NCBI GenBank assembly: GCA_965249615.1
Contig: CBDFMI010000006.1
Span: 444,132-508,131 of the forward strand
Direction of reading: 5' to 3'
Length of the DNA stretch: 64,000 nt
Source of the DNA: a bacterium
GTDB taxonomy: Bacteria > UBA8248 > JACPRG01 > G963555815
Part shown: in pieces, positions 1 to 64,000 of the stretch
Layout of the letters: the number at the start of each line of letters is the position of its first letter
Numbering within the stretch: the stretch's first letter is position 1
The notes under the pieces: model-generated
What the model was told of the DNA's origin: nothing
The model's input: the letters and a program-made list of their open reading frames with translations, nothing else
Databases searched by the model: none
Program-made: the position numbers and the translations under genes

Positions 1-28
1 AAGGTGGTCATGGCCAGGCAGACTCCTC

Positions 29-733
29 TTGTTCACAGCCCTTTTTGTGATGGGTGTTGTGCAAGGGGGGGGATTTGCGCAAGAGCCGGATGTGACATTT
101 GAGGCGGGGCAGGAGGCGGTCCTCCAGCCGATCCCCGAAGTGAGCGACAAGTTTTTCGGCCAGAAGGTGGCTATCTTCTCTTTTGTCAACAAATCTCTCT
201 CTCGATATGCCTTTCTGGGGAACGCATCGAGCGATTTCCTCATTGAGTTCCTTCAGGACGCCGGCTTTCGGACGATAGAGGCAACGGGCCCCGAATTCGA
301 CAAGATTATGAGGGAGCTGAGACACAATGTCTCGGACCTCGTCGATGACGACACGGCCGCCCAAGTGGGAAAACACCTGGGGACGAACCTGGCCTTCATG
401 GGATCGGTGACGGACTTCAACATCGTGAAGGGAAAGGGCCGGCGGGGCATCTCGATCGGGGGGTTCGGCCTCGGCGGTAGCGGAGGGTCGATCGCCTATA
501 CTGTCCAGGTGGCGGGGCGCCTCGTGGACATCGAGACGCGGGAGATCCTGGCCTCCAAGACATCCGTCATAAAGAAAGTCTTCAAGGTGTCCGGGGGAAG
601 TTTCGTCACGCCCTGGGGGAGCTTCAGCCAGGATGCGGACGTGAACGTGGTGAACGAGACCGGCGGTAGGATCCTCCAGCAAGCGCTGAACGATATGATG
701 ATCAAGATGGTAAAACGCCTCAATAGATTCTAA
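29..733 (+). CDS. CsgG-family (curli-assembly-like) lipoprotein, possibly N-terminally truncated by window edge
   Basis: 234-aa ORF with hydrophobic signal-like N-terminus; the stretch GNASSDFLIEFLQDAGFRTIE...GKHLGTNLAFMGSVTDFN has CsgG-fold-like conservation; the overlapping antisense ORF 8..940 was judged a GC-rich artefact. Confidence 0.45.
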   Translation: MFTALFVMGVVQGGGFAQEPDVTFEAGQEAVLQPIPEVSDKFFGQKVAIFSFVNKSLSRYAFLGNASSDFLIEFLQDAGFRTIEATGPEFDKIMRELRHNVSDLVDDDTAAQVGKHLGTNLAFMGSVTDFNIVKGKGRRGISIGGFGLGGSGGSIAYTVQVAGRLVDIETREILASKTSVIKKVFKVSGGSFVTPWGSFSQDADVNVVNETGGRILQQALNDMMIKMVKRLNRF

Positions 734-813
734 TCGGTTGCTTGGGGGCCTCCGTCGGAGGAGAGGAAGATAGCGCTGTTTTTCGAAGCCCGTCTTTGGA
801 ACCAGACCTCTTG

Positions 814-2259
814 ATGAAAAGAAGTTTATTTGTGCGAGGAGTCCTGAAAGGGGCCCTAGGGCTGGGGTTTGTCGCTGCCCTGGGCTTGATTCTGACACCC
901 GGGGCCTTTGGTTTGACCCTGGAGGAGGCGGCCCGACCATACCGGGGGAAGACCATCGTCCTGGGGGTGGCCTTCGCCCCTGCCATGAACGGCCTCCTGG
1001 AGCTTGTTGAGAAAGAGTTTGTCGCCCGCACCGGGATCAACGTAAAGATCGAGAAATATAGCCTTGGGCAATGGAACGAAAAGGGCGACGCTGACCTTTT
1101 TTCCCAAACTGGGCATTTCGACGTCCTTCAAATGCATCACAACCGGGCTCAGGACTGGGCCTTCAACGGCCATGTGCGCTGGATTAACGATTTCATGGAG
1201 GACCGAGAGCTCCGGGACCCGGACCTCGACCCTGAGGATTTTTTACAGCCCCTCTGGGATGACTACTGTCTCTTCGAAGACGGAAAGCGGGCCTGCTTTC
1301 CGTCGTTCAATTCTCAGGAGATCTACTGGTATCGAAATGACCTCTTCACGCACCCCGAGGAGCAGGCTGCTTTTAAGAAGAGATACGGGTATGACCTGGG
1401 GCCCGCGAAGACTTTTCAGCAGATGAAGGACATCGCTGAGTTCTTCACCCGAAAGAAGGATGAAAAACTCGCGGGGGGGATCTTGGAGGAAGATTTTTAT
1501 GGAATCGGCTTGTCAGGAGACCAGGAGCAGTCCACCGCTTGGGAGTGGTACACCGTCTTGCAGGGCTGGGGAGGAAGCCTTTTTGACAAGGAGGGGCGTC
1601 CCACCTTCGATCATCCCCGAAATATAGAGGCCATGAAGTGGTGGTTTGACATGCGAAGATTTGCCCCACCCCAGGTGGCCGAAACTGGCCGCATGGGTCT
1701 CTTCATCTGGATGACCAAAGGGAACGTTGCCCAAGCTATCCATCAAATTGACTTCTCTTTCGCTATTGACGACCCGAGGATCTCTAAGACCGTGGGGCTC
1801 TACGGCTATTCCCTTCTCCCCGTCAGGGAAGAGGGGATGGAACCGGGGGGATGGGGCGAGGCCGGGCCCTTGATCATCAGCAGATACAGCAAGAACCCCG
1901 AGGCGGCCTATCTCCTCATCCAGTGGATGAGCTCAAAAGAGGTCCAGGAGAAGTGGATTGAGGGGCCGGGAAGCGGGCTGCCGATCCGAAAATCCACGCT
2001 CAATCTTCCCTTTGTCCTAAAGCATTCGGCCTTTGCTCCTGCCATCCACAGTGCCCGGCGCGGGTGGTTTCAGCCCGGGTTCTCCGACTGGGCCACGGTA
2101 GAGCGGGTCTTTATCGTCACCCTCAGAGAGGCCGCCACCCACGAGACCCAGGTTGGAGAGGCTCTCGGTCGGGTTCAGAAGGGGGCCCTGGAAATTCACC
2201 CCGAGGGGAGCATCAATCCCGGCCAGCCCACAAGAAACGAGCTCTGGACTCACGAATAG
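814..2259 (+). CDS. ABC transporter substrate-binding protein (extracellular solute-binding family 1)
   Basis: Internal ATG at 814 gives a signal peptide (MKRSLFVRGVLKGALGLGFVAALG); ~480 aa, typical size and composition of periplasmic sugar/solute-binding proteins; no adjacent permease or ATPase genes. Confidence 0.65.
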   Translation: MKRSLFVRGVLKGALGLGFVAALGLILTPGAFGLTLEEAARPYRGKTIVLGVAFAPAMNGLLELVEKEFVARTGINVKIEKYSLGQWNEKGDADLFSQTGHFDVLQMHHNRAQDWAFNGHVRWINDFMEDRELRDPDLDPEDFLQPLWDDYCLFEDGKRACFPSFNSQEIYWYRNDLFTHPEEQAAFKKRYGYDLGPAKTFQQMKDIAEFFTRKKDEKLAGGILEEDFYGIGLSGDQEQSTAWEWYTVLQGWGGSLFDKEGRPTFDHPRNIEAMKWWFDMRRFAPPQVAETGRMGLFIWMTKGNVAQAIHQIDFSFAIDDPRISKTVGLYGYSLLPVREEGMEPGGWGEAGPLIISRYSKNPEAAYLLIQWMSSKEVQEKWIEGPGSGLPIRKSTLNLPFVLKHSAFAPAIHSARRGWFQPGFSDWATVERVFIVTLREAATHETQVGEALGRVQKGALEIHPEGSINPGQPTRNELWTHE

Positions 2260-2315
2260 ATCCTTTGGAGTGAGTTCCACCGTCTATCGATAGCCTTCAT
2301 CTTTGGAGGTGAAGG

Positions 2316-3248
2316 ATGCATCACGAGCTTCACGCTTCGCCAAAGACCGTCCATTGGGGCTTCTTTGACAGCCGGCTCAAGCCCGCTCTCTCCGTTGAGT
2401 CGGGAGACCGGGTGACCATCCATACGGTCTCGGGGGGAGGGCCGCCGGATCTCCTCAAAGACAAGATCAAGATTTTGCCGGAGCTCAAATCCATCCACGA
2501 GGAGGTGGAGCGGGGTGCCGGCCCTCACATCATGACCGGCCCCATCTGGGTGAAGGGGGCTGAGCCTGGGGATGTCCTGGAGGTTCGGATAGAAGATGTC
2601 CAGCTCCGCCAGGACTGGGGCTGGAATCTGATGCTGCCGCTAATGGGGGCCCTCTCCGAGAATTTCTGCCTTTCCCGCTATGTTGTCATCCCTCTCGATC
2701 GGGAGCGGATGGTGGCGAAAGGGCTTTCTGACACCCAGGTGCCCCTTCGGCCCTTCTTCGGGATCCTAGCGGTCGCCCCGCCTCCGGGATACGGGCGGGT
2801 CTCGAGCTTCCCGCCCAGAGAGTATGGCGGCAACATGGACAATAAGGAGCTGGTCCCCGGGACCACACTCTACCTCCCCGTCTTCAATCCGGGCGCCCTC
2901 TTTTCAGCCGGCGACGGCCACGCCGCCCAGGGGGATGGCGAGGTCAACCTGACCGCTATCGAGACGGCCATGACGGGGGTCTTCACCCTGATTGTCCGGA
3001 AAGATCTTTCGCTCAAGGTGCCCCGCGCCGAGACTCCGACCCATCACATCACGATGGGGTTTGACTCTGACCTGGATGACGCCGTGAAAGGGGCCCTTCG
3101 GGAGATGATCAAGTTTCTCGTAGAGGTCCAGGGTCTCAGCCCAGAGGATGCCTATACACTCTGCAGCATCGCTGTCGACTTTCGAGTGACCCAGCTTGTG
3201 AACAGCAATAAGGGGATCCACGCCATGCTGCCAAAGGATATCTTCTGA
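2316..3248 (+). CDS. fmdA: Formamidase/acetamidase (FmdA_AmdA family)
   Basis: 310 aa; conserved blocks HHELHASPKTVHWGFFD, GDGHAAQGDGEVNLTAIETAM and MGFDSDLDDA typical of the acetamidase/formamidase family. Confidence 0.85.
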   Translation: MHHELHASPKTVHWGFFDSRLKPALSVESGDRVTIHTVSGGGPPDLLKDKIKILPELKSIHEEVERGAGPHIMTGPIWVKGAEPGDVLEVRIEDVQLRQDWGWNLMLPLMGALSENFCLSRYVVIPLDRERMVAKGLSDTQVPLRPFFGILAVAPPPGYGRVSSFPPREYGGNMDNKELVPGTTLYLPVFNPGALFSAGDGHAAQGDGEVNLTAIETAMTGVFTLIVRKDLSLKVPRAETPTHHITMGFDSDLDDAVKGALREMIKFLVEVQGLSPEDAYTLCSIAVDFRVTQLVNSNKGIHAMLPKDIF

Positions 3249-3338
3249 AGGTCAGAAGGCCTCCTTCGAACAAGAGTCGCTGGCTCTGATAGGGGGTTCG
3301 CTGGGAAGGTGAGGGACCCTCAGTCCCCAAAAGAAGAC

Positions 3339-3368
3339 AAAGGCCCCGGAGATTTCTCCGGGGCCTTT
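3339..3368. terminator. Bidirectional rho-independent terminator hairpin between convergent fmdA and cspA
   Basis: AAAGGCCCCGGAG-attt-CTCCGGGGCCTTT: perfect 13-bp GC-rich stem, 4-nt loop, A-tract 5' and T-tract 3'. Confidence 0.55.
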
Positions 3369-3432
3369 GTCGCCATCATGAGGGCTGGAAACGGGTGTTG
3401 CCTGTTCCCTGTGCCCTTTGGCATGAACCTGG

Positions 3433-3669
3433 TTAAGGAGCCGGCTGTTCCGACTGTTCCGGCTGTTGGCCGGCCCTCACCACGTTCACGGCCCTTGGGC
3501 CTTTGGCGTCCGTCTCGATGTCGAACTCGACGGCTTCACCTTCCGAAAGGGTCCTAAAGCCATCTCCCTTTATGGACGAAAAGTGGACAAATACGTCCTT
3601 TCCGTCTTCCTGGGTGATAAAGCCAAACCCCTTCGCTTCGTTGAACCACTTCACGGTCCCACGCGCCAT
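3433..3669 (-). CDS. cspA: Cold-shock protein (CspA family)
   Basis: 78 aa [33 protein letters not shown]... carries the canonical cold-shock-domain RNP motifs. Confidence 0.92.
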
Positions 3670-3827
3670 TCCTCACATCACCTCCTTTCTTCCTGCGGCC
3701 AGGAGTTTCCTCTTGTCACGGCGCGTCTTCGGGTCCGGCATAAAAAAAGCGAACCCCATGTCCGGGGCTCGCGGCACACTTCCAACGCGGACGGCCTGTC
3801 AACAGCACCCTGACAACTGGCAGCGAG

Positions 3828-3856
3828 AATGTATTATTTTCTTCCTCTTCTGTCAA
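3828..3856 (-). promoter_or_regulatory. Sigma70-like promoter for cspA (TTGACA-N17-TACATT), giving a ~150-nt 5' leader
   Basis: Minus strand reads TTGACA (3856-3851), 17-nt spacer, TACATT (3833-3828); long leaders are typical for csp genes. Confidence 0.4.
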
Positions 3857-4037
3857 CTCTTTTCTTGGTTGCCGAGAATCTTTCGAAAAGCGAAACCAAA
3901 ACGGGTGGGGGAAGGGAATATTGATGATGCAAAGACCCCCTCAAGCCCGTCTTTTTTAAGAGGCCGTCAATTCCCGTTGACATCTTCAGGGGGAACTCCT
4001 AGCCTCCCAGCCAGGAGTTTTAGAAGGAGTCTTCGCA

Positions 4038-4877
4038 TTGAGTCGTCTTTTTGGTTTGGTGCTGGCCCAGCTCGTCATCGGCGGCGTCTCGCTCCTCCTC
4101 TTGGTTCCCTTGCAGACGCTCGGCCGGCGTTTTTTTCGGACCTGCACCTGGATCTTTCTTGGGATACTCCTTTTCAGCTACTGGCTTCAGCCCCCCCCAG
4201 AGGGATATACCCGTCTCGGTTCTTTATTTAGCCAGGGCCTCTGGGCCACATGGGAGGGACGGGAGTTCGGGGGCCTTTCCCTTTATCTACTTCTCATCTT
4301 CTTACATCTTGTCTCACTCTATGCTTGGAGAGACCGGCTGGTCCGAGGTCTCCTCGGCCTGAGCGTCGCCTGTGGCGCCTTTGTGCTGTTCAGCAACTCG
4401 GCGGTCATGACGACGGTCGACATGTCGAGCCTTCAGGTGGGTCTCTTGCCTATAAATTTTTTCCTCTCGGCCTTGGCCCTTGGGACCGTTTTCACAGGGA
4501 TGCTCTTCGGTCACTGGTATCTGGTGGACCCTAGCCTCCCCTTGAGGCTTATCCACCGTTTCAGTTGGCTCCTTGTAGCGGTTCTCGTGGCCCAGGGGGT
4601 TGCGCTGATTTCCTTCGTCGTCTTCGGGTTTGAGCCGAGGCACTTTGCCGCCGTGTGGGGGGAGGGCGCCCTCTTCTCCTCCTGGGGCGTTTTTTTCTGG
4701 GGACGAGCCCTCTTCGGCCTCCTCGGGACTCTCCTCGTGGCCCTGGTCATCCTCTATAGCCTTCGGATCCACGCTACCCGGACTGCGACGGGATTTTTCT
4801 ATATTGCCATCCTCACGGTTTTTACGGGCGAGCTGATGGGGCGGTTCATTCTGTTCCTGGCGGCCGTTCCCGTCTGA
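4038..4877 (+). CDS. Hypothetical polytopic membrane protein
   Basis: 279 aa, TTG start, ~8 hydrophobic segments, no recognisable catalytic motif. Confidence 0.5.
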   Translation: MSRLFGLVLAQLVIGGVSLLLLVPLQTLGRRFFRTCTWIFLGILLFSYWLQPPPEGYTRLGSLFSQGLWATWEGREFGGLSLYLLLIFLHLVSLYAWRDRLVRGLLGLSVACGAFVLFSNSAVMTTVDMSSLQVGLLPINFFLSALALGTVFTGMLFGHWYLVDPSLPLRLIHRFSWLLVAVLVAQGVALISFVVFGFEPRHFAAVWGEGALFSSWGVFFWGRALFGLLGTLLVALVILYSLRIHATRTATGFFYIAILTVFTGELMGRFILFLAAVPV

Positions 4878-4964
4878 GGGCCTGCACGCTCCCCCTGATC
4901 TATCCAGGACAACCTTTTTGTGGGGAGGACCCGAGGTCGGGGCGCCCCCCCCCTCAAAAAATCC

Positions 4965-5441
4965 TCAGCGCATGGTCCAGCCGATATAGAAGGCGCCGGC
5001 GGCGAGGGCCAGATTAAGGAAGGTCCCGACCTGGAGTCTCCGAAGTACCTTCATCTGCTCCTCGATCGGCATGGTGAACTCGCGGAGCTCAAGAGGGGCG
5101 TTGGCCCGGGTGAGCTTGAGGCCAACGCCAAAGAACTGGTGACTGCTGAAGAAGATGATGAGAAAGACGAGGAGAAGTTTCAGACTCAGGGATTTGTAGG
5201 TGATGGTAAAGAAATTCGCCCCAATGGCGATCTTGAGATCCGTTAGGAGGAAAGCCCCCGTCATCAACAGGAGACCAAGGAGAAAGAGGGCGTAGGGGTG
5301 GTAAAAACGGAGGATGCCGGCAACCCGCGCCATACACTCCTCGGGGGCCTTCCTTCGAAGAAGGGGAATGGCAAGAACACCCATGGCGAAGAGTGAGGCG
5401 ATGTAGATGATGGCTGCAAAAAGGTGGACCTTTAGCAACAT
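4965..5441 (-). CDS. Hypothetical membrane protein (4-5 TM)
   Basis: 158 aa, hydrophobic segments throughout, convergent with the upstream membrane protein. Confidence 0.5.
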   Translation of the reverse strand: MLLKVHLFAAIIYIASLFAMGVLAIPLLRRKAPEECMARVAGILRFYHPYALFLLGLLLMTGAFLLTDLKIAIGANFFTITYKSLSLKLLLVFLIIFFSSHQFFGVGLKLTRANAPLELREFTMPIEEQMKVLRRLQVGTFLNLALAAGAFYIGWTMR

Positions 5442-5637
5442 TCCCCGGGTTCCATCCTAGCGAAGACATTCGGGGTCTCAAGGACCCAGTCCGCCTATAG
5501 GGCCCTTTCCTCATTGGAGGTCAGTCTAACCTCTCTTGGACTCTCGTCCAAGGGGGTTGTTTTGCGAGGACGGCAGGTTTCTCGAAAGGGACGGCTTAAG
5601 GGTGTCCGGGCTGAAAACGGGCTGAACAAAAGAGATC

Positions 5638-5666
5638 TTGCTGAATTTTGGAGAGGGGAGTATACT
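5638..5666 (+). promoter_or_regulatory. Putative sigma70-like promoter upstream of fbp (TTGCTG-N17-TATACT)
   Basis: Hexamers at 5638-5643 and 5661-5666 with a 17-nt spacer, ~100 nt upstream of the fbp start. Confidence 0.3.
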
Positions 5667-5769
5667 GGCGCCACTTTTTTACTAACAGATGTTCTCATCC
5701 AATCAGCCCATTCGCATCTGCTGTTCTCTTAATATATCGGTCTTCTATCGTCTGTGGGGAGGAGAAAAG

Positions 5770-6882
5770 ATGGAGATCACGTTAAGTGTCATTAAGGCGG
5801 ACATCGGGAGTGTGGGCGGGCATATCCGCCCGAGTAAACGACTGCTTGAAACGGTGCGGGACTTTGTCTCGCGAGAAGGGGCCTCCCTCGCCATCGATAG
5901 CTATGTGGGAGCGACAGGAGACGACATCGGCATCCTCCTAACCCATACCCGAGGGGCGAGCGATGAGGCCATCCATAAACTCGGCTGGGATGCCTTCAAG
6001 GCCGGGACGGAAGTGGCCAAATCCCAGGGGCTCTACGGCGCGGGTCAGGATCTTCTGAAGGACGCCTTCTCGGGGAATATCCGGGGGCTGGGGCCCGCTG
6101 TTGCAGAGATGACCTTCGAGGAGCGCCCCAATGAGCCCTTCCTCTTCTTTCAGGCCGACAAGACAGACCCGGGGGCCTATAACCTCCCGGTCTATCTTGC
6201 CTTTTTGGACCCCATGTGGTGTCCGGGCCTGATACTGAGCCCGAAGATGAAGGAGGGCTTTAAATTTACCATCATGGACGTGGCTTCCTCCGAGGAGGAC
6301 CGCGTCATTGAGCTCAACGCCCCAGAGGAACTCTACGACATCGCCACCCTCCTTCGGGACAACTCGCGGTTCGTGGTGGAGTCGGTTCACTCCCGCATGG
6401 ATGGGGAGATAGCTGCGGTAGTGAGCACATCGCGACTCCACAACATCGCGGGGACCTATACCGGAAAAGATGACCCTGTCATGCTGATCCGCTCCCAGGG
6501 CGGTTTCCCCGCCACAGGGGAGCTCCTTGCTCCCTACAGCATCGGCCACTTGGTGGCAGGCTGCATGCGGGGAAGCCACAACATGCCCCTCATGCCGGTT
6601 CACTACGGGAGCCCCATGTCCTTCTTCGACGGGCCTCCGGGCGTGAGCTGCCTTGCCTTCTGCGTTCACGAGGGGCGCCTCACTGAGCCGGCCGACGCCT
6701 TCGATCACCCGTTCTGGGACCACATCCGGGTGGAGATCTCTAAGAAGGCCGTCGAGGTCCGCCGCCAGGGCTTCTCAGGCCCCGCCATGCTGGGGATGAA
6801 TGAGCTGGAGTACACAGGGGTCGTGGAACGCCTGTCCCAGCTGGAGGAGCGATTCAGCGTGCGGGAAGAAGTGAAGGCCTGA
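5770..6882 (+). CDS. fbp: Fructose-1,6-bisphosphate aldolase/phosphatase (class V FBPase)
   Basis: N-terminus MEITLSVIKADIGSVGGH is diagnostic of bifunctional FBP aldolase/phosphatase; GGAGG RBS precedes ATG 5770; the ORF-track start at 5689 is an unsupported upstream extension. Confidence 0.9.
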   Translation: MEITLSVIKADIGSVGGHIRPSKRLLETVRDFVSREGASLAIDSYVGATGDDIGILLTHTRGASDEAIHKLGWDAFKAGTEVAKSQGLYGAGQDLLKDAFSGNIRGLGPAVAEMTFEERPNEPFLFFQADKTDPGAYNLPVYLAFLDPMWCPGLILSPKMKEGFKFTIMDVASSEEDRVIELNAPEELYDIATLLRDNSRFVVESVHSRMDGEIAAVVSTSRLHNIAGTYTGKDDPVMLIRSQGGFPATGELLAPYSIGHLVAGCMRGSHNMPLMPVHYGSPMSFFDGPPGVSCLAFCVHEGRLTEPADAFDHPFWDHIRVEISKKAVEVRRQGFSGPAMLGMNELEYTGVVERLSQLEERFSVREEVKA

Positions 6883-7135
6883 AAGACTAAAATCCCGCCT
6901 GAGACCGCGCTAGGGTTCGCAGACTTTTCCGAGGGTCCTCCGTGAGGGTCCTTCACTCGCCCTTTCGCATCAAACCCCTTCCAATTCAGTCTTGCGTGGG
7001 CCGGGGCTCTCTGGCATCTTGGTATCCGGAGTTCTCGACGACAGGCGCAAATGACGGGCATCTGGGAAGAGATGGGGTCCATTTGTTCCTAAATGGCTTC
7101 AGGGATGGATGAGTAGGGAGGAGTCTGGCGTGGCG

Positions 7136-7525
7136 ATGAAATTTCCTGACGAGCTGAAGTACTCAAAGGAGCACGAGTGGGTCCGTGTGGACGGGAACCA
7201 CACCACGGTGGGGATCACGGAGCACGCCCAGGCGGAGCTCGGTGATGTCGTCCACGTGGAGCTTCCTGAGGTGGGAGCTGAGCTGGAGGCCAGCAATTCC
7301 TTTGGGACGGTGGAGTCTGTCAAAGCGGTTTCCGACCTCTTTGCCCCGGTCTCGGGCAAGGTGACCCAGGTTAACTCCGCTCTTGAAGAGCGGCCCGAGG
7401 TGATCAACTCCGACCCTTATGAAGATGGTTGGATGATTATTATTGAGATGTCCGACCCCGGCGAGCTGGATGGCCTGCTCTCCGCGGATGTGTACGGTAC
7501 CTACGTTGAGGAAGAGGACAGCTAA
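7136..7525 (+). CDS. gcvH: Glycine cleavage system H protein
   Basis: MKFPDELKYSKEHEWVRVDG...SVKAVSDLFAPVSGKV includes the lipoyl-lysine motif ESVKA. Confidence 0.9.
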   Translation: MKFPDELKYSKEHEWVRVDGNHTTVGITEHAQAELGDVVHVELPEVGAELEASNSFGTVESVKAVSDLFAPVSGKVTQVNSALEERPEVINSDPYEDGWMIIIEMSDPGELDGLLSADVYGTYVEEEDS

Positions 7526-7673
7526 GTGCGTTTCGTCCTCCGCACCGAAGTGGATGTGGCAGCCAGCTAGGCGGCCATTGGGGCGCCTGGCCTAGAAAGC
7601 CTGCTTTCCTCCACGGCCCCGCCGACAATACCGCAGGCCTGATTCCTCTTTTTTCAAGGAGTGAAGCGCTCCC

Positions 7674-9794
7674 GTGGACGGTTTACAGTCAGATACTGGG
7701 AGCCGCTGGTCTCTTCTGTGGCGGGATTGTTTGGGGTGGCTATCGGTCTCAGCAGGTCTGGGTGTATTTGAATCGATCCTTCTGGCCTTCCAAAGACCTG
7801 AGATCAATCCCTTCGCAGTGATCGATCTTTTGGATCTCCTGAGCTCCGCCATCGTTTTAAATTCCTTGATGATTCTCCCAGTCTCAGCGGGCCATTTCCT
7901 CCTGTGTTTTCGCCTTTTGGGAGATCGCGACCGTCGGGCGCAGGGTCGAAACACGTTTTTATTCCACCTCGTTGTGTTCCTCGCGTTGGTGTTCACCATT
8001 TTTATTGGCCGAAGACTCATCTTCACGATCCCTGCAGCCATCGTGATCGCCACGGCCCTTTGGTTCGGACTGAAATATACACCCAGGCGGCTGGCCCGTA
8101 TGTTCGGGCTGGGTGTCACCGTTTTCCTGCTGGCCTTTCTTTCCTACGAATTTGCACGGCCATTTTATCCCCTAAAAAATCTCCGCGAGGTCCGGAACGA
8201 AGACAGCGCACTTCCAAATGTGCTCCTGGTGCTTGTGGATACGTTGCGGGCGGATCGGCTCTCCACATACGGCTATTCCAGGGAGACGTCCCCGTTCATT
8301 TCAAAGCTCGCGGGAGAGGGGGCGAAATTTACGAATTTCTATGCGAACGCGAGTTGGACTCCGCCGGCGACGGCAACGATTTTGACCGGCGTATTTCCCT
8401 CAATCCATGGAATAAACGGAACGTCGTTCCAAAAGAAGGCTCCGGTTAAGACGCTTTGTGAGGTTCTGCGCGGACACGGATACAACACGGCTGCGTTTGT
8501 CGCGAACCCATGGATCGGTGAGCGCAGTGGATTACTCGAAGGATGCGACTATCACAGCCCGATGTGGAACCCCTTTAGGCGAAACCACCAGAGACGTGAT
8601 GTCCCAGATCCATCCGCACCCTCTTTCCTGATCCTCGCCAGCGAGCCGATGCTGGAAAACATTTTCGTCTGGAGAAAGTTTGTTTTTTTGCCACGCATTT
8701 TCGTTTGGAATAGATTTGTTTCTTTGTCCGATAGGGTTGTAACCAGCCTTTTCATAATTGACAGGAAGAAGAGCCACCTCCTCCGCGGGGCATTTCGCCT
8801 AATTCAGGAGGTTGATGGAGATGGGAATGATAACCGAGAGGAGATAGAAAATCGCATTCCTCGTGCGGATGAGTTTACACATGGAGTCTTGAACTACGTC
8901 GATTATGTGGCATCGGTGGAAAACCATGATGGCCAAAGGACGAAATTCTTTATCTATCTGCACTATGTAGAACCGCATAGCCCGTATCAGTCACCTGGGC
9001 GCTATGGTCGCCTGTTTGATCCCCACTATCCGGATGAGCGTGTGACTGAGTATCCGGATCCGTCTGAAAATGGGACCACGCCGGAATTGCCGGATGCGCA
9101 GCTGCACAACCTTCAAGCACAATACGACGGAGAGACCCGTTACTTTGATGACAACTTCCAGTTCCTTTTCTCGAATCTAGAGGAAAGGGGGTTCGTGGAT
9201 AACACGTTGATTGTCTTTGTTTCTGACCATGGAGAGGAATTCTACGAGCATCGGGGATTTGGGCATGGGGGAACAGTCTTTGAGGAAGTGCTCAGAGTGC
9301 CTCCCATTTTATGGTACCCCGGCAGCTTGCCCGGCGGACTTGAGGTGGAGGAGCCGGGATCCCAGGTGGATCTAATGCCAACGATTATGGAGGTCCTCGG
9401 TCTTCCGGGGCCCGGGGATTTCCAGGGAAGAAGCTTGTTGCCGCTCATATATGGGGAGGAGAGCGGGGCGGCCATCTATGGAGAAAGCTCACGCGAGCCC
9501 CCTGGCCGCGAGCTTAGTTCTCATCGGTTTTTAGTTCATGGCCGATATAAATTTATCAACCAGGAAAAACCTGAGACAGAGCATGAAAAATTTCTTTTTG
9601 ACCTTCAGTTGGATCCGAACGAGCAAGAAAACATCTACGGCTCTGAAAAAAAGATAGCGGAAGAAATGGAGTTGCTACTGGAAAAATTCGTCACATTGGT
9701 CGAGAATGACCCCCGGTACTCTGAAAACCCAGAGGCCATCGGAGTTGACCCGGAACTGGAGGAGCGTCTGAAGGCTCTCGGATACGTTGAATGA
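7674..9794 (+). CDS. Membrane-anchored sulfatase-family protein (LTA-synthase/phosphoglycerol-transferase-like: N-terminal 5-TM domain plus sulfatase domain)
   Basis: GTG start; N-terminal ~170 aa hydrophobic; sulfatase motif LVLVDTLRADRLSTYGYSRETSPF...SWTPPATATILTG; C-terminus ends ...EERLKALGYVE. Confidence 0.8.
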   Translation: MDGLQSDTGSRWSLLWRDCLGWLSVSAGLGVFESILLAFQRPEINPFAVIDLLDLLSSAIVLNSLMILPVSAGHFLLCFRLLGDRDRRAQGRNTFLFHLVVFLALVFTIFIGRRLIFTIPAAIVIATALWFGLKYTPRRLARMFGLGVTVFLLAFLSYEFARPFYPLKNLREVRNEDSALPNVLLVLVDTLRADRLSTYGYSRETSPFISKLAGEGAKFTNFYANASWTPPATATILTGVFPSIHGINGTSFQKKAPVKTLCEVLRGHGYNTAAFVANPWIGERSGLLEGCDYHSPMWNPFRRNHQRRDVPDPSAPSFLILASEPMLENIFVWRKFVFLPRIFVWNRFVSLSDRVVTSLFIIDRKKSHLLRGAFRLIQEVDGDGNDNREEIENRIPRADEFTHGVLNYVDYVASVENHDGQRTKFFIYLHYVEPHSPYQSPGRYGRLFDPHYPDERVTEYPDPSENGTTPELPDAQLHNLQAQYDGETRYFDDNFQFLFSNLEERGFVDNTLIVFVSDHGEEFYEHRGFGHGGTVFEEVLRVPPILWYPGSLPGGLEVEEPGSQVDLMPTIMEVLGLPGPGDFQGRSLLPLIYGEESGAAIYGESSREPPGRELSSHRFLVHGRYKFINQEKPETEHEKFLFDLQLDPNEQENIYGSEKKIAEEMELLLEKFVTLVENDPRYSENPEAIGVDPELEERLKALGYVE

Positions 9795-9831
9795 AGGTTA
9801 AAGGGCTCGACTCGGACTTGGTGCACACAGC

Positions 9832-12039
9832 ATGAACCGCTGGTCCTTGCTTCGGCGAGATTTTTTGGGATGGCTGGCGGTTTCGGCAGGTCTGGGCGTA
9901 TTTGAATCGGTCTTGCTGGCCTTCCAAAGACCTAAGATCAACCCCTTCGCGGCCATCGATCTGGTCGCTCTTTCGATTTCTGCCGTCCTTTTCAACTCCC
10001 TGATGGTTCTACCCGTTTCACTCGGTCATTTTTTCTTGTATTGGCGGTTTTCTGGAGGCCACGACCATCAGGCGCAGGGCCGAAACGTCTTTTTATTTCA
10101 CCTCGTCGTGTTCCTCGCGGTTGCGTTCATCATTTTTATTGGCCGAAGGCTCATCCTTACGGTTCCTGCAACTATTCTGATGTCCGCGGGCCTTTGGTTC
10201 GGCCTTAGATATCTTTCGACAAGGATTGTTCGGGCATTTTCAGTAGGTGCCGGTATTTTCCTCTTGGCACTTTTTTCGTATGAGTCCCTCCGCTTGCCGC
10301 TCTATATCACAGACCCCGATTATGAACTATGGAAGTCGGAAGTTACGTTATGGGAGGAGGAAGACCCGCGATGTGAGACGCACCTGCGCTTCTCTACTCT
10401 CAACGGCGACCTGGGGTCCCTCGATTCCAGGAACTGTTCCAATTACTACCTGGAGAAGTTCAGGCAGGTAGAAGCGGAGCACCAATCACTGCCGAACGTT
10501 ATTCTGGTTCTTGTCGATACGCTTCGCCCCGATCACCTGTCCACATACGGCTATCATCGAGAGACATCGCCTTTTATTTCGAAGCTGGCGGCGGAGGGGC
10601 TAAAATTTACCAATTTCTATGCGAACGGTGCGTGGACCCCGCCGACGACTTCAACGCTTCTAACCGGCGTTTTTCCCGCAATCCATGGGATATATGAGCC
10701 TGGCGGGCAAAAGAGGGAGACAGTCAAAGTCATTTCTGAGACTCTCCGTGACTACGGCTATAACACAGCCGCCTTTATCGCGAATCCACTGATTACGAAA
10801 AGCACTGGGTTGCTGGACGGATATGATTATTTCTACCGAAAACCCAGGCCGCCGGTGTCGCGGCCGTCGTTGAGGCTCGCGAGCTTCCCCAGTCCGGAGA
10901 ACCTCCTCATATGGGTGAAGTTTCTGTCTCTGTCAGATAAGGTGGTCCAGGCGTTTCGGGGTTTTGATGGGAAGAAAAACGATCTTTTAGTTCAGATATT
11001 TCCCTTCAGCCGTGAATTAGAGCCAGAAAGACAGGAAAGGATACGGGAGGAATTCCGTTTCCCCCCCGCGGAAGTCGACATGGATAAAGAACTCGACTTC
11101 CCCCGGGCGAATGAAATGGCGAACGCGGTGCTGAATTACGTGGATTACGCCTTGGCAGGTCCTGACTTCGACGTTGTGCAAACGAAATTCTTCCTCTTTC
11201 TCCACGACATGGGTCCCCACGATCCTTATAAGTTGCCCACGCCATATGACGTCCTCTTCGACCCTGGGCGCCAGGATAGGCCGGAGGCCGAAGGGGCAGT
11301 CCGGTTTTTGGATGAGTCGCCGCCTGCGTCAGTTCGGGAGAGATTGGCCCATGATTTGCCGCTGTATGACGGAGCAATCCGTTTCTTCGATGATAATTTT
11401 CAGGTGCTCTTTTCGGAACTCAAGGAACGGGGGCTTTTGGACAATACCCTAGTGATCTTGCTGGCAGATCATGGGGAAGAATTCTATGAGCACGGTGAAA
11501 TTGGACATGGGGAGAAGGTCTTTGAGGAAATTGTCAGGATCCCCCTTGTCTTGTGGTATCCAGGGGAATTGCCCTAAGGGGTCGAGGTGAAGGAGTTCGG
11601 GTCGCAGGTGGATATAATACCCACGATCGTGGATGTTCTGGATCTGCCAGTACCAGAGGGGTTGCAGGGAAAGAGCCTCTTGCCCGCGATATCCGGGAGG
11701 GGGCTAGAGAGGGTTGTGTACGGAGAAAACTTGCGTGGTTCGCAGGATTTATCGTCGGGAGATATGTTGCGATTTTTGATCCATGGCCGATATAAACTCA
11801 TCACCATGGGGACACCTAAGACAGTGCGGGAAAAATTGCTCTTTGACCTCCAGTCGGACCCGCATGAGAAAAACAACATCTGCGGGTCTGAGAAAAAGAT
11901 AGCGGAAGAAATGGAATCGCTGCTAGAGGATTTCATCGCATTGGTGAAGAAGGACCCTAGGTATTCTGAAGACCTAGAGGCCGTTGAAGTGGACCCGGAA
12001 CTGCAGAAGCGTCTAAAGGCTCTCGGATACATTGAATGA
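9832..12039 (+). pseudogene. Tandem paralog of the preceding sulfatase-family gene, interrupted by an in-frame TAA at 11575-11577 (N-terminal fragment 9832..11577; C-terminal fragment from GTG 11587..12039)
   Basis: Same frame on both sides of the stop (ELP*GVEVKEFGSQVDIIPTIV aligns to SLPGGLEVEEPGSQVDLMPTIM of paralog 1); N-terminal DNA ~85% identical to paralog 1; the C-terminal fragment ends ...QKRLKALGYIE. Confidence 0.6.
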
Positions 12040-12129
12040 GGGTTAAAAAGTTCGCGTCGATCCTGGTGAAAAAGCAGGCTCACCTTTGGCCCGCGATCGG
12101 GTTTTTAGTTTGAGAGGACGTGGGTAAGA

Positions 12130-13806
12130 ATGTCCATCTCCAAGGTCGCCCTCCTGGGTCTTGACGGTGCCACCTTCTACCTCCTTCGCCCCTGGATGGA
12201 GGATGGAACGCTCCCCAATCTTGCGAACCTCCAAAAACGGGGAGCCTCTGGGGTCCTTGCCTCCACCGTTCCACCGGTGACACCGACGGCCTGGTCCACG
12301 TGCATCACGGGGGTAAACCCGGGAAAGCACGGGATATTCGATTTTCGAGATTCTCCCCTCCGTCATCCCGACCGCCCCCTTCTGAGTCTATCCTCTATCC
12401 GCGCCCCCCGGCTCTGGCAGCTCCTGAATGGGGTCGGGAAAAAGACCATCATCCTCAATGTCCCCATGACTTATCCACCTGAGGCGGTGGACGGGTGCAT
12501 GGTCTCGGGGATGATGACACCGGGGCCGGAGGCGAACTACACTTATCCCCTGGAACTCAAGGCGGAGATCCGTCGGGAGATCGGAGAGTACCTGCCGGAT
12601 ATCGACCTGCCCAAGTACGACGCCGAGCGTTATGAGGATGCCCTGGCATACCTGGACTTGATACGGAAAAGTTTTTCCCAGCGGGAAAAACTTTTCTTCC
12701 ACCTCATGGAGAACCGGCCCTGGGATTTCTTCATGGGGGTTTTCATCTTGCCCGACCGGCTCCAACACGTCTTCTGGAAATATCTGGACCCTGAGGCCGG
12801 GCTCTACGGGACCGAGATCGCCCAGCGGCTCCGAGGCTCGGTCATTGACTGCTATCGTCTGATGGATGATTTTATCGGGCGCCTCGTGGAGCGGCTTTCC
12901 TCTGATACCCTCCTTCTTATCATGTCGGACCACGGTTTTGGACCCACCCAGGCCTGGATCAACGTGAGCACCTGGCTGGAGCAGCAGGGTCTCCTCAAGA
13001 TGAGGGGCCAGATGGCCCTGCAGCGACGCCTCTTGTACCATGCTGTGGGGCTGAACGAGGTGGGCTGGCTAAAACGCCTTATCCCGCAGTCCCTTCAGGC
13101 CTTCGCCCGAAAACGGGTGCGTCAGACCAAGTCCGCCTTTCGGACCGACGTTCAGGTCACCCTGGACTGGGATCGGACCCAGGCCTTTTTTCCCAGCATT
13201 CCGGCTCAAGGGATCTACATCAATGTGGAGCGGGACGGAGCGGGGATCGTCCCCCCGGGGGAGGCCTACGAGGCCCTGCGCGCTCGGCTTCGCGATTCGT
13301 TGCTGGCCCTGAAGGACCCGGCGACAGGGGAACGGATCGTGGACGCGGTGCAGTATCGAGAAGAGGTCTACCACGGGCCCGAAACCCCCTACGCCCCGGA
13401 CCTGTTCTTCGTCGCCCGAAATTACAGCTACCTGGGCCGGCCGATGTTTGGGGGCCGAGAGGTCATCCGGTCGCGCGTCCAGGTGCCAAACGGCTTTCAC
13501 CGCCCCGACGGGATCTTCATGGCTCATGGACCTCACGTGGCCTCGGGCCGGGCGGTCACTGGCTCCCACATCGCTGACATCACCCCCACCATCCTCTATA
13601 GTCTCGGCCTCCCCGTCCCAAAAGAGATGGACGGAAAGCCTTTGTCGGAGATCTTTGAGGCGGACTTTCGGCCCGAGAAGAAGGGCCAAGAGGTGAGCGC
13701 TACTGAAAGTCCACAGCCGCCTGAGAGGACTCCCTCTGAGGCTTATCGTCCCGAGGAGGCCTCCGCCATCGAGAAACGCCTTCGGGCCCTGGGGTATGAG
13801 GACTGA
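12130..13806 (+). CDS. Alkaline-phosphatase-superfamily enzyme (type I phosphodiesterase/nucleotide pyrophosphatase family), paralog 1
   Basis: N-terminus VALLGLDGATFYLLRPWMEDGTLPNLANL...VPPVTPTAWSTCITGVNPGKHGIFDF; ~558 aa; ends ...IEKRLRALGYED. Confidence 0.8.
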   Translation: MSISKVALLGLDGATFYLLRPWMEDGTLPNLANLQKRGASGVLASTVPPVTPTAWSTCITGVNPGKHGIFDFRDSPLRHPDRPLLSLSSIRAPRLWQLLNGVGKKTIILNVPMTYPPEAVDGCMVSGMMTPGPEANYTYPLELKAEIRREIGEYLPDIDLPKYDAERYEDALAYLDLIRKSFSQREKLFFHLMENRPWDFFMGVFILPDRLQHVFWKYLDPEAGLYGTEIAQRLRGSVIDCYRLMDDFIGRLVERLSSDTLLLIMSDHGFGPTQAWINVSTWLEQQGLLKMRGQMALQRRLLYHAVGLNEVGWLKRLIPQSLQAFARKRVRQTKSAFRTDVQVTLDWDRTQAFFPSIPAQGIYINVERDGAGIVPPGEAYEALRARLRDSLLALKDPATGERIVDAVQYREEVYHGPETPYAPDLFFVARNYSYLGRPMFGGREVIRSRVQVPNGFHRPDGIFMAHGPHVASGRAVTGSHIADITPTILYSLGLPVPKEMDGKPLSEIFEADFRPEKKGQEVSATESPQPPERTPSEAYRPEEASAIEKRLRALGYED

Positions 13807-14878
13807 GATGGCAGGTCTGATGACGAAAGTCTCCCATGCCCTTCGAGGGGGTTGGGGGACCCTTTTGAAGGTCGGGGTGAGTGGACTGCTCATCCTTGTC
13901 CTCATTTGGCAGGTGGATTTCGATCGGCTTTGGGTCGTCGTCCGGGATATGTCCCCCGCCTGGCTCCTCCTGGCGCTCTTCTTCAAGTCGGGAGGGGTAT
14001 TCTCGAGCATCCTTCGGTGGCGAGTGCTTCTGAAGGGACAGGACCTCGCCGTCCCTTTAAAAGTCCTCACCTCCTCCTTTCTCGAAGGCCGTTTCTTCGG
14101 CACCTTCACGCCGAGCACCATCGGCCTTGACGCCTATCGAACGTATGACCTGGCCAAGTATTCCGGCCGAACAGCGGCCTCGGTTTCAGTCACATTGGTG
14201 GATAAGGTGATCGGGCTGTTCTCTCTCTCCTTTCTCGTGGCGGTCACCTCATTTGCCGGCGCCCGGTTTGTTGGAGGGCAAGGGGTCTTCTCCCTTCTCC
14301 TCGTCTTCTGTGTCCCCCTCTCCCTGTCCCTGATCTTTCTCCTTTTTCCGGGGCTCCTTGGCCGACTCGTCGACATCAGGAGGTGGAAATCAGGAGGATG
14401 GGCGGAGAAGATGGGCCGTTTCGTCGAAACCGTCACCGTCTATCGCCACCACCGGATCCTCATTGTTCAGGCGGTCGGGCTCGCTATCTTGGTCCACCTT
14501 GGGACCACGCTCATGTATTACGGGACGGCCCTTTCGGTGCAAGCCCCGGTCAGCCCCTTGGACATCCTCTTCGTTGGGCCCCTGATGATCACGGCGACGG
14601 TCATCCCTCTTTCTGTGGCCGGGATCGGGGTCCGTGAGGGGACCTTTGTCTTCTTCCTCACTCGGGTGGGGATCGAGGCGGAGGCCGCCATCCTTCTCGC
14701 CTTTCTCGGGTTCCTCGTAGGCGAGGTCATCAGCCTTTTCGGAGGCTTCATCTTCCTGTTGCGCTCCCACGCGTATCATCGGCGTGAGGGGGGGGTCGCC
14801 GGGGCCGCGGAAAGCGGCCTGGGCAAAGCCGGGGGTGAGGAAGAGGCCGTGGGGACAAAGAAAGAGATTGGCTCTTGA
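13796..14878 (+). CDS. Flippase-like / lysyl-phosphatidylglycerol-synthase-type transmembrane-domain protein (UPF0104)
   Basis: ~8 TM segments; the LLILVLIWQVDFDRLWVVVRDMSP and GTFTPSTIGLDAYRTYDL pattern is typical of this family; overlaps neighbouring genes, suggesting translational coupling; exact start (13796, 13808 or 13820) uncertain. Confidence 0.65.
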   Translation: MRTEMAGLMTKVSHALRGGWGTLLKVGVSGLLILVLIWQVDFDRLWVVVRDMSPAWLLLALFFKSGGVFSSILRWRVLLKGQDLAVPLKVLTSSFLEGRFFGTFTPSTIGLDAYRTYDLAKYSGRTAASVSVTLVDKVIGLFSLSFLVAVTSFAGARFVGGQGVFSLLLVFCVPLSLSLIFLLFPGLLGRLVDIRRWKSGGWAEKMGRFVETVTVYRHHRILIVQAVGLAILVHLGTTLMYYGTALSVQAPVSPLDILFVGPLMITATVIPLSVAGIGVREGTFVFFLTRVGIEAEAAILLAFLGFLVGEVISLFGGFIFLLRSHAYHRREGGVAGAAESGLGKAGGEEEAVGTKKEIGS

Positions 14879-16551
14879 GACGCCTCCTCATCATCGGCGT
14901 CGACGCCGGCACCCTGGACCTCATCGAGCCGTGGGCCCGAGCGGGTGATCTCCCCCATCTGGCCCGTCTCCTCAGGGAGGGGGCCTATGGGCGAGTCCAG
15001 TCGACCCTCCCCCCCTCCACCTATCCCGCCTGGACCTCCTTCATGACCGGTCAGAACCCCGGGCGGCACGGTCTCGTGGACTTCACCTTGAGGGAGGGAG
15101 GGCGCTATGCCGTCAGATTCGCCAGCTCCCGAGACCGGCAAAGTGCTAGTTTGTGGGGGATCCTCAGTGAGGCCGGCCGAAGAGTCGCCGTCCTCGGCAT
15201 GCCCGCCACATACCCCCCTGAAGCCGTCAACGGCTGTATGGTCAGCGGATTCGACTCCCCCCTAGCATGGCGTCTCAACGAGAGCTTTTTTCATCCTCGA
15301 GGGCTCCACCGGGAGGTCATACAGGAGGCGGGACTCTTCCCGCTCTCGGCCTGCCGGGAGGATCGGATCGGAAAGGGCTGGCACGAGCGGGCCTATCGGG
15401 AGATCCTGAAATCACTGGAGCAAGAAACTCGCGTGGCGGAGTACCTCCTGGGCCGGGAAGCGTGGGATTGCTTCTGCGTCGTCTTCGGCCAGACAGATAC
15501 GGTGTGCCATCATTTCTGGAAATTCTTCGACCCATCCTCTCCCCGATATGACTCAGAGGGGGCGAGGCGCTTTGGAGACGCCATCCGTCAAGTCTATCGG
15601 CGTGTGGATTCAGCCATCGGTTCCCTGCTGCAAAAGGCGCCCGATGACGTCACGGTCCTCATCGTCTCGGACCACGGAGCGGGGGGGGCAGGAAACCAGA
15701 TTATTCATTTAAACGCTTGGCTGGCCGGGGAGGGCCATCTGACCTTTCGAAAGGGGGGGGTGGGCTACCGTGCCCTTTCAGCCCTGAAGACGCTGGGCCT
15801 CGGCTATCTCCCGAGGAGGGTTCAAGAACAGGTCTTTCGTGCGGGCGGGGGCAGGCTGGCAAATGGGCTAGAATCCCGCTTGCGTTTCGGCCAGATCGAA
15901 TGGGCGAAGACCCGGGTCTATTCCGAGGAGCTGGGTTATTTCCCCTCTCTTTGGATCAACCTTCGGGGGAGGGAGCCTCAGGGGACGGTGGAGCCCGGCA
16001 GGGAATATGAGGATCTGAGGGACGAGATCATCAGCCGCTTAGAGGTTCTCAGACACCCCGTCACGGGGAGGCGCCTCGTTGAGCGGGCCGTTCGGCGAGA
16101 GGAGGTTTATTGGGGCCCCTTTGTGGACCGGGTTCCTGACATTCTCCTGGAGCTCGCCCTCGACGAGGGCTATAGCTACTCCTGCCTTCGAAGTCCAGCC
16201 CGCTCCCAGGGCCCCTTCGTTCGCTCTCTCCAGAGAGCGGAGGGGGCCAGGGGCCAGGGGATGAACGGCTCACACCGACCAGAGGGGTTTTTCGTTCTCT
16301 CGGGTGAGGGGGTGCGCCCGGGGAAGTGCCGGTTCACCCCCCATCTCATGGACTTTGCCCCGACGCTTCTCGCCCTTTTGGGGATCACCCCTTCGGTGGG
16401 GATGGACGGTCGGGTCTTGGAAGAAGTCCTGAGCGTCCCTGAGCCTCATCCCGTCCCCGTCGCCGTGGCAGGGGAAGAGACGCCTTCGGCGGCCCAGGGG
16501 TGGGAAGGCACGGCCTTCCGGCGGCTTCGGGACCTTGGATACCTGGAATGA
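14875..16551 (+). CDS. Alkaline-phosphatase-superfamily enzyme (type I phosphodiesterase family), paralog 2
   Basis: TTG start overlapping upstream stop (TTGA); IIGVDAGTLDLIEPW...LPPSTYPAWTSFMTGQNPGRHGLVDF; ends ...FRRLRDLGYLE. Confidence 0.8.
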   Translation: MRRLLIIGVDAGTLDLIEPWARAGDLPHLARLLREGAYGRVQSTLPPSTYPAWTSFMTGQNPGRHGLVDFTLREGGRYAVRFASSRDRQSASLWGILSEAGRRVAVLGMPATYPPEAVNGCMVSGFDSPLAWRLNESFFHPRGLHREVIQEAGLFPLSACREDRIGKGWHERAYREILKSLEQETRVAEYLLGREAWDCFCVVFGQTDTVCHHFWKFFDPSSPRYDSEGARRFGDAIRQVYRRVDSAIGSLLQKAPDDVTVLIVSDHGAGGAGNQIIHLNAWLAGEGHLTFRKGGVGYRALSALKTLGLGYLPRRVQEQVFRAGGGRLANGLESRLRFGQIEWAKTRVYSEELGYFPSLWINLRGREPQGTVEPGREYEDLRDEIISRLEVLRHPVTGRRLVERAVRREEVYWGPFVDRVPDILLELALDEGYSYSCLRSPARSQGPFVRSLQRAEGARGQGMNGSHRPEGFFVLSGEGVRPGKCRFTPHLMDFAPTLLALLGITPSVGMDGRVLEEVLSVPEPHPVPVAVAGEETPSAAQGWEGTAFRRLRDLGYLE

Positions 16552-17768
16552 GTGGAGAGAAAGGATCTCGTCGGAAGGTGGCCATGGTGGCCCCCTGTCC
16601 CTTCCCAAGCGTTCAGGGCTCCCAGATCCTGATCCAGGATCTGGCCGGGGGCCTCGAGAGGAGGGGACACGAGGTCCACGTGGTCACTTACCCCTTCGGG
16701 GGCTCCCGTCCGACCGCTTCCTTGCGGATCCACCGGGCTGCCTGTCCCCTTCGTTATGCCGTGGACCACCCGGGCCCTCATCTCTATAAACCTTTTCTGG
16801 ACCTCTTCGTCTTGAGAGAGCTCCTGCGGGTCATCCGCGGGGAGGGGATTGAGCTCCTCCACGCCCACAGCTATGAGGGGTTGCTCATCTCCCTGCTGGC
16901 CGGAAGGTGGACGGGCATTCCCGTCCTCTATCACAGCCACACCCTCCTCGAGGAGGAGCTCCCCACCTATTTTCGGGCCTCGTGGAAGCGCGCCCTGGCG
17001 CATTGGGTGGGCCGACTGCTGGACCGACAGCTTCCGCGTCGGTCAGACCATTGCATTGCCCTTTGTCAGAGAACCCTTGGGGCCTTTCGGGCCTTGGGGG
17101 TGGCGGCGGATCGCTCTTCCTGCATTCGTCCTCTGATCTTTTCCCCCGCCGATAAAACTCCTTCCAGGGTGGATGTAGAGCGCCATCCCTTCATCCTCTA
17201 TACGGGAAACCTCCACCCGTATCAGGATCTCAATCTCCTGATGGAGGGGTTCGCCGAGGTGGCCTCGAGGCTCTCAGAGGTCCGCCTGGTTATCGCCACC
17301 CATTCTGACCCTTCCCATTACGCCGCCCTGGCAAGGGCCCTGGGGCTGTCGGAGCGGGTCTCCTTTCGCGTGAAACCTCCCTTGGATGAAGAGTGGGGTT
17401 TGATGCGGAGGGCCGACCTCCTCGTCTGTCCGCGCCTTCGGTGCTCCGGCTACCCCATCAAGCTTTTGAACTACCTGGCGGCTGGAAGGCCCATCCTCGT
17501 CAGTGAGGGCTCGGCCGAGGGGATTCGCCATGGCGAGAACGGCTACGTTGTCTCTCGGCCTGAACCGAAAACCCTGGCGGAGGGGGCTATTCAAATCCTT
17601 CAGTCCCCCGCCTTGGCAAAACGGTTGGGCGAAGGGGCGGCCCGGACCTACCGGGAGGAGGTGGCGGAAGAGCGCTCCTTGTCGGCCATCGAGGCCATCT
17701 ACACGCAGTGTCTGGGGGAGGAGGGGAACGCGGCCCTCCTCGCCCACCCGAGGGAAATGGCCTCATGA
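16548..17768 (+). CDS. Glycosyltransferase family 4 (GT-B fold)
   Basis: ATG overlaps the upstream stop (ATGA); VAMVAPCPFPSVQGSQILIQDLAGGLERRGHEVHVV N-terminal GT4 motif; C-terminal GTLHPYQDL...E...E-type block. Confidence 0.8.
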   Translation: MSGEKGSRRKVAMVAPCPFPSVQGSQILIQDLAGGLERRGHEVHVVTYPFGGSRPTASLRIHRAACPLRYAVDHPGPHLYKPFLDLFVLRELLRVIRGEGIELLHAHSYEGLLISLLAGRWTGIPVLYHSHTLLEEELPTYFRASWKRALAHWVGRLLDRQLPRRSDHCIALCQRTLGAFRALGVAADRSSCIRPLIFSPADKTPSRVDVERHPFILYTGNLHPYQDLNLLMEGFAEVASRLSEVRLVIATHSDPSHYAALARALGLSERVSFRVKPPLDEEWGLMRRADLLVCPRLRCSGYPIKLLNYLAAGRPILVSEGSAEGIRHGENGYVVSRPEPKTLAEGAIQILQSPALAKRLGEGAARTYREEVAEERSLSAIEAIYTQCLGEEGNAALLAHPREMAS

Positions 17769-19168
17769 CCAAGGTCTTGATCCTGGGCCTCGATTGCGCA
17801 GACCCTCGCCTGGTCTTTGACCGCTGGCGACAAGAACTTCCGAACCTCAGACAGCTCATGGAGGCCGGCGTCTGGGGCCCTCTTCAGAGCACCATCCCCC
17901 CCATCACGGTCCCAGCCTGGGCCTGCATGATGACGGGGCGGGACCCTGGAGAGCTAGGGATCTATGGGTTCCGAAACCGGACCTCCTATCAGTACGGGGC
18001 CCTGGGGATCACCAGCTCTCTCTCGGTCCAAGAGGAGACCCTGTGGGACATCCTGGGCCGCACCGGCCGGGAGGTGGTGGTCGTCGGGGTCCCTCCTTCA
18101 TATCCTGTGAAGCCCGTCCGGGGCAGCCTCATCTCCTGCTTTCTCACCCCGAACGCCGAGGTCCCTTTCACGCATCCCCCTGAGCTCAAGGAGGAGGTTC
18201 AGCGTCTTGCCGGCGGGTACCTGTTTGACGTGGAGGGATTCCGGACCGACGACAAGCCCCGGCTCCTCCAACAGATCCACGAGATGACAGAAAAACGCTT
18301 TAGGGTCCTGAAACACCTACTCACCCGAAAGCCGTGGGACTTTTTTATGTCGATGGAGATCGGGGTGGACCGCATGCATCACGGCTTTTGGAAATTTCAC
18401 GATGAGGGCCACATCAAGCACCCCCCGCAAAACCCCTATCAGCACGTCATTCTGGACTATTACCGCTATGTGGACAAGGAGATCGGTGAGCTGGTGGAGT
18501 CCGTCGACGAGGACACGGTCATCATCGTCCTCTCTGATCACGGGGTGAAGAGGATGGAGGGGGGGCTGTGCGTCAACGAATGGCTCATGAAGCAGAAATA
18601 TCTGAGCCTCTCCGCCTACCCCAAGGAGCTCACCTCCCTCAGCAAGCTCGATGTGAACTGGGACCGGACCATGGTCTGGGGAGAAGGGGGGTACTATGGC
18701 CGGATCTATCTCAACGTAAAGGGCCGGGAACCCCAGGGGGTCATCGCCCCAAATGACGTGGAGAAGATCCGGGCAGAGCTGAAACAGGGCATGGAAGAGC
18801 TTTCCGACGAATCAGGGCGCCCCCTCGGGACCCGCGTATTCTATCCCGAGGAGGTCTATCAGGAGGTCCGGAGGATCCCGCCCGATCTCATCGTCTATTT
18901 TGGAGACCTGGACTGGCGCTCTGTCGGGACCGTGGGCCATGGCTCGATCCACACCCGAGAGAATGACACGGGCCCTGACGACGCCAACCACGACACCCAC
19001 GGGATATTCATCATGGCGAAGAAGGCGGACCTCAAAGGGGGCGGGACCGGTCTGGGAACCCGCCTCGACGGTCTCAGCCTCTACGACGTGACCCCCACCG
19101 TCCTGGACCTCCTTGGCCTTCCCATCCCACCCTCGATGCACGGGCGAGTGATTTCTCCTAGAGCCTGA
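17765..19168 (+). CDS. Alkaline-phosphatase-superfamily enzyme (type I phosphodiesterase family), paralog 3
   Basis: ATGA overlap with the glycosyltransferase; MTKVLILGLDCADPRLVFDRW...IPPITVPAWACMMTGRDPGELGIYGF; lacks the LGY tail. Confidence 0.8.
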   Translation: MTKVLILGLDCADPRLVFDRWRQELPNLRQLMEAGVWGPLQSTIPPITVPAWACMMTGRDPGELGIYGFRNRTSYQYGALGITSSLSVQEETLWDILGRTGREVVVVGVPPSYPVKPVRGSLISCFLTPNAEVPFTHPPELKEEVQRLAGGYLFDVEGFRTDDKPRLLQQIHEMTEKRFRVLKHLLTRKPWDFFMSMEIGVDRMHHGFWKFHDEGHIKHPPQNPYQHVILDYYRYVDKEIGELVESVDEDTVIIVLSDHGVKRMEGGLCVNEWLMKQKYLSLSAYPKELTSLSKLDVNWDRTMVWGEGGYYGRIYLNVKGREPQGVIAPNDVEKIRAELKQGMEELSDESGRPLGTRVFYPEEVYQEVRRIPPDLIVYFGDLDWRSVGTVGHGSIHTRENDTGPDDANHDTHGIFIMAKKADLKGGGTGLGTRLDGLSLYDVTPTVLDLLGLPIPPSMHGRVISPRA

Positions 19169-19208
19169 TCGGTCCGCCTGTCTGGCTGAAAGAACCGCCA
19201 GAAAAAGC

Positions 19209-19236
19209 TTGACGGGGAAAAATGGGTGTATATACT
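19209..19236 (+). promoter_or_regulatory. Strong sigma70-like promoter element (TTGACG-N16-TATACT), copy 1 of a 30-bp element repeated at 35897
   Basis: cTTGACGgggaaaaatgggtgtaTATACTc; 27/30 nt identical to 35896-35925. Confidence 0.45.
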
Positions 19237-19326
19237 CGTTGTATCGGAAGAGACTGAAGGAGACGGAATTTCAGTCCGAGAGCGGGGCCACGCAATGGAG
19301 CAGAAATGGCCCAGGAGGGGGTGAAC

Positions 19327-20034
19327 ATGGGCGAGCTTTCTTCCACGGCGAAGCGTGCTGTCTCAGCCTACGGCGGGGCCGATCGCTGGCGAAACGCACG
19401 GGCCATCGAGGCTGTGGTCTCGGCCAACGGCTTGGGCTTCCGCTTGAAGTGGCGGCGTCCTGCCCCAAATGCGGACGTCCGGGTGGAGATAGCGGAACCG
19501 GTCGTCAGGATGGATCTCAAAGATAGCGAGGGGCACATCGGCGTGATGGACCGGGGAGACGTGAGGATTGAGACGTCTTCTGGTAAAGTCGTGGCCTCAC
19601 GGCCGAATCCAGAACACCTGTTTCCCTACGGGCGAAGGGCTTTTTGGTGGGATCGGCTCGACCAGATCTACTTCTCAGGGTACGCCTTGTGGAACTACAT
19701 GACGCTTCCGGCCCTGTTGCTCAGGGACGACATCCAATGGGAGGAGCTCAGAGAGGGGAGCCTTCAGGCGCGTTTTCCCAAACATCTTCCAACACATTGC
19801 GAGGTGCAGCAGTTTCATTTCGAGCCGGCCACAGGGCTCCTGCGCCAGCTCGACTACACGGCGGAGGCCTTCGGAAACTGGGCCAAGGCCGCGAACGTGG
19901 TTTTGGAGCACGGCGAATCGGAGGGGATTCCTTATCCTTCACTGCGTCGGGTTACCCCGCGCCGAGGGGACGGCAGCCCGCGCAAGGGGCCGCTCCTCGT
20001 CGGGATCGAATTCCATCGATTCCGGCTCGTCTAG
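19327..20034 (+). CDS. Hypothetical protein
   Basis: GGAGG RBS 7 nt upstream of ATG 19327 (the 19306 ATG lacks an RBS); 235 aa, no recognisable family. Confidence 0.5.
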   Translation: MGELSSTAKRAVSAYGGADRWRNARAIEAVVSANGLGFRLKWRRPAPNADVRVEIAEPVVRMDLKDSEGHIGVMDRGDVRIETSSGKVVASRPNPEHLFPYGRRAFWWDRLDQIYFSGYALWNYMTLPALLLRDDIQWEELREGSLQARFPKHLPTHCEVQQFHFEPATGLLRQLDYTAEAFGNWAKAANVVLEHGESEGIPYPSLRRVTPRRGDGSPRKGPLLVGIEFHRFRLV

Positions 20035-20042
20035 TCCCCAAT

Positions 20043-20675
20043 CTAGTCGATATATCCCAAGCCCTTCAGTTTGGCCTGGATGGTCTGCTTCTCTTCCTCG
20101 GAATAGACGTAATCGGCGGGCTCGATGTAACCGAATTCTTCCAGCCGAGAGAGAATATGCGCGACAGATTCCTTAACCGACTCTTTGTCCGTCTCGACGG
20201 TTATCTCGGGGTTGAGGGGCTCTTCATAGGGGTCTGAGACCCCCGTAAAATTCTTAATCTCACCCTTAAAAGCTTTCGCGTACATCCCTTTCACGTCCCG
20301 TTCTGCGCAGACCTCAACAGGGCATTTGACGTAGAGCTCCACGAAGCGCCCCACCTCGGCCCTTACGGCGTCTCGGATGGCCCGGTAGGGGGCGATGACC
20401 GCCGCCATGTTGGGAACCCCGTTTCGGGTCAAGAGGTGACAGAGGTATCCCAGGCGAATGATGTGCTTATCGCGGTCCTCTTTGGAGAAGCCGAGGTCGG
20501 CGCTGAGATTGCGGCGCACTTCGTCGCCGTCGAAGACCTCGACGTTCGGAAAACCGCGCTCGTGAAGTTTCTCTCCGAGAAGAACGGCAATCGTGCTTTT
20601 CCCTGAGCAGGGAAGGCCTGTGAACCAGACCGTGAACCCTCTGGGTTTATCTTTGATCACTTTCTCTCTCCTCAA
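20043..20675 (-). CDS. cysC: Adenylylsulfate (APS) kinase with a ~25-aa C-terminal extension
   Basis: P-loop GLPCSGKSTIA, DGDxxR motif FDGDEVRRNL; the extension ends ...QAKLKGLGYID; overlaps sat by ATGA. Confidence 0.9.
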   Translation of the reverse strand: MRREKVIKDKPRGFTVWFTGLPCSGKSTIAVLLGEKLHERGFPNVEVFDGDEVRRNLSADLGFSKEDRDKHIIRLGYLCHLLTRNGVPNMAAVIAPYRAIRDAVRAEVGRFVELYVKCPVEVCAERDVKGMYAKAFKGEIKNFTGVSDPYEEPLNPEITVETDKESVKESVAHILSRLEEFGYIEPADYVYSEEEKQTIQAKLKGLGYID

Positions 20676-21850
20676 GAGCCGCCGTCAGAACCCTGTCCTG
20701 CCCGCTCGGCGTAAGCCTGGTGCAAGACCCGGGCGACTTCAGGCCGCATCACCTCCGGGGGTGGAAGCTCCCCGCGGTCTAAAATTTCCCTCACACGAGT
20801 TCCGCTCAGGAAGACGCGCTCTTTCTCCCCGTGGGGGCAGGTCTTGGCCGTTATCATGGCCTCACACCCACGGCAGTAGAAGGCGTGGTCGAAGAAGAGA
20901 GGGGTGATCCCGATCTCCGAGGCCTCGAACTCGTGGAAGATATGGTGGGCGTCATAGGAGCCGTAGTAAGACCCGACGCCGGCGTGGTCCCGGCCCACGA
21001 TGAAATGGGTACAGCCGTAGTTCTTTCGCACGATAGCGTGGAAGATGGCCTCCTTCGGCCCGGCGTAGCGCATGGCCGCCGGAAACACGGAGAGGACCGT
21101 CCGGTTCTTGGGAAAATAGCTCTCCAGGATCACCCTGTAGGAGGCCATCCGGAGGTCCGCCGCCAGGTCGCCCTCCTTGGTGGCCCCGACCAGGGGATGA
21201 AGTAGGAGGCCGTCCACACATTCTAGGGCGCACTTCTGAATGTACTCGTGGGCGCGATGAATGGGGTTTCGGGTCTGGAAGGCCACGACCGTCTTCCACC
21301 CCTTGAGCTGAAAGAGAAGGCGGGTCTCCTTGGGTTCCAGATGGAAGTTGGACCACTCGGTGGCGGCCCCTCTTCGAAGGAGTTTAATAGGCCCCCCGAT
21401 GAGGACAGGGCCTCGCTCGAAGACCTGGCGAACCCCGGGGTGGTCCGAATCTTTTGTCCCGAAGACCTGCTCCACCTCCCTCTCCTTGTCCGGCTTCCAC
21501 TGAGAGGTGACCCGAAGAAGCCCGGTCGTTTCCTTCCCGACCGTGAGGGTAATCTCGTCACCTATGGAAAGGGTCTGGGCCGTCTTCTCATCCACGCCGA
21601 GGACGATGGGAAGCGTCCAGGGAAGGCCCAAGGCGAGGCGCTGGTCTTCCACCACAGCCTGGTAGTCCTCCTCCTCCATGAATCCCCTTAGGGGGCTGTA
21701 GGCCCCCGTCGCGATGAGTTCGAGATCGGAATGCTCCTGGGCCGACAGGGCGATTTTCGGCAGCCCTTGGGCTTTTTTGTCCAAGGCGGGCCGATCCTCC
21801 TCCCGGACCATCCGGTCGACGAGGACCCCGCCGTGCGGTTTGATAGGCAC
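20672..21850 (-). CDS. sat: Sulfate adenylyltransferase (ATP sulfurylase)
   Basis: 392 aa; QTRNPIHRAHE and GRDHAGVG motifs; start preceded by GAGGAGG RBS. Confidence 0.9.
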   Translation of the reverse strand: MPIKPHGGVLVDRMVREEDRPALDKKAQGLPKIALSAQEHSDLELIATGAYSPLRGFMEEEDYQAVVEDQRLALGLPWTLPIVLGVDEKTAQTLSIGDEITLTVGKETTGLLRVTSQWKPDKEREVEQVFGTKDSDHPGVRQVFERGPVLIGGPIKLLRRGAATEWSNFHLEPKETRLLFQLKGWKTVVAFQTRNPIHRAHEYIQKCALECVDGLLLHPLVGATKEGDLAADLRMASYRVILESYFPKNRTVLSVFPAAMRYAGPKEAIFHAIVRKNYGCTHFIVGRDHAGVGSYYGSYDAHHIFHEFEASEIGITPLFFDHAFYCRGCEAMITAKTCPHGEKERVFLSGTRVREILDRGELPPPEVMRPEVARVLHQAYAERAGQGSDGGS

Positions 21851-22045
21851 CTAAAAACCCTCCTCACCCCGGAGTCCCGGGGAATTGTATGGGGTGGAAA
21901 GACATCGCGCTTTTGTGTCCAAAACGCCAATTCTATCAGACAATTTCGGGTCCGTCCACCTGCCGCTGTGTTCAGGGGATCAGTTGTGGGGGGCCGGCCT
22001 TGCGGGGTTGAGGGCGGGTTTGCTCGAAGCGTCCTTCCCCGGGTC

Positions 22046-23464
22046 TTATCTCCCGGTGGCGGGCTCTAAATTCACCTCGATATAGCGCGCAATCTGGGGG
22101 TGGACTCGGGAGATCTCGTGGTAGATCTGCTGAGCCGCCCTCCGGTAGGTGAAGTGCCCCTTGGGGTCGGAGCGGAGCTTCACCACGTGCATCACCTCCC
22201 GGAGGTTCATCTGCCAGAGGAAGCGGCGGTGATGAGCGTTTAGGACAAAGTAGGGGGCCTCGTTCGGAAAATCCGCCAAAAACTTCTCAAAACACTTCTC
22301 GGCCTTGTCCACCCCTGCCAAATATTCTTGTTTCAACCCGGCGTCCTCGACGAGCTCGGGGATCGAGAACCCGTGGCGGATGGTCGGGGCCTGAGTGCTC
22401 TGGCTGCACATCCGGTGGCGCTTGAGGTCGAGGAAGGCCCCCTGGTCCACGAGACACTCGAAGGTGTAGGTCAGGTACTCCATCTCCCGGATGGGGATGT
22501 CAAAACGCTCTATTCGGCTCAGGGCCTCTTCAATGACTTTTTCCCGAGCTTCTTGGGGCATCTGTGCCACCCTCTCCCGGATGGCCTCGTAGGGGAGATG
22601 ACTGTATTTGAACAAGATGGCCGCCGCCAGGGCGACGTCGGGGTTTTCGGGGACCTGAACCAGCCGGGCATAATTTTCCTGAGGGCCGGACGCCTTTGAG
22701 ACCGGGGAGCCGTTGGTCATGGTAGAGGCGACGAGCTTCCTGAGGGCCGCCTCCGTGTCTCTCAGATAGGCGTTGTCGTCTGCATACTTGACGAGGGTTG
22801 GGGCGGCCGCCTGGCTGACCTCCTTCAGGGTGGTCCCGATCTGTTGGATTTCGGACAGGTCGTGGGAGAGCATCTTGGTGATGGCGTGCTCCAGGTGTCG
22901 GGCGTTGACGGTCATCCCCACATTGGCCAGGGCGGCGGTGGGGAGGAGAAAGCGCGAGCGGTCGAGGGCGTGGGCCCTCACGCGGACGTTGTATCCCCGA
23001 TCCGTCTCGTTCTCCCTCCTTTGGAGGACCCCCTTCTCTTTGATGAAGGCGTCCAGCTTCGTCTGGACGGCGTGGTAGTTCTCGAACATCCACTGCATGG
23101 CCTCGCGGTATTTTTGGCCGAGGGGTGAGGCGTCCACCTCGTCTGGGACATAATAGTCGTCCGGCTTGAAAACCTGATAGCGGGAGGATTTTTCGGTGTA
23201 GGAGGCGAGACGGTTCGCCTCGATGACTTCCGTTGCGTAGCGCGAAACATTCTCGATGGCGATGGAGAGGACGGCGTGCTCGGCCACCGAGGCGTGCCCA
23301 TAGCCGACGACCCATTTCTCATGGAACTCGGCCGAGGCGCTTTCGGTCAGCTCCTTGGCGATCTCGTCAAAGGCCTTTGGGGAGCGACTCGTCTTCGCGA
23401 AGGCGACGGCGACCACCTCGGGCGGGAGGTCCCGGAGGAGATAGATGCGGCGTTTTTTGTCCAT
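22046..23464 (-). CDS. thyX: FAD-dependent thymidylate synthase ThyX, tandem-fused two-repeat form
   Basis: Two ThyX-like halves: the first ...HASVAEHAVLSIAIENVSRYATEVIEANRLASYTEKSSRY (RHR degenerated to ANR), the second with an intact RHR signature LKRHRMCSQSTQ; both halves retain the VNAR/LNAH segment. Confidence 0.7.
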   Translation of the reverse strand: MDKKRRIYLLRDLPPEVVAVAFAKTSRSPKAFDEIAKELTESASAEFHEKWVVGYGHASVAEHAVLSIAIENVSRYATEVIEANRLASYTEKSSRYQVFKPDDYYVPDEVDASPLGQKYREAMQWMFENYHAVQTKLDAFIKEKGVLQRRENETDRGYNVRVRAHALDRSRFLLPTAALANVGMTVNARHLEHAITKMLSHDLSEIQQIGTTLKEVSQAAAPTLVKYADDNAYLRDTEAALRKLVASTMTNGSPVSKASGPQENYARLVQVPENPDVALAAAILFKYSHLPYEAIRERVAQMPQEAREKVIEEALSRIERFDIPIREMEYLTYTFECLVDQGAFLDLKRHRMCSQSTQAPTIRHGFSIPELVEDAGLKQEYLAGVDKAEKCFEKFLADFPNEAPYFVLNAHHRRFLWQMNLREVMHVVKLRSDPKGHFTYRRAAQQIYHEISRVHPQIARYIEVNLEPATGR

Positions 23465-23595
23465 GAGTGCCTTAGCGCAAGAGAATCCAGGGTCTGAAGA
23501 TGGACGAGAATGGCAGGGCCAGCGCTTCTTTTATACCAAAACCCCCACGTCTTTCACAATGACCTCAAAAGGCGGGAATTTTGTTCACAGGACCA

Positions 23596-25074
23596 CTATG
23601 GGACCAGGGCGATGGCCGACGCCCCTTGGAAGAAAGGGGCCGCTGAGGCCTTAACCGCGGAGAGCAGGGGGTCGGGATAGAGCCCGATCAGGAGGACTCC
23701 GACCACCATCAAGCCGAGGGCGAGACGGAGTGGGACGGAGGTGGAGATTTCGACCTTTCCGGCCGGTTCCACCATGTACATATTCACGACGACCTTGAAG
23801 TAGTAGTAGACGGAGAGGACGCTGTTCAGGACCCCGATGAGGGCCAGCCAGATATAGCCTGACTCGATGGCCGCCGAGAAGAGATAGAACTTCCCGACAA
23901 AACCCGCCGTCGGCGGGACCCCCGCCAGAGAGAGAAAGAAGACGACAAAGCCGATGCCGGCCAGGGGGTGGGCCCTCGCGAGTCCCCGAAAATCCTCCAC
24001 CCGGTCTCCTCGGAAGTTTTGGCGGCACAGGAGGATCACCATGGCGAAGGCGCCCATGTTCATGAAGATGTAGACGGCCAGGTAGAGGAGGACGCTTGCC
24101 ATCCCGATCTCGCTGCCGACGACGAGGCCGATCATGACGTAGCCGGCATGGGCCACCGAAGAGTAGGCCAGGAGCCGTTTCAGGTTGGACTGAACCATGG
24201 CGGCGATGTTGCCCCAGGTCATGCTGAAGACGGCCAGGAGCCAGAGGAGAATGGCCCACTGGTCGGCGATCCCCTCGAAGGCGACGGCGAAGATCCGGAG
24301 CAACCCCGCGAAGGCCGCCGCCTTGGTCCCCACGCTCATGAAGGCCGTGATGGAGGTGGGGGCTCCCTGGTAGGCGTCCGGGGCCCACATGTGGAAGGGG
24401 ACGAGGGCGATTTTGAAGGCGAACCCAGCCACGATCATGATGACAGAGAGGGTGAGGAGAATATTGGGGCCTGTCATCTCCCCGAAGGCGGCATGCATGG
24501 CGGCGAGGTTCGTCGTCCCCGTAATGCCGTAAGCGAGTGCGATTCCGTAGAGGATGATCCCCGAACTGAAAGCCCCCAGGAGAAAGTATTTGATCCCTCC
24601 CTCTTGGGACAAGAGATCGCGCTTCATGAAGCCGACCAGCATGTAGATGGGGATGGAGAGAAGCTCCATGCCGATGTAGATGGTCAGGAGGTCGCTCCCC
24701 CCGGCCATCACCATCATCCCGATAACGCTGAAGAGGATCAGGGCGTAGTACTCCCCCAGGTGAATCTCCTCTATCGAGAGGTATCGCAGGGAGATGAGGA
24801 CCGTGAGGACGGTGATCGCCAGAAAGATGAACTTGAAGAAGATGGCGAAGGAGTCCACCCGGTACATGTCGCTGAAGAGGCTGGCCTCCATCCCGATCAG
24901 GGGGAGGGTGAGGAGGCCCGTCACGACGACCCCGAAAAGCGTCAGGAGGCCCAAGAGCGCCTTTCGCCTCTGGGGGACAAAGAGGTCCACCAAAATCACG
25001 AGGCAAACGAGGACCGTCATGGCGATCTCCGGCATGATCGCAAAAAGGTTGACGGCGGGGAGCTTAAGCGGCAT
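23596..25074 (-). CDS. nuoN: NADH-quinone oxidoreductase subunit N
   Basis: 492 aa, 14-TM antiporter-like subunit at the end of the nuo operon. Confidence 0.88.
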   Translation of the reverse strand: MPLKLPAVNLFAIMPEIAMTVLVCLVILVDLFVPQRRKALLGLLTLFGVVVTGLLTLPLIGMEASLFSDMYRVDSFAIFFKFIFLAITVLTVLISLRYLSIEEIHLGEYYALILFSVIGMMVMAGGSDLLTIYIGMELLSIPIYMLVGFMKRDLLSQEGGIKYFLLGAFSSGIILYGIALAYGITGTTNLAAMHAAFGEMTGPNILLTLSVIMIVAGFAFKIALVPFHMWAPDAYQGAPTSITAFMSVGTKAAAFAGLLRIFAVAFEGIADQWAILLWLLAVFSMTWGNIAAMVQSNLKRLLAYSSVAHAGYVMIGLVVGSEIGMASVLLYLAVYIFMNMGAFAMVILLCRQNFRGDRVEDFRGLARAHPLAGIGFVVFFLSLAGVPPTAGFVGKFYLFSAAIESGYIWLALIGVLNSVLSVYYYFKVVVNMYMVEPAGKVEISTSVPLRLALGLMVVGVLLIGLYPDPLLSAVKASAAPFFQGASAIALVP

Positions 25075-25077
25075 CTC

Positions 25078-26673
25078 CTACCTGCTCCATTCTGTGGTCA
25101 GGTACTGGTGCTGTCTCAAGGCCTCAGACGCCTGGGCGGACAGGCTTTCGGGCGTCCCCCGGGCCAGCTCCACGTGCTGGATGAGGTTCTTGACGCTCGG
25201 TTCCATGATTTCGAGGAAAGGCTTGGGGTACATCCCGATCCAGAACATGAGAAGGAGGATGGGGAGCATGTAGGCGACTTCGCGGCGGTTCAAGTCCGGG
25301 AGGTTTTGGTTCTCCTCATGGGTCACGGCCCCGAACATCATCCGCTGGAAGAGCCAGAGCATATAGCCCGCCCCGAGGACGATCCCCGTGACAGCGAAGG
25401 CGGCGTACACCGTGCTCGTCTGAAAGACCCCAAGGAGGATGAGGAATTCTCCCACGAAGCCGTTGAGGCCGGGAAGCCCAATGGACGAGAACATGGCGAT
25501 GGCGAAGACCACCGTGAAGACCGGCATCACGCGCGCGAGGCCGCCGTAGTCGGCGATCATTCGGCTGTGTCTTCGCTCATAGAGGATCCCCACGATCAAG
25601 AAGAGGGCCCCGGTGGAGAGACCGTGGTTCAGGTTCTGAAGGAGGGCCCCAAGAAGACCCTGGGGGTTCAGGGCGAAGATCCCCAGCATGACGAACCCGA
25701 GATGGCTCACGGAGCTATAGGCCACCAATTTTTTAATGTCTTTCTGGGCCATGGCCACAAGGGCCCCGTAGATGATCCCGATGATGGCCAGAAGGGCGAT
25801 GAAGGGGACGAGGTTGAAACTGGCCCTGGGCAGCAGGGGGAGGCTGAAGCGGACGAAGCCGTAGGTCCCCATCTTGAGGAGCACCCCGGCCAGGATGACA
25901 CTCCCCGCCGTGGGGGCCTCCACGTGGGCGTCGGGAAGCCAGGTGTGGAAGGGGAACAAGGGGACCTTGATGGCGAAGCCCACAAAGAGGGCGAGGAAGA
26001 TCCAGAACTGAAAGTTCTCGGGCAGCTTCGGCGCCATCCGGTAGAGCTCAAGCAAATTAAAGGTGAACTCGCCGGAGCCGTAGATGGGGTCGGCGTTCAG
26101 GAAGTAAAGGGCCAGAAAACCCAGGAGGAGGAGGACGCTTCCGAAGAGTGTGTAGAGGAAAAACTTGATGGCGGCGTAGAGCTTCCGAGCCCCCCCCCAG
26201 ATGCCGATGAGGAAATACATGGGGACCAGCATGACCTCCCAGAAGACGTAGAACAGGAAAACGTCAAGGGCCATGAAGACCCCCAGCATCCCTGTCTCCA
26301 GGATGAGGAGGCTCACGTAGTACTCTTTTTGCCGCTCTCCGATGTTGCTGAAGGAGCAGAGAACCGCGACGGAGCTGAGGAGCGTGGTCAGGATGATGAG
26401 GGGGAGGCTGATCCCATCGATGCCAAAGAAGTATTGGACCCCGATGGATGGGATCCACTCCGCGCGTTCGACGAACTGCATTTGGACATTGCTCGGCTCA
26501 AAGTAGGGGATCATGAAGAGTGAGGAAAAGAGGGAGATCAGCGAGACGCCGAAGGCGAACCATTTGATGACGAGTGGTCGCTGCCTGGAGAAGAGGAGCA
26601 TGATCAAGACGGCCCCTACGATGGGGACGTAGGCCGTCATCGAAAGGACGGGGAAGCCGAGGGCGTTTGTCAT
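25078..26673 (-). CDS. nuoM: NADH-quinone oxidoreductase subunit M
   Basis: 531 aa antiporter-like subunit; conserved WLPDAHVEAPTAGSVILAGVLLK block. Confidence 0.9.
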   Translation of the reverse strand: MTNALGFPVLSMTAYVPIVGAVLIMLLFSRQRPLVIKWFAFGVSLISLFSSLFMIPYFEPSNVQMQFVERAEWIPSIGVQYFFGIDGISLPLIILTTLLSSVAVLCSFSNIGERQKEYYVSLLILETGMLGVFMALDVFLFYVFWEVMLVPMYFLIGIWGGARKLYAAIKFFLYTLFGSVLLLLGFLALYFLNADPIYGSGEFTFNLLELYRMAPKLPENFQFWIFLALFVGFAIKVPLFPFHTWLPDAHVEAPTAGSVILAGVLLKMGTYGFVRFSLPLLPRASFNLVPFIALLAIIGIIYGALVAMAQKDIKKLVAYSSVSHLGFVMLGIFALNPQGLLGALLQNLNHGLSTGALFLIVGILYERRHSRMIADYGGLARVMPVFTVVFAIAMFSSIGLPGLNGFVGEFLILLGVFQTSTVYAAFAVTGIVLGAGYMLWLFQRMMFGAVTHEENQNLPDLNRREVAYMLPILLLMFWIGMYPKPFLEIMEPSVKNLIQHVELARGTPESLSAQASEALRQHQYLTTEWSR

Positions 26674-26714
26674 AGAGGCGAAACTCCCAGTCAGGACTTA
26701 GAAGTTATCTTTCC

Positions 26715-28748
26715 TCATCCGAGAAGGAGGAAGAGGCTCACGGTGATGAAAATGCCAAGGAGCATGACCAGGGCATAGTTCTGGACGACGCCCGTCTGAA
26801 GGCGGCGAAGCCCCCGGGCCCAGTTGATGAGAATGACCCCGATCCCATTCACGGCGCCGTCCACCGTTTGAAGATCGAAAATGCCAGACAGCTTGCTGAG
26901 GGCCACCGTTCCCCATGAGACCCCGTTGACAGCCCCGTCCACACCCTTGGCGTCAGTGCCCGAACAAAGATGAGCCAGGCGTATCGAGGGCCGTATGAAG
27001 ACGGCGTGGTAGATCTCGTCCACCCAGTATTTATTGAGGAGGAGCCGGTGGACTCCACGGAATCGCTCGGCCACCTTGGCGGGGAGGTCTGGCCGCTTTC
27101 GATACATGTGGCGGGCCAGCATCCACCCCGACACCCCCACCACCACCGAAAAGACGGCGAGCCACAGCTCCAGAAGGCCGAATCTCCCTGATTTGTTTTC
27201 GGCTGAAGCCGCCACCAGCTGGATGCCGGCATGGCCCCCGTCTGGGAAGACTGGCGCCAAATGCTCGTGAAAGAAGTTCATCTGCGGGATGCCGACCCAG
27301 CCCCCCAGCAGGGCGAGGACGGCGAGGATCACCAAGGGAACCGTCATCACGGCGGGGGATTCGTGGACATGGGAGACGACGTGAGGGTCGCCCCGGGATT
27401 CTCCGTAGAAGGCGAGATAGATGAGGCGGAACATGTAGAAGGCCGTCATGAAGGCGGTGATGATCCCCAGGGCGTAGAGGAAATAGTGGCCGCCCTTAAA
27501 AGTCTCGGCCAGGATCTCGTCTTTGCTGAAGAAGCCCGCGAAGGGCGGAATCCCGGCGATGGCGAGGGCCCCCATGTAAAAGGTGATGGCCGTGACGGGG
27601 AGGCGGCGACGAAGCCCCCCCATGTAGCGAAGGTCCTGCCTCCGCCCCTCCTCCGGGTCGGAGTGCAGGGCGTGGATGACGCTCCCCGCGCCGAGGAACA
27701 TGAGGCCTTTGAAAAAGGCGTGGGTCATGAGATGAAAGATCCCGGCCCCGAAGGCCCCCACCCCAAGGGCCATAAACATGTAGCCGAGCTGGCTCACCGT
27801 GGAGTAGGCCAGGACCTTTTTGATGTCATTCTGGACGAGCGCAATGGAGGCGGCGAAGATGGCCGTGAGGGCCCCGACCAGAGCCACCACGCTCATAGAC
27901 ACGGGGGAGAGGAGATACAAGGCGTTCGAGCGGGCCACCATGTAAACCCCGGCGGTCACCATGGTGGCGGCGTGGATGAGGGCGCTGACCGAAGTGGGGC
28001 CTTCCATGGCGTCCGGAAGCCAGGTGTAGAGGGGAAGCTGGGCCGATTTCCCCACGGCCCCCACAAAGAGGAGGAGTGTAATGGCCGTCGCCGCGCCGGC
28101 GATGGCGGAGCCCGCCACCGCTGCCCCGGCCTGATCGAAGACGCCTGCGTAGTTCAGCGTCCCGAATGTCTGGAAGATGAGAAAGAGGCCGAGGAGGAAA
28201 CTCGCGTCCCCGATGCGGTTCATGATGAAGGCCTTTTTTCCCGCGTCGGCGGCTGACTTCTTGTGGTACCAAAAGCCGATGAGGAGATAAGAACAGAGCC
28301 CCACCCCCTCCCAGCCGACGAACATGAGGAGGTAGTTGTTGGCCAGGATGAGAAGGAGCATCGAGAACATGAAGAGGTTCAGGTAGGCGAAGTAGCGGGA
28401 GTAGCCCGGGTCCCCACGCATATACCCGGCCGAGTAGACGTGGATGACGAACCCCACCCCCGTTACCACGAAGAGCATCACGGCGCTGAGGGGGTCCAGA
28501 AGGAACGCCACCTCGACCAGAAGGCTCGGCACCGGGATCCACTCAAAGAGGCGCACCTCACCGCTCAGGCCCCGGAAGACCGCCTGATAGAGGAGGAGGA
28601 GGGACAGCCCCAGAGAAAGGCCGGTGGAGATAATGGCGGGCCAGTGGGCTTTCCTTCCGATGTAGCGCCCGAGGAATCCGTTCACCAAGACCCCCAGGGC
28701 CGGAAAGACGAGGACGAGAGGCAGAAGATTCAGCACTGATATCACCAC
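26715..28748 (-). CDS. nuoL: NADH-quinone oxidoreductase subunit L
   Basis: 677 aa; antiporter-like core plus C-terminal long-helix extension; [25 protein letters not shown]. Confidence 0.9.
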
Positions 28749-29044
28749 TTCAACAGGTTGATCTCGTCGACGTTTAGGGCGGCTCTTTGCCGGTTGATGG
28801 AGATGATGAGGGCGAGTCCGACGGCGGCCTCGGCCGCCGCCACCGTGATGACAAAGATGGCGAAGACCTGCCCCGTTAGGTTCCCATGGGCCCTGGAGAA
28901 GGCTATCAGGGTCAGGTTGACGGCGTTCAGCATGAGTTCGATGGACATCAGGATGATCATGATGTTTCGCCTGGTCAGGACCCCGACGGCCCCAATCAGG
29001 AAGATGATGCCCCCCAGGGCGAGGTAGTAAGGAATGGGAACCAT
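28742..29044 (-). CDS. nuoK: NADH-quinone oxidoreductase subunit K
   Basis: 100 aa, 3 TM; conserved E in TM2 and TM3 ([11 protein letters not shown]). Confidence 0.88.
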
Positions 29045-29566
29045 TTACTTAATCTCTCGCTTGGCCAGCACGATGGCCCCGATCATGGCCGCCAGGAGGA
29101 GGAGGGAGGCCACCTCAAAGGGGAAGAGGAACTGGGTGTAGAGAACGCCCCCGAAGGCCTCGGTGTTGCCTATCTCCGCGGCGGCCTTCGCCCCCTCTGC
29201 GACAACCCCCGCCGGGGGCAGCAATTCGAAGAATCCCCCCAACAGGATGACCAGGAACTCGGCGGCCAGGAGCCCACCGATGATGAAAGCGAAGGCCCGC
29301 TGGCGGTTCCACTGACGGACCCCCATCTGTTCGCGCACATTAACGAGCATAATGACGAAGACGTAGAGCATCATGATGGCCCCGGCGTAGATGAGGATCT
29401 GGATGGCAGCGAGAAACTCCGCGCCCAGCATGACGTAAAGGGCAGCCACGAAGAAGAAGCTGAGGAGGAGAGCGAGGGCGCTGTGGACCACGTTTCTCAG
29501 GCTGATGACCATCACGGAGGCGGCGATCATCCCGACCGCGAAGATGAGAAAGAATGGCCATTCCAT
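29045..29566 (-). CDS. nuoJ: NADH-quinone oxidoreductase subunit J
   Basis: 173 aa, 5 TM, position between nuoH and nuoK. Confidence 0.85.
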   Translation of the reverse strand: MEWPFFLIFAVGMIAASVMVISLRNVVHSALALLLSFFFVAALYVMLGAEFLAAIQILIYAGAIMMLYVFVIMLVNVREQMGVRQWNRQRAFAFIIGGLLAAEFLVILLGGFFELLPPAGVVAEGAKAAAEIGNTEAFGGVLYTQFLFPFEVASLLLLAAMIGAIVLAKREIK

Positions 29567-29579
29567 CTTGGAATCCCCT

Positions 29580-30662
29580 TTAAACGAGCTGCAGGACGAT
29601 ACCGGTGATAAAAATGTTCAAGAGAGCCAGCGGGAACATCATCTTCCACCCCAGCGCCATGAGCCGGTCATAGCGAAAGCGCGGCAGGGTCCCCCTGATC
29701 CAGATGAACATGAACATCCCGAACAGCACCTTGAGGAAGAACCAGAGAGGTCCTGAGATGAGGACGGCCTTCGTCACCCCCCCGATGTTCTGGACCAGGG
29801 AGGCCAACCCCACAGAGGCGGCGCCGACGGCCGATGCCACCAGGAAGGTGACCAGGTCCACGCCGCCCGAGATGATGGTTTCCAGGAACTGGGGGATTTG
29901 CCAGCCCCCGAAGAAGAGGATCGCCCCGATGGAGCAGATCACCATCATGTTGGCGTACTCAGCCAGGAAGAAGAAGGCGAACTTCATGCCGCTGTACTCG
30001 GTGTGGAAGCCCCCCACCAGCTCTGTCTCGGCCTCGGGGAGGTCGAAGGGGAGGCGGTTGGTCTCGGCGAGCCCGGCGACGAAGTAGAGGACGAAAGCCA
30101 GGGGCTGATAGAAGATGAACCAGACGTTCTTCTGGGCCTCGACGATCTCAAGGAGGTTCAGGGACCCGGCCACCATGAGAGGGCCGATTAGGGCGAACCC
30201 CAAAAAAATCTCGTAGCTGATGAGTTGGGCCGCGCTCCGGAACCCCCCCAGCAGGGAATACTTGCTCCCCGAGGCCCAGCCCGCCATGACGATGCCGAAG
30301 ACACCGAGGGAGGAGATCCCGAGGATGTAGAGGATCCCGATGTTGATGTTGGCGATGAAGAAGTTCCCCGAGATGGGGATGACCGAGTAGACGATGAAGG
30401 CGGGGATGAGGGCGAAGAGCGGGGCCATCAGGAAGACCGGTCGATCCGCCTGGTGCGGGATGATGTCTTCCTTGAGGAAGAGTTTTAGACCGTCGGCGAT
30501 GGGCTGAAGGAGGCCGTGGTAGCCGACCCGCATGGGCCCCATGCGCACCTGAATGTGCCCGATGACCTTCCGCTCGAAGTAGACCATGTAGGCCACCAGG
30601 AACGAGACCGCCCCCCAGATAATCAGGATCTTGATGAGGGCGAAACCAACCTCAAGCCACAT
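29580..30662 (-). CDS. nuoH: NADH-quinone oxidoreductase subunit H
   Basis: 360 aa; [21 protein letters not shown] and EYANMM motifs. Confidence 0.9.
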
Positions 30663-30701
30663 CTGTGTGCACCTTGCCTCCGCTAGGGGGGGTCGCTGAC
30701 C

Positions 30702-31826
30702 TCAGCGATCCACTTCCCCGAGCACAATATCGATGCTTCCGATGGCGGCGACGGCGTCCGAGATGAGGCCGCCCTGCATCATGGTGGAGATCGACTGCAG
30801 ATTCACGAAAGAGGGGGGACGGATCCTCAGCCGGTAAGCCCGGTCGGTCCCGTCACTGACTAGATAGTAGCCCAGCTCCCCCTTGGGACTCTCGATCCGG
30901 TGGTAGACTTCCCCCTTTTTTGGCTTCAACACCCGGGGAACCTTGGCCATGGTCTTTCCGGAGGGGAGGTCGGCGGCGGCCTGCTCGATGATGAAGGCGC
31001 TCTGGCGCATCTCCTCCACACGGACGAGGTAACGGTCATAGACATCGCCATTCTTTCCCACCGGGACGGTGAAGTCAAAATCCTCGTAGGCGGCGTAGGG
31101 CTCTGCACGCCGCACGTCATGGGCCACGCCGGAGGCCCTCAGGATGGGCCCACTGGCCCCGAGGTCAATGGCGTCCTCGGCGGAGAGAACGGCCACTCCG
31201 CGGGTCCTGGACTGCCAGATACGGTTCTCGGTGAGGAGGTCTTCATAATCGTAGATGGCCTTGGGGAACTCGCGGGCGAACTCCAAACACTTGTCGTAAA
31301 AAAGTTTGGGGGGGTCGTGGTAGACGCCTCCGACGCGGAAGGCATGAACCGTGAGCCTCGCCCCAAAGGCGGTCTCGAAAAGATCCAGGACCTTCTCTCG
31401 GTCCCGGAAACAATAGAGGAAGGCCGTCATGGCCCCGATGTCCAGGGCGTGGGTGGCGAGCCAGAGGAGATGACTCGCGATCCGGGTGAGTTCGGCTGTG
31501 ATGACGCGGATGTACTGGGCCCGGGCCGGAACCTCCATCTGAGCAAGCTTTTCCACCGTCTCCACATATCCCAGGTTGTTGGCTGGGGAGGCCACATAAT
31601 CCGTTCGGTCTGTGTAGGGAACGAACTGGGCGTAGGTGATGTTCTCGCCGATCTTCTCGACGCCCCGGTGGAGATAACCGATGTCCACGTCAACCCCTTG
31701 CACAATCTCCCCCTTCAGCCGAAGGATGACGCGAAGGACCCCGTGGGTGCTGGGGTGCTGGGGCCCCATGTTGAGGATGAGCTCTTCCGTCTGGGGGACG
31801 ATGGTCTCTGGGGTGACCTGGGTCAT
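30702..31826 (-). CDS. nuoD: NADH-quinone oxidoreductase subunit D (49-kDa)
   Basis: 374 aa; LNMGPQHPSTHGVLR N-terminal signature. Confidence 0.9.
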   Translation of the reverse strand: MTQVTPETIVPQTEELILNMGPQHPSTHGVLRVILRLKGEIVQGVDVDIGYLHRGVEKIGENITYAQFVPYTDRTDYVASPANNLGYVETVEKLAQMEVPARAQYIRVITAELTRIASHLLWLATHALDIGAMTAFLYCFRDREKVLDLFETAFGARLTVHAFRVGGVYHDPPKLFYDKCLEFAREFPKAIYDYEDLLTENRIWQSRTRGVAVLSAEDAIDLGASGPILRASGVAHDVRRAEPYAAYEDFDFTVPVGKNGDVYDRYLVRVEEMRQSAFIIEQAAADLPSGKTMAKVPRVLKPKKGEVYHRIESPKGELGYYLVSDGTDRAYRLRIRPPSFVNLQSISTMMQGGLISDAVAAIGSIDIVLGEVDR

Positions 31827-31830
31827 AGTC

Positions 31831-32622
31831 TCACTCTCGATGGGCCATGGGCCGGGCGGCGGGCGGGATATGGCTTTCTACCCATTGGAGCCCGAACCCA
31901 TCCCCGCGAACGGGATACTCCTTTCGGAGGGGATGGCCCTCCCAGTCGTCCGGGAGGAGGATCCGTCTGAGGTCGGGGTGGCCCTCGAAATCAATCCCCA
32001 CCATGTCGTAGGCCTCTCGTTCGAGCCAGTTGGCCGTCCGCCAGATGTCAGACACGGTCGGGGCCGTCTCCGCCTCCCCAAGGCGGACCTTCAGCCGAAG
32101 GCGCCCCCTTCGCTCCAAGCCATAGAGGTGATAGACCACCTCGAAGGGGCGATCCCGGTCCGGGTAGTGGACACCGCAGAGGTCCGACAGGAAATTGAAA
32201 TGGTGTTGGTCTTTGAGGTGAAGACAAAGTGGGTGGATCTGGTCCCGCCGGACGACGACGGTGAGTTCGTCCTCTTTTCCCATGAAGGCGGAGACCTCTT
32301 CCACCCCTTCCCCTGAAAAGGCGCGAATGGCCTTCACCAGGGGGAGTTCCTCGAGATTTTCGCCGGGCTTTTTGTCCGCTTTGACCGGTGGCGGGGCCTT
32401 TTTTTGTTCCGAGGCCGGGGGTTTCTCAGCCGGAGGCGCTTTGGGCTCTTCGGATTCAGCCGTTGGAGGGGAAGCTTCGGGAGCGGCTGACTCTTCCCCC
32501 TCGGGCTTTTTGTCCGCCTTGACCGGCGGTGAGGCCTCTTTTTGTTCCGAGGCCGGGGGTTTCTCAGCCGAGGACGCTTCGGGCTCCTCGGGCTCAGCGG
32601 GGGCGGAGTTCTCTTCGGTCAC
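31831..32622 (-). CDS. nuoC: NADH-quinone oxidoreductase subunit C (30-kDa) with ~85-aa Ala/Pro/Glu/Lys-rich N-terminal extension
   Basis: C-terminal 175 aa are canonical NuoC ([19 protein letters not shown]); the N-terminal extension contains a duplicated [19 protein letters not shown] unit; the true start could be downstream. Confidence 0.8.
32364..32600. repeat. ~138-bp tandem direct duplication inside the 5' part of nuoC
   Basis: cgggctttttgtccgcTTTGACCGGtGGcGgGGCCTtTTTTTGTTCCGAGGCCGGGGGTTTCTCAGCCG... recurs at 32364 and 32502 with few substitutions. Confidence 0.7.
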
Positions 32623-32742
32623 CTCGTCTCTCCTCTAGACGACGACCCATCTAACCTGTGCAAAAATTCACAAAAGGCGGCCAAAAAAAAGCTTCCCGTT
32701 GTTCCTTTGGCCTCCCTGACTCACGGTCATCGTTTCCCTGGG

Positions 32743-33219
32743 CTACTTTCGAAGAAACTTTTCCTGCTGGATCTTCTCCTGCAGCTTCAGAATTCCCCAC
32801 ATCAAGGCCTCCGGGCGGGGAGGGCAGCCCGTGAGATAGATGTCGACGGGGACCACTTGGTCCACGCCCTGGAGGGTGGAGTAGGTGTTGAAAGGTCCTC
32901 CTGCCGTCGAGCAGCTCCCCATGGAGACCACCCATCGGGGTTCTGCCATCTGGTCATAGATCTTGCGCAAAACCGGGGCCATCTTGTAGGTGACGGTCCC
33001 GGCCACGATCATCACGTCCGACTGACGCGGGCTCGCCCTGAAGATGACCCCAAAGCGGTCGAGGTCATATCGGGAGGCGCCTGTGGCCATCATCTCAATC
33101 GCGCAGCAGGCCAGGCCGAACTGCATGGGCCAAAGGGCTGATTTTCGGGCCCAATTGACCAGGTAATCGAGGGTTGTCGTGAAGATGTTCTCCTCGAAGC
33201 GGTGTTCCACTACACCCAT
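32743..33219 (-). CDS. nuoB: NADH-quinone oxidoreductase subunit B (20-kDa, N2 cluster)
   Basis: 158 aa; CCAIEMM...GSCSTAGG...CPPRPE cysteine ligands. Confidence 0.92.
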
Positions 33220-33602
33220 TTAAGGGCCCCTTTGCGCCAGGCGTAGAAGTAACCGACGAGGAGGATGAGAATGAAGAGCATCATCTCGACGAGGCCAAAT
33301 AGGCCGAGCCGGCCGTAGACCACCGCCCAGGGAAACAGGAAGACCGCCTCCACGTCAAAAAGGAGGAAGAGGATGGCGACGATGTAAAACCGGATGGAAA
33401 ATTGTTCCCCCGCCCGCGTGAGGGGCGGGATCCCGCACTCATAGGGGGAGAGTTTCTCGGTGTCTGGCCGGTTGGGTCGGATGAGATAGGCCAGGAGGAG
33501 GGTCCCGATTCCGAAGGCCGCCACCACCAGGATGAAAATGAAGATTGGGACATAGGGATGGATGACAGTGTAGTCACTGAAAAACCGGTTAACCAGTTCC
33601 AC
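33210..33602 (-). CDS. nuoA: NADH-quinone oxidoreductase subunit A
   Basis: 130 aa, 3 TM; [13 protein letters not shown] motif; overlaps nuoB. Confidence 0.88.
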
Positions 33603-33714
33603 GCCGGGCCCCCTCGAAACCCCACATCCCTACTTAGTAATTATACTTTATTAGTCCCCGGAAGCGAAGACGCAACGGGAAAAAAGGTCTCCTGATCGGT
33701 CCTTGGATTTTTCT

Positions 33715-34032
33715 TCACGGCTTGAAGAAGACCTCGGTCAGACAGGGGTCGATCTCTGGTTTCAATTCCAGATAACGCTCACTTCGCTGGAGCTGGTTGA
33801 AGAGGGCCGTCTTTCCGGCTACGCCCAGTTCTGACCAGTTGACGCAAGCCTTGGCCTCCTTAACGAGGAGGTCCAGGCGCTTCGCCCGCTCTTTCTCATC
33901 TTCCTCATCGCCCGTCTCGGCCAGGGCCCGAAGGCGCTGGATGCACCCGGAGAGGGTGTCTTCCCGGGAAGGTAGAGACTCGAAGATATAGAGATAGCCC
34001 TCTATCCGCTGACGCAGGGCCTGCGCGTCCAT
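33715..34032 (-). CDS. Hypothetical small protein
   Basis: Internal ATG at 34032 gives 106 aa (MDAQALRQRIEGYLYIFESL...); charged, likely helical; the longer ORF-track version has an Arg-rich improbable N-terminus. Confidence 0.3.
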   Translation of the reverse strand: MDAQALRQRIEGYLYIFESLPSREDTLSGCIQRLRALAETGDEEDEKERAKRLDLLVKEAKACVNWSELGVAGKTALFNQLQRSERYLELKPEIDPCLTEVFFKP

Positions 34033-34267
34033 GGCCCCCCACTTCTTCTTCTCGCTCACCAGGCAACTCCGCCGTCTTAGGGCTTTCCGCGGGCGAGGAC
34101 CGTGGTCCCCACCATCGCGGCGAACCGGATAAGGAAACGACCTCAAAAGGGCGAAAGAAGATCTCTGAAGATAAAGCGCCTTGAGCGATCCTGGTTCCTT
34201 TCCTTGATTTATAGAGCTTCGCAGGCGAAAATGCACCCTCTTTTGCTTTCACGAAAGAGGTTTCGGC

Positions 34268-34867
34268 ATGGCCTGGAAGTTTCCAGCGGAGGAGATGCAT
34301 CTCCTCATCCGTCCCACCCGCCTTCGAACCACCCCTCCTTTTAAAACCCTCCGGCGGATGGGCCTTCGCCGCGGGATGGTCGCCGTGGACCTCGGGTGTG
34401 GACCCGGCTATTTCGCCATTCCCGCTGCCAAGATCGTGGGAGAGAAGGGGCGGGTCTTCGCCTGCGACACCTCGCGGGCGATGTTGCGGGTGGCAAGGGA
34501 GCGGGCCGCTCAGGCCGGCGTCTCGAACCTTGTCCTAAAGCCGTCGACGGAATACGTCTCTTCCTTTGCCAAAGGGGCGGCCGACTTCTGCCTGCTCAGT
34601 TATGTCCTTCACGAGGTCGATGACCCCCCTCGCCTCCTTCGGGAGGCGAGGCGTCTCCTTCGCCCGGGAGGGATCTTCGCCATCATCGACTGGAAGAAGC
34701 GGCCGACCGAAACCGGACCTCCCCTCGAGGACCGGATCTCCACCGCTCGCATGGGGGCGATGCTCCGCAGGCTTGGGTTTAGCGTGGGGGGCCGGTGGAG
34801 CCCCAAGGCAGAAAACTATGTCCTCGTCGGCACCTTGTCGCCGGGGCCCACGAAAGGCTCGAAATAG
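34268..34867 (+). CDS. Class I SAM-dependent methyltransferase
   Basis: Motif I VDLGCGPGYF, acidic loop FACDTS, post-I LLRPGGIFAIID. Confidence 0.8.
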   Translation: MAWKFPAEEMHLLIRPTRLRTTPPFKTLRRMGLRRGMVAVDLGCGPGYFAIPAAKIVGEKGRVFACDTSRAMLRVARERAAQAGVSNLVLKPSTEYVSSFAKGAADFCLLSYVLHEVDDPPRLLREARRLLRPGGIFAIIDWKKRPTETGPPLEDRISTARMGAMLRRLGFSVGGRWSPKAENYVLVGTLSPGPTKGSK

Positions 34868-34953
34868 AAATTCACTGGGCCTGGGGGATTACGAAGAGCC
34901 AGGGGGTTTCCAGGACATTTTCTTTAAATCAGAAAGCGGGAGGGGAGCTCATC

Positions 34954-35610
34954 ATGAATCAGGCCCTCGATGTCACCTGCTATGTCTGCTACGTCTGACC
35001 CTTTGCCTATCGGGCCACGGAGTGGCTCGAACGTCTAAGGGAGAGTCGGCCCCTTCGGGTCGTCTATAAGCCCTTCATCCTGGAGCAGGTGAACTTCCAG
35101 GAGAAGCGGGGTCCGGAATGGAAGATCTGGGAGGACGACTTTTTCCCCAGCCGGGACCTTCCGCCCCTCGAGGCGGCCAGGTGCGCTGCCCTCCAGGGGG
35201 AGGAGGCTTTTGGGCGATTCCATCTCCTCCTCTTTCGAGCGAGACATCAGAAGAATTTTGACATCACGAACCAGCTCATCCTCCTCGACGTGGCCAAGGA
35301 GGCGGGGCTCGATGGAGAGCGCTTCGCCAGTGATCTCAAGAGCCGAAGCCAGTTGGAGGGGGTCGCCCGAGGGCACATGGAGGCCGTCGAGAAGCATGGG
35401 GTCTTCGGCGTCCCGACACTCATCTTCAACGGCGGGAGGCCCCTCTTCGTGAAGCTGGGGGAGGGGAAGTGGGAGGGGAAGGAAGACCAAAAACTCCTGG
35501 AACAACTTCTCAAGCTCTCGGTGGATCAGCCCTATGTCCTAGAGGTGAAACAGCCGAAATCGGCCGTCCTCGCCGAGGAGGCTGAGAAGAAATATCAGGC
35601 CTATCCCTAA
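34954..35610 (+). CDS. DsbA-like (FrnE-type) thiol-disulfide oxidoreductase, candidate selenoprotein with in-frame TGA (Sec) at 34996-34998
   Basis: AGGGGAG RBS 8 nt upstream of ATG 34954; reading through the TGA gives MNQALDVTCYVCYV-U-PFAYRATEWLERL..., continuous with the thioredoxin-fold ORF called from GTG 35089; the motif C-Y-V-U sits where DsbA has C-P-W-C; without read-through the downstream ORF lacks any redox motif. Confidence 0.55.
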
Positions 35611-35751
35611 GAAGGTTCTGAAGAAGTCTCAGGGGGTCGCCTGAGAATCCACGCCGTCGCTTGCCCGTCTGAGGCAGGCTGGCTATATTGGGTTTCGTTT
35701 AGAGAGGAGATGGAAGTTCTCTTCGTTTTCGCGCGGTAGGGCGGGTCAATT

Positions 35752-35853
35752 ATGGACTTGGATTTTCTCTTCGTCGTCGGCGGGATTATCATCCTGGCGG
35801 GGATGGCCTTTATTGTCCTCCTCGGCATCCTTTGGGTATTTCGCCGGGGATAA
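35752..35853 (+). CDS. Possible 33-aa single-TM small peptide
   Basis: MDLDFLFVVGGIIILAGMAFIVLLGILWVFRRG; hydrophobic core with a C-terminal RR; weak RBS. Confidence 0.2.
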   Translation: MDLDFLFVVGGIIILAGMAFIVLLGILWVFRRG

Positions 35854-35896
35854 CCCTCACTTTTCCCATCCCACAGAAAAATCCCGCAGAAAAAAC

Positions 35897-35924
35897 TTGA
35901 CGAGGCAAAATAGGTGTATATACT
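35897..35924 (+). promoter_or_regulatory. Strong sigma70-like promoter (TTGACG-N16-TATACT), copy 2 of the repeated 30-bp element
   Basis: cTTGACGaggcaaaatagggtgtaTATACTc; ~58 nt upstream of the SDR gene start. Confidence 0.45.
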
Positions 35925-35982
35925 CATTTAGATAACACTGGAGACACACGAGCACCTAAACCGATGAGGAGGGGTCGTTGAA

Positions 35983-36711
35983 ATGAGACTAGAGGGGGAA
36001 AGCGTATTGGTCACCGGCGCCAATCGCGGCATAGGCGCAGCACTCGTTAACGCCTTGCTTGGCAAAGGTGTGCGAAAAGTCTATGCCGCCGCAAGGAATC
36101 CCGACAGCCTGCCGGATTTTGGAGATAGCCGTGTTGTACCTATAGCTATCGATATCACTAACACCGAGCAGGTCAAACAAGCGGCCAAGACTGCGGCCGA
36201 TGTCGAGTTACTCATCAACAACGCAGGCGTCGCCGCCTTCACGAGCCTGCTGGATGGTCCCATCGACCTGATAAAGCGAGACATGGACACCAACTACTAC
36301 GGCACTCTGGATATGGTTCGACGCTTTGTGCCCGTGTTGGAAACCAAGACCGATGCGGCAATTGTAAATGTGGTAACCATTGGCGCCTTTGTGAATTTCC
36401 CGATGTTGGGAGGCTATTGCACGTCTAAGTCGGCACTGTTCTCACTTTCCCAGGGAATCCGAATCGAACTCGCGGCTAAGAGCATTGCGATCCACACCGT
36501 TAATCCCGGGCCAATCGACACTGACATGGCCAAGGATTTTCAGGCAGAGAAAACCAGTCCGGAGGTGACCGCAGAGAACACTCTGACAGCGCTGGAAAGC
36601 GGTGAGGTCGATATTTTCCCTGACGCCGGTAGCCAGGGGATGATTAAGGTATGGAAAAGCGACTATCGTGCCCTCGAGCAAATGGTAGCCGAAATGCATA
36701 ACGCGACTTAG
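35983..36711 (+). CDS. SDR-family NAD(P)-dependent oxidoreductase
   Basis: TGANRGIGAAL glycine motif, NNAG, catalytic Y-x3-K (YCTSK); GGAGG RBS; visibly AT-richer codon usage than neighbours. Confidence 0.85.
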   Translation: MRLEGESVLVTGANRGIGAALVNALLGKGVRKVYAAARNPDSLPDFGDSRVVPIAIDITNTEQVKQAAKTAADVELLINNAGVAAFTSLLDGPIDLIKRDMDTNYYGTLDMVRRFVPVLETKTDAAIVNVVTIGAFVNFPMLGGYCTSKSALFSLSQGIRIELAAKSIAIHTVNPGPIDTDMAKDFQAEKTSPEVTAENTLTALESGEVDIFPDAGSQGMIKVWKSDYRALEQMVAEMHNAT

Positions 36712-36804
36712 AAGGGAAAGGAATCGACCAGCAAAAAGGGCACCTATGGGAGACTGTTCGCTGAACGTTCTCCCATCTCCCATTGGCTCTGCTTTTTCAG
36801 AAAG

Positions 36805-36830
36805 AAAGTCCCGAGGAGCCTCGGGACTTT
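36805..36830. terminator. Bidirectional terminator hairpin between the SDR gene and the aminotransferase
   Basis: AAAGTCCCGAGG-ag-CCTCGGGACTTT perfect inverted repeat flanked by A/T runs. Confidence 0.5.
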
Positions 36831-36855
36831 GAGATGCAGAAGGGCCGGAAGCCTT

Positions 36856-38040
36856 TTAGCTTCCCGCCTTCGCCAGGGCCGCCGTCACCTTCCCCATCCG
36901 CTCGACCCCCTTTTCGAGATCTTCCATGGACTGGGCGTAGCAGAGGCGGATATACCCCTGCCCGTGGGGCCCAAAACCGTCTCCGGGGACTGAGGCCACC
37001 TTCCCCTTCTCCAGGAGGTGTTTGGCAAAAGTCATCGAGTCCATCCCTGTCCCTTCGATGTTGGGGAAGAGATAGAAGGCGCCCCCGGGGGTGGGGCATT
37101 TGATGCCGGGGAGCTCGTTCAGGTTCTTCGCCATGTAGTCTCGCCGAAGCAGGTAGCTTTTCACCATTTCCTGGACGGCGGATTCCGACCCGTCGTAGGC
37201 GGCAACGCAGGCCTTCTGGGCGGCCGCAGTGGGGTGGCAGTTCGCGTAGAGCTGAAGCTTTGGTATGGGGGCGATGATCTCGGCTGGACCTGCGGCAAAT
37301 CCTATCCGCCAGCCGGTCATCGCGTAGGTCTTCGAGACCGTGTTCACCGTGATGGTCCGCTCGGCCATCCCAGGGAAGGTGGCGAGGGAATGATGGACGT
37401 GAGGGTCGTAGACAATCCGCTCGTAGACCTCATCAGAGATGACGAGAAGATCCCGTTTCTTTGCCAGCTGACAGATGGCCTCCATGCCCTCTCGGTCCAG
37501 GATGGCCCCGGTCGGGTTGCTCGGCGAATTTATCAGGAGGACCTTCGTCTTCGGGGTGATGAGGGGCTCAATCAGGTGGGCCCTGGCCCGAAAGCCCTCC
37601 TTCTCCAGGAGGGGATACAAGACGGGGGTGGCCCCCGTCAGCTGGACGATGGATGCGTAAGGGGGCCAGCCGGGGTCAGGAAGAAGGACTTCTTCTCCCG
37701 GGTTGACCGTGCCCTGGATGGTGAGAAAGAGGGCGGCCGTCGCCCCTGTCGTGACGACCACCTGGGTGGCCGGGTCCACCGTCATCCCATTTTCGCGGGC
37801 GAGCTTTCGGGCGATGGCCTCCCGAAGCTCCAAGATACCGGCAGAGGAGGTGTAGTGGGTATATCCATCGTCCAGGGCGTCCTTGGCCGCTTGAATGATA
37901 TTGGCGGGGGTGTCGAAGTCCGGCTCTCCGATCTCCAGCCGGACGACATCCTCCATCTTTGCGACGATCTCGAAGATCTCGCGGATCTCAGAGAGGCGGA
38001 GACCCCGAGCCCGCTCTGAAATAAAAGACTTCATGCCCAT
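36856..38040 (-). CDS. PLP-dependent aminotransferase (class I, aspartate/aromatic aminotransferase-like)
   Basis: 394 aa; ...LINSPSNPTGAI..., the lysine motif TVNTVSKTYAMTGWRIG, and ...YIRLCYA. Confidence 0.85.
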   Translation of the reverse strand: MGMKSFISERARGLRLSEIREIFEIVAKMEDVVRLEIGEPDFDTPANIIQAAKDALDDGYTHYTSSAGILELREAIARKLARENGMTVDPATQVVVTTGATAALFLTIQGTVNPGEEVLLPDPGWPPYASIVQLTGATPVLYPLLEKEGFRARAHLIEPLITPKTKVLLINSPSNPTGAILDREGMEAICQLAKKRDLLVISDEVYERIVYDPHVHHSLATFPGMAERTITVNTVSKTYAMTGWRIGFAAGPAEIIAPIPKLQLYANCHPTAAAQKACVAAYDGSESAVQEMVKSYLLRRDYMAKNLNELPGIKCPTPGGAFYLFPNIEGTGMDSMTFAKHLLEKGKVASVPGDGFGPHGQGYIRLCYAQSMEDLEKGVERMGKVTAALAKAGS

Positions 38041-38230
38041 CTCCCCATCTCCAGAGGGAAAGCGAACGCCTTTTTGGTTGAAACCTCTTGATTCTAATGG
38101 GTTAGGCCCTGGAATGGCAAGACATATCGGAGCCCCCGAGGGTTAGAGCCTGTCAGGGGAAGAAGGAATGATTGACGATGATATGGGTGGGCAGAAGACC
38201 TTTGGCCAGTTCACCGCAGTTCAAACCGGT

Positions 38231-40270
38231 TTATTTTGGCCCTTCGACCAGCTTCTCTGGGAGTCTTTCATTGTGGTCGGGCGAGAGCCCGAGGTCCTTG
38301 AGGAGTTTGGCGCTGTAGAAGGCGAGCTCCCAAGATACCGCGGGCCTGATCTGAGAAGGCGTGAGCCCCTCAGCAAACGTCAGGTCAGCCCCCTTGAGGT
38401 TGGCCAGGAGAAGATCGGCCCCTTCGAGGTTAGCCCCGCGCAGGTCGGCCCCTTGGAGGTTGGCCTGGGTCAGTACGGCCCCTTGGAGGTTGGCCTGGAG
38501 CAGGTTGGCCCTCTGGAGGTTGGCCTGGAGCAGGTTGGCCCCCTGGAGGTTGGCGGAAAACAGGACGACTTCCTGGAGATCAGCTCCCTGGAGGTCGCTC
38601 CTCTGGAGGTCGGCCTCGTGGAGGAGGGCCCCTTGAAGTTTTGCCCCCTGCAAGTCGGCATTGACTAGGAAGGAACGAAACCCTGCGGCGTATCGCAGGT
38701 CTCTTCCCCTGAGACGGGCCCCTTTCACCAGACTAAACTCATCTTCGTTCTGTCCCGTCCAGTTTGGGGGCTTGGTTGAAACCTCCACCTCGCTGAAGTC
38801 CGCGAAGGGGCTGAGGCCAATGAGCGCGAAGGCGCCTGGCACCCATCTCCGGATGCTGATCGGTTTCAGGTCGGGGGCGATAGGCGTGGTGGCTTGCCGT
38901 ATGAAGCGAGCAGGAGGGGCAAAGTAGGCGGGGGGGACGCCGTCAATCCCCCCGAGGGCGAACAAAGAAAAGATGGCGCCGATACCGAGGGCCATTGCCA
39001 GGGGCACGTAAATCCTCCCTAAGGCCGATATGTATGGTCCCCAGACCCTCCATCTTCCCTTGAGACGAACCGGGATTAACTCCTCGCCGCGAAGCGTTCT
39101 CCTCGCGAGCTGGATGAACCAAAGGGCGCAAAAGGCTGAAAGGGCCAGAAGGGCTGAGTGAAACCAGGTCCCGGCCCATTCGTGGCGGGGGAGATATCTC
39201 GTCCAGAAGAGAAGGAGCGTTGCCGGGACGACCCACCAGCCAAGGACGAAGGAGATATGCACCTGCAGGCGAGAAAGTGGCGGGCGGTTTTTCCTCAACA
39301 GCGGGAAATGAGCCCGCGCAAGACAATTCAGGAGCCAGGGGTAGGCCCTCTTGTCGATGGGCCTCCCGTCGGGGAAGACAGCGGGAAGATCCGCCAGACC
39401 TTCCCACAGGCGAAGTAGGTGGACATGAAAATAGATGTAGTGGCCAAGAATGAGGAGGGGCACCGCTAAGTAGAACCAGACGATGGGGATCGCGGTCCCG
39501 AGGATGGGAAGGGGCGAGGAAGCGGAGTTGGTCAGGAGCCGGGTGTCTGTCGTCGTGGCGATAGTCAGCAGGGCATAGAGGCATGCCAGCAGCATCGCGA
39601 GGAAGATCTTTCGCGCGCTTTTGGACGCCTCCTCAACAATTCTCAGAGGCTCAAACCTGTGAAGGTCACCCGGGAGCGCCACTGCGTCCAGGTTGGCCCC
39701 GCCAAGCTTCACCCCTGAGAAGTTGACGACCCCCTGGAGGCTGGTCCCCTTCAGGTTTGACCCCCGGAAGTCCGTATCAGTCAGGCTGGCCCCGTGGAGG
39801 TCGGCGTGATCGAGATTGGCCTCGCGGAGGAGGGCCCCTTGAAGCTCGGCCTCGTTCAGGCTGGCCCTCTGGAGCTTGGCCCTCCTCAGACTGGCCCCTT
39901 CAAGGTTGGCCCCGGTCAGGTTGGCTTCCTTGAGGTTGACGTCCTCCAGATTCGCCCCCTTGAGGTTAGCCTTCACTAGGTTGGCCTCCTTGAGGTTGGC
40001 TTCAGACAAGCTCGCCCCTTCGAGGTTGGCCTTAAGCAGATTGGCCTCTTGAAGGTTAGCGCCACTCAGATTGGCCAGTCGGAGATCGGTGTCGGAAAGG
40101 TTGCGTCGTCGGAGGTCAGTGTTCGAGAGATCGGCTTTTTGCCCCTCCTTTTTTGATCCCTGCCACTTCCGGTGCGCCTCAAGGATTTCTGTCAGCTGCT
40201 CCTTGGTGAGCGTCCGAAGCGCGGAAATTTCTTGGGGGATCATTTCAGGTTTGTCGGTTTCCTGACTCAT
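38231..40270 (-). CDS. Pentapeptide-repeat protein with central polytopic membrane domain (PRP-TM-PRP)
   Basis: N-terminal ~150 aa and C-terminal ~130 aa are A(N/D)L.x pentapeptide repeats (ANLSGANLQEANLLKANLEG...); ~6 TM in the middle; start at ATG 40270 (alternative GTG 40297). Confidence 0.8.
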   Translation of the reverse strand: MSQETDKPEMIPQEISALRTLTKEQLTEILEAHRKWQGSKKEGQKADLSNTDLRRRNLSDTDLRLANLSGANLQEANLLKANLEGASLSEANLKEANLVKANLKGANLEDVNLKEANLTGANLEGASLRRAKLQRASLNEAELQGALLREANLDHADLHGASLTDTDFRGSNLKGTSLQGVVNFSGVKLGGANLDAVALPGDLHRFEPLRIVEEASKSARKIFLAMLLACLYALLTIATTTDTRLLTNSASSPLPILGTAIPIVWFYLAVPLLILGHYIYFHVHLLRLWEGLADLPAVFPDGRPIDKRAYPWLLNCLARAHFPLLRKNRPPLSRLQVHISFVLGWWVVPATLLLFWTRYLPRHEWAGTWFHSALLALSAFCALWFIQLARRTLRGEELIPVRLKGRWRVWGPYISALGRIYVPLAMALGIGAIFSLFALGGIDGVPPAYFAPPARFIRQATTPIAPDLKPISIRRWVPGAFALIGLSPFADFSEVEVSTKPPNWTGQNEDEFSLVKGARLRGRDLRYAAGFRSFLVNADLQGAKLQGALLHEADLQRSDLQGADLQEVVLFSANLQGANLLQANLQRANLLQANLQGAVLTQANLQGADLRGANLEGADLLLANLKGADLTFAEGLTPSQIRPAVSWELAFYSAKLLKDLGLSPDHNERLPEKLVEGPK

Positions 40271-40432
40271 CTTCCCTTTACCCGTAATGGGCCGCACTTA
40301 GAGCCGCCAGGGATCTGTGTGGCTCAGATAGTTCTCATAATATCATATGGTTTCGGAGAATTTTGGTCCTGGGCCGTAATCGCCTGGATGCGCCCTGGAC
40401 AGACGGTCAGCCCGTGTCTATATTCTTGTTTT

Positions 40433-40750
40433 ATGGAGCCGAAAGAGCACGTCGAGATCGCATCGGTGGACAAGGAGGGCCGCATAGAACTTTCCCAAAA
40501 GGTTCTCAAGACCCTTGGCGTCGCCCCTGGGAAAGAGGTCAAGCTAAAGGTCCGGGGAAAGCAGGTGACGGTCGAACGTCACATCGCAGACCTTTTTGCG
40601 GAGTACCGCAATAGGCCGAAGGCCCCGGGCATTCAGGAGCTCGCCAAGGCCCAGAAGAAGAAAAAAGAGGAGGCCAAAGAGGAGTTCAAAAAACGTCTCA
40701 AAGAACGTCCTGAAGTCCGCCCCGAAGATCGTCCGGATTTTTGGGATTAG
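40433..40750 (+). CDS. AbrB/MazE/SpoVT-type DNA-binding domain protein with Lys/Glu-rich tail
   Basis: EGRIELSQKVLKTLGVAPGKEVKLKVRGKQVTVE resembles the swapped-hairpin AbrB fold; internal ATG at 40433 chosen over the improbable upstream extension. Confidence 0.5.
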   Translation: MEPKEHVEIASVDKEGRIELSQKVLKTLGVAPGKEVKLKVRGKQVTVERHIADLFAEYRNRPKAPGIQELAKAQKKKKEEAKEEFKKRLKERPEVRPEDRPDFWD

Positions 40751-40941
40751 AATAAAGAGATACGCAGCGAGTTCGATTGCCCGCTGGTTCCCTTTAGTCG
40801 CCGCAAAGAATTCCACGATCAGTCAAATCCCCGCTCTTCCCCTTGACGCCTCAACTTGTTTCTGTTAATTCTTGACCGCCGGTTGGAAGACCTTGTCCGG
40901 CCCCTGCCGCTTGACGAAATTCCCCTCGGAGGAATTCTGCT

Positions 40942-43317
40942 TTGATCTGGATTCGCCTCTTTCTCTTCTTCGTTTCGCTCAGCTTCCTTTTTCCTGGTCT
41001 CGGCGGGGCGCAGGATGTCTTTCCCACCCCCAAGGGTCTAGAGGCAGCTCAAAAATTTTGGATCGACATCTTCACTAAGCACGGCAGGAATCAAGTCGTT
41101 ATCCACGATGCCGATCACCTGGACGTGGTCTATGAAGTCCTCCAGCTTGATGGGCGCGGCCCCTCCGGCAAGGTCAGCCCCAAACGGCGGGAGGCCGGGA
41201 TTCGTCGAGCCAAGAGCCGCTACCGTGAGCTCATCGACTCCTGGAGGAAGAACTCGCCCGACCCCTCTCAGCTGTCGAGCTCCCATAGGCGGATCTATCT
41301 CGCGTTGACGCGCCCGGAGCGCCGCTACAGCCTGCAGGAGGCCCGAAAGAACATTCGCGGGCAACTGGGACTTAAAGAGAGGTTCCGCGAGGGCCTTATC
41401 CGGTCCGGACTTTATCTGAACCGCATGAAGGAGATCTTTCGCCAGCACGGCCTGCCGGACGATCTCATCGCCATCCCCCACGTGGAGTCCTCCTTTCAGA
41501 TCCACGCCCTCTCCAGATACGGGGCTGCGGGGATCTGGCAGTTCACGCGGGACACGGGCCGAAGGTTTCTCACCATCAATTACGCCATCGATGAGCGCCG
41601 GGACCCTATTCTCGCCACTGAAGCGGCGGCAAAACTCCTGAAGGCGAACTTTGCGGATCTGGGGAGCTGGCCCCTCGCCGTGACGGCCTATAACCATGGC
41701 CTCGGAGGGATGAGGAGAGCCGTCCGCACGGTGGGGACCAAAGACCTTCCCACCATTATCCGACGCTACAGGGGGCGGATCTTTGGCTTTGCCTCGAAGA
41801 ATTTTTACGCCGAATTTCTGGCGGCAAGAGAGGTCAACAATCACCCAGAAAAGTATTTCGGCGGGGTTCCTTTTGCGTCTCCCCTGAAGTTCGATGTTTT
41901 CGAAATTCCTGACTACATTGGGATGGAGACCGTCACCCGGCACCTTGGCCTGGGGCAGGAGGAGATCCGAGCGCTGAACCCGGCCCTTCGCCGCCCTATC
42001 CTGGATGGAAGACGGTATCTCCCGAAAGGCTATCCCCTTCGGGTGCCTCCAGGGAGTGGAGAAGAGATCGCCAGGGCCTACGCCGCCATCCCTTCCGACG
42101 AAAAGTCGAGAAGCCAACAGCGCGACCAGTGGTATCGAGTCCGGCGGGGAGATACGCTCATCAAGATCGCCCGCCTCTTCGGGACTTCCCTCAACGCCCT
42201 CGTGGCGGTCAACGATCTCCGAGACCCGGACCGCATCCGTAAAGGGGCGGTCCTCGCCATCCCCCCAGCGCGCGGGTCCAGAGAACAAGGGCGCCCCGGG
42301 TCGTATCAAGTTCAAAGGGGAGACACGCTCGGCAAGATCGCCCGCCTCTTTGGGACCTCCGTCAACGCCCTCATGGCCGCCAACAACCTTCGGAACCCGA
42401 ACCACGTTCGTAAAGGGACGGTTCTGACCGTTCCCTCGACGGAGGCGTCCATCAAGCAGGAGCGTCCTCAGTCGTATCGAGTGCGAAGGGGAGATACGCT
42501 GACCGAGATCGCCCGCCTCTTTGGGACCTCCGTCAAGGCCCTGATGGCCGCCAACGGCCTTCGGAACGCGGACCACGTCCGCAAAGGGGTGGTCCTCGCC
42601 ATCCCCGGGGTGGAGAAGACGACGCTGGCCCGCCTCGAACAGGAGGAGCCGAAACCGAGCCCTCTAAAACCTCCTGAGAAACCCGAGCAAGAGGAGATTG
42701 AGGCTGTCCAAATTGACATTGTCCAAGAGGACATCCCTGAGAAAATCCCTGACGAGGTCTTGAACGGGGAAACCGTCCCCTCAGACGGGAGCCCGGCGGC
42801 ACCCCCGGCCGAGGAAGAGGCCCCCCTTCCTTCTCCTCTCGCCATCTCCGAGGTCAGATTTCCAGAAGCCTCCAGGGACCGAGGCTGGATCATCGTTGAG
42901 CCGGCGGAGACCCTGGGCCATTTTGCCGATTGGCTTGAGGTGGAGACCCAGGCCCTCAGACACCTGAACAGGCTCAGGCGCGGGAGGGCCATTCAGGTCG
43001 GACAGCGGATCTCACTCGCCTTTCAAAAAGTGGGCGTGGAGGTGTTCGAGGCAAGACGGCTTGAGTACCACAGGGGGCTAGAAGAGGACTTCTTTGAGGT
43101 CTACCAGGTCGAGGGAACCGAGCTCCACGCCCTCCAGACCGGGGAGAATATCTGGGCCCTCGCCCGTGGACGCTATGGGGTTCCCTTCTGGCTCGTGGCC
43201 AGATATAATCCTGACAAAATCCTTTCCCGGTTGGGCACAGGGGAGCGGGTGGTCATTCCCATTGTCGGGTCCCGGGCGGCTGAACCGCTTCAAGCGGAGA
43301 CCGGTATCGAGCCCTAA
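40942..43317 (+). CDS. mltD: Membrane-bound lytic murein transglycosylase D-like (SLT domain plus four LysM repeats)
   Basis: TTG start with signal peptide; SLT motif HVESSFQIHALSRYGAAGIWQF; four RRGDTL.KIARLFGTS.NAL repeats (LysM). Confidence 0.85.
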   Translation: MIWIRLFLFFVSLSFLFPGLGGAQDVFPTPKGLEAAQKFWIDIFTKHGRNQVVIHDADHLDVVYEVLQLDGRGPSGKVSPKRREAGIRRAKSRYRELIDSWRKNSPDPSQLSSSHRRIYLALTRPERRYSLQEARKNIRGQLGLKERFREGLIRSGLYLNRMKEIFRQHGLPDDLIAIPHVESSFQIHALSRYGAAGIWQFTRDTGRRFLTINYAIDERRDPILATEAAAKLLKANFADLGSWPLAVTAYNHGLGGMRRAVRTVGTKDLPTIIRRYRGRIFGFASKNFYAEFLAAREVNNHPEKYFGGVPFASPLKFDVFEIPDYIGMETVTRHLGLGQEEIRALNPALRRPILDGRRYLPKGYPLRVPPGSGEEIARAYAAIPSDEKSRSQQRDQWYRVRRGDTLIKIARLFGTSLNALVAVNDLRDPDRIRKGAVLAIPPARGSREQGRPGSYQVQRGDTLGKIARLFGTSVNALMAANNLRNPNHVRKGTVLTVPSTEASIKQERPQSYRVRRGDTLTEIARLFGTSVKALMAANGLRNADHVRKGVVLAIPGVEKTTLARLEQEEPKPSPLKPPEKPEQEEIEAVQIDIVQEDIPEKIPDEVLNGETVPSDGSPAAPPAEEEAPLPSPLAISEVRFPEASRDRGWIIVEPAETLGHFADWLEVETQALRHLNRLRRGRAIQVGQRISLAFQKVGVEVFEARRLEYHRGLEEDFFEVYQVEGTELHALQTGENIWALARGRYGVPFWLVARYNPDKILSRLGTGERVVIPIVGSRAAEPLQAETGIEP

Positions 43318-43402
43318 AGGCAACCCGCCGCTTCCCTCAAAGGGGATCTAAACCGGGCGGGCTGTCCCGTAGGTTCCAAGAGCGACAGCCTCCAGGGGAA
43401 TC

Positions 43403-44569
43403 ATGGACCTCAAGATCTCCAAAGAAGAACTTCAGAAGGCGCTCGCCCGAGTGCAGGGGATCGTCGAGACCCGCACCAGCGCCATGCCCATCCTTCAAAA
43501 CTTCCTCCTCCAGGTGCCTAAAAAAAAGAAAGAGGGCAAGGTGGTCGTCTCCGCCACTGACCTGGACATCAGCTTCCAGGGGACCTACGAGGCAGAGATC
43601 CTCTCCCCGGGCCAGATCACCCTCCCCGCCCGAAAGGTTTTTGACATCGTCAAAGAACTCCCCTCCGCCGAGGTCTCCCTCAAGTTGGAAGAGAATCAAT
43701 GGCTGCGCCTCACGTGTGCGAAAAGCGTCTTCCGGTTCCCAGGGCTTCCGGCGGAGGATTTCCCCGCGGTCCCCTCCCTGCAGGAAGGGCCCACCCTTGA
43801 CCTGAAGGCCCAGGATCTGGCGGAGATGCTCCGGAAAACCATGTTCGCCATCTCGACGGACGAGACCCGTCACGCCCTCAACGGGGTCTTCTTGGAGGGA
43901 GAAAAGGATCGCCTGAGCTTGGTGGCAACCGATGGGCACCGGCTGGCCTTCATCTCCCGGGCCTGTGAGCCCCTTCAAGAGCCGGTTGGATTCATCGTCC
44001 ACCGCAAGGCCGTCGCCGAACTCCTAAAACTTCTCTCTGAGGTGAAAGACACCGTCCGCGTACAGGTCCAGGAAAATCACGTCCTATTCGCCTTGGGTTC
44101 CTTGCTGATCGTCTCAAGGCTCATCGAGGGCCAGTTCCCCAATTACCGCCAGGTCATCCCCAGCCAGAACGAGCGAAAGGTCTCCCTTTCCCGTGCCGCC
44201 CTCTGGGGAGGGCTTCGCCGGGTGTCTCAGATGGCCGACGAGAGGTCCCGCCTGGTCAAGTTCAAGCTGGAGCCCAAGACCCTCTCCCTGCTCACCGACG
44301 CTCGGGAGCTCGGGGAAGCCCACGAGACCCTCGAGGTGGACTATGAGGGAGAGGAGGTCACCGTCGGCTTCAACGCCAGATATGTCCTGGACTTCCTGAA
44401 CGCCATTGAAACCGAGTCGGTTCAAGTCGCGCTGAATGACCCTCTGAGTCCAGGCCTTTTCCGACCCGATGGAGCCGAAGGCCAAGAGAAACCCCCCTCC
44501 GGCAAGGGGAAGAAGAAAGCACCGAGTCAAGAGGAATACCTCTGCGTTATCATGCCCATGCGGGTCTAG
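43403..44569 (+). CDS. dnaN: DNA polymerase III beta sliding clamp
   Basis: MDLKISKEELQKALARVQGIVE...; three-domain length; ...VALNDPLSPGLF C-terminal region. Confidence 0.85.
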   Translation: MDLKISKEELQKALARVQGIVETRTSAMPILQNFLLQVPKKKKEGKVVVSATDLDISFQGTYEAEILSPGQITLPARKVFDIVKELPSAEVSLKLEENQWLRLTCAKSVFRFPGLPAEDFPAVPSLQEGPTLDLKAQDLAEMLRKTMFAISTDETRHALNGVFLEGEKDRLSLVATDGHRLAFISRACEPLQEPVGFIVHRKAVAELLKLLSEVKDTVRVQVQENHVLFALGSLLIVSRLIEGQFPNYRQVIPSQNERKVSLSRAALWGGLRRVSQMADERSRLVKFKLEPKTLSLLTDARELGEAHETLEVDYEGEEVTVGFNARYVLDFLNAIETESVQVALNDPLSPGLFRPDGAEGQEKPPSGKGKKKAPSQEEYLCVIMPMRV

Positions 44570-44613
44570 CCCCTTCGGGCACGCAGTGCCTTTCCCCTTT
44601 TACTGGCGACGCT

Positions 44614-44994
44614 TTAGTCTTCCAGGATGACCTCGGCGAGGGCCATCTCGTCGGTGTGGGAGAGGCTCACGTGGGCCTTTCTGACGCCGAGCGAGTGGGC
44701 TCTTCGCTCGGCGGCACCGTACAGATGAAGGTCTGGACGGCCCCCCTCGGCGGGGAGGACCTCGATCTCCGTCCACGAAAGGCCACCATGGGGCCAGCCC
44801 CTGCCCAGGGCCTTAAAAGCGGCCTCTTTGGCAGCGAAGCGGGCGGCGTAGTGCGTGTACTTTCGCGGGCGGGATTCGCAATAGACGATCTCGGCGGATG
44901 TGAACACCCGGCGGAAGAACCGCGTCCCGTATCGCGTGCCCGCCGATTGAAGCCTTGCCACATCGACGAGGTCAGTCCCGATGCCGACGATCAT
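44614..44994 (-). CDS. acpS: Holo-[acyl-carrier-protein] synthase
   Basis: MIVGIGTDLVDVARL...FAAKEAAFKALG motifs. Confidence 0.85.
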   Translation of the reverse strand: MIVGIGTDLVDVARLQSAGTRYGTRFFRRVFTSAEIVYCESRPRKYTHYAARFAAKEAAFKALGRGWPHGGLSWTEIEVLPAEGGRPDLHLYGAAERRAHSLGVRKAHVSLSHTDEMALAEVILED

Positions 44995-45209
44995 CCGCCA
45001 CCTCCGATGAAAAATCATCCATGGGGAAGTTTTTAGTCATTATAGACGAAGAGGGGCGGGCGTGAGAACCGACTGGCGCCTTGAAAATGTGAAAATGAAA
45101 AATTGAAAAAGTCCTACCTCTTAAAATCCCTTGTCATGGAAGACGGATGGTGTTAGTTTCCTACTTGTCCTGGGTGCTTCAGCTGATGCCTTCCGCAAGT
45201 TCTTCTTAG

Positions 45210-46664
45210 ATGAAATTTGAGCAAGACTTCCAAAGCCTGATCGAGCTCGTCAGCAATGTCACAGACGCCTTCACGGCGGGAGTTTTTCTCCCCGGCCCCG
45301 CGGAGGGAATGCTGACTCTCAGGATCTATCACACCCTCAGCGACCATCTGAGGACCGATGCCCATATTGAGCGCGGGCAGGGGCTTGTCGGCTGGGTGGC
45401 CGAACACGGCAAACCCTTGAATTCCGTAGAGTTCAAGCACGACATCTCTGCCCTCGGTCTCTACGGCGGGCCAGAGGACATCAAATCTTTCATGGCCGTC
45501 CCGATTCGCACCCCAGAGGGGACCGGCGTCCTCTGCATAGACAGCAAGCGTCAATATGTCTTCACCCCCAAGGTTCAAAAGATCCTCCTCGACTTTTCGC
45601 GGCTCATCTCCTACCTGCTGGAGAACTCTGACGTCTACCGGCAGATTGGCCGAGGGGCCATCTCTCTTTCCGATATGCGGGACTACGCAGGGGCCCTCAC
45701 CCATTCCTGCGATGAGGAGGCCTTCCTCGACTCCGCTTGCAATCTGCCAAAGAAACTCCTGGACTATGATGCCTGCCTCATCGCCCTGCGGGCCCCCGGG
45801 GAGGACCGCTTTGAAGTGGCTCGCTGTATCTGTCGCTTGGAGGACCCCCTGGAGGGACGCCCGGTCGACCTCGACCGAAGCCTCGTGGGCTGGGTCCTCT
45901 CCCGCGGGGAGGTCCTTCATCTGCAGACCCTGAACCGAGAGAGGGGCAAGAGTCACCTCATCCATCCCGAAGAGCCGGCGTGGCCCGTGGCCTCTTTCCT
46001 CGGCCTCCCTCTTCAGGTGGCAGAGGATTTCCTCGGCGTCCTCGCCTTCACCCGCTCGAGGCCGGGGGGATTTTTGGATCGGGAGCTTGCGGCGGCCGAA
46101 CTGGTCCAGCGCCTGCTGTCCCTGGGCCTCGCCAACACCAGAATGCATACCAAGTGGCGGAACCTGGCCGAGGTGGACCGCCTCACGGGCCTTCCGAACT
46201 ACCGCCGTTTTCAGGCTCATCTCAAGGCCGCGCTGGAGCGGACCACCGAGCAAAAAGGGTTTCTCGCCCTGCTGGCCGTCGAGGCCGTGGAATTTCCCGA
46301 CCCGGGTCGGGAGGCTTGGCTGGGAGATGGGCTCCTCAAGGAGCTGGCGCTTCTTCACCGGCAGTTTGCGGGGGACCCGGACTTAGTGACATGCTTTCAA
46401 GGACAGAGGTTCCTCCTCGCCTTAGAGGGGGCGAGTCCCGAAGCGGCGCGGGCCCTCGCCGAGAGGCTCCGGGAGGTTGTCGAGGAGACCATCTTTCCTT
46501 CCCAGGGCCCTCAAGTCCGCCTCAGGATCCACATCGGCCTCAGCAGCTTTCCAGAGGACGGTCGCACAGAGGGGCAGCTCGTCCTTCAAGGGCTTCGAGC
46601 GCTGGAGTGGGCCAAGGAAGAGGGGCGAAACACCATCTGTTCTTGCGCGGAGGTAATGGAGTGA
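45210..46664 (+). CDS. GAF-domain protein with C-terminal degenerate GGDEF domain
   Basis: Two GAF-like regions; C-terminal LTGLPNYRRF...DPDLVTCFQGQRFLLAL...ALEWAKEEGRN is GGDEF-like but the signature is QGQRF instead of GG(D/E)EF. Confidence 0.7.
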   Translation: MKFEQDFQSLIELVSNVTDAFTAGVFLPGPAEGMLTLRIYHTLSDHLRTDAHIERGQGLVGWVAEHGKPLNSVEFKHDISALGLYGGPEDIKSFMAVPIRTPEGTGVLCIDSKRQYVFTPKVQKILLDFSRLISYLLENSDVYRQIGRGAISLSDMRDYAGALTHSCDEEAFLDSACNLPKKLLDYDACLIALRAPGEDRFEVARCICRLEDPLEGRPVDLDRSLVGWVLSRGEVLHLQTLNRERGKSHLIHPEEPAWPVASFLGLPLQVAEDFLGVLAFTRSRPGGFLDRELAAAELVQRLLSLGLANTRMHTKWRNLAEVDRLTGLPNYRRFQAHLKAALERTTEQKGFLALLAVEAVEFPDPGREAWLGDGLLKELALLHRQFAGDPDLVTCFQGQRFLLALEGASPEAARALAERLREVVEETIFPSQGPQVRLRIHIGLSSFPEDGRTEGQLVLQGLRALEWAKEEGRNTICSCAEVME

Positions 46665-46666
46665 GG

Positions 46667-47692
46667 ATGCCACTGAGCTTTTTGCCCCGGCGGCTGGCCG
46701 GGGACATCGCCATCGACCTCGGTACCGCCAATACCCTCATCTACATCCCCGGGAGAGGGATCGTGTTGCAGCAACCCTCGGTCGTGGCCGTTGTCCAGGA
46801 CAATGGGGAGGTCCTCGCCGTGGGGGATGGGGCGAAGACCATGTGGGGCAAGACGCCGGACTCCATCACCATCATCCGGCCCATGAAAGATGGCGTCATC
46901 GCTGATTTTGAAGTCACCCGAACCATGATCCAGTACTTCATCCGCCAGGTCTATCAGGGCCGGCGCTACTTCAAGCCTCGAATGATGGTGTGCGTTCCCT
47001 CCGGGATCACCCAGGTGGAAAAACGCGCCGTGAAGGAGTCGGCCTTTCAGTCGGGGGCCCGAAGTGTCCATCTCATCGAGGAGCCCATGGCGGCCGCCAT
47101 CGGCAGCAAGCTGCCCGTCCACGAGGTGGGCGGGAACATGGTCGTCGACATCGGGGGTGGGACCACCGAGGTCGCCGTCATCTCCCGATATGCCACCGCC
47201 TACAGCGAGTCCATCCGAATCGCGGGGGACGAGATGGATGAGGCTATCCAGGCCCAGGTGAAGCGGGTTTACAGGCTTGCCATCGGCCCCTTTGAGGCCG
47301 AACGGGCCAAGATCGAGATCGGCTCCGCCGCCCCCCTGGACTCCCCGCTGACGACTGTCATCCGGGGCCGGGACATTGTGGAGGGGATCCCCAAGGCCAT
47401 CAATGTCGACGACACCATGATCCGTGAGGCCCTCAACGGCCCTGTGAAGGCCATTGTGGAGGCCATCCGGCGGGCCCTGGAGCGTTCCACGCCGGAGCAG
47501 GCCGCCGACATCACGCGAAAGGGCATCGTCCTGGCGGGTGGCGGATCGCTTCTGAAGGGCCTGGGAAAACGCCTGCACGAGGAGACGGGTCTTCGCATCT
47601 ATCGGGCCAAGGACCCCCTAACAGCCATCGTGCGAGGGACCGGGGAAGTCCTGGAAAACATGAAGATAATGCACAAGGTCTGCGTCACCTAG
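46667..47692 (+). CDS. mreB: Rod-shape-determining actin homolog MreB
   Basis: IDLGTANTLIY...MVVDIGGGTTEVAVIS...GIVLAGGGSLLKGL; GGAG RBS; the long ORF-track version 45980.. overlaps the GGDEF gene and is rejected. Confidence 0.92.
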   Translation: MPLSFLPRRLAGDIAIDLGTANTLIYIPGRGIVLQQPSVVAVVQDNGEVLAVGDGAKTMWGKTPDSITIIRPMKDGVIADFEVTRTMIQYFIRQVYQGRRYFKPRMMVCVPSGITQVEKRAVKESAFQSGARSVHLIEEPMAAAIGSKLPVHEVGGNMVVDIGGGTTEVAVISRYATAYSESIRIAGDEMDEAIQAQVKRVYRLAIGPFEAERAKIEIGSAAPLDSPLTTVIRGRDIVEGIPKAINVDDTMIREALNGPVKAIVEAIRRALERSTPEQAADITRKGIVLAGGGSLLKGLGKRLHEETGLRIYRAKDPLTAIVRGTGEVLENMKIMHKVCVT

Positions 47693-47723
47693 GGATTCCT
47701 GAAAGCAGGAACGGGAGCCTTTC

Positions 47724-48359
47724 ATGGGAGTTCTGGATTACGTCATTCTGGGCATCCTGGGGGCCAACGCCCTCTATGGTTTCCTCAGAGGGATGGTCCG
47801 GGAGGCCCTTTCGTTGGCGGTCTGGGTGGCGAGTTATATGGTGGCGGCCCGGGTTTACGGCTTCGGGGCAGCGTACCTGGGTCGGGTTGCCGGGGACCCC
47901 ATCCTGGCGGGCGGGATCAGCTTTACCACCGTCTTCCTCGTGACCACCCTTGTGATTGGGACACTGGTGGGGTTGATTTATCGACTGACCAGCCGAGGCT
48001 CTCCCTCTTTCCCCAGCCGGTTCATCGGATCTATCTTCGGTTTCGCCCGGGGGTTCCTCGTTGTCTCGGTCCTTCTCCTCTTCTCCAACACCTTCTCCGA
48101 ACGGGCCACCCAGGGAGACCTCCTGAACAGTTCTCCCCTGGCCCCCTATTTGGACATTATGACTGAGTCCATCTCCCTGGCTTTCCCCACCGCGAACCAT
48201 GGGTCTCTGGACAACCGGCTCACCCGGGAACTCAAAGACGTCCGAAAAAATCGAGGTGAGGGGCTCCTCGGAAACCTGGCGAAGGCTATGGAAAGCCGTC
48301 AGGACCCCGAGCGGCTTAAAGAAACTGTGAAGGATTTGTCCCTCGAGGAGCTACAATAG
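47724..48359 (+). CDS. cvpA: CvpA-family membrane protein
   Basis: MGVLDYVILGILGANALYGFLRGMVREALSL N-terminus typical of CvpA; 4 TM. Confidence 0.7.
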   Translation: MGVLDYVILGILGANALYGFLRGMVREALSLAVWVASYMVAARVYGFGAAYLGRVAGDPILAGGISFTTVFLVTTLVIGTLVGLIYRLTSRGSPSFPSRFIGSIFGFARGFLVVSVLLLFSNTFSERATQGDLLNSSPLAPYLDIMTESISLAFPTANHGSLDNRLTRELKDVRKNRGEGLLGNLAKAMESRQDPERLKETVKDLSLEELQ

Positions 48360-48390
48360 GGGGCCTCCTCTCTTCGAGGCCCAATCATTC

Positions 48391-49146
48391 TTGACCCCAC
48401 GCCATCGCTCACGGAGACCCCCCGCCTGGATCCAGGCCCTCGCCCACGACCGGGAGAGCGGCGCGACGGTCTTGGCCCAACGGGCGGCGAAGGGCCTTCT
48501 CAAAGCCCTCAAGAGGCATCAAGGCGACAGCGAGTTCATTGAAGAGATCGCTCGCCTCGGTAGGCAGCTTCAGTTGGCCCAACCGGCCATGGCACCCCTC
48601 TTTCACCTGGCGAACGCGGCCCTTCTCGGCGCCTCGGCAAAAAGGCCTGCTGAAGGGGCCACCCGGTCTGTCGCCAAATTCCTTAAATCCCTCGAGTGGG
48701 CCAAGGGCCAGCTTCTTCGGGTTGCCCTCCCCCTCATTCCGAGGGGGGGGCGTCTTCTGACTCATTCAGCCAGCAGCGCCGTTGAGGCCCTCCTTCGGGA
48801 GGTTGAAGGGGTCTCGGTCCTGTGCACCGAGTCCAGGCCGGGCCATGAGGGCCTGGGGCTTCACCGGCGGCTCTCGCGCGCAGGGGTGCACGTTCGCCTC
48901 GTCCCCGACCTGGCGGCCTTTGAAGCTTTTAAAGAGATGGATCTCTTTCTCGTTGGTGCGGACGCCCTCACGCCCCGGGGCCTGATTCACAAGATAGGGA
49001 CGGCTCCCCTGGCGCGATGGGCGAGAGAGCATGGGGTCCCGGTCTTCACGCTGTGCACGACCCAAAAATTTCTGCCCGAGCGGATGCTGCCAGCCCCGCC
49101 TTTGAGAGTGAGGGGCTCTTTGACCGGACGCCTTGGCGGCATTTGA
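48391..49146 (+). CDS. eIF-2B alpha/beta/delta-family protein (MtnA / ribose-1,5-bisphosphate-isomerase-like)
   Basis: VLCTESRPGHEGL...LVGADALTPRGLIHKIGTAPLA motif characteristic of the IF-2B family; shorter than MtnA. Confidence 0.5.
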   Translation: MTPRHRSRRPPAWIQALAHDRESGATVLAQRAAKGLLKALKRHQGDSEFIEEIARLGRQLQLAQPAMAPLFHLANAALLGASAKRPAEGATRSVAKFLKSLEWAKGQLLRVALPLIPRGGRLLTHSASSAVEALLREVEGVSVLCTESRPGHEGLGLHRRLSRAGVHVRLVPDLAAFEAFKEMDLFLVGADALTPRGLIHKIGTAPLARWAREHGVPVFTLCTTQKFLPERMLPAPPLRVRGSLTGRLGGI

Positions 49147-49384
49147 CCTGCGTCGTTACAGAGCGAGGCCCCATGGGGAGAAAGGAGGTGCTTCAAGCGA
49201 TCGCTTCCATCCAGATTGCTCGTGCCTGGAAGACCCTCGCTCGTGAGGAGAGAGAGGGCTGAGGGTTGAGTGCTGTCCGATGCGCCTGACCCCATCGGGG
49301 TGGCTCCGAAGGGAGGGCCTGCGGTATACTCCCCGCGATTTTCTTAAAAATTAAAAATTCTTCTTTCAAGGAGGAAGGAGGTTC

Positions 49385-50506
49385 ATGCGCATTCTAGTGA
49401 CAGGGGGGGCCGGATTTATCGGCTCCTTCCTGGTGGATGAGCTCATCGGGCGCGGCCATGAGGTCAGAGTGTTCGACGCCCTCCTTCCCCAGGTCCACGG
49501 AGATGGGGGCCGACCCGCCTATCTCAATCCAAAGGCCGAGCTCGTTCACGGTGATGTCCGAGACCGGGAGGCCCTTGGCGCCGCCCTGGAGGGGGTGGAA
49601 TGGGTCTACCACAAGGCGGGGGCGGTGGGGGTTGGGCAGTCCCAGTACGAGATCAAGCATTATGTGGATGTCAATATCGGTGGGACTGCGAACCTCCTGG
49701 ATCTCCTGGTGAGTTCAACGAATCAAGTCCGGGGGCTGGTGGTGGCCGCCTCCATGAGCAGCTACGGGGAGGGGAGCTACCGCTGCGAGGGGCAAAAATC
49801 GTGCGGAGTCATCCGCCCCCCCCTTCGGACGCTTGAGCAGATGGCCAAGAGGGAGTGGGAACCCCTCTGTCCCCATTGTGGTGCTCACCTTCACCCCATC
49901 CCGACCGATGAGGAGGCCGCCTTTCACCCCAACTCCGTCTACGCCATCACGAAGCAGGTCCAGGAGGACCTCGTCGTGAATTTCGGAAGGACCTACGCCC
50001 TTCCGGTCGCCTCCTTTCGGTACTTCAACGTCTACGGGCCCCGCCAGTCTCTCTCCAATCCTTACACCGGGGTGGCCGCCATCTTCCTCAGCCGCTTGAA
50101 GAACGACCAGCCTCCGGTGATCTACGAGGACGGCCGCCAGACCCGGGATTTTGTCTCCGTCCATGACGTGGTTCAGGCCAATCTGAGGGCGCTGGAGCAG
50201 GACTGGAAGGGTCCCCTGGTGCTGAACATCGGAAGCGGTGAGCCCCGGAAAATCTCGGGCATCGCCGAGACCCTCGCCCAAGTGCTCGGAAAAGAAATAG
50301 CGCCCGATGTGACCCAGACCCCCAGGAAGGGTGATGTCCGCCACTGTTTTGCCGATATCAGCCGGGCCCAAAAAGCCCTCGATTTTGTCCCTCAAGTGGA
50401 TTTTGAGACGGGGATGCGAGAGCTTATTGAGTGGTCGAGGGAGGTTGAGGCGGAAGACCGGTTCGACCAGGCCGCGGGGGAACTGAAAGCCCGGGGGCTC
50501 CTATGA
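49385..50506 (+). CDS. NAD-dependent epimerase/dehydratase family protein with Cys-rich insertion
   Basis: MRILVTGGAGFIGS Rossmann motif, YxxxK (YAITK); strong AGGAGG RBS; inserted C-x5-C...C-P-H-C segment. Confidence 0.8.
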   Translation: MRILVTGGAGFIGSFLVDELIGRGHEVRVFDALLPQVHGDGGRPAYLNPKAELVHGDVRDREALGAALEGVEWVYHKAGAVGVGQSQYEIKHYVDVNIGGTANLLDLLVSSTNQVRGLVVAASMSSYGEGSYRCEGQKSCGVIRPPLRTLEQMAKREWEPLCPHCGAHLHPIPTDEEAAFHPNSVYAITKQVQEDLVVNFGRTYALPVASFRYFNVYGPRQSLSNPYTGVAAIFLSRLKNDQPPVIYEDGRQTRDFVSVHDVVQANLRALEQDWKGPLVLNIGSGEPRKISGIAETLAQVLGKEIAPDVTQTPRKGDVRHCFADISRAQKALDFVPQVDFETGMRELIEWSREVEAEDRFDQAAGELKARGLL

Positions 50507-50524
50507 GGTCTGCCTGACGAAAAG

Positions 50525-51976
50525 CTAGCGGCGGGATCGGCGTCGGCGACGGAGGGTCTGAAGCTTTAGAAGATTAGTAGGACCCCGTTCTGAGAGGGGA
50601 GACCCGCTCAGGATGGCGATGACGTCGCCCTCTTTGGCCTGCTTGTGTCGCAGGAGTCGCTCCTCCACCTGCTCGAAGACCTTTTCGGTGTGATCGCCCA
50701 GGGGCAAGAACTGGGGAGTCACCCCCCAATAGAGGGCCATCCGCTCGAGGATGCGATCATCATGCGTATAGGCCAGGATGGGCACTGCCGGCCGGTTCCT
50801 TGCGACGAAGCGCGCGGTAAGCCCTGACTGTGTAAAGGCGACGATGGCCCGGGCCTTGAGGGCCTGCACGGCATCACAAGCGGCCCGCGTCACCACACTG
50901 GCCGGGGTGACCGCTCCCTCAGGAGCGACGTCCCGCTTCCGTGCAGCGGTCTCAGCCTCCATGATGATCCGGGATATCATCTCTACGGTGTGGACAGGGT
51001 AACGACCGATGGCGGTCTCCCCGGAGAGCATGACAGCGTCCGTCCCATCCAGGATGGCATTGGCCACGTCAGAGGCCTCAGCCCGGGTCGGGCGTGGGTT
51101 TGAGATCATAGAGAAGAGCATTTGGGTGGCCGTGATAACGGGGAGAGCCCTCGCGTTGGCGGCCCGGATGATCTGCTTTTGGACGATGGGCACCTTCTCC
51201 GGGGGCATCTCAACCCCTAGGTCCCCGCGGGCCACCATGACGCCGTCGGCCGCCTCCAAGATGGCCTCCAGGTGCGAGATGGCCTGGGGTTTCTCCAGCT
51301 TGGCGATGAGGGGAATCTTTGACTTTCGGCGGGCGAGGATCCTTCTTGCCGCCTCCAGGTCCGAAGCCCCCCGCACAAAGGACAGGGCGATATAGTCCAC
51401 TTTCTGGCGGATGCCGAATTCAAGGGCCTCACGGTCTTTTCGGGTGAGCGTGGGGACGTTCACTGCGGAGGCCGGGAGGTTGATCCCCTTGTGGTCTCGA
51501 AGGATCCCTCCCTGGTCGATTCGACACCGGACGTCACCTCCGACCACCTTCTTCACCGTCATCTGAATGAGGCCGTCGTCTATCAGAATGAGGTCTCCCG
51601 GGCGCACATCTTTCGCAAGGAGAGGATGGGTGGTGGAGACTCGCTCGGCCGTCCCCAGGATGGGGCGCGGCGTGAGGACGATCTCTCTGCCCCTGATCAA
51701 TTCGACCGCCCCCTCCCGGATGCGGCGGGTGCGGACCTTGGGGCCGGGAAGGTCCTGCAGGATGGCGATAGGTTTTTGGCATTTCTTAGAGGCGGCCCGA
51801 ACCCGTCGGATGGTCTCGGTGTGCTCGGCGAAAGCCCCGTGGGAAAAATTCACTCGTGCGACGTCCATCCCCGCCAGGATGAGCCGATGGATCATCTCCT
51901 TAGAGTGGCTGGCAGGACCGAGTGTGCACACGATCTTGGCGCGCCGGCGGGTTTTGGAATTTCCTGCTGTCTTCAA
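50525..51976 (-). CDS. pyk: Pyruvate kinase
   Basis: AKIVCTLGPAS...MVARGDLGVEMP...MLSGETA motifs; 483 aa. Confidence 0.92.
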   Translation of the reverse strand: MKTAGNSKTRRRAKIVCTLGPASHSKEMIHRLILAGMDVARVNFSHGAFAEHTETIRRVRAASKKCQKPIAILQDLPGPKVRTRRIREGAVELIRGREIVLTPRPILGTAERVSTTHPLLAKDVRPGDLILIDDGLIQMTVKKVVGGDVRCRIDQGGILRDHKGINLPASAVNVPTLTRKDREALEFGIRQKVDYIALSFVRGASDLEAARRILARRKSKIPLIAKLEKPQAISHLEAILEAADGVMVARGDLGVEMPPEKVPIVQKQIIRAANARALPVITATQMLFSMISNPRPTRAEASDVANAILDGTDAVMLSGETAIGRYPVHTVEMISRIIMEAETAARKRDVAPEGAVTPASVVTRAACDAVQALKARAIVAFTQSGLTARFVARNRPAVPILAYTHDDRILERMALYWGVTPQFLPLGDHTEKVFEQVEERLLRHKQAKEGDVIAILSGSPLSERGPTNLLKLQTLRRRRRSRR

Positions 51977-52026
51977 TGATTTCCTCCGAAGGTCGGATTC
52001 ACCGCACAGGGCGAGGATAGCATAGG

Positions 52027-53285
52027 GTGGATGATCCGGGAAAACCCAGACGGGCTCAGGCGAAGCCCCCCGGGCGGTTTTTCGACGCGAAAAAGGCCCT
52101 CCCTCACGCCCATCAGATCGCTTCCCCTCGCTTGGTCGGGACGGAGGGAGAGGGGGCCGCCGCGGCCTATCTTCGGCGCACTCTCCTTGAGGCCGGGTGG
52201 CAAGTGAGGGAAGAGGCCTTTGGCCTGGGGACGACGGGCTCGGCCTTCACCTCGTGGGCGCTGGGGGGCTCCAGTCTCCTCTGTCTCGCAGCCAGGGTTT
52301 TCAGCCCCGCCCGCCCCTGGGCTTCAGCCGCCCTGGTGACCGCCTTGGGCTTTTTTGCATTGAAGGCGGGTTCTTTGTGGAGGTCCTTCGCTCGAAGGCA
52401 AGCCCTTCGCGAAGCGCCCAAGGGTCGGGGGTCGAAGAACCTAGTGGCGGAAATGGGGACGAGGGAGAAGGAAGCTCCCCGGCTCATTCTCATGGCCCAC
52501 TACGACTCGAAGGGAACAAGCCAATACCTCACGCATACGAGCCAATCCCTCACGCAACGGCTCCTCCTCTTTCTCACTCTTTCTGCCAGCTTCTTCGCCC
52601 TGTCGGTTTTTTATGTTCTCTCGGCGGTCTCCCTTATCGAGCCTGGTGGCTTGGGTGTGAACCTCCTGACGGCACTCGCACTTCTCCTCACTCTCATCCT
52701 GGCGACCGCTCGGACGGATAATTTATCGCCCGGGGGGTTGGACAACGCCTCCGGGGCCGGAGTTGTCCTCGCCCTGGCCGAGACCCTGGCCTCCAGTCCC
52801 ACCCGGGGTCTTTAGGTGGTTTTGGCCTTGACCGGTGCGGAGGAGTTGGGCCTGTGCGGGGCTTATGCCCTCCTTCGCCAACAGAGACACGAGTGGGACC
52901 CTGGAGAGACCGCTGTTATCAACATCGATACAGTGGGGATTCCGCAAAAACTTCGCCTTTTCGGAGGACCGGGGAAGAGATGGGGGGACCGGGCAAGCAC
53001 GCTCCAGGAGCTCCTTCAAGACGCGGCCCACCAAGAGGGGGTTTCTCTCCGGCGGTTCAGCCTCCTTGGCAGTCTTTTGATGGATCATGTCCCTTTCTCC
53101 GATGCGGCTACCCGGCGGTCGACTTCTCCGTCGTGGCCCGGGCGATTGGTCATGCTCACACACGGAGAGATTCTCCCGATTTGATTGAGGAGGAAGGGCT
53201 TGACGAGGTGGGCCGCGTTATTCTCAGGGCCATTTCGCTCATCGAGGAGACGGCCACAGCCACCTCATCGGCTGACGGGCGTTGA
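52027..53285 (+). pseudogene. M28-family metallopeptidase, disrupted (in-frame TAG at 52813-52815 plus -1 frameshift near 53106)
   Basis: M28 zinc-ligand motifs are spread over three ORF fragments: LMAHYDS and DNASGAGVVLALAE (52027..52815), TGAEELGLCGAY (52816..), and HTRRDSPDLIEE in another frame (..53285). Confidence 0.5.
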
Positions 53286-53347
53286 CTTTCAAGGTCGTAG
53301 TTGGTAGCTTTTATAGGGGTTAGTGAACCTTTTAGGGTCGGTGGATC

Positions 53348-54079
53348 GTGCTTTTTTCCGTTAATCTCGGACAAGATAGCAGCGGTATATGGGGACTTGT
53401 CCTCAGTGCTGGGCCGATGGTCCAGTTCGTCCTTCTCATCCTTCTGGCTTTCTCCGTAGTCTCCTGGGCCATCATCTTTTTAAAGTATCGTCTCATCGGG
53501 AGGGCCCAGACGCAGTCAGAGGGCTTCCTTCAGGCCTTTTGGAGCAACAAGAACCTGGATTCCCTCTATGAGATTTCGTCCGGCCTCCTGGAGAGTCCTC
53601 TGGCTAAAGTGTTTCGGGCGGGCTACCGGGAATTTTCCCGGGTCAACCAGGCAGTCTCCGGCGAATCTGGCGAATCGCAGGAGAACTCCATCGCCGTGGC
53701 GACAGAGCTCTCCGGCGTTGACAATATTCGCCGGGCCCTCGTGAGGGCGCGGAGCCTGGAGTCGAACCGGCTGGAGCGGTCCCTCATCTTTCTCGCCACG
53801 ACGGGGAGCACGGCCCCCTTCGTCGGTCTCTTTGGGACGGTGTGGGGGATCATGAATGCCTTTCGGGGGATCGGTCGCACTGGGGCGGCGAGTCTGGCCG
53901 TGGTGGCCCCAGGGATCAGCGAGGCCTTGATCGCCACGGCCGCTGGCCTGGCGGCGGCCATCCCGGCGGTGGTGGCCTACAACTACTATGTGAATCGCAC
54001 CAGGGCCCTTGGGGAGGAGATGGAGAACTTTTCGTCCGAGTTCCTGAACCTGGTCGAGCGCTACTATTTACGGAGGTGA
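53348..54079 (+). CDS. tolQ: Tol-Pal system protein TolQ (MotA/TolQ/ExbB family)
   Basis: 3 TM, ...FLATTGSTAPFVGLFGTVWGIMNAF signature; GTG start. Confidence 0.85.
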   Translation: MLFSVNLGQDSSGIWGLVLSAGPMVQFVLLILLAFSVVSWAIIFLKYRLIGRAQTQSEGFLQAFWSNKNLDSLYEISSGLLESPLAKVFRAGYREFSRVNQAVSGESGESQENSIAVATELSGVDNIRRALVRARSLESNRLERSLIFLATTGSTAPFVGLFGTVWGIMNAFRGIGRTGAASLAVVAPGISEALIATAAGLAAAIPAVVAYNYYVNRTRALGEEMENFSSEFLNLVERYYLRR

Positions 54080-54085
54080 GGCCTC

Positions 54086-54502
54086 TTGGCCCTCGATTCC
54101 AAACAGGGAAGCGCACTCCACGAGATCAACATGATACCCCTCGTGGACGTCATGCTGGTTCTCCTGATCATCTTTATGGTCACAGCCCCTCTCCTTCAGC
54201 AGGGGGTGGACGTGAGTCTTCCCGCTGTGAACGCCCCTGAGCTTCCCCTCCAGGAAGATCAGTTCGTGGTGACCATTACAAAGGAGCGAAAGGTCTACCT
54301 CAACCGGGCTCCGCTCACCCTCTCCCAGCTCGGGGCCAAGCTTCAGGCCCTCTATCAGGATCGATCCAGAAAAGAGGTCTTTCTCAGGTCCGATAAGGAT
54401 GTCCCCTACGGTTTCGTCGTCGAGGTGATGGGGCTGATCCGAAAGAGCGGGATCGGGCGGGTCGGCATGGTGACCGAAGCGACGACCGTAACTGAGCCAT
54501 GA
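54086..54502 (+). CDS. tolR: Tol-Pal system protein TolR (ExbD/TolR family)
   Basis: EINMIPLVDVMLVLLIIFMVTAP single-TM N-terminus. Confidence 0.85.
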   Translation: MALDSKQGSALHEINMIPLVDVMLVLLIIFMVTAPLLQQGVDVSLPAVNAPELPLQEDQFVVTITKERKVYLNRAPLTLSQLGAKLQALYQDRSRKEVFLRSDKDVPYGFVVEVMGLIRKSGIGRVGMVTEATTVTEP

Positions 54503-55335
54503 ATTCTATAGAGATCTCCTCGCGCCAGGCTGGATGGGCCCCCGTGGTAGTCGTCTCAGTGCTGGTTCATGCGGCTATTCTGGGGGGGATCTTGACCCTG
54601 AGCCCATCGTCGGACAAACCCCGGAATTTCTACGCGCCGGCCATGACCGTGAATCTCGTTGGGCCGGGGCCTGCCAGGCCCGCTGCACCGTCCTCCCCTA
54701 GAAAGGTTGAGGCGGCACCGAGGCCTGCCCCTAAGGTGGAACCCAAGAGGACACCTCCACCGAAAGAGACACCAGCGGTTAAGGCGACGCCTGCGCCCAA
54801 GGTGAAAGCTGTGCCCAAGGTGGTGCCCGCACCCAAGCCGAAGCCCCCGGCTGAGGCGAAGGTGGTCGAGCCTACGAAGCCTAAGGAGGAACCTCCTGCC
54901 AAGCAGGAGAGTGTCCCCGAGCCCGAGGAGGCTGAGGTGAAGGCCGGCCTGGAAGAGATCCGGGAGCGGCTTGCCAAGGCGCGGGCCGGAGAGGGAGTAG
55001 AGGGTCCCGGAGGCCCACCCAAGGGGGGTGTCTCCTCGGTCGCCCTGGACCTTCGCCACAGGGCTTATTACAATCAGGTTTGGCAAATCCTCGAGGAGGC
55101 CTGGGTCCTGCCGGGTTCCGCTCGTGCAGAGACCCTTCAGGCGGTTGTCTCCATCGGGCTCGATCCGGCAGGGAAAATTATCGAAGTCAAATTTGAGCGT
55201 CGTTCAGGGAATCGTTATTTCGACGAGTCTGTGGAGCGGGCCCTGGCCAAGGTCGCTCAGTTTCCCACTCCCCCTGAGGCCGCTTCGGGTAGCATCTTTC
55301 GTGTAGGATTGCGCTTCATGCCGAGGGTTCAGTGA
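54499..55335 (+). CDS. tolA: TolA (TM anchor, Pro/Lys/Ala-rich linker, TonB/TolA C-terminal domain)
   Basis: Overlaps tolR by ATGA; the linker PAPKVEPKRTPPPKETPAVKATPAPK; C-terminal domain with YYNQVWQILEEAW. Confidence 0.7.
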   Translation: MNSIEISSRQAGWAPVVVVSVLVHAAILGGILTLSPSSDKPRNFYAPAMTVNLVGPGPARPAAPSSPRKVEAAPRPAPKVEPKRTPPPKETPAVKATPAPKVKAVPKVVPAPKPKPPAEAKVVEPTKPKEEPPAKQESVPEPEEAEVKAGLEEIRERLAKARAGEGVEGPGGPPKGGVSSVALDLRHRAYYNQVWQILEEAWVLPGSARAETLQAVVSIGLDPAGKIIEVKFERRSGNRYFDESVERALAKVAQFPTPPEAASGSIFRVGLRFMPRVQ

Positions 55336-55384
55336 ATCACATCTCCAGACCCTCGGCTTAATTTCAGACGAAGGGCCAACAGGA

Positions 55385-56707
55385 ATGAAGAATCTCAAAA
55401 TATCCAAGTGGACCCTTTGCCTTGCGGTAGGGGTCTTGCTTGTTTTCGCGGCGGTCCCCTCTCATTCCCAGCCCAAGGTCTATCTGGACATCGGCCCCGG
55501 GGGGGGCAGACAGTTGCCCATCGCCATTCCCCCCTTTAAAAACCTCACCCCCGAGAGTGGAGATGAGGCCCTGGGCTGGAAGCTCGGACAGGTCCTTGCG
55601 GACGACCTCGGGGTCACAGGCCTCTTTCGGATCCTTGATCCGGTCACCTTTCTTGAGGATCCCCTTCAGGGGGGGCTGGAACCCGAGGACATCGACTTTC
55701 GGGATTGGACGGCCATTGGGGCGGAGGCCCTGATTAAGGGGGGATTCCGGGTCGAGGGGGAACAGCTAGAGATAGAGGCCAGGCTCTTTGTGGTGGTCCA
55801 GGGGGCCATGGCGGTCGGAAAAAAGTACACCGTCAAGCTCGACGACTATCGCCAGGTCTCCCACAACTTCGCCAATGAGGTGCTGAAAAGCCTGTCCGGC
55901 GAGTCCGGGATCTTCGACACGCAGATCGCCTTTATCTCGTCCCGCCGGGGAAACAAAGAGATCTTTGTGATGGACTACGACGGTTTTAACGTGAGGCAGC
56001 TGACGCGAAACGGCTCGACCAACCTCAAGCCCGCTTGGTCGCCGGATGGGGCGAGACTCTCCTTCACTTCTTTTCAGCAAGGACAGCCGAGTCTCTACAT
56101 GCTGGAGCTGGCCCAGGCCAAGGTGCAGTCCTTTGGCCTCTCGGCTGAGGTGGCAACCGGCGGCGTCTGGTCGCCGGACGGCTCTCTCATGACAGCCGTC
56201 CTCAGCCGTGCTGGAAACGCAGATCTCTATCTTCTTGACCCCGACGGCCAGATCCTTCGCCGGCTCACCGATCACTTCGCTATTGACGTAGACCCGGCCT
56301 GGTCGCCCGACGGAGAATCCATCGCCTTCACTTCCAACCGTTCGGGCTCCCCCCAGGTCCACCTCATGAAGGTCTCGGGCCAAGAGGTCCAGAGGCTCAC
56401 CTTTGAAGGCAATTACAATTCGGGACCCGCCTGGTCTCCGCGGGGAGACCAGATCGTCTTCTCCAGCCTGGCGAATGGACGTTTTGACATCTTCCTCATC
56501 CATCCCGATGGCAGCGGTCTGCTCCAGCTGACCCGAAATGCTGGCGACAATACGGACCCTGTCTGGTCTCCCGACGGGCGCCTTATCGCTTTTACCTCGA
56601 CTCGGAGCGGGAGAGAGGCCATCTACGTCATGAACACCGTGGGCCAGTTTGTCCGCCGCCTTCAGCCCGGGGAGACGCCCGCCTGGTCCCCTCGAAAAAA
56701 GAGATGA
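55385..56707 (+). CDS. tolB: Tol-Pal system beta-propeller protein TolB
   Basis: Signal peptide; repeated P(A)WSPDG blades. Confidence 0.9.
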   Translation: MKNLKISKWTLCLAVGVLLVFAAVPSHSQPKVYLDIGPGGGRQLPIAIPPFKNLTPESGDEALGWKLGQVLADDLGVTGLFRILDPVTFLEDPLQGGLEPEDIDFRDWTAIGAEALIKGGFRVEGEQLEIEARLFVVVQGAMAVGKKYTVKLDDYRQVSHNFANEVLKSLSGESGIFDTQIAFISSRRGNKEIFVMDYDGFNVRQLTRNGSTNLKPAWSPDGARLSFTSFQQGQPSLYMLELAQAKVQSFGLSAEVATGGVWSPDGSLMTAVLSRAGNADLYLLDPDGQILRRLTDHFAIDVDPAWSPDGESIAFTSNRSGSPQVHLMKVSGQEVQRLTFEGNYNSGPAWSPRGDQIVFSSLANGRFDIFLIHPDGSGLLQLTRNAGDNTDPVWSPDGRLIAFTSTRSGREAIYVMNTVGQFVRRLQPGETPAWSPRKKR

Positions 56708-56809
56708 ACATGGAGGGCCGAATAGGATATATTGGGGCGCACCTTTTTTAGGCGATAGATTCGCTGCGGGGGCCTCGAGGGGGTCTTGTGAGAAAGAGGA
56801 GGAAGATAG

Positions 56810-57394
56810 ATGTCCAGAACTTGGCGTAGTCGTGTCCCACTTCTGTCTGTTATTGGTCTGGCTGTCCTTGTGATAGGGTGCCCCAAGGCGCCTCCCGAAG
56901 CGACGCCACCGCCGGCTCATACCCCGCCGCCGAGTGAAGAGGTCCGTCGCCCGGAGCCGCATCGGCCTCCGGTACTGTCCCGGGTCGTTCCGGAAGAGGA
57001 TCGACGGAGGTTGGATCAGGCCCGAAGGGAGCGGGAGTTCCAGCTGGCCCTGTCGAACTTCGAGCGAACGCTCATCCAGTTTGACTTCGACCGATCTGAG
57101 ATCAAAGAGCGGTACAAGGGTGTCCTTCAGCAGAAAGCTGACTTTCTCAGGGCCCATCCCAATATCCGGGTTCAGATTGAAGGGCATGCCGATGAGCGCG
57201 GAACGGTCCAGTACAACCTGGCCCTGGGGGATCGGCGGGCAGAGAGCGCCAAGGCCTTTTTGGCGGCCCTGGGCATCGACGCCAACCGGCTCTCGACCAT
57301 CAGCTTTGGCGAGGAGCGGCCCCTTGACCCGTCTAAGAACGACGTGGCCTACACCAAGAACCGAAGGGCACGCCTTCTCGTGATTGGGCAGTAA
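56810..57394 (+). CDS. pal: Peptidoglycan-associated lipoprotein Pal (OmpA family)
   Basis: Lipobox LVIGC; OmpA-like block FDFDRSEI...IEGHADERGT..YNLALGDRRA. Confidence 0.85.
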   Translation: MSRTWRSRVPLLSVIGLAVLVIGCPKAPPEATPPPAHTPPPSEEVRRPEPHRPPVLSRVVPEEDRRRLDQARREREFQLALSNFERTLIQFDFDRSEIKERYKGVLQQKADFLRAHPNIRVQIEGHADERGTVQYNLALGDRRAESAKAFLAALGIDANRLSTISFGEERPLDPSKNDVAYTKNRRARLLVIGQ

Positions 57395-57436
57395 GAGAAG
57401 GGCGTTTTTCGAGCAGACACCGCCGCTGAGGCTTGA

Positions 57437-58348
57437 ATGGTTCGCGCAACTTCATGGCGTCTGGCAGGTGCAGGCTTCTTCCTCCTGCTTGCCGGCTGCA
57501 TACCAATCGAAGAGGCTGAGGTCTTGCAGCGCGATATCAGGCGCCTTCAGGCGGACGTTGCGACCCTGAAGGACACTGAGGGCACAGAGGGGGGAAAGCG
57601 GACGGCCTCGCAAGAGGTGGAGACACTTCAAACGGAACTAAAGCGGTTGCAAGAAACTCAGGCCGATTTGGAGGCAAGGCTTCAGAGCGCGCTTCAGTCG
57701 ACGGCGACAGCCACCGGGGATGTCGAGGAGACCCAGTTCCTGGCCACCAAAACGGCCAGGGAGCTTGAGGAATTGAAGGGGGGCCTGCAAGGGCGTCTGG
57801 AAGCCCTGGAGAGGGACCTCCTCCTGGTCAAGAATAACCTAGGCTTCAGGTCGAGCGTCCCTCCCACAACACCAGCGGAGTCCCTGCCGTTTCCCCCTGT
57901 GGAGGGAGTCCCGCCCATTCTCCGCCTTGTTCCCGATTCGGGTCCAGCGGCTGTTGCCCCGATCCCGCCTCACATGTCTGAAGAAAGACGCCTTTATGAC
58001 GATGCCCTCGAACTGGCCCTGGGGGGCAACCTCTCCGAGGCGCGAAGGGAGCTTGAGGGCTTCCTGAGGCTCTTCCCGAAGTCTGAGTTCGCGGATGACG
58101 CCCAGTACTCCATCGGGGAGACTTACTTCACCGAGAGACGCTACGAAAAAGCGATCCTGGAATTTGACAAGGTCGTCATCAATTATGATACGGGAGACAG
58201 GCTCGCAAGCGCTCTACTCAAGCAGGGTTATGCCTTCCTCGCCCTGGGGGATGAGACCTCCGCAAGGCAACTGCTGACGCAGGTCATCGATCAACATCCT
58301 GACTCCTCCGAGGCGGAAGAGGCTCTGTCAAAGCTGGAAGACCTGTGA
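57437..58348 (+). CDS. cpoB: Tol-Pal system protein CpoB/YbgF (coiled coil plus TPR)
   Basis: Lipobox LLAGC; coiled-coil N-terminal half; C-terminal TPR-like YSIGETYF...AFLALGD. Confidence 0.8.
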   Translation: MVRATSWRLAGAGFFLLLAGCIPIEEAEVLQRDIRRLQADVATLKDTEGTEGGKRTASQEVETLQTELKRLQETQADLEARLQSALQSTATATGDVEETQFLATKTARELEELKGGLQGRLEALERDLLLVKNNLGFRSSVPPTTPAESLPFPPVEGVPPILRLVPDSGPAAVAPIPPHMSEERRLYDDALELALGGNLSEARRELEGFLRLFPKSEFADDAQYSIGETYFTERRYEKAILEFDKVVINYDTGDRLASALLKQGYAFLALGDETSARQLLTQVIDQHPDSSEAEEALSKLEDL

Positions 58349-58421
58349 TCCCCGGGGGCTCTTGGGTCTTCGCGCCCCCGGCGGCCCGGGAAATACCGCC
58401 TCTTCCCCGCTAAGGACTGCC

Positions 58422-61181
58422 ATGTGGCGCGCCAGACGCAAGCCACGCTGGGGACGGCGACTGGCCGCCGCCTTTGGGCTGCTGGTTGTTCTCCTAGTCG
58501 TCCTTCTTTTTGCCCTTCCCGTTATCCTCCGCTTGGATGCCCTGCGTAACCGAATCGTTCAGGAGTTGAGCCAACAGCTTGCGCGACCGGTGAACGCCGA
58601 GGCTATGCGGTTCAGGATCTTCCCCTCCGCCCGGTTGGAACTGGAGGGGGTGAGCCTCCTGGACCCACCCGACTTCGGCGGCCAACCGGCCCTGACAGCA
58701 CGAAGCCTAGGCGCCCACCTTCGGCTCTTTCCTTTATTGCAACGTCGGCTGGAGATCACAAGCATCGATCTGAGGAAGCCGGTGATCACCCTTCGCCGCG
58801 TTCCGGGTGGGGGGTACAACCTTTTCGGGCCGGCCCCCGCAGGGGAAGAGGTGCCGCCTGGGGGAGGGGAGGAGTCGCCTCCCGCCGGACCCGGCCTCAC
58901 TCCCACCGAACCCGAGTCCCCCCTAGTCTCGCCTCTGGCGGGCCTCCTGATTGCCCGCCTCGGAGTGCGCGATGGGGAATTTCGCCTGGAGCCCGAGATC
59001 GGGAGGACTGAGGCCTTCGCGCTCAAGGGGGTTGATATTGACTTCAGCCAGCCAGCCTTGGGTTCAACGGTAGAGTTCCGCATGAGGGTCCGAGAGCCAA
59101 ACCTCCAATTCACCGCTGAGGCAGGGCCCTTTGAGGACTTTTCGACCTTCCCCACGACCTTCCCCGCGGAGGGAGAACTTCAAATCGGGGGGTTGAGTGT
59201 CGAGACCCTTCAGCCCCTCCTCGCGCGGACCTTTCGAAGGGCCCCCTTTGTCCCGACGGCGGGGAAGGTGGAAGGTGCCCTGCGCTTTATGGGAAACCCC
59301 TCTGAGACCCTTACCCTCCAGGGAGAGCTCTTTCTCTCCGGCCTCCAAGCCTCTTTCCTGGGGAAGCCGGTTCAACAGGCAAGGGGCGAAGAGTTCCGCA
59401 TCCTTCCCAGAATAGAGCTTCAAATTTCGGAGAGTCCAAGCTTGAACGCCGAGGTAGACCTCTTTCCCAAGGCGGGCCGGTTGAAGCTCAGGGCCAAGGC
59501 CGAGGGTATTCACAGAAGCAGCCATTGGCAGGGGTCTCTGGATGGCCCGCAACTTATTCTGACCGAGCTCCTCCCCCTCCTTAAAGCCCTTGCGAGTCCT
59601 TCTTTGGATTCCCTCGAGGCGGATGGGTTCTCCTCTCTGAAGGCCTCCTTTGAGCGCTCGCAGACGGTCTCTACCTTTCACCTGGAGTGGGACGCCCTGG
59701 CGTCGGAGATCCGGTTCGGAGACTTTTTTGGAAAGGGCCGCGGAGTTCCCATGCGCCTTACGGCCGACGCCGTGCGAAAGGAGAACAGCCTGGAGGTCAA
59801 CCCGTTGAGGCTAAAGCTTCGACAGCTGGAGCTCGAGGGATCGCTGATCGCCGAAGCTTTTGGGTCGGGCCCATTACGCCTCAATGCCTCTTCGGGGAAT
59901 TTCCCCCTGGAGGGCCTCGATGAGCTGGTGCCGTTGCTCAAGGCCTATGCCCCGGCGGGCGAGGCCCGGCTGACGATTGCCGCCGTGGGTACCGCCGAAG
60001 AGATTGCCTCGGGAAGGCATCAGGCGGAGATCCTTCTGGAAAAGGCCGCCTTCAGTCTCCCGGGGTTCCCACACCGGGTCAGGGACCTGGAGGGGTTGAT
60101 CCTCGCATCCCTCGGATCTCTTCAACTCTCTGGACTGAAGGCGCTGATCGGGGAATCGGCCCTTGAGATCGAGGCCCAGCTGACGGATTGGAATTCGCCC
60201 CGACTGACTTTCGACGTGCGGGCCCCGCGATTCATCCTGGATGATCTTTTGCCGCCTAAGGGACCCCCCAGGGCGGTTTCGCGCCCTCCCCTCATCCAAA
60301 AGGCCGCCTGGTCTCTCTTCGCGCAGGCCCCGGAAGAAGTCCAGGAGCAGTCCTCCAAATCTTTTCCTCTACTGGCTCGGGCGGAGGCTGAGGGTTCCAT
60401 CCAGGTAGATGAGGGCGCAGCCTTTGGGACAATCTTCCAGAACCTCAAGTCCTCCGTTCAGCTTTCTGAAGGGGTGCTTCGGGCCGACGGGCTGAGGGCG
60501 GAGATCTACGGAGGGACCCTAGAGGGAGAGGGGGAGATGGAAGTGGGAGTTGACCGCCCCGCCTACAAGGCCCGAATTCAAGTTGACGACGCCCGGGTCG
60601 AGGCGCTTCTCGCAGCCTTCGGTGCCTCCAAGGCGCCTCTCGCGGGGCAATTTCGTCTCCAGGGAGATTTCGAGGGCCTGGGTTTCGGCAAAGAGGACAT
60701 AACGAACGGGCTTTCGGGCATGGGAGAGATCTCCCTGACTGATGGGGAGCTCTCCGGCGTTGGATTCCTGGAAGAATTGGAGGCGCTCCTCCAGGTGTCC
60801 GGCCTCTTCTCTGAAGAGGCCGGAAGGATTCGCTTTCGTTCACTTCAAGGCCCCTTCCATTTGGAAGAGGGGCGGCTTTCCTTGCCGGATATCGAGCTCG
60901 TGGCGGACAAGGTGACTCTCCGTGGCGAGGGCCACGTCGGCCTGGACGGGACAGTGGACCTTGAAGTGAGGGCCCTTTTCTCCGACTCGATGAGCCGTCG
61001 GCTCATCCGGGGGATACTGGGGCCCTTGTTCCCGGAGGGAGAGCGGGTCGAGGTGCCTTTCCGGGTGAAAGGCCCCCTTGACTCTCCTGCTGTGCGCCTG
61101 GACCCGGACTTCCTGAAAGAGCGTCTGGGGGAAGACCCCACGCGGGTGCTGGGTGACGTCCTGAAGAGGCTCCTTCGTTGA
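58422..61181 (+). CDS. AsmA-family outer-membrane biogenesis protein
   Basis: Single N-terminal TM then ~900-aa beta-rich region; the N-terminal segment LDALRNRIVQELSQQLARPV resembles AsmA. Confidence 0.7.
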   Translation: MWRARRKPRWGRRLAAAFGLLVVLLVVLLFALPVILRLDALRNRIVQELSQQLARPVNAEAMRFRIFPSARLELEGVSLLDPPDFGGQPALTARSLGAHLRLFPLLQRRLEITSIDLRKPVITLRRVPGGGYNLFGPAPAGEEVPPGGGEESPPAGPGLTPTEPESPLVSPLAGLLIARLGVRDGEFRLEPEIGRTEAFALKGVDIDFSQPALGSTVEFRMRVREPNLQFTAEAGPFEDFSTFPTTFPAEGELQIGGLSVETLQPLLARTFRRAPFVPTAGKVEGALRFMGNPSETLTLQGELFLSGLQASFLGKPVQQARGEEFRILPRIELQISESPSLNAEVDLFPKAGRLKLRAKAEGIHRSSHWQGSLDGPQLILTELLPLLKALASPSLDSLEADGFSSLKASFERSQTVSTFHLEWDALASEIRFGDFFGKGRGVPMRLTADAVRKENSLEVNPLRLKLRQLELEGSLIAEAFGSGPLRLNASSGNFPLEGLDELVPLLKAYAPAGEARLTIAAVGTAEEIASGRHQAEILLEKAAFSLPGFPHRVRDLEGLILASLGSLQLSGLKALIGESALEIEAQLTDWNSPRLTFDVRAPRFILDDLLPPKGPPRAVSRPPLIQKAAWSLFAQAPEEVQEQSSKSFPLLARAEAEGSIQVDEGAAFGTIFQNLKSSVQLSEGVLRADGLRAEIYGGTLEGEGEMEVGVDRPAYKARIQVDDARVEALLAAFGASKAPLAGQFRLQGDFEGLGFGKEDITNGLSGMGEISLTDGELSGVGFLEELEALLQVSGLFSEEAGRIRFRSLQGPFHLEEGRLSLPDIELVADKVTLRGEGHVGLDGTVDLEVRALFSDSMSRRLIRGILGPLFPEGERVEVPFRVKGPLDSPAVRLDPDFLKERLGEDPTRVLGDVLKRLLR

Positions 61182-61194
61182 GAACGAGATCTTT

Positions 61195-62424
61195 TTGGAG
61201 GGGTGGCTGAGAGTGACTCAGATCAAGCTCCCCGACGCCTTGGTGGTTAGCCAGACGTCCAAGATCGTCTTTCTCATCCTGGACGGGCTTGGGGACCTCC
61301 CCGATGGGCCTTCCGCGAAGACCCCTCTTGAGGCCGCCTGGACGCCGCACCTGGACGACCTTTGCGCCGCTGGTGTCTGCGGTCTCCTGGACCCTGTCTC
61401 ACCCGGTATCACACCCGGGAGCGGACCGGGCCATCTCGCCCTCTTTGGCTACGATCCGCTGGCTCATCAGGTGGGCCGGGGGGTCCTCTCCGCCCTGGGT
61501 CTTGATTTTCGTCTGGGGCCGGGGGATCTGGCCGCTCGCATGAATTTTGCGACGCTGGATAAGGCCGGAAATATCACGGACCGACGTGCCGGACGGATCG
61601 ACGACGACTTGAACCGGCGTCTGACCGACCTCCTCAACCAGGGAATCAAATTGGGAGAGGGGGTGCAGTGCTTTGTCCAGACGGAGAGGGAGCATCGGGC
61701 CCTGGTGGTCATTCGGGGGGATGGCCTCTCGGCCGAGGTGTCGGACACTGATCCCCAAAGGACCGGGGTGCCGCCCAGCCCCGCCCGGGCTAGCGGTTCC
61801 TCCGGGACCCGTTCGGCGGAGCTCGTCAACGCCTTTGTGGCCCAGGCAACTGAGCTCCTGCGGGAGCAACCCCGGGCGAACGGAGTCCTTTTGCGGGGGT
61901 TCGACACGCTGAGGCAGCTTCCCTCTATGAAGGAGAGATATGACCTTCGCTGCCTTGCCATCGCGGGATATCCCATGTACCGGGGCCTCGCCCGCCTGGT
62001 GGGCATGGAGGCTCACCCCGGTTCGTCAGACCTTGAGGAACAGATAAAAATTCTGGCTCAGAATTTTAAGGCCTTTGATTTCTTCTATCTCCACGTCAAG
62101 GCCACCGACCTCTTTGGAGAGGACGGAAATTTTGAAGGAAAGAGGCAAGCCATTGAAGCAGTAGATCGGGTGGTTCCACAGATTGTCGATCTCCGCCCAG
62201 ACGTCCTCGTCGTGACCGGGGACCACTCGACCCCGGCCTCCATGCGGGCTCATAGCTGGCACCCGGTCCCCGTCCTGCTCTGGGCAGCGAGATGCCGGCC
62301 CGATGAACTAAAGACCTTTGGAGAGCGGGCCTGTCTTCGGGGGGGGCTTGGCCGCCAACTCATGCGCCATCTCATGGCCCTTGCCCTCGCCCACGGGGGC
62401 CGCTTGGCCAAGTATGGGGCCTGA
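61195..62424 (+). CDS. apgM: 2,3-bisphosphoglycerate-independent phosphoglycerate mutase, archaeal type
   Basis: KIVFLILDGLGD...VVTGDHSTPASMRAHSWHPVPVLLW metalloenzyme motifs. Confidence 0.8.
   Translation: MEGWLRVTQIKLPDALVVSQTSKIVFLILDGLGDLPDGPSAKTPLEAAWTPHLDDLCAAGVCGLLDPVSPGITPGSGPGHLALFGYDPLAHQVGRGVLSALGLDFRLGPGDLAARMNFATLDKAGNITDRRAGRIDDDLNRRLTDLLNQGIKLGEGVQCFVQTEREHRALVVIRGDGLSAEVSDTDPQRTGVPPSPARASGSSGTRSAELVNAFVAQATELLREQPRANGVLLRGFDTLRQLPSMKERYDLRCLAIAGYPMYRGLARLVGMEAHPGSSDLEEQIKILAQNFKAFDFFYLHVKATDLFGEDGNFEGKRQAIEAVDRVVPQIVDLRPDVLVVTGDHSTPASMRAHSWHPVPVLLWAARCRPDELKTFGERACLRGGLGRQLMRHLMALALAHGGRLAKYGA

Positions 62425-64000
<1,576 letters not shown>

Follow-up and report, generated by a model that had tools for sequence, protein, structure and literature searches.

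A capped C-terminal helix recurs on sulfate-activation and alkaline-phosphatase-superfamily proteins and looks like an undescribed tag

Genes of the locus and their C-termini

The window, that is, the whole stretch of DNA that was analysed, comprises 64 kb. Between 7.6 and 20.7 kb, it encodes five proteins ending in (R/K)L(K/R)xLGYx(D/E)-COOH. The features of the locus are as follows.

7674..9794, + strand: sulfatase-like protein 1, 706 aa (ORF and translation), ending ...DPELEERLKALGYVE
9714..9791, + strand: tail module of sulfatase 1, RYSENPEAIGVDPELEERLKALGYVE
9832..12039, + strand: sulfatase-like protein 2, a paralog of protein 1, ending ...DPELQKRLKALGYIE
11959..12036, + strand: tail module of sulfatase 2, RYSEDLEAVEVDPELQKRLKALGYIE
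12130..13806, + strand: AP-like 1, a soluble, tailed PF01663 NPP-like enzyme, 558 aa (Pfam E=5.1e-35), ending ...AIEKRLRALGYED
13744..13803, + strand: tail module of AP-like 1, YRPEEASAIEKRLRALGYED, preceded by a Pro/Glu/Ser-rich linker of ~30 residues
13796..14878, + strand: flippase-like membrane protein (LPG_synthase_TM) without tail (Pfam E=2e-33; TIGR00374)
14875..16551, + strand: AP-like 2, a tailed PF01663 enzyme, 558 aa (Pfam E=5.6e-43), ending ...TAFRRLRDLGYLE
16501..16548, + strand: tail module of AP-like 2, WEGTAFRRLRDLGYLE, its N-terminal half degenerate
16500..17768, + strand: GT4 glycosyltransferase without tail (Pfam)
17708..19168, + strand: AP-like 3, a PF01663 enzyme without tail, 486 aa (Pfam E=9.5e-51)
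20043..20675, - strand: APS kinase CysC with a C-terminal extension, 210 aa by ORF and 205 aa as called elsewhere, ending ...SRLEEFGYIEPADYVYSEEEKQTIQAKLKGLGYID
20121..20150, - strand: last native helix of the CysC kinase domain, itself tail-like, SRLEEFGYIE (family consensus here KLEELGYIP)
20046..20105, - strand: tail module of CysC, YSEEEKQTIQAKLKGLGYID
20672..21850, - strand: ATP sulfurylase Sat without tail, adjoining cysC, 392 aa (ORF)

All five C-termini read as an earlier sequence-only reading of this DNA had claimed, and no other ORF of the window carries the tail. Scanning all six frames of the 64 kb for LGY with precisely two further residues before the stop gave five sites, one in each of these proteins, and a relaxed tail pattern gave no additional ORF. 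The same reading had described the third alkaline-phosphatase paralog, AP-like 3, as lacking the tail, and the CysC kinase domain as already finishing with SRLEEFGYIE ahead of an extension that re-creates the motif; both descriptions were confirmed, the latter from the translation. Because the five tails differ at synonymous sites and Rfam gave no match at 7000-22500, the tail is conserved at the protein level.

Sulfatase 1 consists of an N-terminal hydrophobic domain with four to six TM segments predicted from hydropathy, a PF00884/SGSH_C region (Pfam Sulfatase E=1.4e-43; SGSH_C match stopping at residue 666, before the tail) and the tail itself. The N-terminal membrane domain is shared by both tailed sulfatases of the window, and its topology is ambiguous. 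The sulfatase 2 gene is split by an in-frame TAA at 11575-11577, after which the same reading frame runs on into the tail; it is not frameshifted. AP-like 1 was modelled by AF2 with a mean pLDDT of 89.8, its best Foldseek matches being Xac NPP, ENPP1/3 and PhnA. AP-like 3 is of the same type as an untailed protein of ~470 aa encoded next to CysC, Sat and CopG in genomes other than this one, and the N-terminus of AP-like 3 appears by eye similar to that of L016:1659-3083. CysC contains an APS kinase domain including the P-loop (Pfam APS_kinase PF01583, E=1.8e-55, residues 12-160) and scores 211.7 bits against TIGR00455, for which the cut-off is 138.7. The NCBIfam models end at residue 185, and the tail lies outside all of these models. 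Sat was identified by Pfam PUA_2 and ATP-sulfurylase matches on the 392-aa gene that occupies the corresponding position in the near-identical contig L001.

The tail had been assigned to three unrelated families. It is indeed carried by unrelated proteins, but for the window the number was overstated. Sulfatases (PF00884) and PF01663 proteins match each other's Pfam models and both belong to the alkaline-phosphatase superfamily, so the window carriers represent two unrelated superfamilies.

Sequence and predicted structure of the tail

The C-terminal LGY core proposed at the outset holds, but the true unit is longer and includes an aromatic-Ser/Thr-x-Glu-Glu N-cap that starts ~16 residues ahead of the Gly. 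The tail is a capped helix of 19-20 residues, [YF]-[ST]-x-E-E-x3-[IV]-x2-[RK]-L-x2-L-G-Y-[LIMV], followed by 0-2 residues. Counted from the Gly, a hydrophobic stripe occupies positions -8, -4 and -1, a conserved Arg/Lys sits at -5, and L-G-Y-[LIMV] forms the helix stop. Among 306 distinct pooled tails, [IV] is found at -8 in 94%, [RK] at -5 in 96%, L at -4 in 99% and L at -1 in 98%; residue identity reaches 94-100% at seven positions, with E at -11 at just 43%. The consensus is nearly equal on unrelated folds, reading YSEEEEEKIKkRLkaLGYL in CysC, YSeEE.aEIe.RLraLGYL in PF01663 proteins and fSEEEEEkVKERLRaLGYL in RHH proteins.

In the AF2 model of CysC, the tail forms a helix at residues 193-205 (pLDDT 78-87). 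The AP-like 1 tail is likewise predicted as a helix (residues 541-553, pLDDT ~68), on a low-confidence linker (61-74) and with last residues at 45, and is not docked in cis. The interaction strand considered earlier does not agree with these predictions of a helix. The linker ahead of the tail is variable, with a median length of ~33 residues in AP-like 1 orthologs. Pfam and NCBIfam matches to these carrier proteins all leave the tail uncovered, and no PDB entry with it was found. The models suggest an autonomous helix, capped and amphipathic, that is joined via a variable linker to very different proteins.

We scanned the DNA of species genomes with the tail pattern without requiring a stop codon and obtained 124 sites, distributed over many archaeal and bacterial phyla. 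At 122 of these, the tail ends within 0-2 residues of the stop, GY-phi being followed by no residue at 65 sites, one at 55 and two at 2. The last residue of AP-like 1 orthologs is E, D, S, G or A. The motif is located at or near the C-terminus, except in TauE, where it lies in an internal loop.

Distribution across protein families

The CysC extension is strongly conserved: 115 of the 120 closest CysC homologs are tailed, as are 117 of the 120 closest AP-like 1 homologs. A survey of 120 sampled loci, each spanning at most 8 kb with ~4 kb to either side, yielded the tail on 47 of 103 PF01663 proteins, 18 of 27 CysC, 9 of 17 sulfatases and on every CysD (9/9) and small CopG/RHH protein (38/38). 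Sat (0/20), DHH pAp phosphatase (0/7) and CysN (0/6) were without the tail in all sampled cases, and GT4 was likewise never tailed. The partial fractions among PF01663 proteins and sulfatases, together with Pfam/NCBIfam matches that end earlier, agree with the initial view that the tail is not generic to the catalytic domains. It is neither simple domain conservation nor chance.

In three of four TauE cases, the motif is embedded in an inserted internal loop, which indicates that a free C-terminus is not needed. Since 0-2 residues may also follow GY-phi, a sorting or processing signal that needs the exact C-terminus, one of the functions first suggested, is unlikely. The tail makes up one third of RHH proteins of ~70 residues. 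By eye, it is also kept in a CysC-like protein without a P-loop (P0270), and some small proteins (P0175, P0135) bear two tails or two RHH-tail units. The CysD C-terminus, also tail-like, aligns with that of P. syringae CysD (...MEEKKRQGY). Apart from the window sulfatases, tail carriers are without signal peptides and TM segments.

Taken together, the carriers form a closed set of PF01663 NPP-like enzymes, sulfatases, APS kinase, CysD and small CopG/RHH proteins, joined by TauE via its internal loop. The earlier notion of a common recognition or assembly tag stands insofar as the same module is found on further unrelated families (CysD, CopG/RHH, the TauE loop), which makes a shared tag the most economical reading; that it is recognized is what we infer.

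Gene neighbourhood of tailed proteins

Tailed CysC, CysD and CopG genes are located in sulfate-activation clusters. One operon form, composed of CopG-tail, Sat, DHH, PF01663 and CysC, occurs in Thermococcus, Nitrososphaeria, Latescibacterota and others, while ANME and Methanosarcinales possess an operon of two CopG-tail genes, TauE, CysD-tail, DUF2061, CysN and an AP-like gene. At three loci (L042, L063, L093), tailed RHH genes are arranged as tandem pairs. The initial proposal that sat-cysC is tied to the AP-like genes agrees with synteny in many archaea and bacteria.

Tailed PF01663 genes mostly adjoin glycosyltransferase and flippase-like genes (GT4, GT2, Wzx-like, LPG_synthase_TM). Among 40 tailed-PF01663 loci, searched within ~4 kb, Sat was present in none, CysC in two, and GT4 or LPG_synthase_TM in 12. 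The pattern is complementary for the untailed form, which is present in 16 of 18 tailed-CysC loci. With Sat absent and CysC rare nearby, co-assembly with PAPS enzymes is not evident from synteny for this largest carrier family.

The annotated recurrent neighbours in the 120 loci (clusters 3, 5, 7-14 and 16, several of them named by eye from sequence) comprise GT4, GT2, epimerase, LPG_synthase_TM, Wzx-like, DHH, CysN, TauE, DUF2061 and ABC ATPase, as well as two metabolic enzymes, an E1-type dehydrogenase and an acyl-CoA dehydrogenase. A GT4-like BLAST cluster was found in 15 of the 120 loci. In 36 of them, no alkaline-phosphatase-superfamily gene was seen within 8 kb, although crude ORF calling accounts for part of this count.

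The window co-locates PF01663 (AP-like 3, 17708-19168), CysC (20043-20675) and Sat (20672-21850), the genes expected from the archaeal cluster discussed below. It has no tailed RHH ORF, and the genes scanned at 7.6-21.9 kb contain no DHH domain; copG and the DHH pApase of this organism could lie elsewhere in its genome.

Possible roles of the tail

The tail looks like an undescribed tag that brings together proteins of sulfate-activation and associated glycosyltransferase clusters. Our preferred explanation, held tentatively and at somewhat less than an even chance, is a trans-acting docking helix that would bind a putative partner and assemble a PAPS-making and PAPS-using module. Acting in trans, the tail would gather sulfate-activation and sulfation proteins on this common partner. 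The members of the module would be APS kinase, CysD, the TauE permease, the NPP-like and sulfatase-like enzymes and the operon's CopG regulator. APS and PAPS would be made and used inside one complex, which the CopG regulator could sense. The untailed NPP-like paralog of ~470 aa, represented in the window by AP-like 3, is the leading candidate for the receptor; a second possibility is the tail-like last helix of CysC.

Conservation of the tail far beyond its variable linker speaks for docking, as does the undocked AP-like 1 helix on its low-confidence linker. Against docking speaks the fairly well-modelled CysC tail, which is compatible with cis packing on the kinase. So does the ambiguous topology of the two window sulfatases: should their catalytic domain lie on the outside, a hub in the cytoplasm could not reach them. 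The synteny of tailed PF01663 genes and the 36 loci without an alkaline-phosphatase-superfamily gene nearby also count against it. Furthermore, the RLxxLGY core commonly ends helices elsewhere, helix 1 of PG_binding_1 being one case, so part of the tail similarity could be convergent.

An extended version, which we regard as unlikely, would make the tail the address label of a PAPS metabolon not described before. CysC/CysD, TauE, tailed NPP- and sulfatase-like transferases and the CopG repressor would dock on an untailed NPP-like hub acting as the 'non-canonical sulfotransferase', the repressor would read hub occupancy, and the product of the window cluster would be a sulfated glycolipid or glycan. 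Such a 'non-canonical sulfotransferase' has been postulated for archaea with ATPS, APSK and PAPP but no known sulfotransferase (PMC10322725).

Assembly may also proceed by homotypic pairing and without a separate receptor. The tails, together with the tail-like helix that closes the CysC kinase domain, would pair antiparallel with acidic N-halves on basic C-halves, and any two tailed proteins could oligomerise in this way. The module is charge-bipolar, with EEEE followed by K/R-rich turns, and CysC has two tail-like helices in tandem, the second predicted fairly confidently by AF2; the proteins with two tails or RHH-tail units and the tandem RHH gene pairs described above point the same way. 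We nevertheless give this variant a low probability. At ~1.5 heptads, the hydrophobic stripe is rather short to support a stable coiled coil, the tail of AP-like 1 is unpaired and of low AF2 confidence, and the invariant Gly-Tyr and near-invariant Arg suggest a shaped binding pocket over a helix-helix zipper.

It is similarly improbable that the tail is a cis structural or autoregulatory helix on each protein's own domain, acquired independently or by descent, with the likeness due to helix-capping rules. The tail-like native last helix of APS kinase (KLEELGYIP), the CysD terminus shared with P. syringae, the confidence of the CysC tail model and the occurrence of RLxxLGY in helix 1 of PG_binding_1 would all fit. 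Yet 19 positions, N-cap included, are conserved on a P-loop kinase, the AP superfamily, RHH proteins and a TauE loop that have no common surface. In addition, linkers are long and variable, the AP-like 1 tail is undocked, the tail takes up a third of the ~70-residue RHH proteins, and convergence would not be expected to restrict it to families of the same kinds of cluster.

A slim chance is left to a membrane-targeting amphipathic helix of the MinD/FtsA type, placing the enzymes at the inner membrane face, the site at which a glycolipid or lipid-linked glycan would undergo modification. In its C-terminal half, KIKxRLKxLGYL, the tail is basic as well as amphipathic, the neighbours of tailed PF01663 genes (GT4, GT2, Wzx-like, LPG_synthase_TM) are suggestive, and the tailed sulfatases of the window are predicted from hydropathy to be membrane-anchored. 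However, membrane-targeting helices conserve amphipathicity, not residue identity, whereas in the tail, conservation of G, Y, L, L and R reaches 96-100% between families and in both domains of life. The run of 4-5 Glu directly ahead of the helix would repel anionic lipids, and DNA-binding CopG and integral membrane TauE are also carriers.

A degradation or processing signal (C-degron, HbYX-like proteasome motif or CysE-like C-terminal plug) is very improbable: the C-terminal location, the G-Y-phi-COOH ending with penultimate Tyr in about half of the sampled tails and the sense that joint turnover of one pathway would make are outweighed by the 0-2 residues of varied identity (D, E, G, S, A, P, T) after GY-phi, the antepenultimate Tyr of each of the five window tails, the internal TauE motif and, to our knowledge, the lack of 20S proteasomes in many carrier phyla.

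If the tail is a docking tag, as we prefer, a physical APS/PAPS-channelling complex is predicted, the uncharacterised NPP-like proteins would be the missing PAPS-using enzymes of these organisms, and the tail would provide a simple sequence marker for pathway members in any genome. It also suggests a route by which the operon's small CopG regulator could sense the pathway.

Comparison with known systems

Cells use shared terminal peptides to direct different enzymes to a common site; microcompartments, encapsulins and the cysteine synthase complex are examples. The tail would be a new peptide of this sort, on sulfate-activation and alkaline-phosphatase-superfamily enzymes of many phyla, most of them uncultured. 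Like BMC encapsulation and encapsulin cargo-loading peptides, it is a short amphipathic helix at a protein terminus, set on a linker of poor conservation and borne by unrelated enzymes of one cluster, which it would bring together; AF2 places the helix on a low-confidence linker, and at least five families carry it. No shell or encapsulin is among the annotated recurrent neighbour clusters of the 120 loci (~4 kb each side, several named by eye). In contrast to these systems, the carriers include a DNA-binding regulator and a permease. Encapsulation peptides are usually far less conserved in residue identity than the tail.

The cysteine synthase complex is formed by CysE and CysK (PMC6829319). 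There, one protein of sulfur metabolism docks with its C-terminal peptide into a second enzyme of the pathway, as the tail would, but CysE uses an extended peptide of 4-10 residues, whereas the tail is a 15-residue helix. Mimics of the CysE-CysK interaction exist, and the complex couples metabolism to regulation. The CysE plug needs a terminal Ile and a free carboxylate; the tail terminus is variable (65, 55 and 2 sites with 0, 1 and 2 extra residues), and the TauE motif is internal. The penultimate Tyr of HbYX is not found in the window, where Tyr is third from the end in 5/5 tails, as in about half of those sampled, and is preceded by an invariant Gly.

MIM1 of ESCRT-III, (D/E)xxLxxRLxxL(K/R), binds MIT domains. 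It offers a lead in that it is a C-terminal amphipathic helix of equal spacing, [E]xx[I/V]xxRLxxL, with which positions -8 (I/V), -5 (R), -4 (L) and -1 (L) of the tail fit. The tail differs by its invariant Gly-Tyr in place of the final K/R and by E at -11 in only 43%, and no MIT family was noticed among the annotated recurrent neighbours of the 120 loci. The tail resembles the MinD/FtsA membrane-targeting sequence in being a short helix, basic and amphipathic, at the C-terminus of cytoplasmic proteins; it differs in residue-specific conservation, the poly-Glu run ahead and its presence on a DNA-binding protein.

The top cumulative matches of a tail profile search are PG_binding_1-type repeat proteins, whose helix 1 (V..LQ.RLK.LGYY.G, identified by eye) has the same core, xIxxRLxxLGY-aromatic/aliphatic. 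The PG_binding_1 domain comprises several helices. Of this helical domain of ~60 residues (helix 1 and DGxFG...FQ...GL helices), the carriers have the helix-1-like segment alone; none matches PG_binding_1 in Pfam, and a single weak PG_binding_2 match was seen among 119. The likeness is probably a shared helix-end motif.

The closest genomic parallel is an archaeal 'sulfate assimilation' cluster of copG, ATP sulfurylase, pApase (DHH), type I phosphodiesterase and APS kinase (Jin et al. 2021, PMC8268124, gene-cluster section). The operon recovered here from Thermococcus and further archaea (L016, L097, L103) is this same one; the gene-cluster section and a term search of that paper contain no mention of a shared tail. 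The sat-cysC pair and AP-like 3 of the window are the bacterial counterpart of this archaeal cluster, to which the window adds tailed NPP-like and sulfatase-like paralogs, a GT4 and a flippase-like protein.

A helical tail of about 19 residues, strongly conserved and previously undescribed, occurs on APS kinase, CysD, a CopG regulator and NPP-like and sulfatase-like enzymes, as well as in a loop of TauE; its carriers are encoded in archaeal and bacterial clusters for sulfate activation and in associated glycosyltransferase clusters. The sequence-only reading had reported one shared C-terminus on five proteins; that finding is real and, by census and synteny, wider than it had seen, both in families and in its spread over the two domains of life.

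Tailed proteins of the window

Tailed proteins of the window (ORF table, 5-24 kb)
7674-9794, + strand: sulfatase-like 1, C-terminus ...DPELEERLKALGYVE
to 12039, + strand: sulfatase-like 2, downstream part, C-terminus ...DPELQKRLKALGYIE
12130-13806, + strand: alkaline-phosphatase-like (AP-like) 1, PF01663, C-terminus ...AIEKRLRALGYED
14875-16551, + strand: AP-like 2, C-terminus ...TAFRRLRDLGYLE
20043-20675, - strand: APS kinase CysC, convergent, C-terminus ...SRLEEFGYIEPADYVYSEEEKQTIQAKLKGLGYID

The five C-termini read as first described, and AP-like 3 (17708-19168) lacks the tail, as had also been said. A six-frame scan of the 64 kb finds LGY followed by two residues and a stop at exactly five sites, those of the five tailed proteins, and a relaxed tail pattern adds no further ORF in the window. 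Pfam assigns the window carriers to Sulfatase/SGSH_C, Phosphodiest and APS_kinase, with no domain match extending into the tail, and the NCBIfam APS kinase models stop at residue 185 of the 210 of CysC. The carriers had been assigned to three unrelated families. The PF00884 and PF01663 models cross-match each other's proteins, and both families are part of the alkaline-phosphatase superfamily; the window carriers therefore represent two unrelated superfamilies. Synonymous positions differ among the five tails, and Rfam has no match at window 7000-22500; the tail is thus conserved at the protein level, and an RNA or DNA element beneath it was rejected.

The interruption of sulfatase-like 2 is no frameshift but an in-frame TAA at 11575-11577 (YPGELP-stop-GVEVKEFGSQVD, where the paralog reads YPGSLPGGLEVEEPGSQVD). 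Either a nonsense mutation or an error in sequencing explains it, and the protein beyond it is intact, tail included. The nearest named relatives of single window proteins come from Nitrospinota (72%) and Candidatus Tectomicrobia (64%) MAGs.

Several further features were recorded. Between AP-like 3 and cysC, a 242-aa ORF (19306-20034, + strand) has no Pfam or NCBIfam match. A near-identical contig (L001; ENA ERZ25071923 contig_13, 272 kb) carries the same cluster, with its AP-like, flippase-like and sulfatase genes broken into many short calls, probably by assembly indels. Outside the present finding lie an ORF resembling, by eye, class V fructose-1,6-bisphosphate aldolase/phosphatase (5689-6882), a 472-aa ThyX-like protein (22046-23464; Pfam Thy1 on the corresponding L001 gene) and a nuo (complex I) operon from 23596 onward (Pfam on the corresponding L001 genes).

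Conservation and structure of the tail

The extension of CysC beyond its kinase domain is present in 115 of its best 120 homologs, from Nitrospinota, Poribacteria, Syntrophobacterales and others, which makes it a module and not a local accident. These homologs end in GY-[LIVMF] in 104 cases, with an added D in eight and an added E in three. AP-like 1 keeps the tail in 117 of its best 120 homologs, the other three being shorter and apparently truncated; here one more residue, mostly E or D, follows GY-phi. The extra terminal residue is family-specific among the AP-like 1 and CysC homologs. Were the terminus read by one common partner, this residue should evolve in concert in each genome; no such pattern was seen, with 19 concordant versus 15 discordant pairs.

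Alignment of the tails upholds the C-terminal core as first described, but the conserved unit is longer than had been recognized. Numbered from the Gly, it consists of an aromatic residue at -16, Ser/Thr at -15, then Glu-Glu, Ile/Val at -8, Arg/Lys at -5 and Leu at -4 and -1, followed by Gly-Tyr-aliphatic. The consensus strings are nearly identical across four families.

Tail consensus by family
CysC: YSEEEEEKIKkRLkaLGYL
PF01663: YSeEE.aEIe.RLraLGYL
Sulfatase: TEEEEAeIekRLrDLGYl
Small ribbon-helix-helix (RHH) proteins: fSEEEEEkVKERLRaLGYL

The linker preceding the tail is long and variable, with a median of about 33 residues in AP-like 1 orthologs. In terms of helix capping, an aromatic residue followed by [ST]-x-x-E makes up an N-capping box with hydrophobic staple, and L-G-aromatic corresponds to a Schellman-type C-cap; with both caps, the tail reads as one self-contained amphipathic helix. 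AlphaFold2 places a helix at residues 193-205 of CysC (pLDDT 78-87) and at 541-553 of AP-like 1 (pLDDT about 68), the latter following a linker at 61-74 and ending in residues at 45, on a catalytic core above 90 with a predicted NPP/PhnA fold. PDB searches with the tail peptide and with an RHH-tail protein gave no relevant match.

Census of carriers

Searching 1.84 billion representative proteins with a profile built from 24 tails gave 479 matches at E <= 0.001. Those listed comprise fragments from the C-termini of CysC and of AP-like proteins, a coherent family whose members, 60-100 residues long, join an RHH-like N-terminus to the tail, and repeat proteins assigned by eye, from their repeat pattern, to the PG_binding_1 type. 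The helix 1 of these repeats (V..LQ.RLK.LGYY.G) resembles the tail core, a likeness that probably reflects a shared helix-end motif. Secreted proteins of this type (by eye; P0122, P0124, P0146, P0194, P0197, P0235) have the highest cumulative profile scores.

A degenerate DNA pattern (EEE-x3-[IV]-x2-[RK..]-L-x2-L-G-Y-phi, stop not required, one genome per species) identified at least 120 loci with at least 124 sites, where the stop follows directly in 65, after one residue in 55 and after two in two. Internal sites account for two of the 124 among those listed, one in an apparently RecX-type protein. The listed loci span many phyla: in archaea Thermococcus, Archaeoglobaceae, Methanosarcinales and ANME-1, Thermoplasmata, Bathyarchaeia, Nitrososphaeria, Crenarchaeota, Nanohaloarchaea and Asgard-related archaea; in bacteria Acidobacteriota, Chloroflexota, Planctomycetota, Verrucomicrobiota, Actinomycetota, Armatimonadota, Zixibacteria, Poribacteria, WOR-3, Elusimicrobia and others. 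A Pfam search of 119 carrier ORFs recognized Phosphodiest (49), APS_kinase (21), Sulfatase (16, eight with SGSH_C) and RHH_1 (9); about 35 further small carriers were too short for a Pfam score. None of the Pfam or NCBIfam matches to carriers covers the tail. For the neighbourhoods, the 871 ORFs of the 120 listed loci were clustered and families assigned by seed searches.

Tailed members of each family in the 120 listed loci
PF01663: 47 of 103
CysC: 18 of 27
Sulfatase: 9 of 17
CysD: 9 of 9
Small RHH: 38 of 38
Sat (ATP sulfurylase): 0 of 20
DHH phosphoesterase: 0 of 7
CysN: 0 of 6
GT4 and LPG_synthase_TM: 0

In alignment, the tail of archaeal CysD (...MQKLRALGYM) matches the end of Pseudomonas syringae CysD (1ZUN_A, ...MEEKKRQGY). 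A perfect tail is also kept on degenerate CysC-like proteins and small Pfam-less domains (P0270, P0204, P0147, P0239 and L064:2205-2486). Read by eye, P0270 is without a P-loop and P0204 has a variant of it; the L064 protein, of 94 aa, adjoins PF01663 and Sat genes.

Tail strings such as RLRALGY and ALGYLD gave only chance matches in the full-text literature, and papers on CysDN, APS kinase, sulfate reduction in methanogens and the sulfur metabolism of ANME, searched by term, do not mention the tail.

Operon contexts

Two operon types recur. The first, found in archaea and several bacterial phyla, consists of a tailed RHH protein, Sat, a DHH-type pAp phosphatase (pApase), an untailed PF01663 protein of about 470 aa and CysC (L016:658-5427, a Thermococcus MAG; also L007, L047, L094, L097, L100, L103 and L002). 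It matches the Pyrococcus yayanosii cluster of copG, ATP sulfurylase, pApase, type I phosphodiesterase and APS kinase described in the gene-cluster section of PMC8268124, where PPi degradation by the phosphodiesterase is offered as speculation only; neither that section nor a term search of the paper yields a mention of the tail.

The second type, in ANME and Methanosarcinales, comprises two tailed RHH proteins, TauE, tailed CysD, DUF2061, CysN and a small AP-like protein. In three of four TauE permeases the motif is internal (...LIKERLRGLGYLPKS...), lying in a loop that splits the Pfam TauE match and is inserted relative to the model, so a free C-terminus is not essential.

TauE/SafE permeases with the internal motif, ANME/Methanosarcinales CysDN operons
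L093:1417-2238
L110:1995-2816
L120:7046-7861

Tandem, distinct tailed RHH genes occur at L042:5492-5928, L063:273-718 and L093:2252-2691, one type ending ...IRERLRRLGYL and the other ...VKKRLRALGYL[DET]. They lie upstream of TauE-CysD-CysN in L063 and L093; in L042 the classified neighbours are CysN and an AP-like ORF alone.

In 16 of 18 loci, tailed CysC has an untailed PF01663 gene as its neighbour. By contrast, of 40 loci with a tailed PF01663 gene, 12 hold GT4 or LPG_synthase_TM, two hold CysC nearby and none holds Sat nearby. The window unites both kinds of neighbourhood: two tailed sulfatases, two tailed PF01663 proteins, a flippase-like protein, GT4 and an untailed PF01663 protein, adjoined by tailed CysC and Sat.

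Proposed function and comparison with known systems

The tail is most likely a trans-acting recognition helix common to the members of one functional module. This is argued by the same 19 positions on folds without a common surface, by attachment through long, variable linkers, and by restriction to a closed set of families, many of which share gene clusters. The same conclusion is supported by the tail's presence on the operon's regulator and within its permease, by its retention on the P-loop-less, CysC-like P0270 (by eye), and by the AlphaFold2 model of AP-like 1, in which it is not docked in cis. A docking-tag function is the best-supported reading, and one we infer rather than prove. Against it stand the pLDDT of 78-87 for the CysC tail, a value compatible with cis packing, the weak synteny of tailed PF01663 with PAPS enzymes and the ambiguous topology of the window's sulfatases, in which a hydropathy scan predicts 4-6 transmembrane segments within an N-terminal hydrophobic domain (7674-8180, 9832-10300), the membrane side of catalytic domain and tail being ambiguous. 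At other loci, a hydrophobic segment is found in none of nine tailed sulfatases, which are predicted to be soluble, and a marginal one in four of 47 tailed PF01663 proteins, otherwise predicted soluble.

Because the clusters are scattered over both domains of life, a receptor should travel with them. Our first candidate is the NPP-like protein of about 470 aa that has no tail, which accompanies tailed CysC and RHH proteins more constantly than any other. Alternatively, the tail may bind the last helix of CysC, itself tail-like (KLEELGYIP), or tails may pair with one another. Jespersen et al. (PMC10322725) note that a non-canonical sulfotransferase may operate in methanogens that retain ATPS, APSK and PAPP; the NPP-like proteins, tied to these genes by synteny and in several cases by the tail, would be obvious candidates.

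We rank four other explanations below the recognition helix. Homotypic pairing would make the tails each other's partners, and a membrane-targeting helix would direct carriers to the membrane. A structural helix acting in cis, with convergent capping, fits the CysC prediction, whose pLDDT is compatible with cis packing, but not that of AP-like 1, whose tail is left undocked. A degron or plug completes the list; a plug of the CysE type, in which the CysE tail plugs CysK in sulfur metabolism, is like the tail in logic but fails, since the last residues vary and the motif also occurs internally.

Among other known signals, HbYX is rejected because the Tyr is not penultimate in the window tails, nor in about half of the sampled tails. 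MIM1, with the consensus (D/E)xxLxxRLxxL(K/R), has a spacing resembling that of the tail, which has Gly-Tyr where MIM1 ends in a basic residue. Among the annotated recurrent neighbour families of the listed loci there is no shell or encapsulin protein. In logic, the tail comes closest to BMC encapsulation peptides and the cargo peptides of encapsulins, in which one terminal helix is carried by unrelated enzymes of a locus.

Follow-up and report, generated by a model that had tools for sequence, protein, structure and literature searches.

Alkaline-phosphatase-fold enzymes genetically linked to sulfate activation in a bacterial gene cluster

In PAPS-dependent sulfation cassettes of bacterial surface-glycan loci, such as the Cobetia marina capsular polysaccharide cluster (cysNC, cysD, cysQ, sulfate permease, sulfotransferase) or NodPQ/NodH, sulfate activation genes are placed beside genes for glycan or lipid assembly. 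Sulfate activation enzymes are also found in other combinations: ATP sulfurylase-pyrophosphatase and APS kinase-ATP sulfurylase fusions are found in eukaryotes (PMC2275785), and Methanothermococcus thermolithotrophicus has a locus encoding ATPS, APSK, a PAPS reductase and a DHH-type PAP phosphatase (PMC10322725). Alkaline-phosphatase (AP)-fold membrane enzymes, in turn, cooperate with a cytoplasmic glycosyltransferase and a flippase in the lipoteichoic-acid and phosphoethanolamine-transferase systems (YpfP-LtaA-LtaS; EptA/MCR-1). Here, we describe a bacterial gene cluster that joins an operon of AP-fold enzymes, inferred to build a glycolipid, to the two enzymes that make activated sulfate, but in which no canonical sulfotransferase was found. 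As the same partnership recurs across many bacterial phyla and in archaea, marked by a shared 20-residue protein tail, it may represent an undescribed way of adding sulfate to the cell surface; we found no published description of it.

Gene content of the cluster

The cluster lies in a 64,000-nucleotide stretch of contig CBDFMI010000006.1 (assembly GCA_965249615.1), referred to here as the window, to which all coordinates refer. The initial annotation had noted two membrane sulfatase-like enzymes, a translationally coupled operon containing three type I phosphodiesterase-family enzymes, and a convergent sat-cysC pair whose CysC carries the shared tail. This observation proved to be real: all nine genes, their Pfam families, the four start/stop overlaps and the C-terminal tail were confirmed. 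The features are as follows.

7674-9794 (+): Sulf1, a membrane-anchored sulfatase-fold enzyme with about five N-terminal TM segments, followed by a catalytic domain (PF00884, 1.4e-43) with Thr at the nucleophile position (W-T-P-P-A-T, DNA 8355-8372); tail at 9732-9791.
9832-12039 (+): Sulf2, a second membrane gene with a TM region plus PF00884, interrupted by an in-frame TAA at 11575-11577; probably a pseudogene, or a sequencing error; tail at 11977-12036.
12088-12103 (+): a terminator-like hairpin between Sulf2 and AP1.
12130-13806 (+): AP1, a cytoplasmic NPP-like AP-superfamily enzyme (PF01663, 5e-35) with a Thr nucleophile (PPVTPTAW, DNA 12271-12294), a long acidic/Pro linker, no TM segment, and the tail YRPEEASAIEKRLRALGYED at 13744-13803.
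13796-14878 (+): Flip, a flippase-like polytopic membrane protein (PF03706, TIGR00374).
14875-16551 (+): AP2, a second cytoplasmic NPP-like paralogue (PF01663, 5.6e-43; PPSTYPAW, DNA 15010-15033) with a TTG start; tail at 16489-16548.
16548-17768 (+): a GT4 family glycosyltransferase (GT-B, retaining), whose nearest solved relatives are, weakly, BshA and MshA; a GTG at 16500 is an alternative start.
17765-19168 (+): AP3, a highly conserved NPP-like enzyme (PF01663; PPITVPAW, DNA 17897-17920) with neither tail nor TM segment, the member genetically tied to sat and cysC.
19306-20034 (+): orf242, a 242-codon spacer ORF of unknown function, probably not part of the system.
20043-20675 (-): CysC, APS kinase (TIGR00455, 211.7 bits against a cut-off of 138.7), with a C-terminal extension of about 30 residues that ends in the tail YSEEEKQTIQAKLKGLGYID (DNA 20046-20105).
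20672-21850 (-): Sat, a homo-oligomeric-type ATP sulfurylase (PUA_2 plus ATP-sulfurylase domains; NF003166, 552.8 bits against a cut-off of 387).

All overlaps were read directly from the sequence: ATG 13796 lies 11 nt inside the preceding gene, although an in-frame ATG at 13808 is an alternative start; TTGA is found at 14875-14878, and ATGA at both 16548-16551 and 17765-17768. The sat stop and cysC start are likewise joined by a TTGA overlap on the minus strand. The TTG start of AP2 is consistent with the alignment of its N-terminus with those of AP1 and AP3 from residue 1, and with the same gene length and overlap in the closest relative, a locus with 94% identity (L081). While the tight coupling of 12130-19168 thus holds, the fixed stoichiometry that had been deduced from it is an over-reading of start/stop overlaps.

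Several corrections to the initial annotation were nevertheless required. The frame of the second sulfatase-like gene, which had been taken to end at 11577, continues beyond the TAA to 12039 and carries the tail; this gene is 51% identical to Sulf1 and is absent from L081. The operon does not abut cysC, as an 875-bp interval holds orf242, which has no Pfam or NCBIfam hit; the interval 19192-20026 has no counterpart in L081, which has a Trypsin_2 gene there, and in a relative with about 65% identity (L095) AP3 and cysC converge 30 nt apart. A consensus scan for promoter-like and terminator-like sites gave no more matches than expected from shuffled sequence, and the hairpin at 12088-12103 is only weak evidence that the sulfatase-like genes form a separate transcription unit. 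Sulf1 also differs in composition, having a GC3 of 0.58 against 0.73-0.79 for neighboring genes.

The description of the membrane enzymes as LTA-synthase-like sulfatases applies to their architecture only. They are closest in sequence to S1 sulfatases, but both have Thr where sulfatases need formylglycine: the C/S-x-P-x-R motif is lacking and T-P-P-A-T is found instead. The best solved relative of Sulf1 is the choline sulfatase 7oz8 (2.5e-30), and in that alignment T-P-P-A-T replaces S-T-P-A-R. NCBIfam scores of 27-36 bits are far below the LtaS and EptA family cut-offs of 500-970. By contrast, the three PF01663 proteins are paralogues (about 35% identity) that all keep the Asp/Thr/Asp-His/Asp-His/His catalytic set, the loss of which had been named beforehand as grounds for rejecting the proposal.

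Two conserved modules and a shared tail

Comparative genomics showed that the locus is two modules rather than one unit. Module A, comprising AP1, the flippase-like protein, the TM sulfatase-like enzyme, AP2 and GT4, is a widespread syntenic block, which usually occurs without sat, cysC or AP3 nearby (AP3 in 4 of 48 loci). Flip is fused in frame to the TM sulfatase-like enzyme in three loci (L109, L110 and L129). Module B comprises Sat, CysC and AP3. Synteny of the cluster is conserved in L081 and in L095, which has the same architecture, and recurs in rearranged form in Glassbacteria (L052) and in L129; in all, modules A and B are found together, in different arrangements, in the window, L081, L095, L129, L052 and a further locus, L005. 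The convergent AP3-cysC-sat arrangement is kept in L081, L083 and L095.

The link between AP3 and sat-cysC is not an accident of position. AP3 orthologues, which are 45-69% identical across phyla and in archaea, lie within 3 kb of sat or cysC in 41 of 80 species genomes, and of both in 23, mostly on the same strand and across many phyla, although about half of the AP3 loci have neither gene nearby. In 13 Chloroflexota loci, AP3 is fused in frame to Sat, each fusion being followed by cysC where the contig extends far enough (P0045 is a truncated example). Operons containing AP3 repeatedly hold a PAP phosphatase of one of two unrelated folds: PHP, for which the best NCBIfam match is 3',5'-nucleoside bisphosphate phosphatase, and DHH, of which one archaeal protein matches the M. 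thermolithotrophicus PAP phosphatase 8A8K, characterized in PMC10322725, at 4.8e-83. This argues that PAP is a product of the operon's own chemistry. In Thermosipho ferrireducens, the operon reads RHH-tail, CysC, PHP, RHH-tail, DASS anion symporter, a 142-aa protein, Sat, AP3 and a MOP/MATE-type flippase, where it ends, and it has no other candidate PAPS user.

No canonical sulfotransferase was identified, either by Pfam among the cluster genes or, elsewhere, by a scan for the sulfotransferase P-loop motif in the window and in 911 neighboring ORFs of the 80 loci; outside the cluster genes this search relied on a motif rather than an HMM.

The shared tail was confirmed. Sulf1, Sulf2, AP1, AP2 and CysC all end in [RK]L[KR]xLGY[IVLE][ED], and in all six frames of the window only these five ORFs, all inside the cluster, end this way. 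More generally, the motif [YF][ST]xEExxx[IV]xxRLxxLGY[LI][ED] marks CysC, AP1, AP2 and some AP3 orthologues, while the TM enzymes carry a shorter variant. Of the 120 best AP1 homologues, 117 carry the tail, and among the 814 ORFs of the module A loci it occurs in 114, of which 106 are AP or sulfatase-type proteins. Among loci with a complete AP3 and CysC, the strict tail is on CysC in 22, on AP3 in 1, on neither in 7 and on both in none. A profile of the tail alone recovered proteins of about 70 residues, and all five that were looked up lie in operons beside cysC and an AP3 orthologue 44-54% identical to that of the window, with sat in four; the hosts are Thermotogota, Elusimicrobiota, Methanofastidiosia, another archaeon and an unassigned metagenome contig. 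At least one tail-bearing ORF, either fused to an enzyme or as a free protein of about 70 residues, is present in 50 of the 80 AP3 loci.

A tentative model for envelope sulfation and its alternatives

The proposal that the cluster synthesizes or remodels a phosphorylated and/or sulfated glycolipid or lipid head group is partly supported by these data: the product is plausible, but has not been shown. In our preferred reading, to which we assign a probability of only about 0.45, the locus is a cell-envelope glycoconjugate modification system made of two conserved modules that share a docking tail. Module A would build a glycosylated, probably lipid-linked, intermediate in the cytoplasm, which would then be moved across the inner membrane and processed there. 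In module B, Sat and CysC make PAPS, as follows from their family membership, and AP3, an NPP-like two-metal enzyme with a Thr nucleophile, would consume it, transferring the sulfuryl group to an acceptor, probably through a covalent sulfo-Thr intermediate, and releasing PAP; AP3 would thus take the place of a canonical sulfotransferase. The tail, which has the pattern of a capped amphipathic helix, would tether CysC, AP1, AP2 and the small RHH-like proteins to a common partner, most likely AP3, so that activated sulfate could be handed on within a complex. While gene content, catalytic residues, synteny, gene fusions, the distribution of the tail and co-occurrence with PAP phosphatases are established by our analysis, the chemistry, the acceptor, the direction of transport and the binding partner of the tail are inferences.

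The reading is supported by the conserved linkage and fusions of AP3, the accompanying PAP phosphatases, the content of the T. ferrireducens operon, the lack of a sulfotransferase motif, the tail-only search and distribution, the recurrence of both modules together, and the intact catalytic sets of the three paralogues, the structural model of AP3 being confident and NPP-like. However, it remains without any biochemical result, no AP-superfamily sulfotransferase is known, and, judging from the promiscuity of AP and NPP enzymes, Thr-nucleophile AP-superfamily enzymes are poor sulfuryl-transfer catalysts. The very high conservation of AP3 suits a fixed small-molecule substrate better than a variable glycan acceptor, and about half of the AP3 loci have no sat or cysC nearby. 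As module A usually occurs without sat, cysC or AP3 nearby, AP1 and AP2 need not use PAPS. Moreover, the catalytic domain of Sulf1 is predicted to be periplasmic (five TM segments), in which case its tail variant cannot meet a cytoplasmic partner.

The main alternative, which we consider doubtful, is that AP3 is a dedicated hydrolase of inorganic pyrophosphate (or of a pyrophosphate bond) that pulls the unfavorable ATP sulfurylase reaction. Module B would then be only a PAPS supply and clean-up kit of Sat, a PPase, CysC and a PAP phosphatase, the sulfotransferase proper would be encoded elsewhere, and AP1, AP2 and the TM enzyme would be phosphodiesterases or phospho-group transferases acting on a glycolipid head group. 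The Sat-AP3 fusions are equally well explained in this way, as they mirror the ATPS-pyrophosphatase fusions of stramenopiles and haptophytes, which are explained by equilibrium pulling (PMC2275785). AP3 is also about as conserved as Sat and CysC themselves (52-59% identity to the window's proteins across the loci), as would fit a universal small substrate; its fold belongs to the nucleotide pyrophosphatase clade; and each by-product, PPi and PAP, would have its own hydrolase. However, a PPase role does not explain AP3 in loci that lack sat and cysC but have TM sulfatase-like enzymes, further AP paralogues and RHH-tail proteins (L037, L049, L059 and L064), nor why AP3 paralogues multiply in the same clusters, why no canonical sulfotransferase motif appears in any of the 80 neighborhoods, or why the Thermosipho operon pairs the kit with an exporter but no PAPS user. 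In addition, NPP-type enzymes are not known as efficient PPi hydrolases.

Two further readings appear less likely. The tail itself may be the substrate or carrier, with AP3 modifying the invariant Tyr of the LGY motif, for example by O-sulfation from PAPS, on CysC, the AP paralogues and the small RHH-like proteins, either as a feedback or regulatory mark or as a sulfuryl-carrier arm used by the AP paralogues as an aryl-sulfate donor. The occurrence of the tail both fused to enzymes and as a free protein is the pattern seen for carrier domains, minimal archaeal operons contain only the RHH-tail protein, CysC, Sat or a PAP phosphatase, and AP3, and two invariant substrates would account for the high conservation of AP3. 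The first aromatic residue of the tail sits in an acidic context, as at tyrosine-sulfation sites, and in a tail-bearing AP3 orthologue the tail helix is modelled at a pLDDT of about 82. However, this reading is without precedent; the conserved S/T, the Glu run and the Gly are, in our interpretation, fully explained by helix N-capping and C-capping, which suggests a docking helix rather than a modification site, the first aromatic position is Phe in 22-39% of tails, the number of residues after the Tyr varies from one to three, and the TM enzymes probably carry their variant in the periplasm. Least likely, in our view, is that sat-cysC is an ordinary assimilatory pair that happens to lie next to an unrelated glycolipid operon, the tail being a generic structural helix without functional meaning. 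The usual absence of sat and cysC near module A and the variable ORF between AP3 and cysC would be consistent with this, and the LxxLGY pattern weakly resembles the first helix of PG_binding domains and the native C-terminus of APS kinases. Nevertheless, the conserved linkage and fusion of AP3, the retained convergent arrangement, the five-of-five result of the tail-only search, the position of all five tails of the window inside the cluster and the predominance of AP or sulfatase-type proteins among the tail-bearing ORFs of the module A loci argue against it, and no cysH or sulfite reductase appeared among the 25 of 66 families listed for the rest of the window.

Comparison with described systems

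As in the C. marina cluster, a PAP phosphatase and a sulfate or anion transporter are present in related loci; however, the ATP sulfurylase is of the Sat type rather than CysDN, the PAP phosphatase is PHP or DHH rather than CysQ, the invariant extra enzyme is an NPP-like AP-superfamily protein in the absence of a canonical sulfotransferase, and the shared tail and RHH-tail proteins have no counterpart in those cassettes. Compared with the nucleotide pyrophosphatase/phosphodiesterases (Xac NPP, ENPP1/3/4/6/7) and the phosphonoacetate hydrolase PhnA, sequence identity is only 13-19%, and no solved structure is found by sequence search. The proteins described here are cytoplasmic and lack a signal peptide, have an extra inserted domain and many additional invariant Arg, Lys and His residues, and are found in a context of sulfate activation, not nucleotide scavenging.

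The logic of the lipoteichoic-acid and phosphoethanolamine-transferase systems is matched, with a cytoplasmic glycosyltransferase, a flippase and a membrane enzyme that has about five TM segments and an AP-fold domain bearing a Thr nucleophile, and the in-frame Flip-sulfatase-like fusions show that the two membrane parts work together. However, the catalytic domain is closer to S1 sulfatases than to LtaS or EptA, the flippase is a PF03706 protein rather than an MFS protein, and two soluble NPP-like paralogues and the tail are additional. Flip belongs to the same Pfam family as MprF and HpnL and, like MprF, can be fused to a lipid-modifying catalytic domain, although the fused or neighboring domain is a sulfatase-fold enzyme, not an aminoacyl-phosphatidylglycerol synthase.

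As in the eukaryotic fusions (PMC2275785), Sat is fused to a hydrolase-fold partner and works with an APS kinase, and one locus (L085) also has a CysC-Sat fusion; here, though, the partner is an AP-superfamily enzyme of unknown activity, not a family I inorganic pyrophosphatase. Finally, as in M. thermolithotrophicus (PMC10322725), archaeal loci hold an APS kinase and a close homologue of the DHH PAP phosphatase, but the place of the PAPS reductase is taken by AP3 and an RHH-tail protein, with no reductase or sulfite reductase in the ±7 kb examined.

Gene content and family assignment

The initial annotation described two transmembrane (TM) sulfatase-like genes, a translationally coupled operon and a convergent sat-cysC pair. 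We determined that this observation holds, although several details required correction. The ORFs and their families are as it stated:

7674-9794 (+), Sulf1, hydrophobic N-terminal segments followed by a PF00884 domain
9832 onward (+), Sulf2, hydrophobic N-terminal segments followed by a PF00884 domain, interrupted by a stop codon
12130-13806 (+), AP1, a PF01663 protein
13796-14878 (+), Flip, a PF03706/TIGR00374 membrane protein
14875-16551 (+), AP2, a PF01663 protein
16548-17768 (+), a GT4 glycosyltransferase
17765-19168 (+), AP3, a PF01663 protein
20043-20675 (-), CysC, APS kinase
20672-21850 (-), Sat, ATP sulfurylase

The four start/stop overlaps that it listed are in the sequence, and sat and cysC are also joined by a TTGA overlap. 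CysC matched the equivalog model TIGR00455 at 211.7 bits (cut-off 138.7), while Sat, which has PUA_2 and ATP-sulfurylase domains, matched NF003166 at 552.8 bits (cut-off 387) and TIGR00339 at 425 bits (cut-off 323). Flip, which has multiple hydrophobic segments, scored 116.6 bits against PF03706 (cut-off 33.4) and 48.5 bits against TIGR00374 (cut-off 43.2), and the GT4 protein has an N-terminal Glyco_transf_4 domain (79.1 bits) and a C-terminal Glycos_transf_1 domain (72.8 bits), both above cut-off.

The surrounding genes are housekeeping genes (class V FBPase, GcvH, a tandem ThyX, Nuo subunits, MreB, DnaN, Tol and AsmA), which indicates a diderm bacterium, and the closest named relatives of the cluster proteins are Nitrospinota and Tectomicrobia MAGs. 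The ThyX of 472 residues (22046-23464, minus strand) has two Thy1 domain matches and is apparently a tandem-duplicated flavin-dependent thymidylate synthase; the same gene follows sat in L081, the closest relative (94% identity), and lies a few genes beyond sat in L083, a Nitrospinota MAG. A class V fructose-1,6-bisphosphatase/aldolase gene (5689-6882) lies next to module A (described below) in the window, and a 70%-identical one lies next to module A in an unrelated metagenome contig (L107:20754-21656). Exact-sequence look-ups of three window proteins returned nothing, and L081 was reached only through a homologue. Rfam found no RNA family in the window, and the counts of promoter-like and terminator-like sites were no higher than in shuffled sequence.

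Sulf1 and Sulf2 exceed the Pfam gathering score for PF00884 (149.8 and 147.5 bits against a cut-off of 25). However, at the position of the formylglycine motif of S1 sulfatases (C/S-x-P-x-R), Sulf1 has T-P-P-A-T, where choline sulfatase 7oz8 has S-T-P-A-R in the alignment, and Sulf2 has T-P-P-T-T. As they lack this motif, they cannot be formylglycine sulfatases, and we read them from sequence as Thr-nucleophile enzymes on a sulfatase scaffold. Their predicted architecture resembles that of LtaS, EptA and OpgB, membrane phospho-group transferases with about five N-terminal TM helices and an extracytoplasmic AP-fold domain: hydropathy and the positive-inside rule fit five TM segments with N-in and C-out, although the segment at residues 47-80 could be two helices, and Thr is at the nucleophile position. 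They nevertheless score only 27-36 bits against the models for LtaS (NF053595), EptA (NF007160) and CptA (NF012179), for which the cut-offs are 561-970. Sulf2 has an in-frame TAA at 11575-11577, where the aligned residue in Sulf1 is Gly; the same frame continues for 153 more codons, to 12039, and ends with the same tail as Sulf1, so that this could be a pseudogene, a sequencing error or a read-through site. Sulf2 shares its N- and C-terminal ends with Sulf1 but has a divergent middle, and it is missing from L081. Both genes have a GC content of 0.52 and GC3 of 0.58-0.60, against GC3 of 0.73-0.79 for the rest of the cluster. The sulfatase-like genes therefore look like later additions, and Sulf2 like a decaying duplicate.

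AP3 and cysC are separated by 875 bp (19169-20042). This interval holds a 242-codon ORF with no family match, preceded by a TTGACG-16-TATACT promoter-like site at 19209-19236; L081 has a Trypsin_2 gene there instead, and the ORF is absent in L095, a relative with the architecture of the window at about 65% identity.

AP1, AP2 and AP3 have neither TM segments nor signal peptides, are about 35% identical to one another, and score 122, 148 and 174 bits, respectively, against PF01663 (cut-off 23). They share the Asp, Thr, Asp-His, Asp-His and His residues of the two-metal site and nucleophile of NPP/type I phosphodiesterases; in AP3, D10, T48, D202, H206, D258, H259 and H409 are invariant in 73 homologues. 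AP3 has thousands of homologues, and the best 120 are 54-69% identical across Nitrospinota, Acidobacteriota, Chloroflexota, NC10, Binatia and Proteobacteria, with about 70 invariant columns. No solved structure was detectable by sequence beyond marginal matches, while an AlphaFold model built from 73 sequences has a pLDDT of 95. AP3 hits only PF01663 and PF00884, and has no match to the Pyrophosphatase or DHH-DHHA2 folds of family I/II inorganic pyrophosphatases; any pyrophosphatase activity would thus be analogous rather than homologous.

Linkage of AP3 to sulfate activation genes and predicted PAP phosphatases

A scan of one genome per species found at least 597 stretches encoding AP3 relatives, of which we analyzed the 80 best with 10-kb flanks. 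Either sat or cysC lies within 3 kb of AP3 in 41 of these 80 loci, and both do in 23; among the 46 loci with full flanks, the numbers are 21 and 12, nearly always on the same strand. The usual order is sat-AP3-cysC. In 13 Chloroflexota loci (L001, L002, L004, L006, L008, L009, L012, L015, L016, L034, L044, L045 and L074), Sat and AP3 form a single in-frame ORF of 861-970 residues (one is cut by a contig end), followed by cysC where the contig extends far enough. The convergent arrangement of the window, with AP3 facing cysC-sat, is kept in L081, in L083, which lacks module A (the AP1, Flip, TM sulfatase-like, AP2 and GT4 block) entirely, and in L095, where AP3 and cysC stop 30 nt apart. In contrast, P0006 (L082) and L048 show AP3 alone, with no informative context.

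In Thermodesulfobacteriota loci, sat-AP3 is followed by a PHP-domain protein whose best NCBIfam match is the 3',5'-nucleoside bisphosphate phosphatase model, though below the cut-off of that model, and whose solved relatives include 2yb1 and 7ug9. In an archaeal locus and in an Elusimicrobiota locus, the same place is taken by a DHH protein; the archaeal one matches the characterized PAP phosphatase of M. thermolithotrophicus (8A8K; PMC10322725) at 4.8e-83. The occurrence of two unrelated PAP phosphatase folds in the same operon position argues that PAP is produced by the operon's own chemistry, and AP3 itself is therefore unlikely to be the PAP phosphatase.

A fourth group of PF01663-type proteins (about 430-450 residues, 28-32% identical to the AP paralogues of the window) follows cysC or the PHP gene in sat-AP3 operons (L055:12016-13308, L019:3891-5246, L074:12163-13524, L042:12487-13833 and L065:12118-13467). 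Vestigial APS-kinase-like ORFs, without or with a degenerate P-loop, keep the tail described below and lie next to AP3 (L018:11530-11820, L025:11412-11708 and L022:9279-9896), between sat-AP3 and the PHP gene in L018 and L025; they recall the regulatory APS-kinase-like domain of fungal ATP sulfurylases.

Elsewhere, AP3 precedes nonulosonic-acid or other polysaccharide genes (PseB-like, DegT, CTP_transf_3 and NeuB). In Acidobacteriota, Latescibacterota and Actinomycetota (L010, L014, L017, L021, L043 and L063, about 10-20 kb in each), it lies directly upstream of or between PseB-like genes at the head of a nonulosonic-acid-type sugar cluster (PseB-like, DegT, cytidylyltransferase, NeuB), with no sat or cysC nearby. 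It also heads clusters of TM sulfatase-like enzymes, larger AP paralogues and a tail-bearing ORF with a weak ribbon-helix-helix-like (RHH) N-terminus, again with no sat or cysC nearby (L037, L049, L059 and L064).

The C-terminal tail and module A

Five proteins of the window, Sulf1, Sulf2, AP1, AP2 and CysC, end in ...RL+xLGY[IVL][ED], and no other ORF in any frame of the 64 kb does. In the 80 AP3 loci, 46 of 1026 ORFs end this way, of which 44 are CysC, AP3, AP1/2-like or TM sulfatase-like proteins; when small ORFs are included, 50 of the 80 loci hold at least one. The full motif is [YF]-[ST]-x-[ED]-E-x-x-x-[IV]-x-x-R-L-x-x-L-G-Y-[LIM]-[ED], and the positions not used in the search pattern are 91-100% conserved. 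We read it as a capped amphipathic helix, which would have a hydrophobic staple and an S/T N-cap, a Gly C-cap, and aromatic and aliphatic anchors. In AP1, it sits at the end of a Pro/Glu-rich linker, as is typical of a docking peptide, and 117 of the 120 best AP1 homologues carry it. The tails of the TM enzymes are a shorter variant that lacks the acidic half; L110:1-7708 and L069:2154-7891 hold tandem arrays of three to five sulfatase-like paralogues, and each paralogue ends in the variant ...L[KR]ALGY[IV]x.

Among loci with a complete AP3 and CysC, the strict tail is on CysC in 22, on AP3 in 1, on neither in 7 and on both in none, while in another 11 loci AP3 carries the tail and no complete cysC is nearby. 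CysC proteins without the extension still end in a similar native helix (...LxxxGY/F...), and the tail therefore looks like a duplicated copy of that helix on a linker. Other identities were considered for the tail. A proteasome-type HbYX motif was rejected because one to three residues follow the Tyr. An encapsulin or microcompartment targeting peptide was marked down because no shell gene appeared among the neighbor families that we annotated, and a membrane-targeting helix because the tail is strongly acidic. Its resemblance to the ESCRT-III MIM1 motif and to the first helix of PG_binding domains we treat as convergent helix patterns.

As an independent test, we searched with a profile of the tail alone, the motif being doubled to 42 residues to reach the minimum query length. 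This biased the ranking towards short proteins with two copies of the motif, which turned out to be informative, as the search returned proteins of about 70 residues, each with a weak RHH-like N-terminus and the tail at the C-terminus. Five of these were looked up, and all five lie in operons with cysC and an AP3 orthologue that is 44-54% identical to the AP3 of the window, against 25-30% to AP1 and AP2. The hosts are Thermosipho ferrireducens of the Thermotogota, an unassigned metagenome contig with a CysC-Sat fusion, Methanofastidiosia, another archaeon and Elusimicrobiota (L084/L088, L085, L089, L091 and L093; L084/L088 are from T. ferrireducens CP071446.1, at 8330-16075 in L088). The CysC-Sat fusion, of 562 residues, is found in L085 and L086. 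Four of the five loci have sat, and four have a predicted PAP phosphatase of the PHP or DHH type. The small proteins often occur two per operon and may be regulators, adaptors or carriers. The Thermosipho operon reads RHH-tail, CysC, PHP, RHH-tail, DASS anion symporter, a 142-aa protein, Sat, AP3, MOP/MATE-type flippase, and then stops, because the next genes are on the other strand. By its gene content, it is a self-contained unit for import, activation, use, clean-up and export, in which AP3 is the only candidate PAPS user.

Seeding with the AP1 family in metagenome contigs gave 80 loci. Among the 48 of these that are at least 8 kb, the order AP1, Flip, TM sulfatase-like, AP2, GT4 recurs; Flip is present in 19, a Sulf gene in 18, GT4 in 16 and at least two AP1/2 paralogues in 36, whereas an AP3 orthologue is present in only 4, and sat or cysC in 2. 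In three loci (L109:7221-10196, L110:11701-14997 and L129:11508-14774), Flip and the sulfatase-like enzyme form one in-frame ORF of 991-1098 residues, and the two membrane components therefore act together. The tail is on 114 of 814 ORFs in the module A loci, 106 of which are AP1, AP2 or Sulf proteins. Module A and module B (Sat, CysC and AP3) occur together, in different arrangements, in the window, L081, L095, L052 (Glassbacteria), L005 (Methylomirabilota) and L129, where everything is on one strand in the order AP, Sat, x, AP3, CysC, AP1, Flip-Sulf fusion, AP2.

Interpretation and comparison with known systems

The initial annotation proposed that the locus serves the synthesis or remodelling of a phosphorylated and/or sulfated glycolipid or lipid head group, an interpretation that our results support only in part. 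Its statement that no canonical sulfotransferase is present holds within the scope searched: no Sulfotransfer_1/2/3 or Stf0 domain was found by Pfam in any cluster protein, and no 5'-phosphosulfate-binding P-loop (PKxGTT or RSGS/T type) was found in the window or in 911 neighboring ORFs, although the scan outside the cluster used a motif only. Sat and CysC, judged by their families, make PAPS, and the predicted PAP phosphatases in the same operons imply a PAPS-consuming step. As AP3 is the invariant extra enzyme, the most economical reading is that AP3, and perhaps its paralogues, takes the sulfuryl group from PAPS (or APS) and passes it to an acceptor, which would be an envelope glycoconjugate made by GT4 and handled by Flip and the TM enzyme. 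A Thr nucleophile forms a covalent intermediate that is not resolved by the formylglycine elimination mechanism and would therefore, as we infer from the chemistry of the superfamily, favor transfer over hydrolysis. In this view, the tail would tether CysC, the paralogues and the RHH-like proteins to a hub; AP3 is the only protein common to all tail contexts, and a tail-bearing AP3 orthologue is modelled with the tail helix at a pLDDT of about 82, after a low-confidence linker. We hold this reading tentatively, at a probability of about 0.45. Gene content, catalytic residues, synteny, gene fusions, the distribution of the tail and the co-occurrence with PAP phosphatases come directly from the analysis, whereas the chemistry, including any nucleotide phosphodiesterase or pyrophosphatase activity of the AP proteins, the acceptor and the binding partner of the tail are inferred.

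The main alternative, which we consider less likely, is that AP3 is a pyrophosphatase that pulls the Sat equilibrium, as the ATP sulfurylase-pyrophosphatase fusions of stramenopiles and haptophytes are thought to do (PMC2275785). Although this would explain the Sat-AP3 fusion and the high conservation of AP3, it does not explain the AP3 clusters that lack sat, the multiplication of AP3 paralogues in the same clusters, or the absence of any sulfotransferase within the scope given here. It is unlikely, though possible, that the tail is itself a substrate or carrier. In a further reading, which taken as a whole is also unlikely, the COG3379-like alkaline-phosphatase-fold enzymes (AP3 and its paralogues) would, as in the favored reading, transfer sulfuryl groups, being a new class of sulfotransferase working through a covalent sulfo-Thr intermediate, and the tail would in addition be more than a tether: its invariant Tyr would be sulfated by AP3 and would act as a mobile sulfuryl carrier or a regulatory mark, either free, on the RHH-like proteins of about 70 residues, or fused to CysC and the AP paralogues, in a system shared by Bacteria and Archaea. 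Chance adjacency is very unlikely, and some room remains for an explanation not considered here.

Source databases name these proteins only as 'alkaline phosphatase family protein' or 'predicted AlkP superfamily phosphohydrolase/phosphomutase', and NCBIfam has no specific model for them. Full-text literature searches found no alkaline-phosphatase-superfamily sulfotransferase and no description of this gene combination or of the tail, and searches on COG3379 and on Thermosipho sulfate activation returned nothing relevant.

All well-characterized biological sulfation uses one sulfotransferase fold, with PAPS as donor, the exception being the periplasmic aryl-sulfate enzymes. Here, in contrast, sulfate activation genes are tied by operon structure, gene fusion and a shared peptide tail to a predicted alkaline-phosphatase-fold enzyme, in loci (the 80 best plus those seeded with the tail) that span more than 15 bacterial phyla and methanogen-related archaea. 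If AP3 uses PAPS, it is a second and mechanistically different route to sulfated envelope molecules, which would also explain how many uncultured lineages could sulfate glycans or lipids; if AP3 is instead a pyrophosphatase, this is the prokaryotic counterpart of the eukaryotic ATP sulfurylase-pyrophosphatase fusions. In either case, the tail is a compact and searchable marker that links enzymes, membrane proteins and putative regulators into one system and gives a direct handle for pull-down experiments, and T. ferrireducens, a cultured organism, carries a self-contained nine-gene version suited to experiments. While sulfate-activation cassettes beside glycan or lipid genes are known (PMC11766843), the enzyme set and the tail-based organization of the present system are not, and it has a real chance of proving to be a new enzyme class.

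Follow-up and report, generated by a model that had tools for sequence, protein, structure and literature searches.

The window analyzed here, a 64,000-nt stretch of DNA, holds two tandem genes on the same strand, P1 and P2, whose ORFs (7674-9794 and 9832-12039) both match the Pfam Sulfatase domain, as described in the initial annotation. P1 is intact, and P2 contains the single in-frame TAA that had been pointed out in the second copy (GAA TTG CCC TAA GGG GTC GAG). The parts of both genes and the sequences around them are collected in Table 1.

Table 1. Positions in the window of P1, P2 and associated features.
Feature	Position	Strand	Basis
Spacer A, gcvH to P1	7526..7673	+	read from sequence
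P1, intact gene, 706 aa	7674..9794	+	ORF, Pfam, AF2 model
5' homology patch in P1, 90% identical to P2 9889-9949	7755..7815	+	
Imperfect 36-nt internal tandem duplication in P1, 69% identity	8661..8732	+	
Spacer B, P1 to P2	9795..9831	+	
P2 5' fragment, 581-codon ORF up to the premature TAA	9832..11577	+	ORF, Pfam
Premature stop TAA in P2	11575..11577	+	
P2 3' fragment, same frame, 153 codons (150 from GTG 11587)	11578..12039	+	
3' homology block of P2, 79-88% identical to P1 9684-9794	11929..12039	+	
Terminator-like GC hairpin then TTTAGTTT, 3' of P2	12088..12103	+	consensus match only

In the P1 product, a sulfatase-fold domain (Pfam Sulfatase, 1.4e-43, plus SGSH_C) comes after about five hydrophobic helices at the N-terminus, and an AAGGAG ribosome-binding-like site (7657-7662) lies ahead of the gene in spacer A. 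The codon of Thr229 (8358-8360) falls inside the WTPP motif (8355-8366), while DHGEEF is encoded at 9225-9242 and the LGY tail at 9777-9785. A full-gene codon alignment with the L003 ortholog gives a dN/dS of 0.27, which indicates that P1 is under purifying selection. The two units of its internal duplication encode FVWRKFVFLPR and IFVWNRFVSLS and are located in an insertion of the AF2 model (residues about 298-385) that is of low confidence by pLDDT. The duplication is also seen in P0002/L003-type orthologs, and the unit is present as a single copy in P2, where it leaves a 12-residue alignment gap. Tandem Repeats Finder reported no repeat in positions 7600-12100, and an Rfam search of the whole window returned no match.

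The 5' fragment of P2 (Pfam Sulfatase, 6.9e-43) contains the transmembrane (TM) region and a P2-specific insertion of ~48 codons (about 10300-10445), together with VDTLR (10513-10527), the Thr codon within WTPP (10633-10644) and DHGEEF (11467-11484). The stop occupies codon 582 of 735, and the frame is identical on either side of it. The fragment beyond the stop comprises the last core strand and helix and an SGSH_C-like C-terminal beta-sheet subdomain. It had been credited with both the conserved catalytic part and the LGY tail; the tail is indeed there (12022-12030), but the catalytic residues (the metal-binding Asp, Thr and DHG) all lie upstream. Spacer C, around the terminator-like hairpin, is kept in all relatives.

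Both genes are AT-richer than their flanks, as had been noted. Their GC contents are 0.518 and 0.519, against 0.605 +/- 0.018 in all other 2.1-kb windows of the stretch (minimum 0.554; z = -4.8); the difference between 52% and 60.5% is thus far beyond chance. The AT-rich run quoted in the initial annotation is present, begins at 8698 and belongs to the internal duplication of P1. Additionally, the GC3 of P1 and P2 (0.58-0.60) is below that of the neighboring genes (about 0.70-0.82).

The designation of the two genes as sulfatases applies to the fold and the Pfam domain; the defining C/SxPxR motif is absent. Like the S1 formylglycine sulfatases, P1 and P2 carry PF00884 and an SGSH_C-type C-terminal subdomain, and their best PDB sequence matches are S1 sulfatases and phosphonate monoester hydrolases (E about 1e-30), the S1-type comparators being choline sulfatase (6g5z/7oz8), BT4656 (5g2v) and PMH (2vqr). 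The best fold matches are also S1 sulfatases (Foldseek E about 1e-24, target TM about 0.7), and the N-terminal metal-binding Asp (VDTLR) is conserved as in that family. However, the motif columns in HMMER alignments to 7oz8 and 5g2v read T-P-P-A-T in P1 and T-P-P-T-T in P2, with neither the Cys or Ser nor the Arg of the S1 formylglycine site. The metal motif is DHG (DHGEEF) in P1, P2 and the Thr-type homologs, in contrast to DNG in most Cys-type matches; the exceptions with DHG in the same alignment are two Cys-type matches (P0033, P0035) and P0039. Further differences from the S1 sulfatases are the additional ~5 N-terminal membrane helices and the conserved C-terminal LGY tail. Thr occupies the nucleophile position in 31 close homologs, and 13 distant matches with CxPSR form a separate group. 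The 33 family members compared show no variation at T229 and conservation of at least 90% at D189, D518, H519 and H531. Judged by these motifs, the predicted nucleophile of P1 and P2 is Thr and not formylglycine, and the two proteins are not true sulfatases, the term being a label for their fold only.

In the AF2 model, residues 9-164 form five helices that precede the catalytic domain, and hydropathy segments also point to a multi-pass membrane domain. This architecture resembles that of the membrane-anchored phosphoethanolamine transferases EptA, MCR-1 and CptA and of the lipoteichoic acid synthase LtaS, in which an N-terminal multi-helix membrane domain likewise precedes a PF00884 domain that has Thr at the nucleophile position and an Asp/His metal motif. 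Thr285 is the demonstrated nucleophile of MCR-1, and MCR-1-type phosphoethanolamine transferases are placed in the sulfatase group within this fold (PMC5031297). However, the NCBIfam models for EptA, CptA, LtaS and YejM match P1 and P2 in partial stretches only, at 27-36 bits versus cut-offs of 404-970, and a Pfam search found no EptA-type N-terminal domain in either protein. Unlike in EptA and LtaS, the catalytic domain is nearer to the S1 sulfatases in both sequence and fold and includes the S1 C-terminal subdomain. P1 and P2 presumably act at the membrane by transferring or hydrolyzing phospho- or sulfo-esters, and the two proteins, which differ by large insertions, might have had different substrates. 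These genes are an annotation trap, since they are retrieved as Pfam Sulfatase without the sulfatase nucleophile motif and are not to be counted as sulfatases in metabolic reconstructions of this uncultured lineage.

P1 and P2 share 65% nucleotide identity, and their proteins are 51% (BLASTP, gaps counted) to 58% (aligned codons) identical. Synonymous sites between them are saturated (pS 0.65; pN 0.26). Lower pS is confined to the ends, with values of 0.29-0.47 in the head and of 0.13-0.56 in most intervals of the tail, the majority of these values not exceeding 0.47, and high identity with low synonymous divergence does not extend along the whole unit. An identity of ~85% had been proposed for the N-terminal TM domains; an even higher value holds for the 60-nt patch in Table 1, but identity falls to 72% over the TM region as a whole (7698-8160). 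The interval given earlier for P1 was the right one, and that for P2 was one base off, the offset from the P1 patch to its partner being 2134. In the 3' block, pS is 0.13 over the last 11 codons and 0.35 in the preceding 25-codon interval. The combination of alike ends and diverged bodies suggests local gene conversion.

Comparison of the orthologous loci in five related lineages revealed four layouts, i.e., two genes, a fusion, a single mosaic gene or no gene, all of which can be derived from a two-gene ancestor. The window genome has P1 and P2. Its 97%-identical sister strain (assemblies L001 and L007) has a fusion of the P1 head to the P2 body, with the crossover at P1 7800-7808 (equivalent to P2 9934-9942), inside the 5' patch. 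The 90% relative (L003-type) has one mosaic gene and a 33-nt tail relic of P1 type, 3' of which spacer B persists, and the 94% relative (L010) has no gene and a ~60-nt tail relic of P2 type, starting from about 11977. The left deletion junctions fall within spacer A, at about 7637-7650 in the L003-type genomes and at about 7659 in L010. For each of the two bodies, a different relative carries the ortholog, which has diverged as far as the flanking genes have; the P2 body is carried for this comparison by one sister lineage only. The tail relics indicate that the two-gene state is older than the split of lineages that are 90-97% identical. Among the relatives compared, no donor lineage was found for the pair, nor a truly empty site, since the zero-copy relative keeps its tail relic.

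L001 and L007 have 88 differences from the window in common, and each has its own frameshifting indels that the other lacks; the hybrid gene of the sister strain is thus probably intact. A frameshift in a C-run of L001 (about 11061) was considered as a second inactivation, but L007 lacks it, and an assembly error is the probable cause. The ends of the 2163-bp Logan contig L002 overlap by 29 nt; a circular molecule or an array of identical units was rejected as the cause, because the tail relic upstream of the single L003-type gene directly repeats the real tail. P0071, a 50-aa cluster 'representative', was discarded as unrelated in sequence.

We consider it likely that P1 and P2 are an old, redundant or dispensable Thr-type pair that has been resolved differently among relatives, and that P2 became a pseudogene only very recently in the window genome. 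The ancestral state would be two tandem paralogs, each with ~5 membrane helices and a domain of the sulfatase fold (alkaline-phosphatase superfamily). Homologous recombination in the conserved 5' patch would have joined the P1 head to the P2 body in the sister strain. In the mosaic layout, P1 sequence would have replaced the body in the P2 slot, after which the P1 slot was presumably deleted at microhomology, and in the zero-copy layout both genes would have been lost by deletion at microhomology. In the window genome, P1 is intact, and P2 would have acquired a nonsense mutation that turned CAA into TAA. The order of these rearrangements among the relatives is presumptive, and the redundancy of P1 and P2 is deduced from the pattern of losses alone.

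The codon orthologous to the P2 stop is CAA (Gln) in both L001 and L007, which points to a single C-to-T transition; the position is GGC in P1 and Ala in L003-type genes, both of which read through. The frame around the stop is otherwise conserved with respect to the sister strain. These comparisons support and sharpen the earlier view of an incipient pseudogene or a sequencing error. The truncation would leave the product without the last core strand and the entire C-terminal subdomain, so P2 has most likely become a pseudogene very recently: elements E556-558 and H564-574 and the C-terminal sheet of the AF2 model would be removed, along with the near-invariant D566, T570, G585 and D647, and the truncated product is predicted to be non-functional. 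Relaxed selection after the stop was looked for and was not seen (dN/dS 0.215 for 11578-12036 versus the sister strain), so the lesion is either extremely recent or not real; the 3' fragment is also the most diverged stretch relative to that strain (dS 0.19). The stop is most likely real and very young. Stop-codon reassignment was rejected, as TAA terminates several other genes in the window, and recoding as Sec or Pyl is not relevant to TAA. P0048 (581 aa, P2 cluster) was set aside as independent support for the stop, because its sequence matches the window's own ORF exactly and derives from the same contig.

That the TAA is a consensus or sequencing error, with CAA as the true codon and P2 intact at 735 aa, appears unlikely. 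It would account for the single-base difference from the sister strain and for the selection still apparent after the stop, and the assembly is from an uncultured organism, with private indel errors indeed found in the related L001 and L007. However, the change at 11575 is a substitution and not a homopolymer indel typical of the errors in L001 and L007, and no other gene is broken over roughly 20 kb comparable with three relatives. The neighboring genes have equal lengths in the window and in L003, L008 and L010, indicating that the window assembly is not error-ridden. Moreover, SNPs relative to the sister strain are dense around the stop (5-8% of positions), so that a real variant there is unsurprising.

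It is very unlikely that P2 functions as a split gene, in which translation restarts at GTG 11587 and the 581-aa and 150-aa pieces form an active enzyme. The C-terminal fragment could in principle be re-initiated at this codon, which is 9 nt from the stop and 5 nt downstream of the Shine-Dalgarno-like motif AAGGGG, and the downstream ORF is intact and conserved. However, the same AAGGGG/GTG context occurs in the uninterrupted sister allele and thus did not arise through selection for restart, the break interrupts the core fold of the AF2 model, and the split is found in none of the relatives compared. In addition, if the catalytic domain is outside the membrane, a leaderless C-terminal fragment could not join it.

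The proposal that the pair arose by recent tandem duplication of a module gained by lateral transfer, made in the initial annotation, fits the low GC and GC3 relative to the genome, the tandem orientation, the 90%-identical 5' patch and the similar 3' tail, but is extremely improbable given the saturation of synonymous sites outside the ends, the occurrence of body orthologs in different relatives and the ancestral two-gene relics. A lateral origin as such fits the composition and would have to predate this clade.

The preferred history, i.e., an old pair resolved in different ways, agrees with the known dynamics of tandem paralogs under unequal homologous recombination, gene conversion and lineage-specific loss, which include fusion by crossover within a short high-identity patch, homogenized ends with diverged bodies and microhomology deletions that leave relics, and the retention of different copies by different lineages is similar to the reciprocal loss of duplicates. 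The pattern is a textbook one, here in an uncultured lineage, with nothing unusual about it, and the putative nonsense mutation in P2 represents ordinary gene decay. The consequences are modest and would not surprise a specialist; nevertheless, the locus offers a natural example of a redundant tandem pair resolved differently in sister lineages, through fusion, body replacement with deletion, full deletion and nonsense mutation, with every junction mapped.

The gene pair forms the 5' border of a gene cluster of the envelope-modification type, which encodes three NPP-type phosphodiesterase homologs, a flippase-like membrane protein and a GT4 glycosyltransferase, and genes for PAPS synthesis adjoin this cluster. 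Both P1 and P2 finish in ...RLKALGY(V/I)E. A C-terminal RLKxLGY tail is common to five enzymes of three unrelated folds, namely P1, P2, two NPP-type phosphodiesterase homologs and APS kinase, with the pattern [KR]-L-[KR]-x-L-G-Y-x-[ED]. A literature search for an LGY motif yielded irrelevant matches only. One reading, which we regard as speculative and rather improbable, is that the tail serves as a tag for docking or sorting, as yet undescribed, and unites enzymes in an envelope-modification (possibly sulfation) machine. If it were true, P1 and P2 would be tagged modules able to replace each other, with heads and tails that stay similar and bodies that are exchanged or lost. The tail and the link to PAPS-synthesis genes provide a lead on the role of the uncharacterized Thr-type branch of the sulfatase fold. 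Roughly half of the distant Thr-type homologs have the tail, and no Cys-type sulfatase does. As a separate observation on the lineage of the window, its FBP aldolase/phosphatase is closest to those of Nitrospinota MAGs.

The observation made in the initial annotation is real; its interpretation needs correction. P1 and P2 form a tandem pair that is old, AT-rich and prone to recombination; they are sulfatase-fold rather than sulfatase genes and are undergoing repeated loss in the clade. The TAA within P2 is probably a very recent one-step nonsense change, in a copy that the genome can apparently do without. The two head-to-tail ORFs are flanked by gcvH and an NPP-type phosphodiesterase homolog, and both match Pfam Sulfatase at about 1e-43. 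The quoted sequence strings were found where they had been placed, and the in-frame TAA is present, with the frame continuing on both sides.

Features of the sulfatase-fold gene pair and its surroundings
Feature	Position	Strand	Remarks
gcvH	7109-7525		left neighbour of the pair
P1	7674-9794	+	706 aa
P2	9832-12039	+	broken by TAA at 11575-11577; 581 codons before, 153 after, one frame
NPP-type (PF01663) phosphodiesterase homolog	12130-13806		right neighbour of the pair; paralogous to the next two
NPP-type (PF01663) protein	14875-16551		
NPP-type (PF01663) protein	17708-19168		
LGY tails	9768-9794, 12013-12039, 13780-13806, 16525-16551	+	
LGY tail	20043-20069	-	
APS kinase + ATP sulfurylase	20043-21850	-	PAPS synthesis

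The claim that the pair is AT-richer than its flanks is solid. The GC contents of P1 (0.518) and P2 (0.519) lie at z = -4.8 relative to the remaining 2.1-kb windows of the 64 kb (mean 0.605 +/- 0.018, minimum 0.554). GC3 is 0.58-0.60 versus roughly 0.70-0.82 in neighbouring genes, with merely a slight drop in GC1 and GC2. Since the single orthologs of relatives are as AT-rich (GC 0.514 for the gene of L003 versus 0.588 for the remainder of its locus), this composition predates the window genome.

The duplication had been called recent, which does not hold. P1 and P2 share 51% protein identity with 89 gap positions by BLASTP, and a codon alignment gives 65% nucleotide and 58% amino-acid identity with a saturated pS of 0.65 and a pN of 0.26; the longest exact word in common is 23 nt. 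The similarity is uneven, with pS of 0.29-0.55 in the first ~125 codons, 0.65-1.0 in the body and 0.13-0.56 in the last ~85 codons. The ~85% identity proposed for the N-terminal TM domains describes a 61-nt patch (7755-7815 versus 9889-9949; 90%) and fails for the TM region overall (72%). Judged from this divergence, P1 and P2 are an old duplicate whose ends are partly homogenised or more often exchanged.

Protein searches, cluster look-ups and contig look-ups returned very few but informative close relatives. Two assemblies of a sister strain from different samples (L001 and L007), about 97% identical to the window, carry a single gene that resembles P1 up to 7800 and P2 from 9942 onward; exactly 2134 bp are missing, and the fusion crossover falls within the 90% patch. 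Four contigs about 90% identical (L003, L002, L008 and L009) carry one 698-aa gene, a mosaic that is P2-like in its first ~90 nt, P1-like over ~7820-9726 and P2-like from ~11975; upstream of it lie a 33-nt P1-type tail relic, which meets spacer A (the gcvH-P1 spacer) at an AGG microhomology, and spacer B (the P1-P2 spacer). The L010 contig, about 94% identical, has no gene at the locus; at a GAGG microhomology, its spacer A (to ~7659) runs straight into the final ~60 nt of P2, followed by spacer C, downstream of P2. Because every layout holds a piece explicable only by a two-gene ancestor, the tandem pair is ancestral to the clade, in which, as read from these contigs, it has been independently reduced at least three times. 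For the L003 lineage, P1 may have converted the body of P2 before the first slot was deleted, or the layout may have arisen by unequal crossovers. L002 (Logan ERR14231557, 2163 bp) begins and ends with the same 29 nt, and the apparent 2134-bp circle matches the P1-P2 period; a circle was rejected, as the tail relic upstream of L003-type genes explains the ends. At 11025-11036 (L001 3787-3798), 10 of 12 adjacent positions differ between the window P2 and the sister strain, whose allele equals P1 at five of the ten, suggesting that gene conversion between the paralogs affected a very short tract here.

At position 11575, both L001 and L007 have C, giving CAA (Gln), so that the window TAA is one C-to-T transition from a sense codon. 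The aligned residue is Gly in P1 and Ala in L003-type genes, and the position is therefore variable and tolerant. The two assemblies share 88 differences from the window, and their frameshifting indels are private (a 1-nt deletion at ~11061 in L001, three 1-nt insertions in L007), so the fused gene of the sister strain is probably intact. Compared with L001, the window P2 shows a dS of about 0.035 and a dN/dS of 0.2-0.5 in its body up to the stop, and a dS of 0.19 and a dN/dS of 0.215 in the 459 nt past it; the low ratio past the stop indicates a very young stop. Given that the divergence is patchy along the whole locus, the high dS suggests a divergent allele imported or exchanged by recombination rather than decay. 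The initial annotation had left incipient pseudogene and sequencing error side by side; a genuine nonsense mutation is the probable reading. A consensus error is improbable, as the genes flanking the pair match the lengths of those in three relatives, and the window assembly is thus not noisy. The stretch 11545-12144 is the most diverged from L001 (92-95% identity, where gcvH and the FBPase gene reach about 99%), and the divergent block starts near the P2 stop codon.

The fragment past the stop, which matches SGSH_C (a C-terminal subdomain of sulfatases), had been taken for the catalytic C-terminal part; the metal and nucleophile residues D189, T229, D518, H519 and H531 (P1 numbering) instead all precede the stop. 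Truncation costs P2 the equivalent of P1 residues ~554-706. In the AF2 model, whose pLDDT averages 75 and exceeds 90 in the catalytic core, these residues form a core strand, a helix, the four-stranded C-terminal subdomain and the terminal helices, and they include the near-invariant D566, T570, G585 and D647. On this model, truncated P2 is predicted to lose function. Re-initiation at GTG 11587, with AAGGGG upstream, could permit a functional split gene; since the uninterrupted sister allele has the same context, this is very unlikely. Reassignment of TAA is ruled out, because TAA terminates other genes of the window. The P2 stop is ordinary gene decay, of low general interest.

The sulfatase label stands for the fold and not for sulfatases proper. 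When P1 is aligned to solved sulfatases with HMMER, T-P-P-A-T stands in the columns of the C/S-x-P-x-R motif. In a 46-sequence alignment, Thr occupies the nucleophile position in 31/31 closer homologs, almost all with DHGE, and the distant CxPSR matches mostly have DNG; T229 is invariant in a 33-member family alignment. In a fold search, the model is nearest S1 sulfatases and phosphonate monoester hydrolases (target TM about 0.7), and NCBIfam models for EptA, CptA, LtaS and YejM match weakly, far below cut-offs. On these grounds, P1 and P2, anchored by about five membrane helices, are assigned to a branch of the sulfatase fold that uses a Thr nucleophile and is so far uncharacterised. They appear analogous in architecture and nucleophile chemistry to phosphoethanolamine transferases, among which MCR-1 has Thr285 as its demonstrated nucleophile (PMC5031297), but are not members of that family. 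P1 also contains an imperfect 36-nt tandem duplication (8661-8732, 69% identity; FVWRKFVFLPR/IFVWNRFVSLS) within a ~90-residue low-confidence model insertion; it recurs in L003-type orthologs, and P2 has one copy. P2 has its own insertion of ~48 codons at ~10300-10445 (LPLYITDPDYELWKSEV...NCSNYY), which sits after the membrane helices and ahead of the catalytic domain and is absent from P1 and L003-type genes.

The LGY tail, [KR]L[KR]xLGYx[ED], ends five proteins of three unrelated folds (P1, P2, two phosphodiesterase homologs and APS kinase) and no remaining ORF of the window. It is kept in L003 and L010, ends 14/31 Thr-type distant homologs versus 0/13 Cys-type sulfatases, and was not found described in a literature search; we regard it as a modest lead. 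Downstream of the pair lie the three NPP-type homologs, a flippase-like LPG_synthase_TM protein and a GT4 glycosyltransferase, with the APS kinase and ATP sulfurylase genes farther out on the opposite strand; PAPS synthesis thus adjoins a cluster of alkaline-phosphatase-superfamily, flippase-like and GT4 genes. Among the P1/P2 homologs, a distant one (P0016) carries fused sulfotransferase domains, and a second carries fused TPR repeats. The cluster may be linked to sulfation of an envelope component. The NPP-type proteins begin right at the catalytic strand with no obvious signal peptide, which bears on the membrane topology of P1 and P2: should the NPP-type proteins be cytoplasmic, the inner side of the membrane may be where LGY-tailed enzymes act. 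The neighbouring FBP aldolase/phosphatase has its closest named homologs in Nitrospinota MAGs (77-79% identity), a rough taxonomic hint only.

Follow-up and report, generated by a model that had tools for sequence, protein, structure and literature searches.

MosR (Rv1049), a MarR-family repressor of Mycobacterium tuberculosis, is the closest described counterpart of the regulatory sites considered here. Its structure is available for the apo protein (PDB 4FX0) and for the protein with DNA (PDB 4FX4) (PMC5823404). The reduced form of MosR binds DNA and represses (Brugarolas et al. 2012, via PMC5823404), and at 0.5-1 mM oxidant the protein is released from DNA through a Cys10-Cys12 disulfide; its target is an oxidoreductase gene (PMC5823404). 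Such redox release is known only for the M. tuberculosis protein (PMC5823404). The product of rv1050, which shares a locus with mosR, is an SDR of the adh_short type.

Here we present two promoter-operator modules, S1 and S2, found in 64 kb of DNA from an uncultured bacterial lineage (this whole stretch is called the window below). With a probability of about 0.78, comparative evidence leads us to read both as MosR-type operators lying within promoters, placing the two downstream genes under one MosR-like repressor encoded outside the window, with the two copies being paralogous.

An earlier note on this DNA had drawn attention to a pair of near-identical 30-bp elements, and reading of the sequence upheld the pair: CTTGACGGGGAAAAATGGGTGTATATACTC (19208-19237) and CTTGACGAGGCAAAATAGGTGTATATACTC (35896-35925) agree at 27 of 30 positions. 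A search with the 30-mer, allowing up to 3 mismatches, returned exactly these two sites in the window (0 and 3 mismatches, respectively), with 0.00 expected from 100 shuffles. The ungapped likeness is slightly longer than first claimed, covering 35 of 39 positions (19199-19237 against 35887-35925); it starts at CAGAAAAA(G/A)CTTGACG and ends abruptly a few bases past TATACTC. The reported TTGACG-N16-TATACT geometry, which scored 10/12 at each site in a consensus scan, and the upstream A-tract are present at both sites (Table 1), and the distances to a Shine-Dalgarno-preceded ATG, 90 nt for ATG 19327 and 58 nt for ATG 35983, are as claimed. The downstream genes are indeed unrelated, gene 1 having no Pfam/NCBIfam match and gene 2 encoding an SDR; the description of the latter as low in GC also holds, with a GC3 of 0.62 against ~0.75 in its neighbours. 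No third, weaker copy was detected in the window by a 45-nt two-consensus scan or by a position-weight matrix, both strands being searched and nothing else exceeding 8 bits. Scanned against Rfam with gathering thresholds, the whole window matched zero RNA families, so that a riboswitch or sRNA explanation was dropped. The S1 leader contains a hairpin (19250-19274) that the 98% identical relative does not conserve.

Table 1. Coordinates of the two predicted modules, their parts, the downstream genes and the segments that vary between relatives.
Feature	Positions	Strand	Basis
S1, promoter-operator module	19199..19241	+	geometry scan, 30-mer search, matrix
S1 A-tract	19200..19206		
S1 -35 TTGACG	19209..19214		
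S1 A-rich spacer			
S1 operator TGGGTGTATATACTCGTT, core GTGTATATACTC	19223..19240		
S1 -10 TATACT, within operator	19231..19236		
S1 predicted transcription start	near 19243-19245		
Gene 1, 235-aa conserved protein, presumed regulon member	19327..20034	+	no Pfam/NCBIfam family
Segment absent from L095, L096 and L097: operator core, 5'UTR, gene 1	19226..20026	+	synteny, alignment breakpoints
S2, promoter-operator module	35887..35929	+	geometry scan, 30-mer search, matrix
S2 A-tract	35888..35895		
S2 -35 TTGACG	35897..35902		
S2 operator TAGGTGTATATACTCATT	35911..35928		
S2 -10 TATACT	35919..35924		
S2 predicted transcription start	near 35931-35933		
Gene 2, 242-aa SDR, presumed regulon member	35983..36711	+	adh_short 2.9e-35; NF006118 297 bits
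983-bp segment: S2, SDR gene, two terminator-like hairpins (36746-36776, 36805-36830)	35873..36855	+	breakpoints

Judged by its sequence, each element is a complete sigma-70-type promoter consisting of an A-tract, the -35 hexamer TTGACG, a 16-nt spacer and the -10 hexamer TATACT. The conserved "spacer" block, T(A/G)GGTGTATATACTC, holds the palindrome GTGTA-N2-TAC(A/T)C, of which the right half forms the -10 hexamer. The predicted operator is thus an 18-bp pseudo-palindrome, T(A/G)GGTGTATATACTCnTT, with the core GTGTA-TA-TAC(T)C and the -10 embedded in it. The dyad had been guessed at as tgggtgta..., which proved wrong: its centre is the TA at 19231-19232 and 35919-35920, and the TATACT hexamer is therefore itself half of the operator. 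Most of the 30-mer can be accounted for by putative function in this way, with CTTGAC as the -35, AAAAT as an A-rich flank and (A/G)GGTGTATATACTC as operator plus -10.

The same arrangement occurs in front of regulator genes in other genomes. A metagenome scan with the pattern TTGAC-N5-AAAA-N2-GGTGTATATAC yielded 6 contigs carrying 5 distinct sequences. A MarR-family gene starts within ~10 nt after the element in L001/L003, L002 and L005, while L006 ends too soon past the element to show a downstream gene. The positions left free in the pattern complete the palindrome aTAGGtGTATATACtCCTAt. This MarR subfamily was then searched in one genome per species, giving 587 confirmed loci, of which the best 80 were analysed. 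These best 80 span more than 10 phyla, among them Gemmatimonadota, Nitrospirota, Methylomirabilota, many Cyanobacteria, Nitrospinota, Acidobacteriota and Chloroflexota, and they also include methanotrophic and sulfur-oxidising Gammaproteobacteria. In ~70 of the 80 species, the layout A-tract, TTGACA, 7-9 nt, TAnGTGTATATAC[A/T]CnTA lies just upstream of the MarR gene, and in nearly all of these best 80 loci the ATG follows only a few bases 3' of the operator. Within 200 nt upstream, 68 of the 80 loci match the consensus at 13/18 positions or more, against a background of 2 per 128 kb; since the consensus came from the metagenome sequences, this test on the 80 loci is independent. The core GTG[TC]A..TAC[AT]C is present at 70 of the same 80 loci.

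A matrix built from 76 of these sites is near-invariant at G3, T4, G5, A7, T8, A9, T10, A11, C12 and C14. A and T are about equally frequent at position 13 (the window has T), and the matrix also contains the A-rich stretch 5' of the operator and the A-tract 5' of the -35. The gap from -35 to operator is 7-9 nt at 58 of the 76 sites, and at 64 of them a -10 of TATACA or TATACT lies within the operator. Most regulator genes begin 4-11 nt past the -10, which implies that they are mostly leaderless.

Both window sites match every near-invariant position of this matrix. S2 scores 30.8 bits, close to the median of 31.3 for the family's own promoters; these span 15-37 bits, and S1, with 20.6, ranks low among them. 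The orthologous S1 copy in the 98% identical relative, L007, reads ATAGGTGTATATACTC and scores 23.9 bits. At both sites 8 nt separate the -35 from the operator, positions 8-13 of the operator are the -10 TATACT, and the right arm is weaker than in the family (TACTCgTT and TACTCaTT vs TAC[AT]CnTA). S1 and S2 are the only two places in the window with the core GTG[TC]A..TAC[AT]C. Their leaders, at 58-90 nt, differ from the mostly leaderless promoters of the MosR-like genes. Of the two explanations first offered for the conserved spacer, that of a shared regulator's operator overlapping the promoter is thus supported by the comparative evidence, which points to spacer plus -10 as the operator of a MosR-type MarR protein.

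The identity of the subfamily was approached by a profile search, in which the M. tuberculosis MosR structures, 4FX0/4FX4, matched at E 2.2e-34 and the next structure at 4e-11. Members of the subfamily keep a Cys-x-Cys where helix 1 begins and, in the recognition helix, the stretch RTTLTRNLE. By these sequence criteria, the MarR subfamily carrying this promoter is MosR. In the mosR-rv1050 locus of M. tuberculosis, the positions equivalent to the two-site layout described below hold GTGTAGCTACAC and GTGTAGTTACAC. The sequence 5' of mosR is CTTGACAAATACGTGTAGCTACACGAG, and between the two genes, 5' of rv1050, it is TTTTTTGCGCATATATGTGTAGTTACACCCA...GGAG..ATG (TTTTTTGCGCATATATGTGTAGTTACACCCAACTGAGGAG..ATG); all of these were read from the locus sequence and are not a published footprint. 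In a second actinobacterial homologue, L094, the corresponding two sites read GTGTAGATACAC and GTGTAGTTACAC, and an SDR again follows. The M. tuberculosis and L094 sites together indicate that the half-sites GTGTA/TACAC and the two-site layout are common to Actinobacteria and the other phyla, with only the central dinucleotide differing between them. Searches of the accessible literature, both by operator sequence and by the names Rv1049/Rv1050 with their binding motif, found no description of the motif.

The second of the two sites was observed directly after the regulator stop codon in most of the 80 loci (L012-L091), ~420-630 nt past the start of the MarR match, as well as in M. tuberculosis (L092, 2145-2164) and in L094. 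This second operator type is preceded by a T-run (aattttttt) and lacks a TTGACA -35, and directly behind it come a ribosome-binding site and then the downstream gene; it could be either a separate promoter or a roadblock in the read-through transcript. The genes behind it in the 80 loci include those for SDRs, NmrA-like reductases, alpha/beta hydrolases, hotdog thioesterases, QueG-like iron-sulfur proteins and large membrane transporters of the RND type, so that an SDR is a typical target. As a separate observation, the second-operator region of L033, a MAG of a Methanoregulaceae archaeon, is identical to those of L001/L003, L026 and L053, which are delta-proteobacterial MAGs and metagenome contigs, and its regulator promoter is similar, suggesting a binning error or a recent transfer.

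The shared operator layout, the assignment of the subfamily to MosR and the SDR nature of Rv1050 together make the two window genes most likely targets of a MosR-like repressor, and by analogy both are probably under one redox-responsive switch. The mechanism proposed here takes its DNA binding, repression and redox signal from the homologous MosR of M. tuberculosis: a MosR-like dimer in the reduced state, whose gene would lie outside the window, would sit on the -10 dyad and block RNA polymerase. Oxidation of the Cys-x-Cys would release the dimer, as in M. tuberculosis MosR, and the gene at 19327, for a protein of predicted LolA fold, and the SDR gene at 35983 would be switched on together, with transcripts starting ~7 nt past TATACT.

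The kind of target expected under this mechanism, an oxidoreductase or detoxification enzyme, is represented by gene 2, whose product belongs to the enzyme superfamily of Rv1050 (adh_short SDR). SDR genes also lie downstream of the regulator in L019, L022, L027, L047, L062, L073 and L094. Orthology of gene 2 with the SDRs beside MosR-like genes was considered and rejected, as it is 22-27% identical to the six compared (L019-L073).

Gene 1 has 215 homologues with 28 invariant residues. Its AlphaFold2 model, built with 40 homologues, has a pLDDT of 93.6, and the best match of the model in the PDB is 3buu of the LolA superfamily (E 1.5e-6, TM about 0.5), with LolB (1iwm) also matched; a LolA/LolB/RseB-like half-barrel fold is therefore predicted. 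Half-barrels of this kind bind hydrophobic ligands. No signal peptide was seen at its N-terminus, and its GC3 of 0.74 looks native. In the neighbourhoods of gene-1 homologues at 57-59% identity (L008-L011) there was neither a MosR operator nor a MarR gene, which indicates that membership of gene 1 in the regulon is not conserved at that distance, and no counterpart of gene 1 was found in the MosR-like loci compared. Two further observations concern these homologues: one of the L008-L011 loci contains an HxlR regulator together with detoxification genes, and in L009 (3880-4000) a different dyad, GGTACAgTGTACC, lies upstream of the gene-1 homologue beside a divergent 130-aa gene without a Pfam match, which may encode a different regulator for the gene-1 family.

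We infer the presence of the cognate regulator elsewhere in the source genome. No MosR-like gene was detected in the 64-kb window or in the ~20-kb loci of four relatives (tblastn E > 1). Among the fetched loci, L005 is the nearest to the window in tetranucleotide composition (r = 0.86), and the named relatives of its MosR-like protein belong to NC10/Methylomirabilales; with this protein as query, no MosR-like gene appeared on the relatives' large contigs among the best 120 matches. Neither S1 nor S2 has a regulator next to it, and neither belongs to a regulator-adjacent target with a second operator: they are orphan sites of the TTGACA type, whereas in the 80 loci the target adjoining the regulator uses the second site type, which has no TTGACA -35. 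The 5'UTRs of gene 1 and gene 2 contain no vestige of a MosR coding sequence and show no likeness to UTRs of the MarR loci.

The likeness between S1 and S2 extends beyond what the operator accounts for. In the stretch 5' of the operator, S1 and S2 agree at 27 of 34 positions, a value attained by only 0.35% of 2850 pairs of family promoters, which average 10.3 (sd 3.6). Of the family pairs listed, the top-scoring ones have nearly the same upstream sequence, as orthologous promoters of close genomes should. Against a mean of 10.3, functional constraint alone is not enough to explain 27/34, and the sequences argue that S1 and S2 are paralogous, sharing a recent ancestor, with a ~40-bp module copied or inherited from one source.

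Both modules border on genes that differ between close relatives. L007 keeps S1 and gene 1, and the three ~95% identical relatives (L095, L096 and L097) lack both gene 1 and gene 2. At site 1 these three retain the left half-module AGAAAAAGCTTGACGGGGGAAAATGG (window 19200-19225; 16765-16790 in L095) and diverge exactly at the operator core. Their half-module consists of A-tract, -35 and spacer, without an operator or a usable -10, and it adjoins a Trypsin_2 gene that the window does not have. Since the half-module looks like a remnant, loss of operator and gene 1 from these relatives is more probable at site 1 than their gain by the window. At site 2, the 983-bp SDR segment has 77 unrelated bases as its counterpart in L095, L096 and L097. 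The left junction of this segment is marked by a tandem 13-nt direct repeat, ATCCCACAGAAAA / ATCCCGCAGAAAA (35868-35893), the first copy lying in the conserved flank and the second opening the promoter module; the repeat may be a microhomology junction. A small hydrophobic ORF of 36 aa, MDLDFLFVVGGIIILAGMAFIVLLGILWVFRRG, lies just upstream of S2 (35742-35852); it is conserved, and the annotation of a relative lists it among the genes (L095, 900-1001). Between the gene-1 orthologue and the APS kinase gene, L007 has an extra 1.5 kb (10712-12215) with two minus-strand genes of 207 and 95 aa, without Pfam matches, that are missing from the window, and this intergenic spot looks like a hotspot of gene-content change.

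These patterns bear on the second explanation offered in the earlier note, a small mobile promoter cassette. One part of it stands, in that the copies appear to be paralogous and are located at the 5' edge of strain-variable segments. What finds no support is the comparison with a mobile element or integron cassette: around the two segments we found no transposon-like ends, target-site duplication or bracketing inverted repeats, the segments share no 3' end, the direct repeat is at one junction only, and the window has only two copies. A weaker form of the idea, in which the operator is real and the repetition is due to mobility and not to selection acting on two separate promoters, with a ~40-bp unit copied or carried along with acquired genes by recombination and giving them a promoter already under a regulator's control, is an unlikely one. 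It would fit the upstream likeness of S1 and S2, as high as that of apparently orthologous family pairs, and the position of both copies at the head of segments that differ among ~95% identical relatives. It would fit equally well the foreign-looking GC3 of the SDR gene (0.62) behind a promoter near-identical to that of native-looking gene 1, the direct repeat that coincides with the left edge of the SDR segment, and the break at site 1 of the relatives, exactly between spacer and operator core. The relatives' loci, however, show no copy but the orthologous one, the dead left-half remnant at site 1 points to loss and not to gain in the window, and both strain differences are replacements and not clean insertions.

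A broader and still doubtful version would have the ~40-bp portable unit derived, in this lineage, from the leaderless promoter of the MosR-type regulator itself and joined to accessory genes, of which one is probably foreign. The MosR promoter-operator would then be an ancient, fixed cis-module, with the operator as its -10, found from Actinobacteria to Cyanobacteria and Nitrospirota, that seeds regulon members by duplication. If this were true, the fused genes would be recruited at once into a redox-sensing regulon.

It is very unlikely that S1 and S2 are ordinary strong constitutive promoters without any repressor, their spacers being alike by chance or through a lineage-specific promoter consensus (UP element, -35, extended -10). 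The near-consensus hexamers and the A-tract upstream at both sites would suit this idea, as would the lack of a nearby regulator gene. However, the GGTGTATATACTC block is found in no other promoter-like site of the window, and it is a dyad that is almost invariant in front of one repressor subfamily in ~70 of 80 species from many phyla (best 80 of 587 loci). A general preference of RNA polymerase would not yield such a tie to one repressor subfamily, which excludes a plain constitutive promoter. Moreover, the M. tuberculosis sites have GC or TT at the centre and keep the arms GTGTA/TACAC, which is the signature of a dimeric DNA-binding protein and not of a -10. The remaining candidate, an operator of some other palindrome-binding repressor such as a LexA-type SOS box, also TGTATATA-rich, is extremely unlikely: the core does contain TGTATATAC, resembling part of the gamma-proteobacterial SOS box CTGT-(AT)4-ACAG, but the arms are 4 nt apart and not 8 (GTGT-N4-ACnC vs CTGT-N8-ACAG), which excludes a LexA box, neither downstream gene is a DNA-repair gene, and the motif co-occurs with MosR-like genes and not with lexA or recA.

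Two other features of the window were observed in passing. An NADH-dehydrogenase operon on the minus strand (26715-33602; L095 3176-13078) has only nuoA, B, C, D, H, J, K, L, M and N, and none of nuoE, F, G or I is called in the relatives' annotation. At 7674-11577 there are two adjacent paralogous genes of 706 and 581 aa, with similar N-termini (...SLLRRD.LGWL.VSAGLG) and a GC3 of 0.58-0.60, clearly below that of the rest of the window; L007 aligns twice there, at 70-72% identity.

Under the MosR reading, the odd conservation within the promoter spacer is explained as a repressor site, and two genes of an uncultured lineage, one of them of no known function, acquire a candidate oxidation-sensing input. 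The MosR subfamily, studied only in M. tuberculosis, turns out to be widespread, with one almost invariant operator doubling as -10 across the 80 best loci, and the motif makes MosR regulons predictable from sequence in many phyla. The presumed paralogous copies at strain-variable genes provide a small, concrete case for how new genes may be wired into an existing regulon.

Compared with known systems, the promoter-operator type described here resembles the M. tuberculosis MosR locus in four respects. The regulators that own this promoter elsewhere are of the same protein subfamily; the half-sites are GTGTA / TACAC around a centre of the same length, 2 nt; in the layout, one site is at the regulator promoter and one, preceded by a T-run, stands before the downstream gene; and the target is an SDR oxidoreductase (Rv1050; gene 2 in the window). 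The window sites differ in that their centre is TA, so that the operator also forms the -10 hexamer, whereas the M. tuberculosis sites have GC or TT there and a -35 directly adjoining the operator. Furthermore, no regulator gene lies beside the window sites; by their TTGACG -35 they belong to the "regulator-promoter" type, but the genes that they drive have leaders and do not encode regulators.

The thiol-based MarR repressors OhrR, SarZ, MgrA and HypR are more distant counterparts, being likewise MarR-fold dimers on AT-rich pseudo-palindromes over the -10 that are released by cysteine oxidation and have detoxifying oxidoreductases as targets. Their match to the subfamily profile is weak (E 1e-7 to 1e-5), and their operators differ from GTGTA-N2-TACAC; we know of none with that core. 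They also differ in their cysteines, using a single Cys or a Cys22-Cys127' pair between subunits, unlike the Cys-x-Cys in one helix of MosR (PMC5823404). LexA and Fur boxes over the -10 offer a looser parallel, in that one repressor site repeated before unrelated genes leads to near-identical stretches and an apparently conserved spacer, but the protein family, dyad spacing and signal are different. A MarR/MosR-type operator within a promoter is therefore a known kind of regulation, met here in an unstudied lineage. What goes beyond the textbook is the spread of the MosR subfamily over many phyla with a near-invariant operator/-10, the orphan sites of regulator-promoter type, and the apparently paralogous pair at strain-variable genes.
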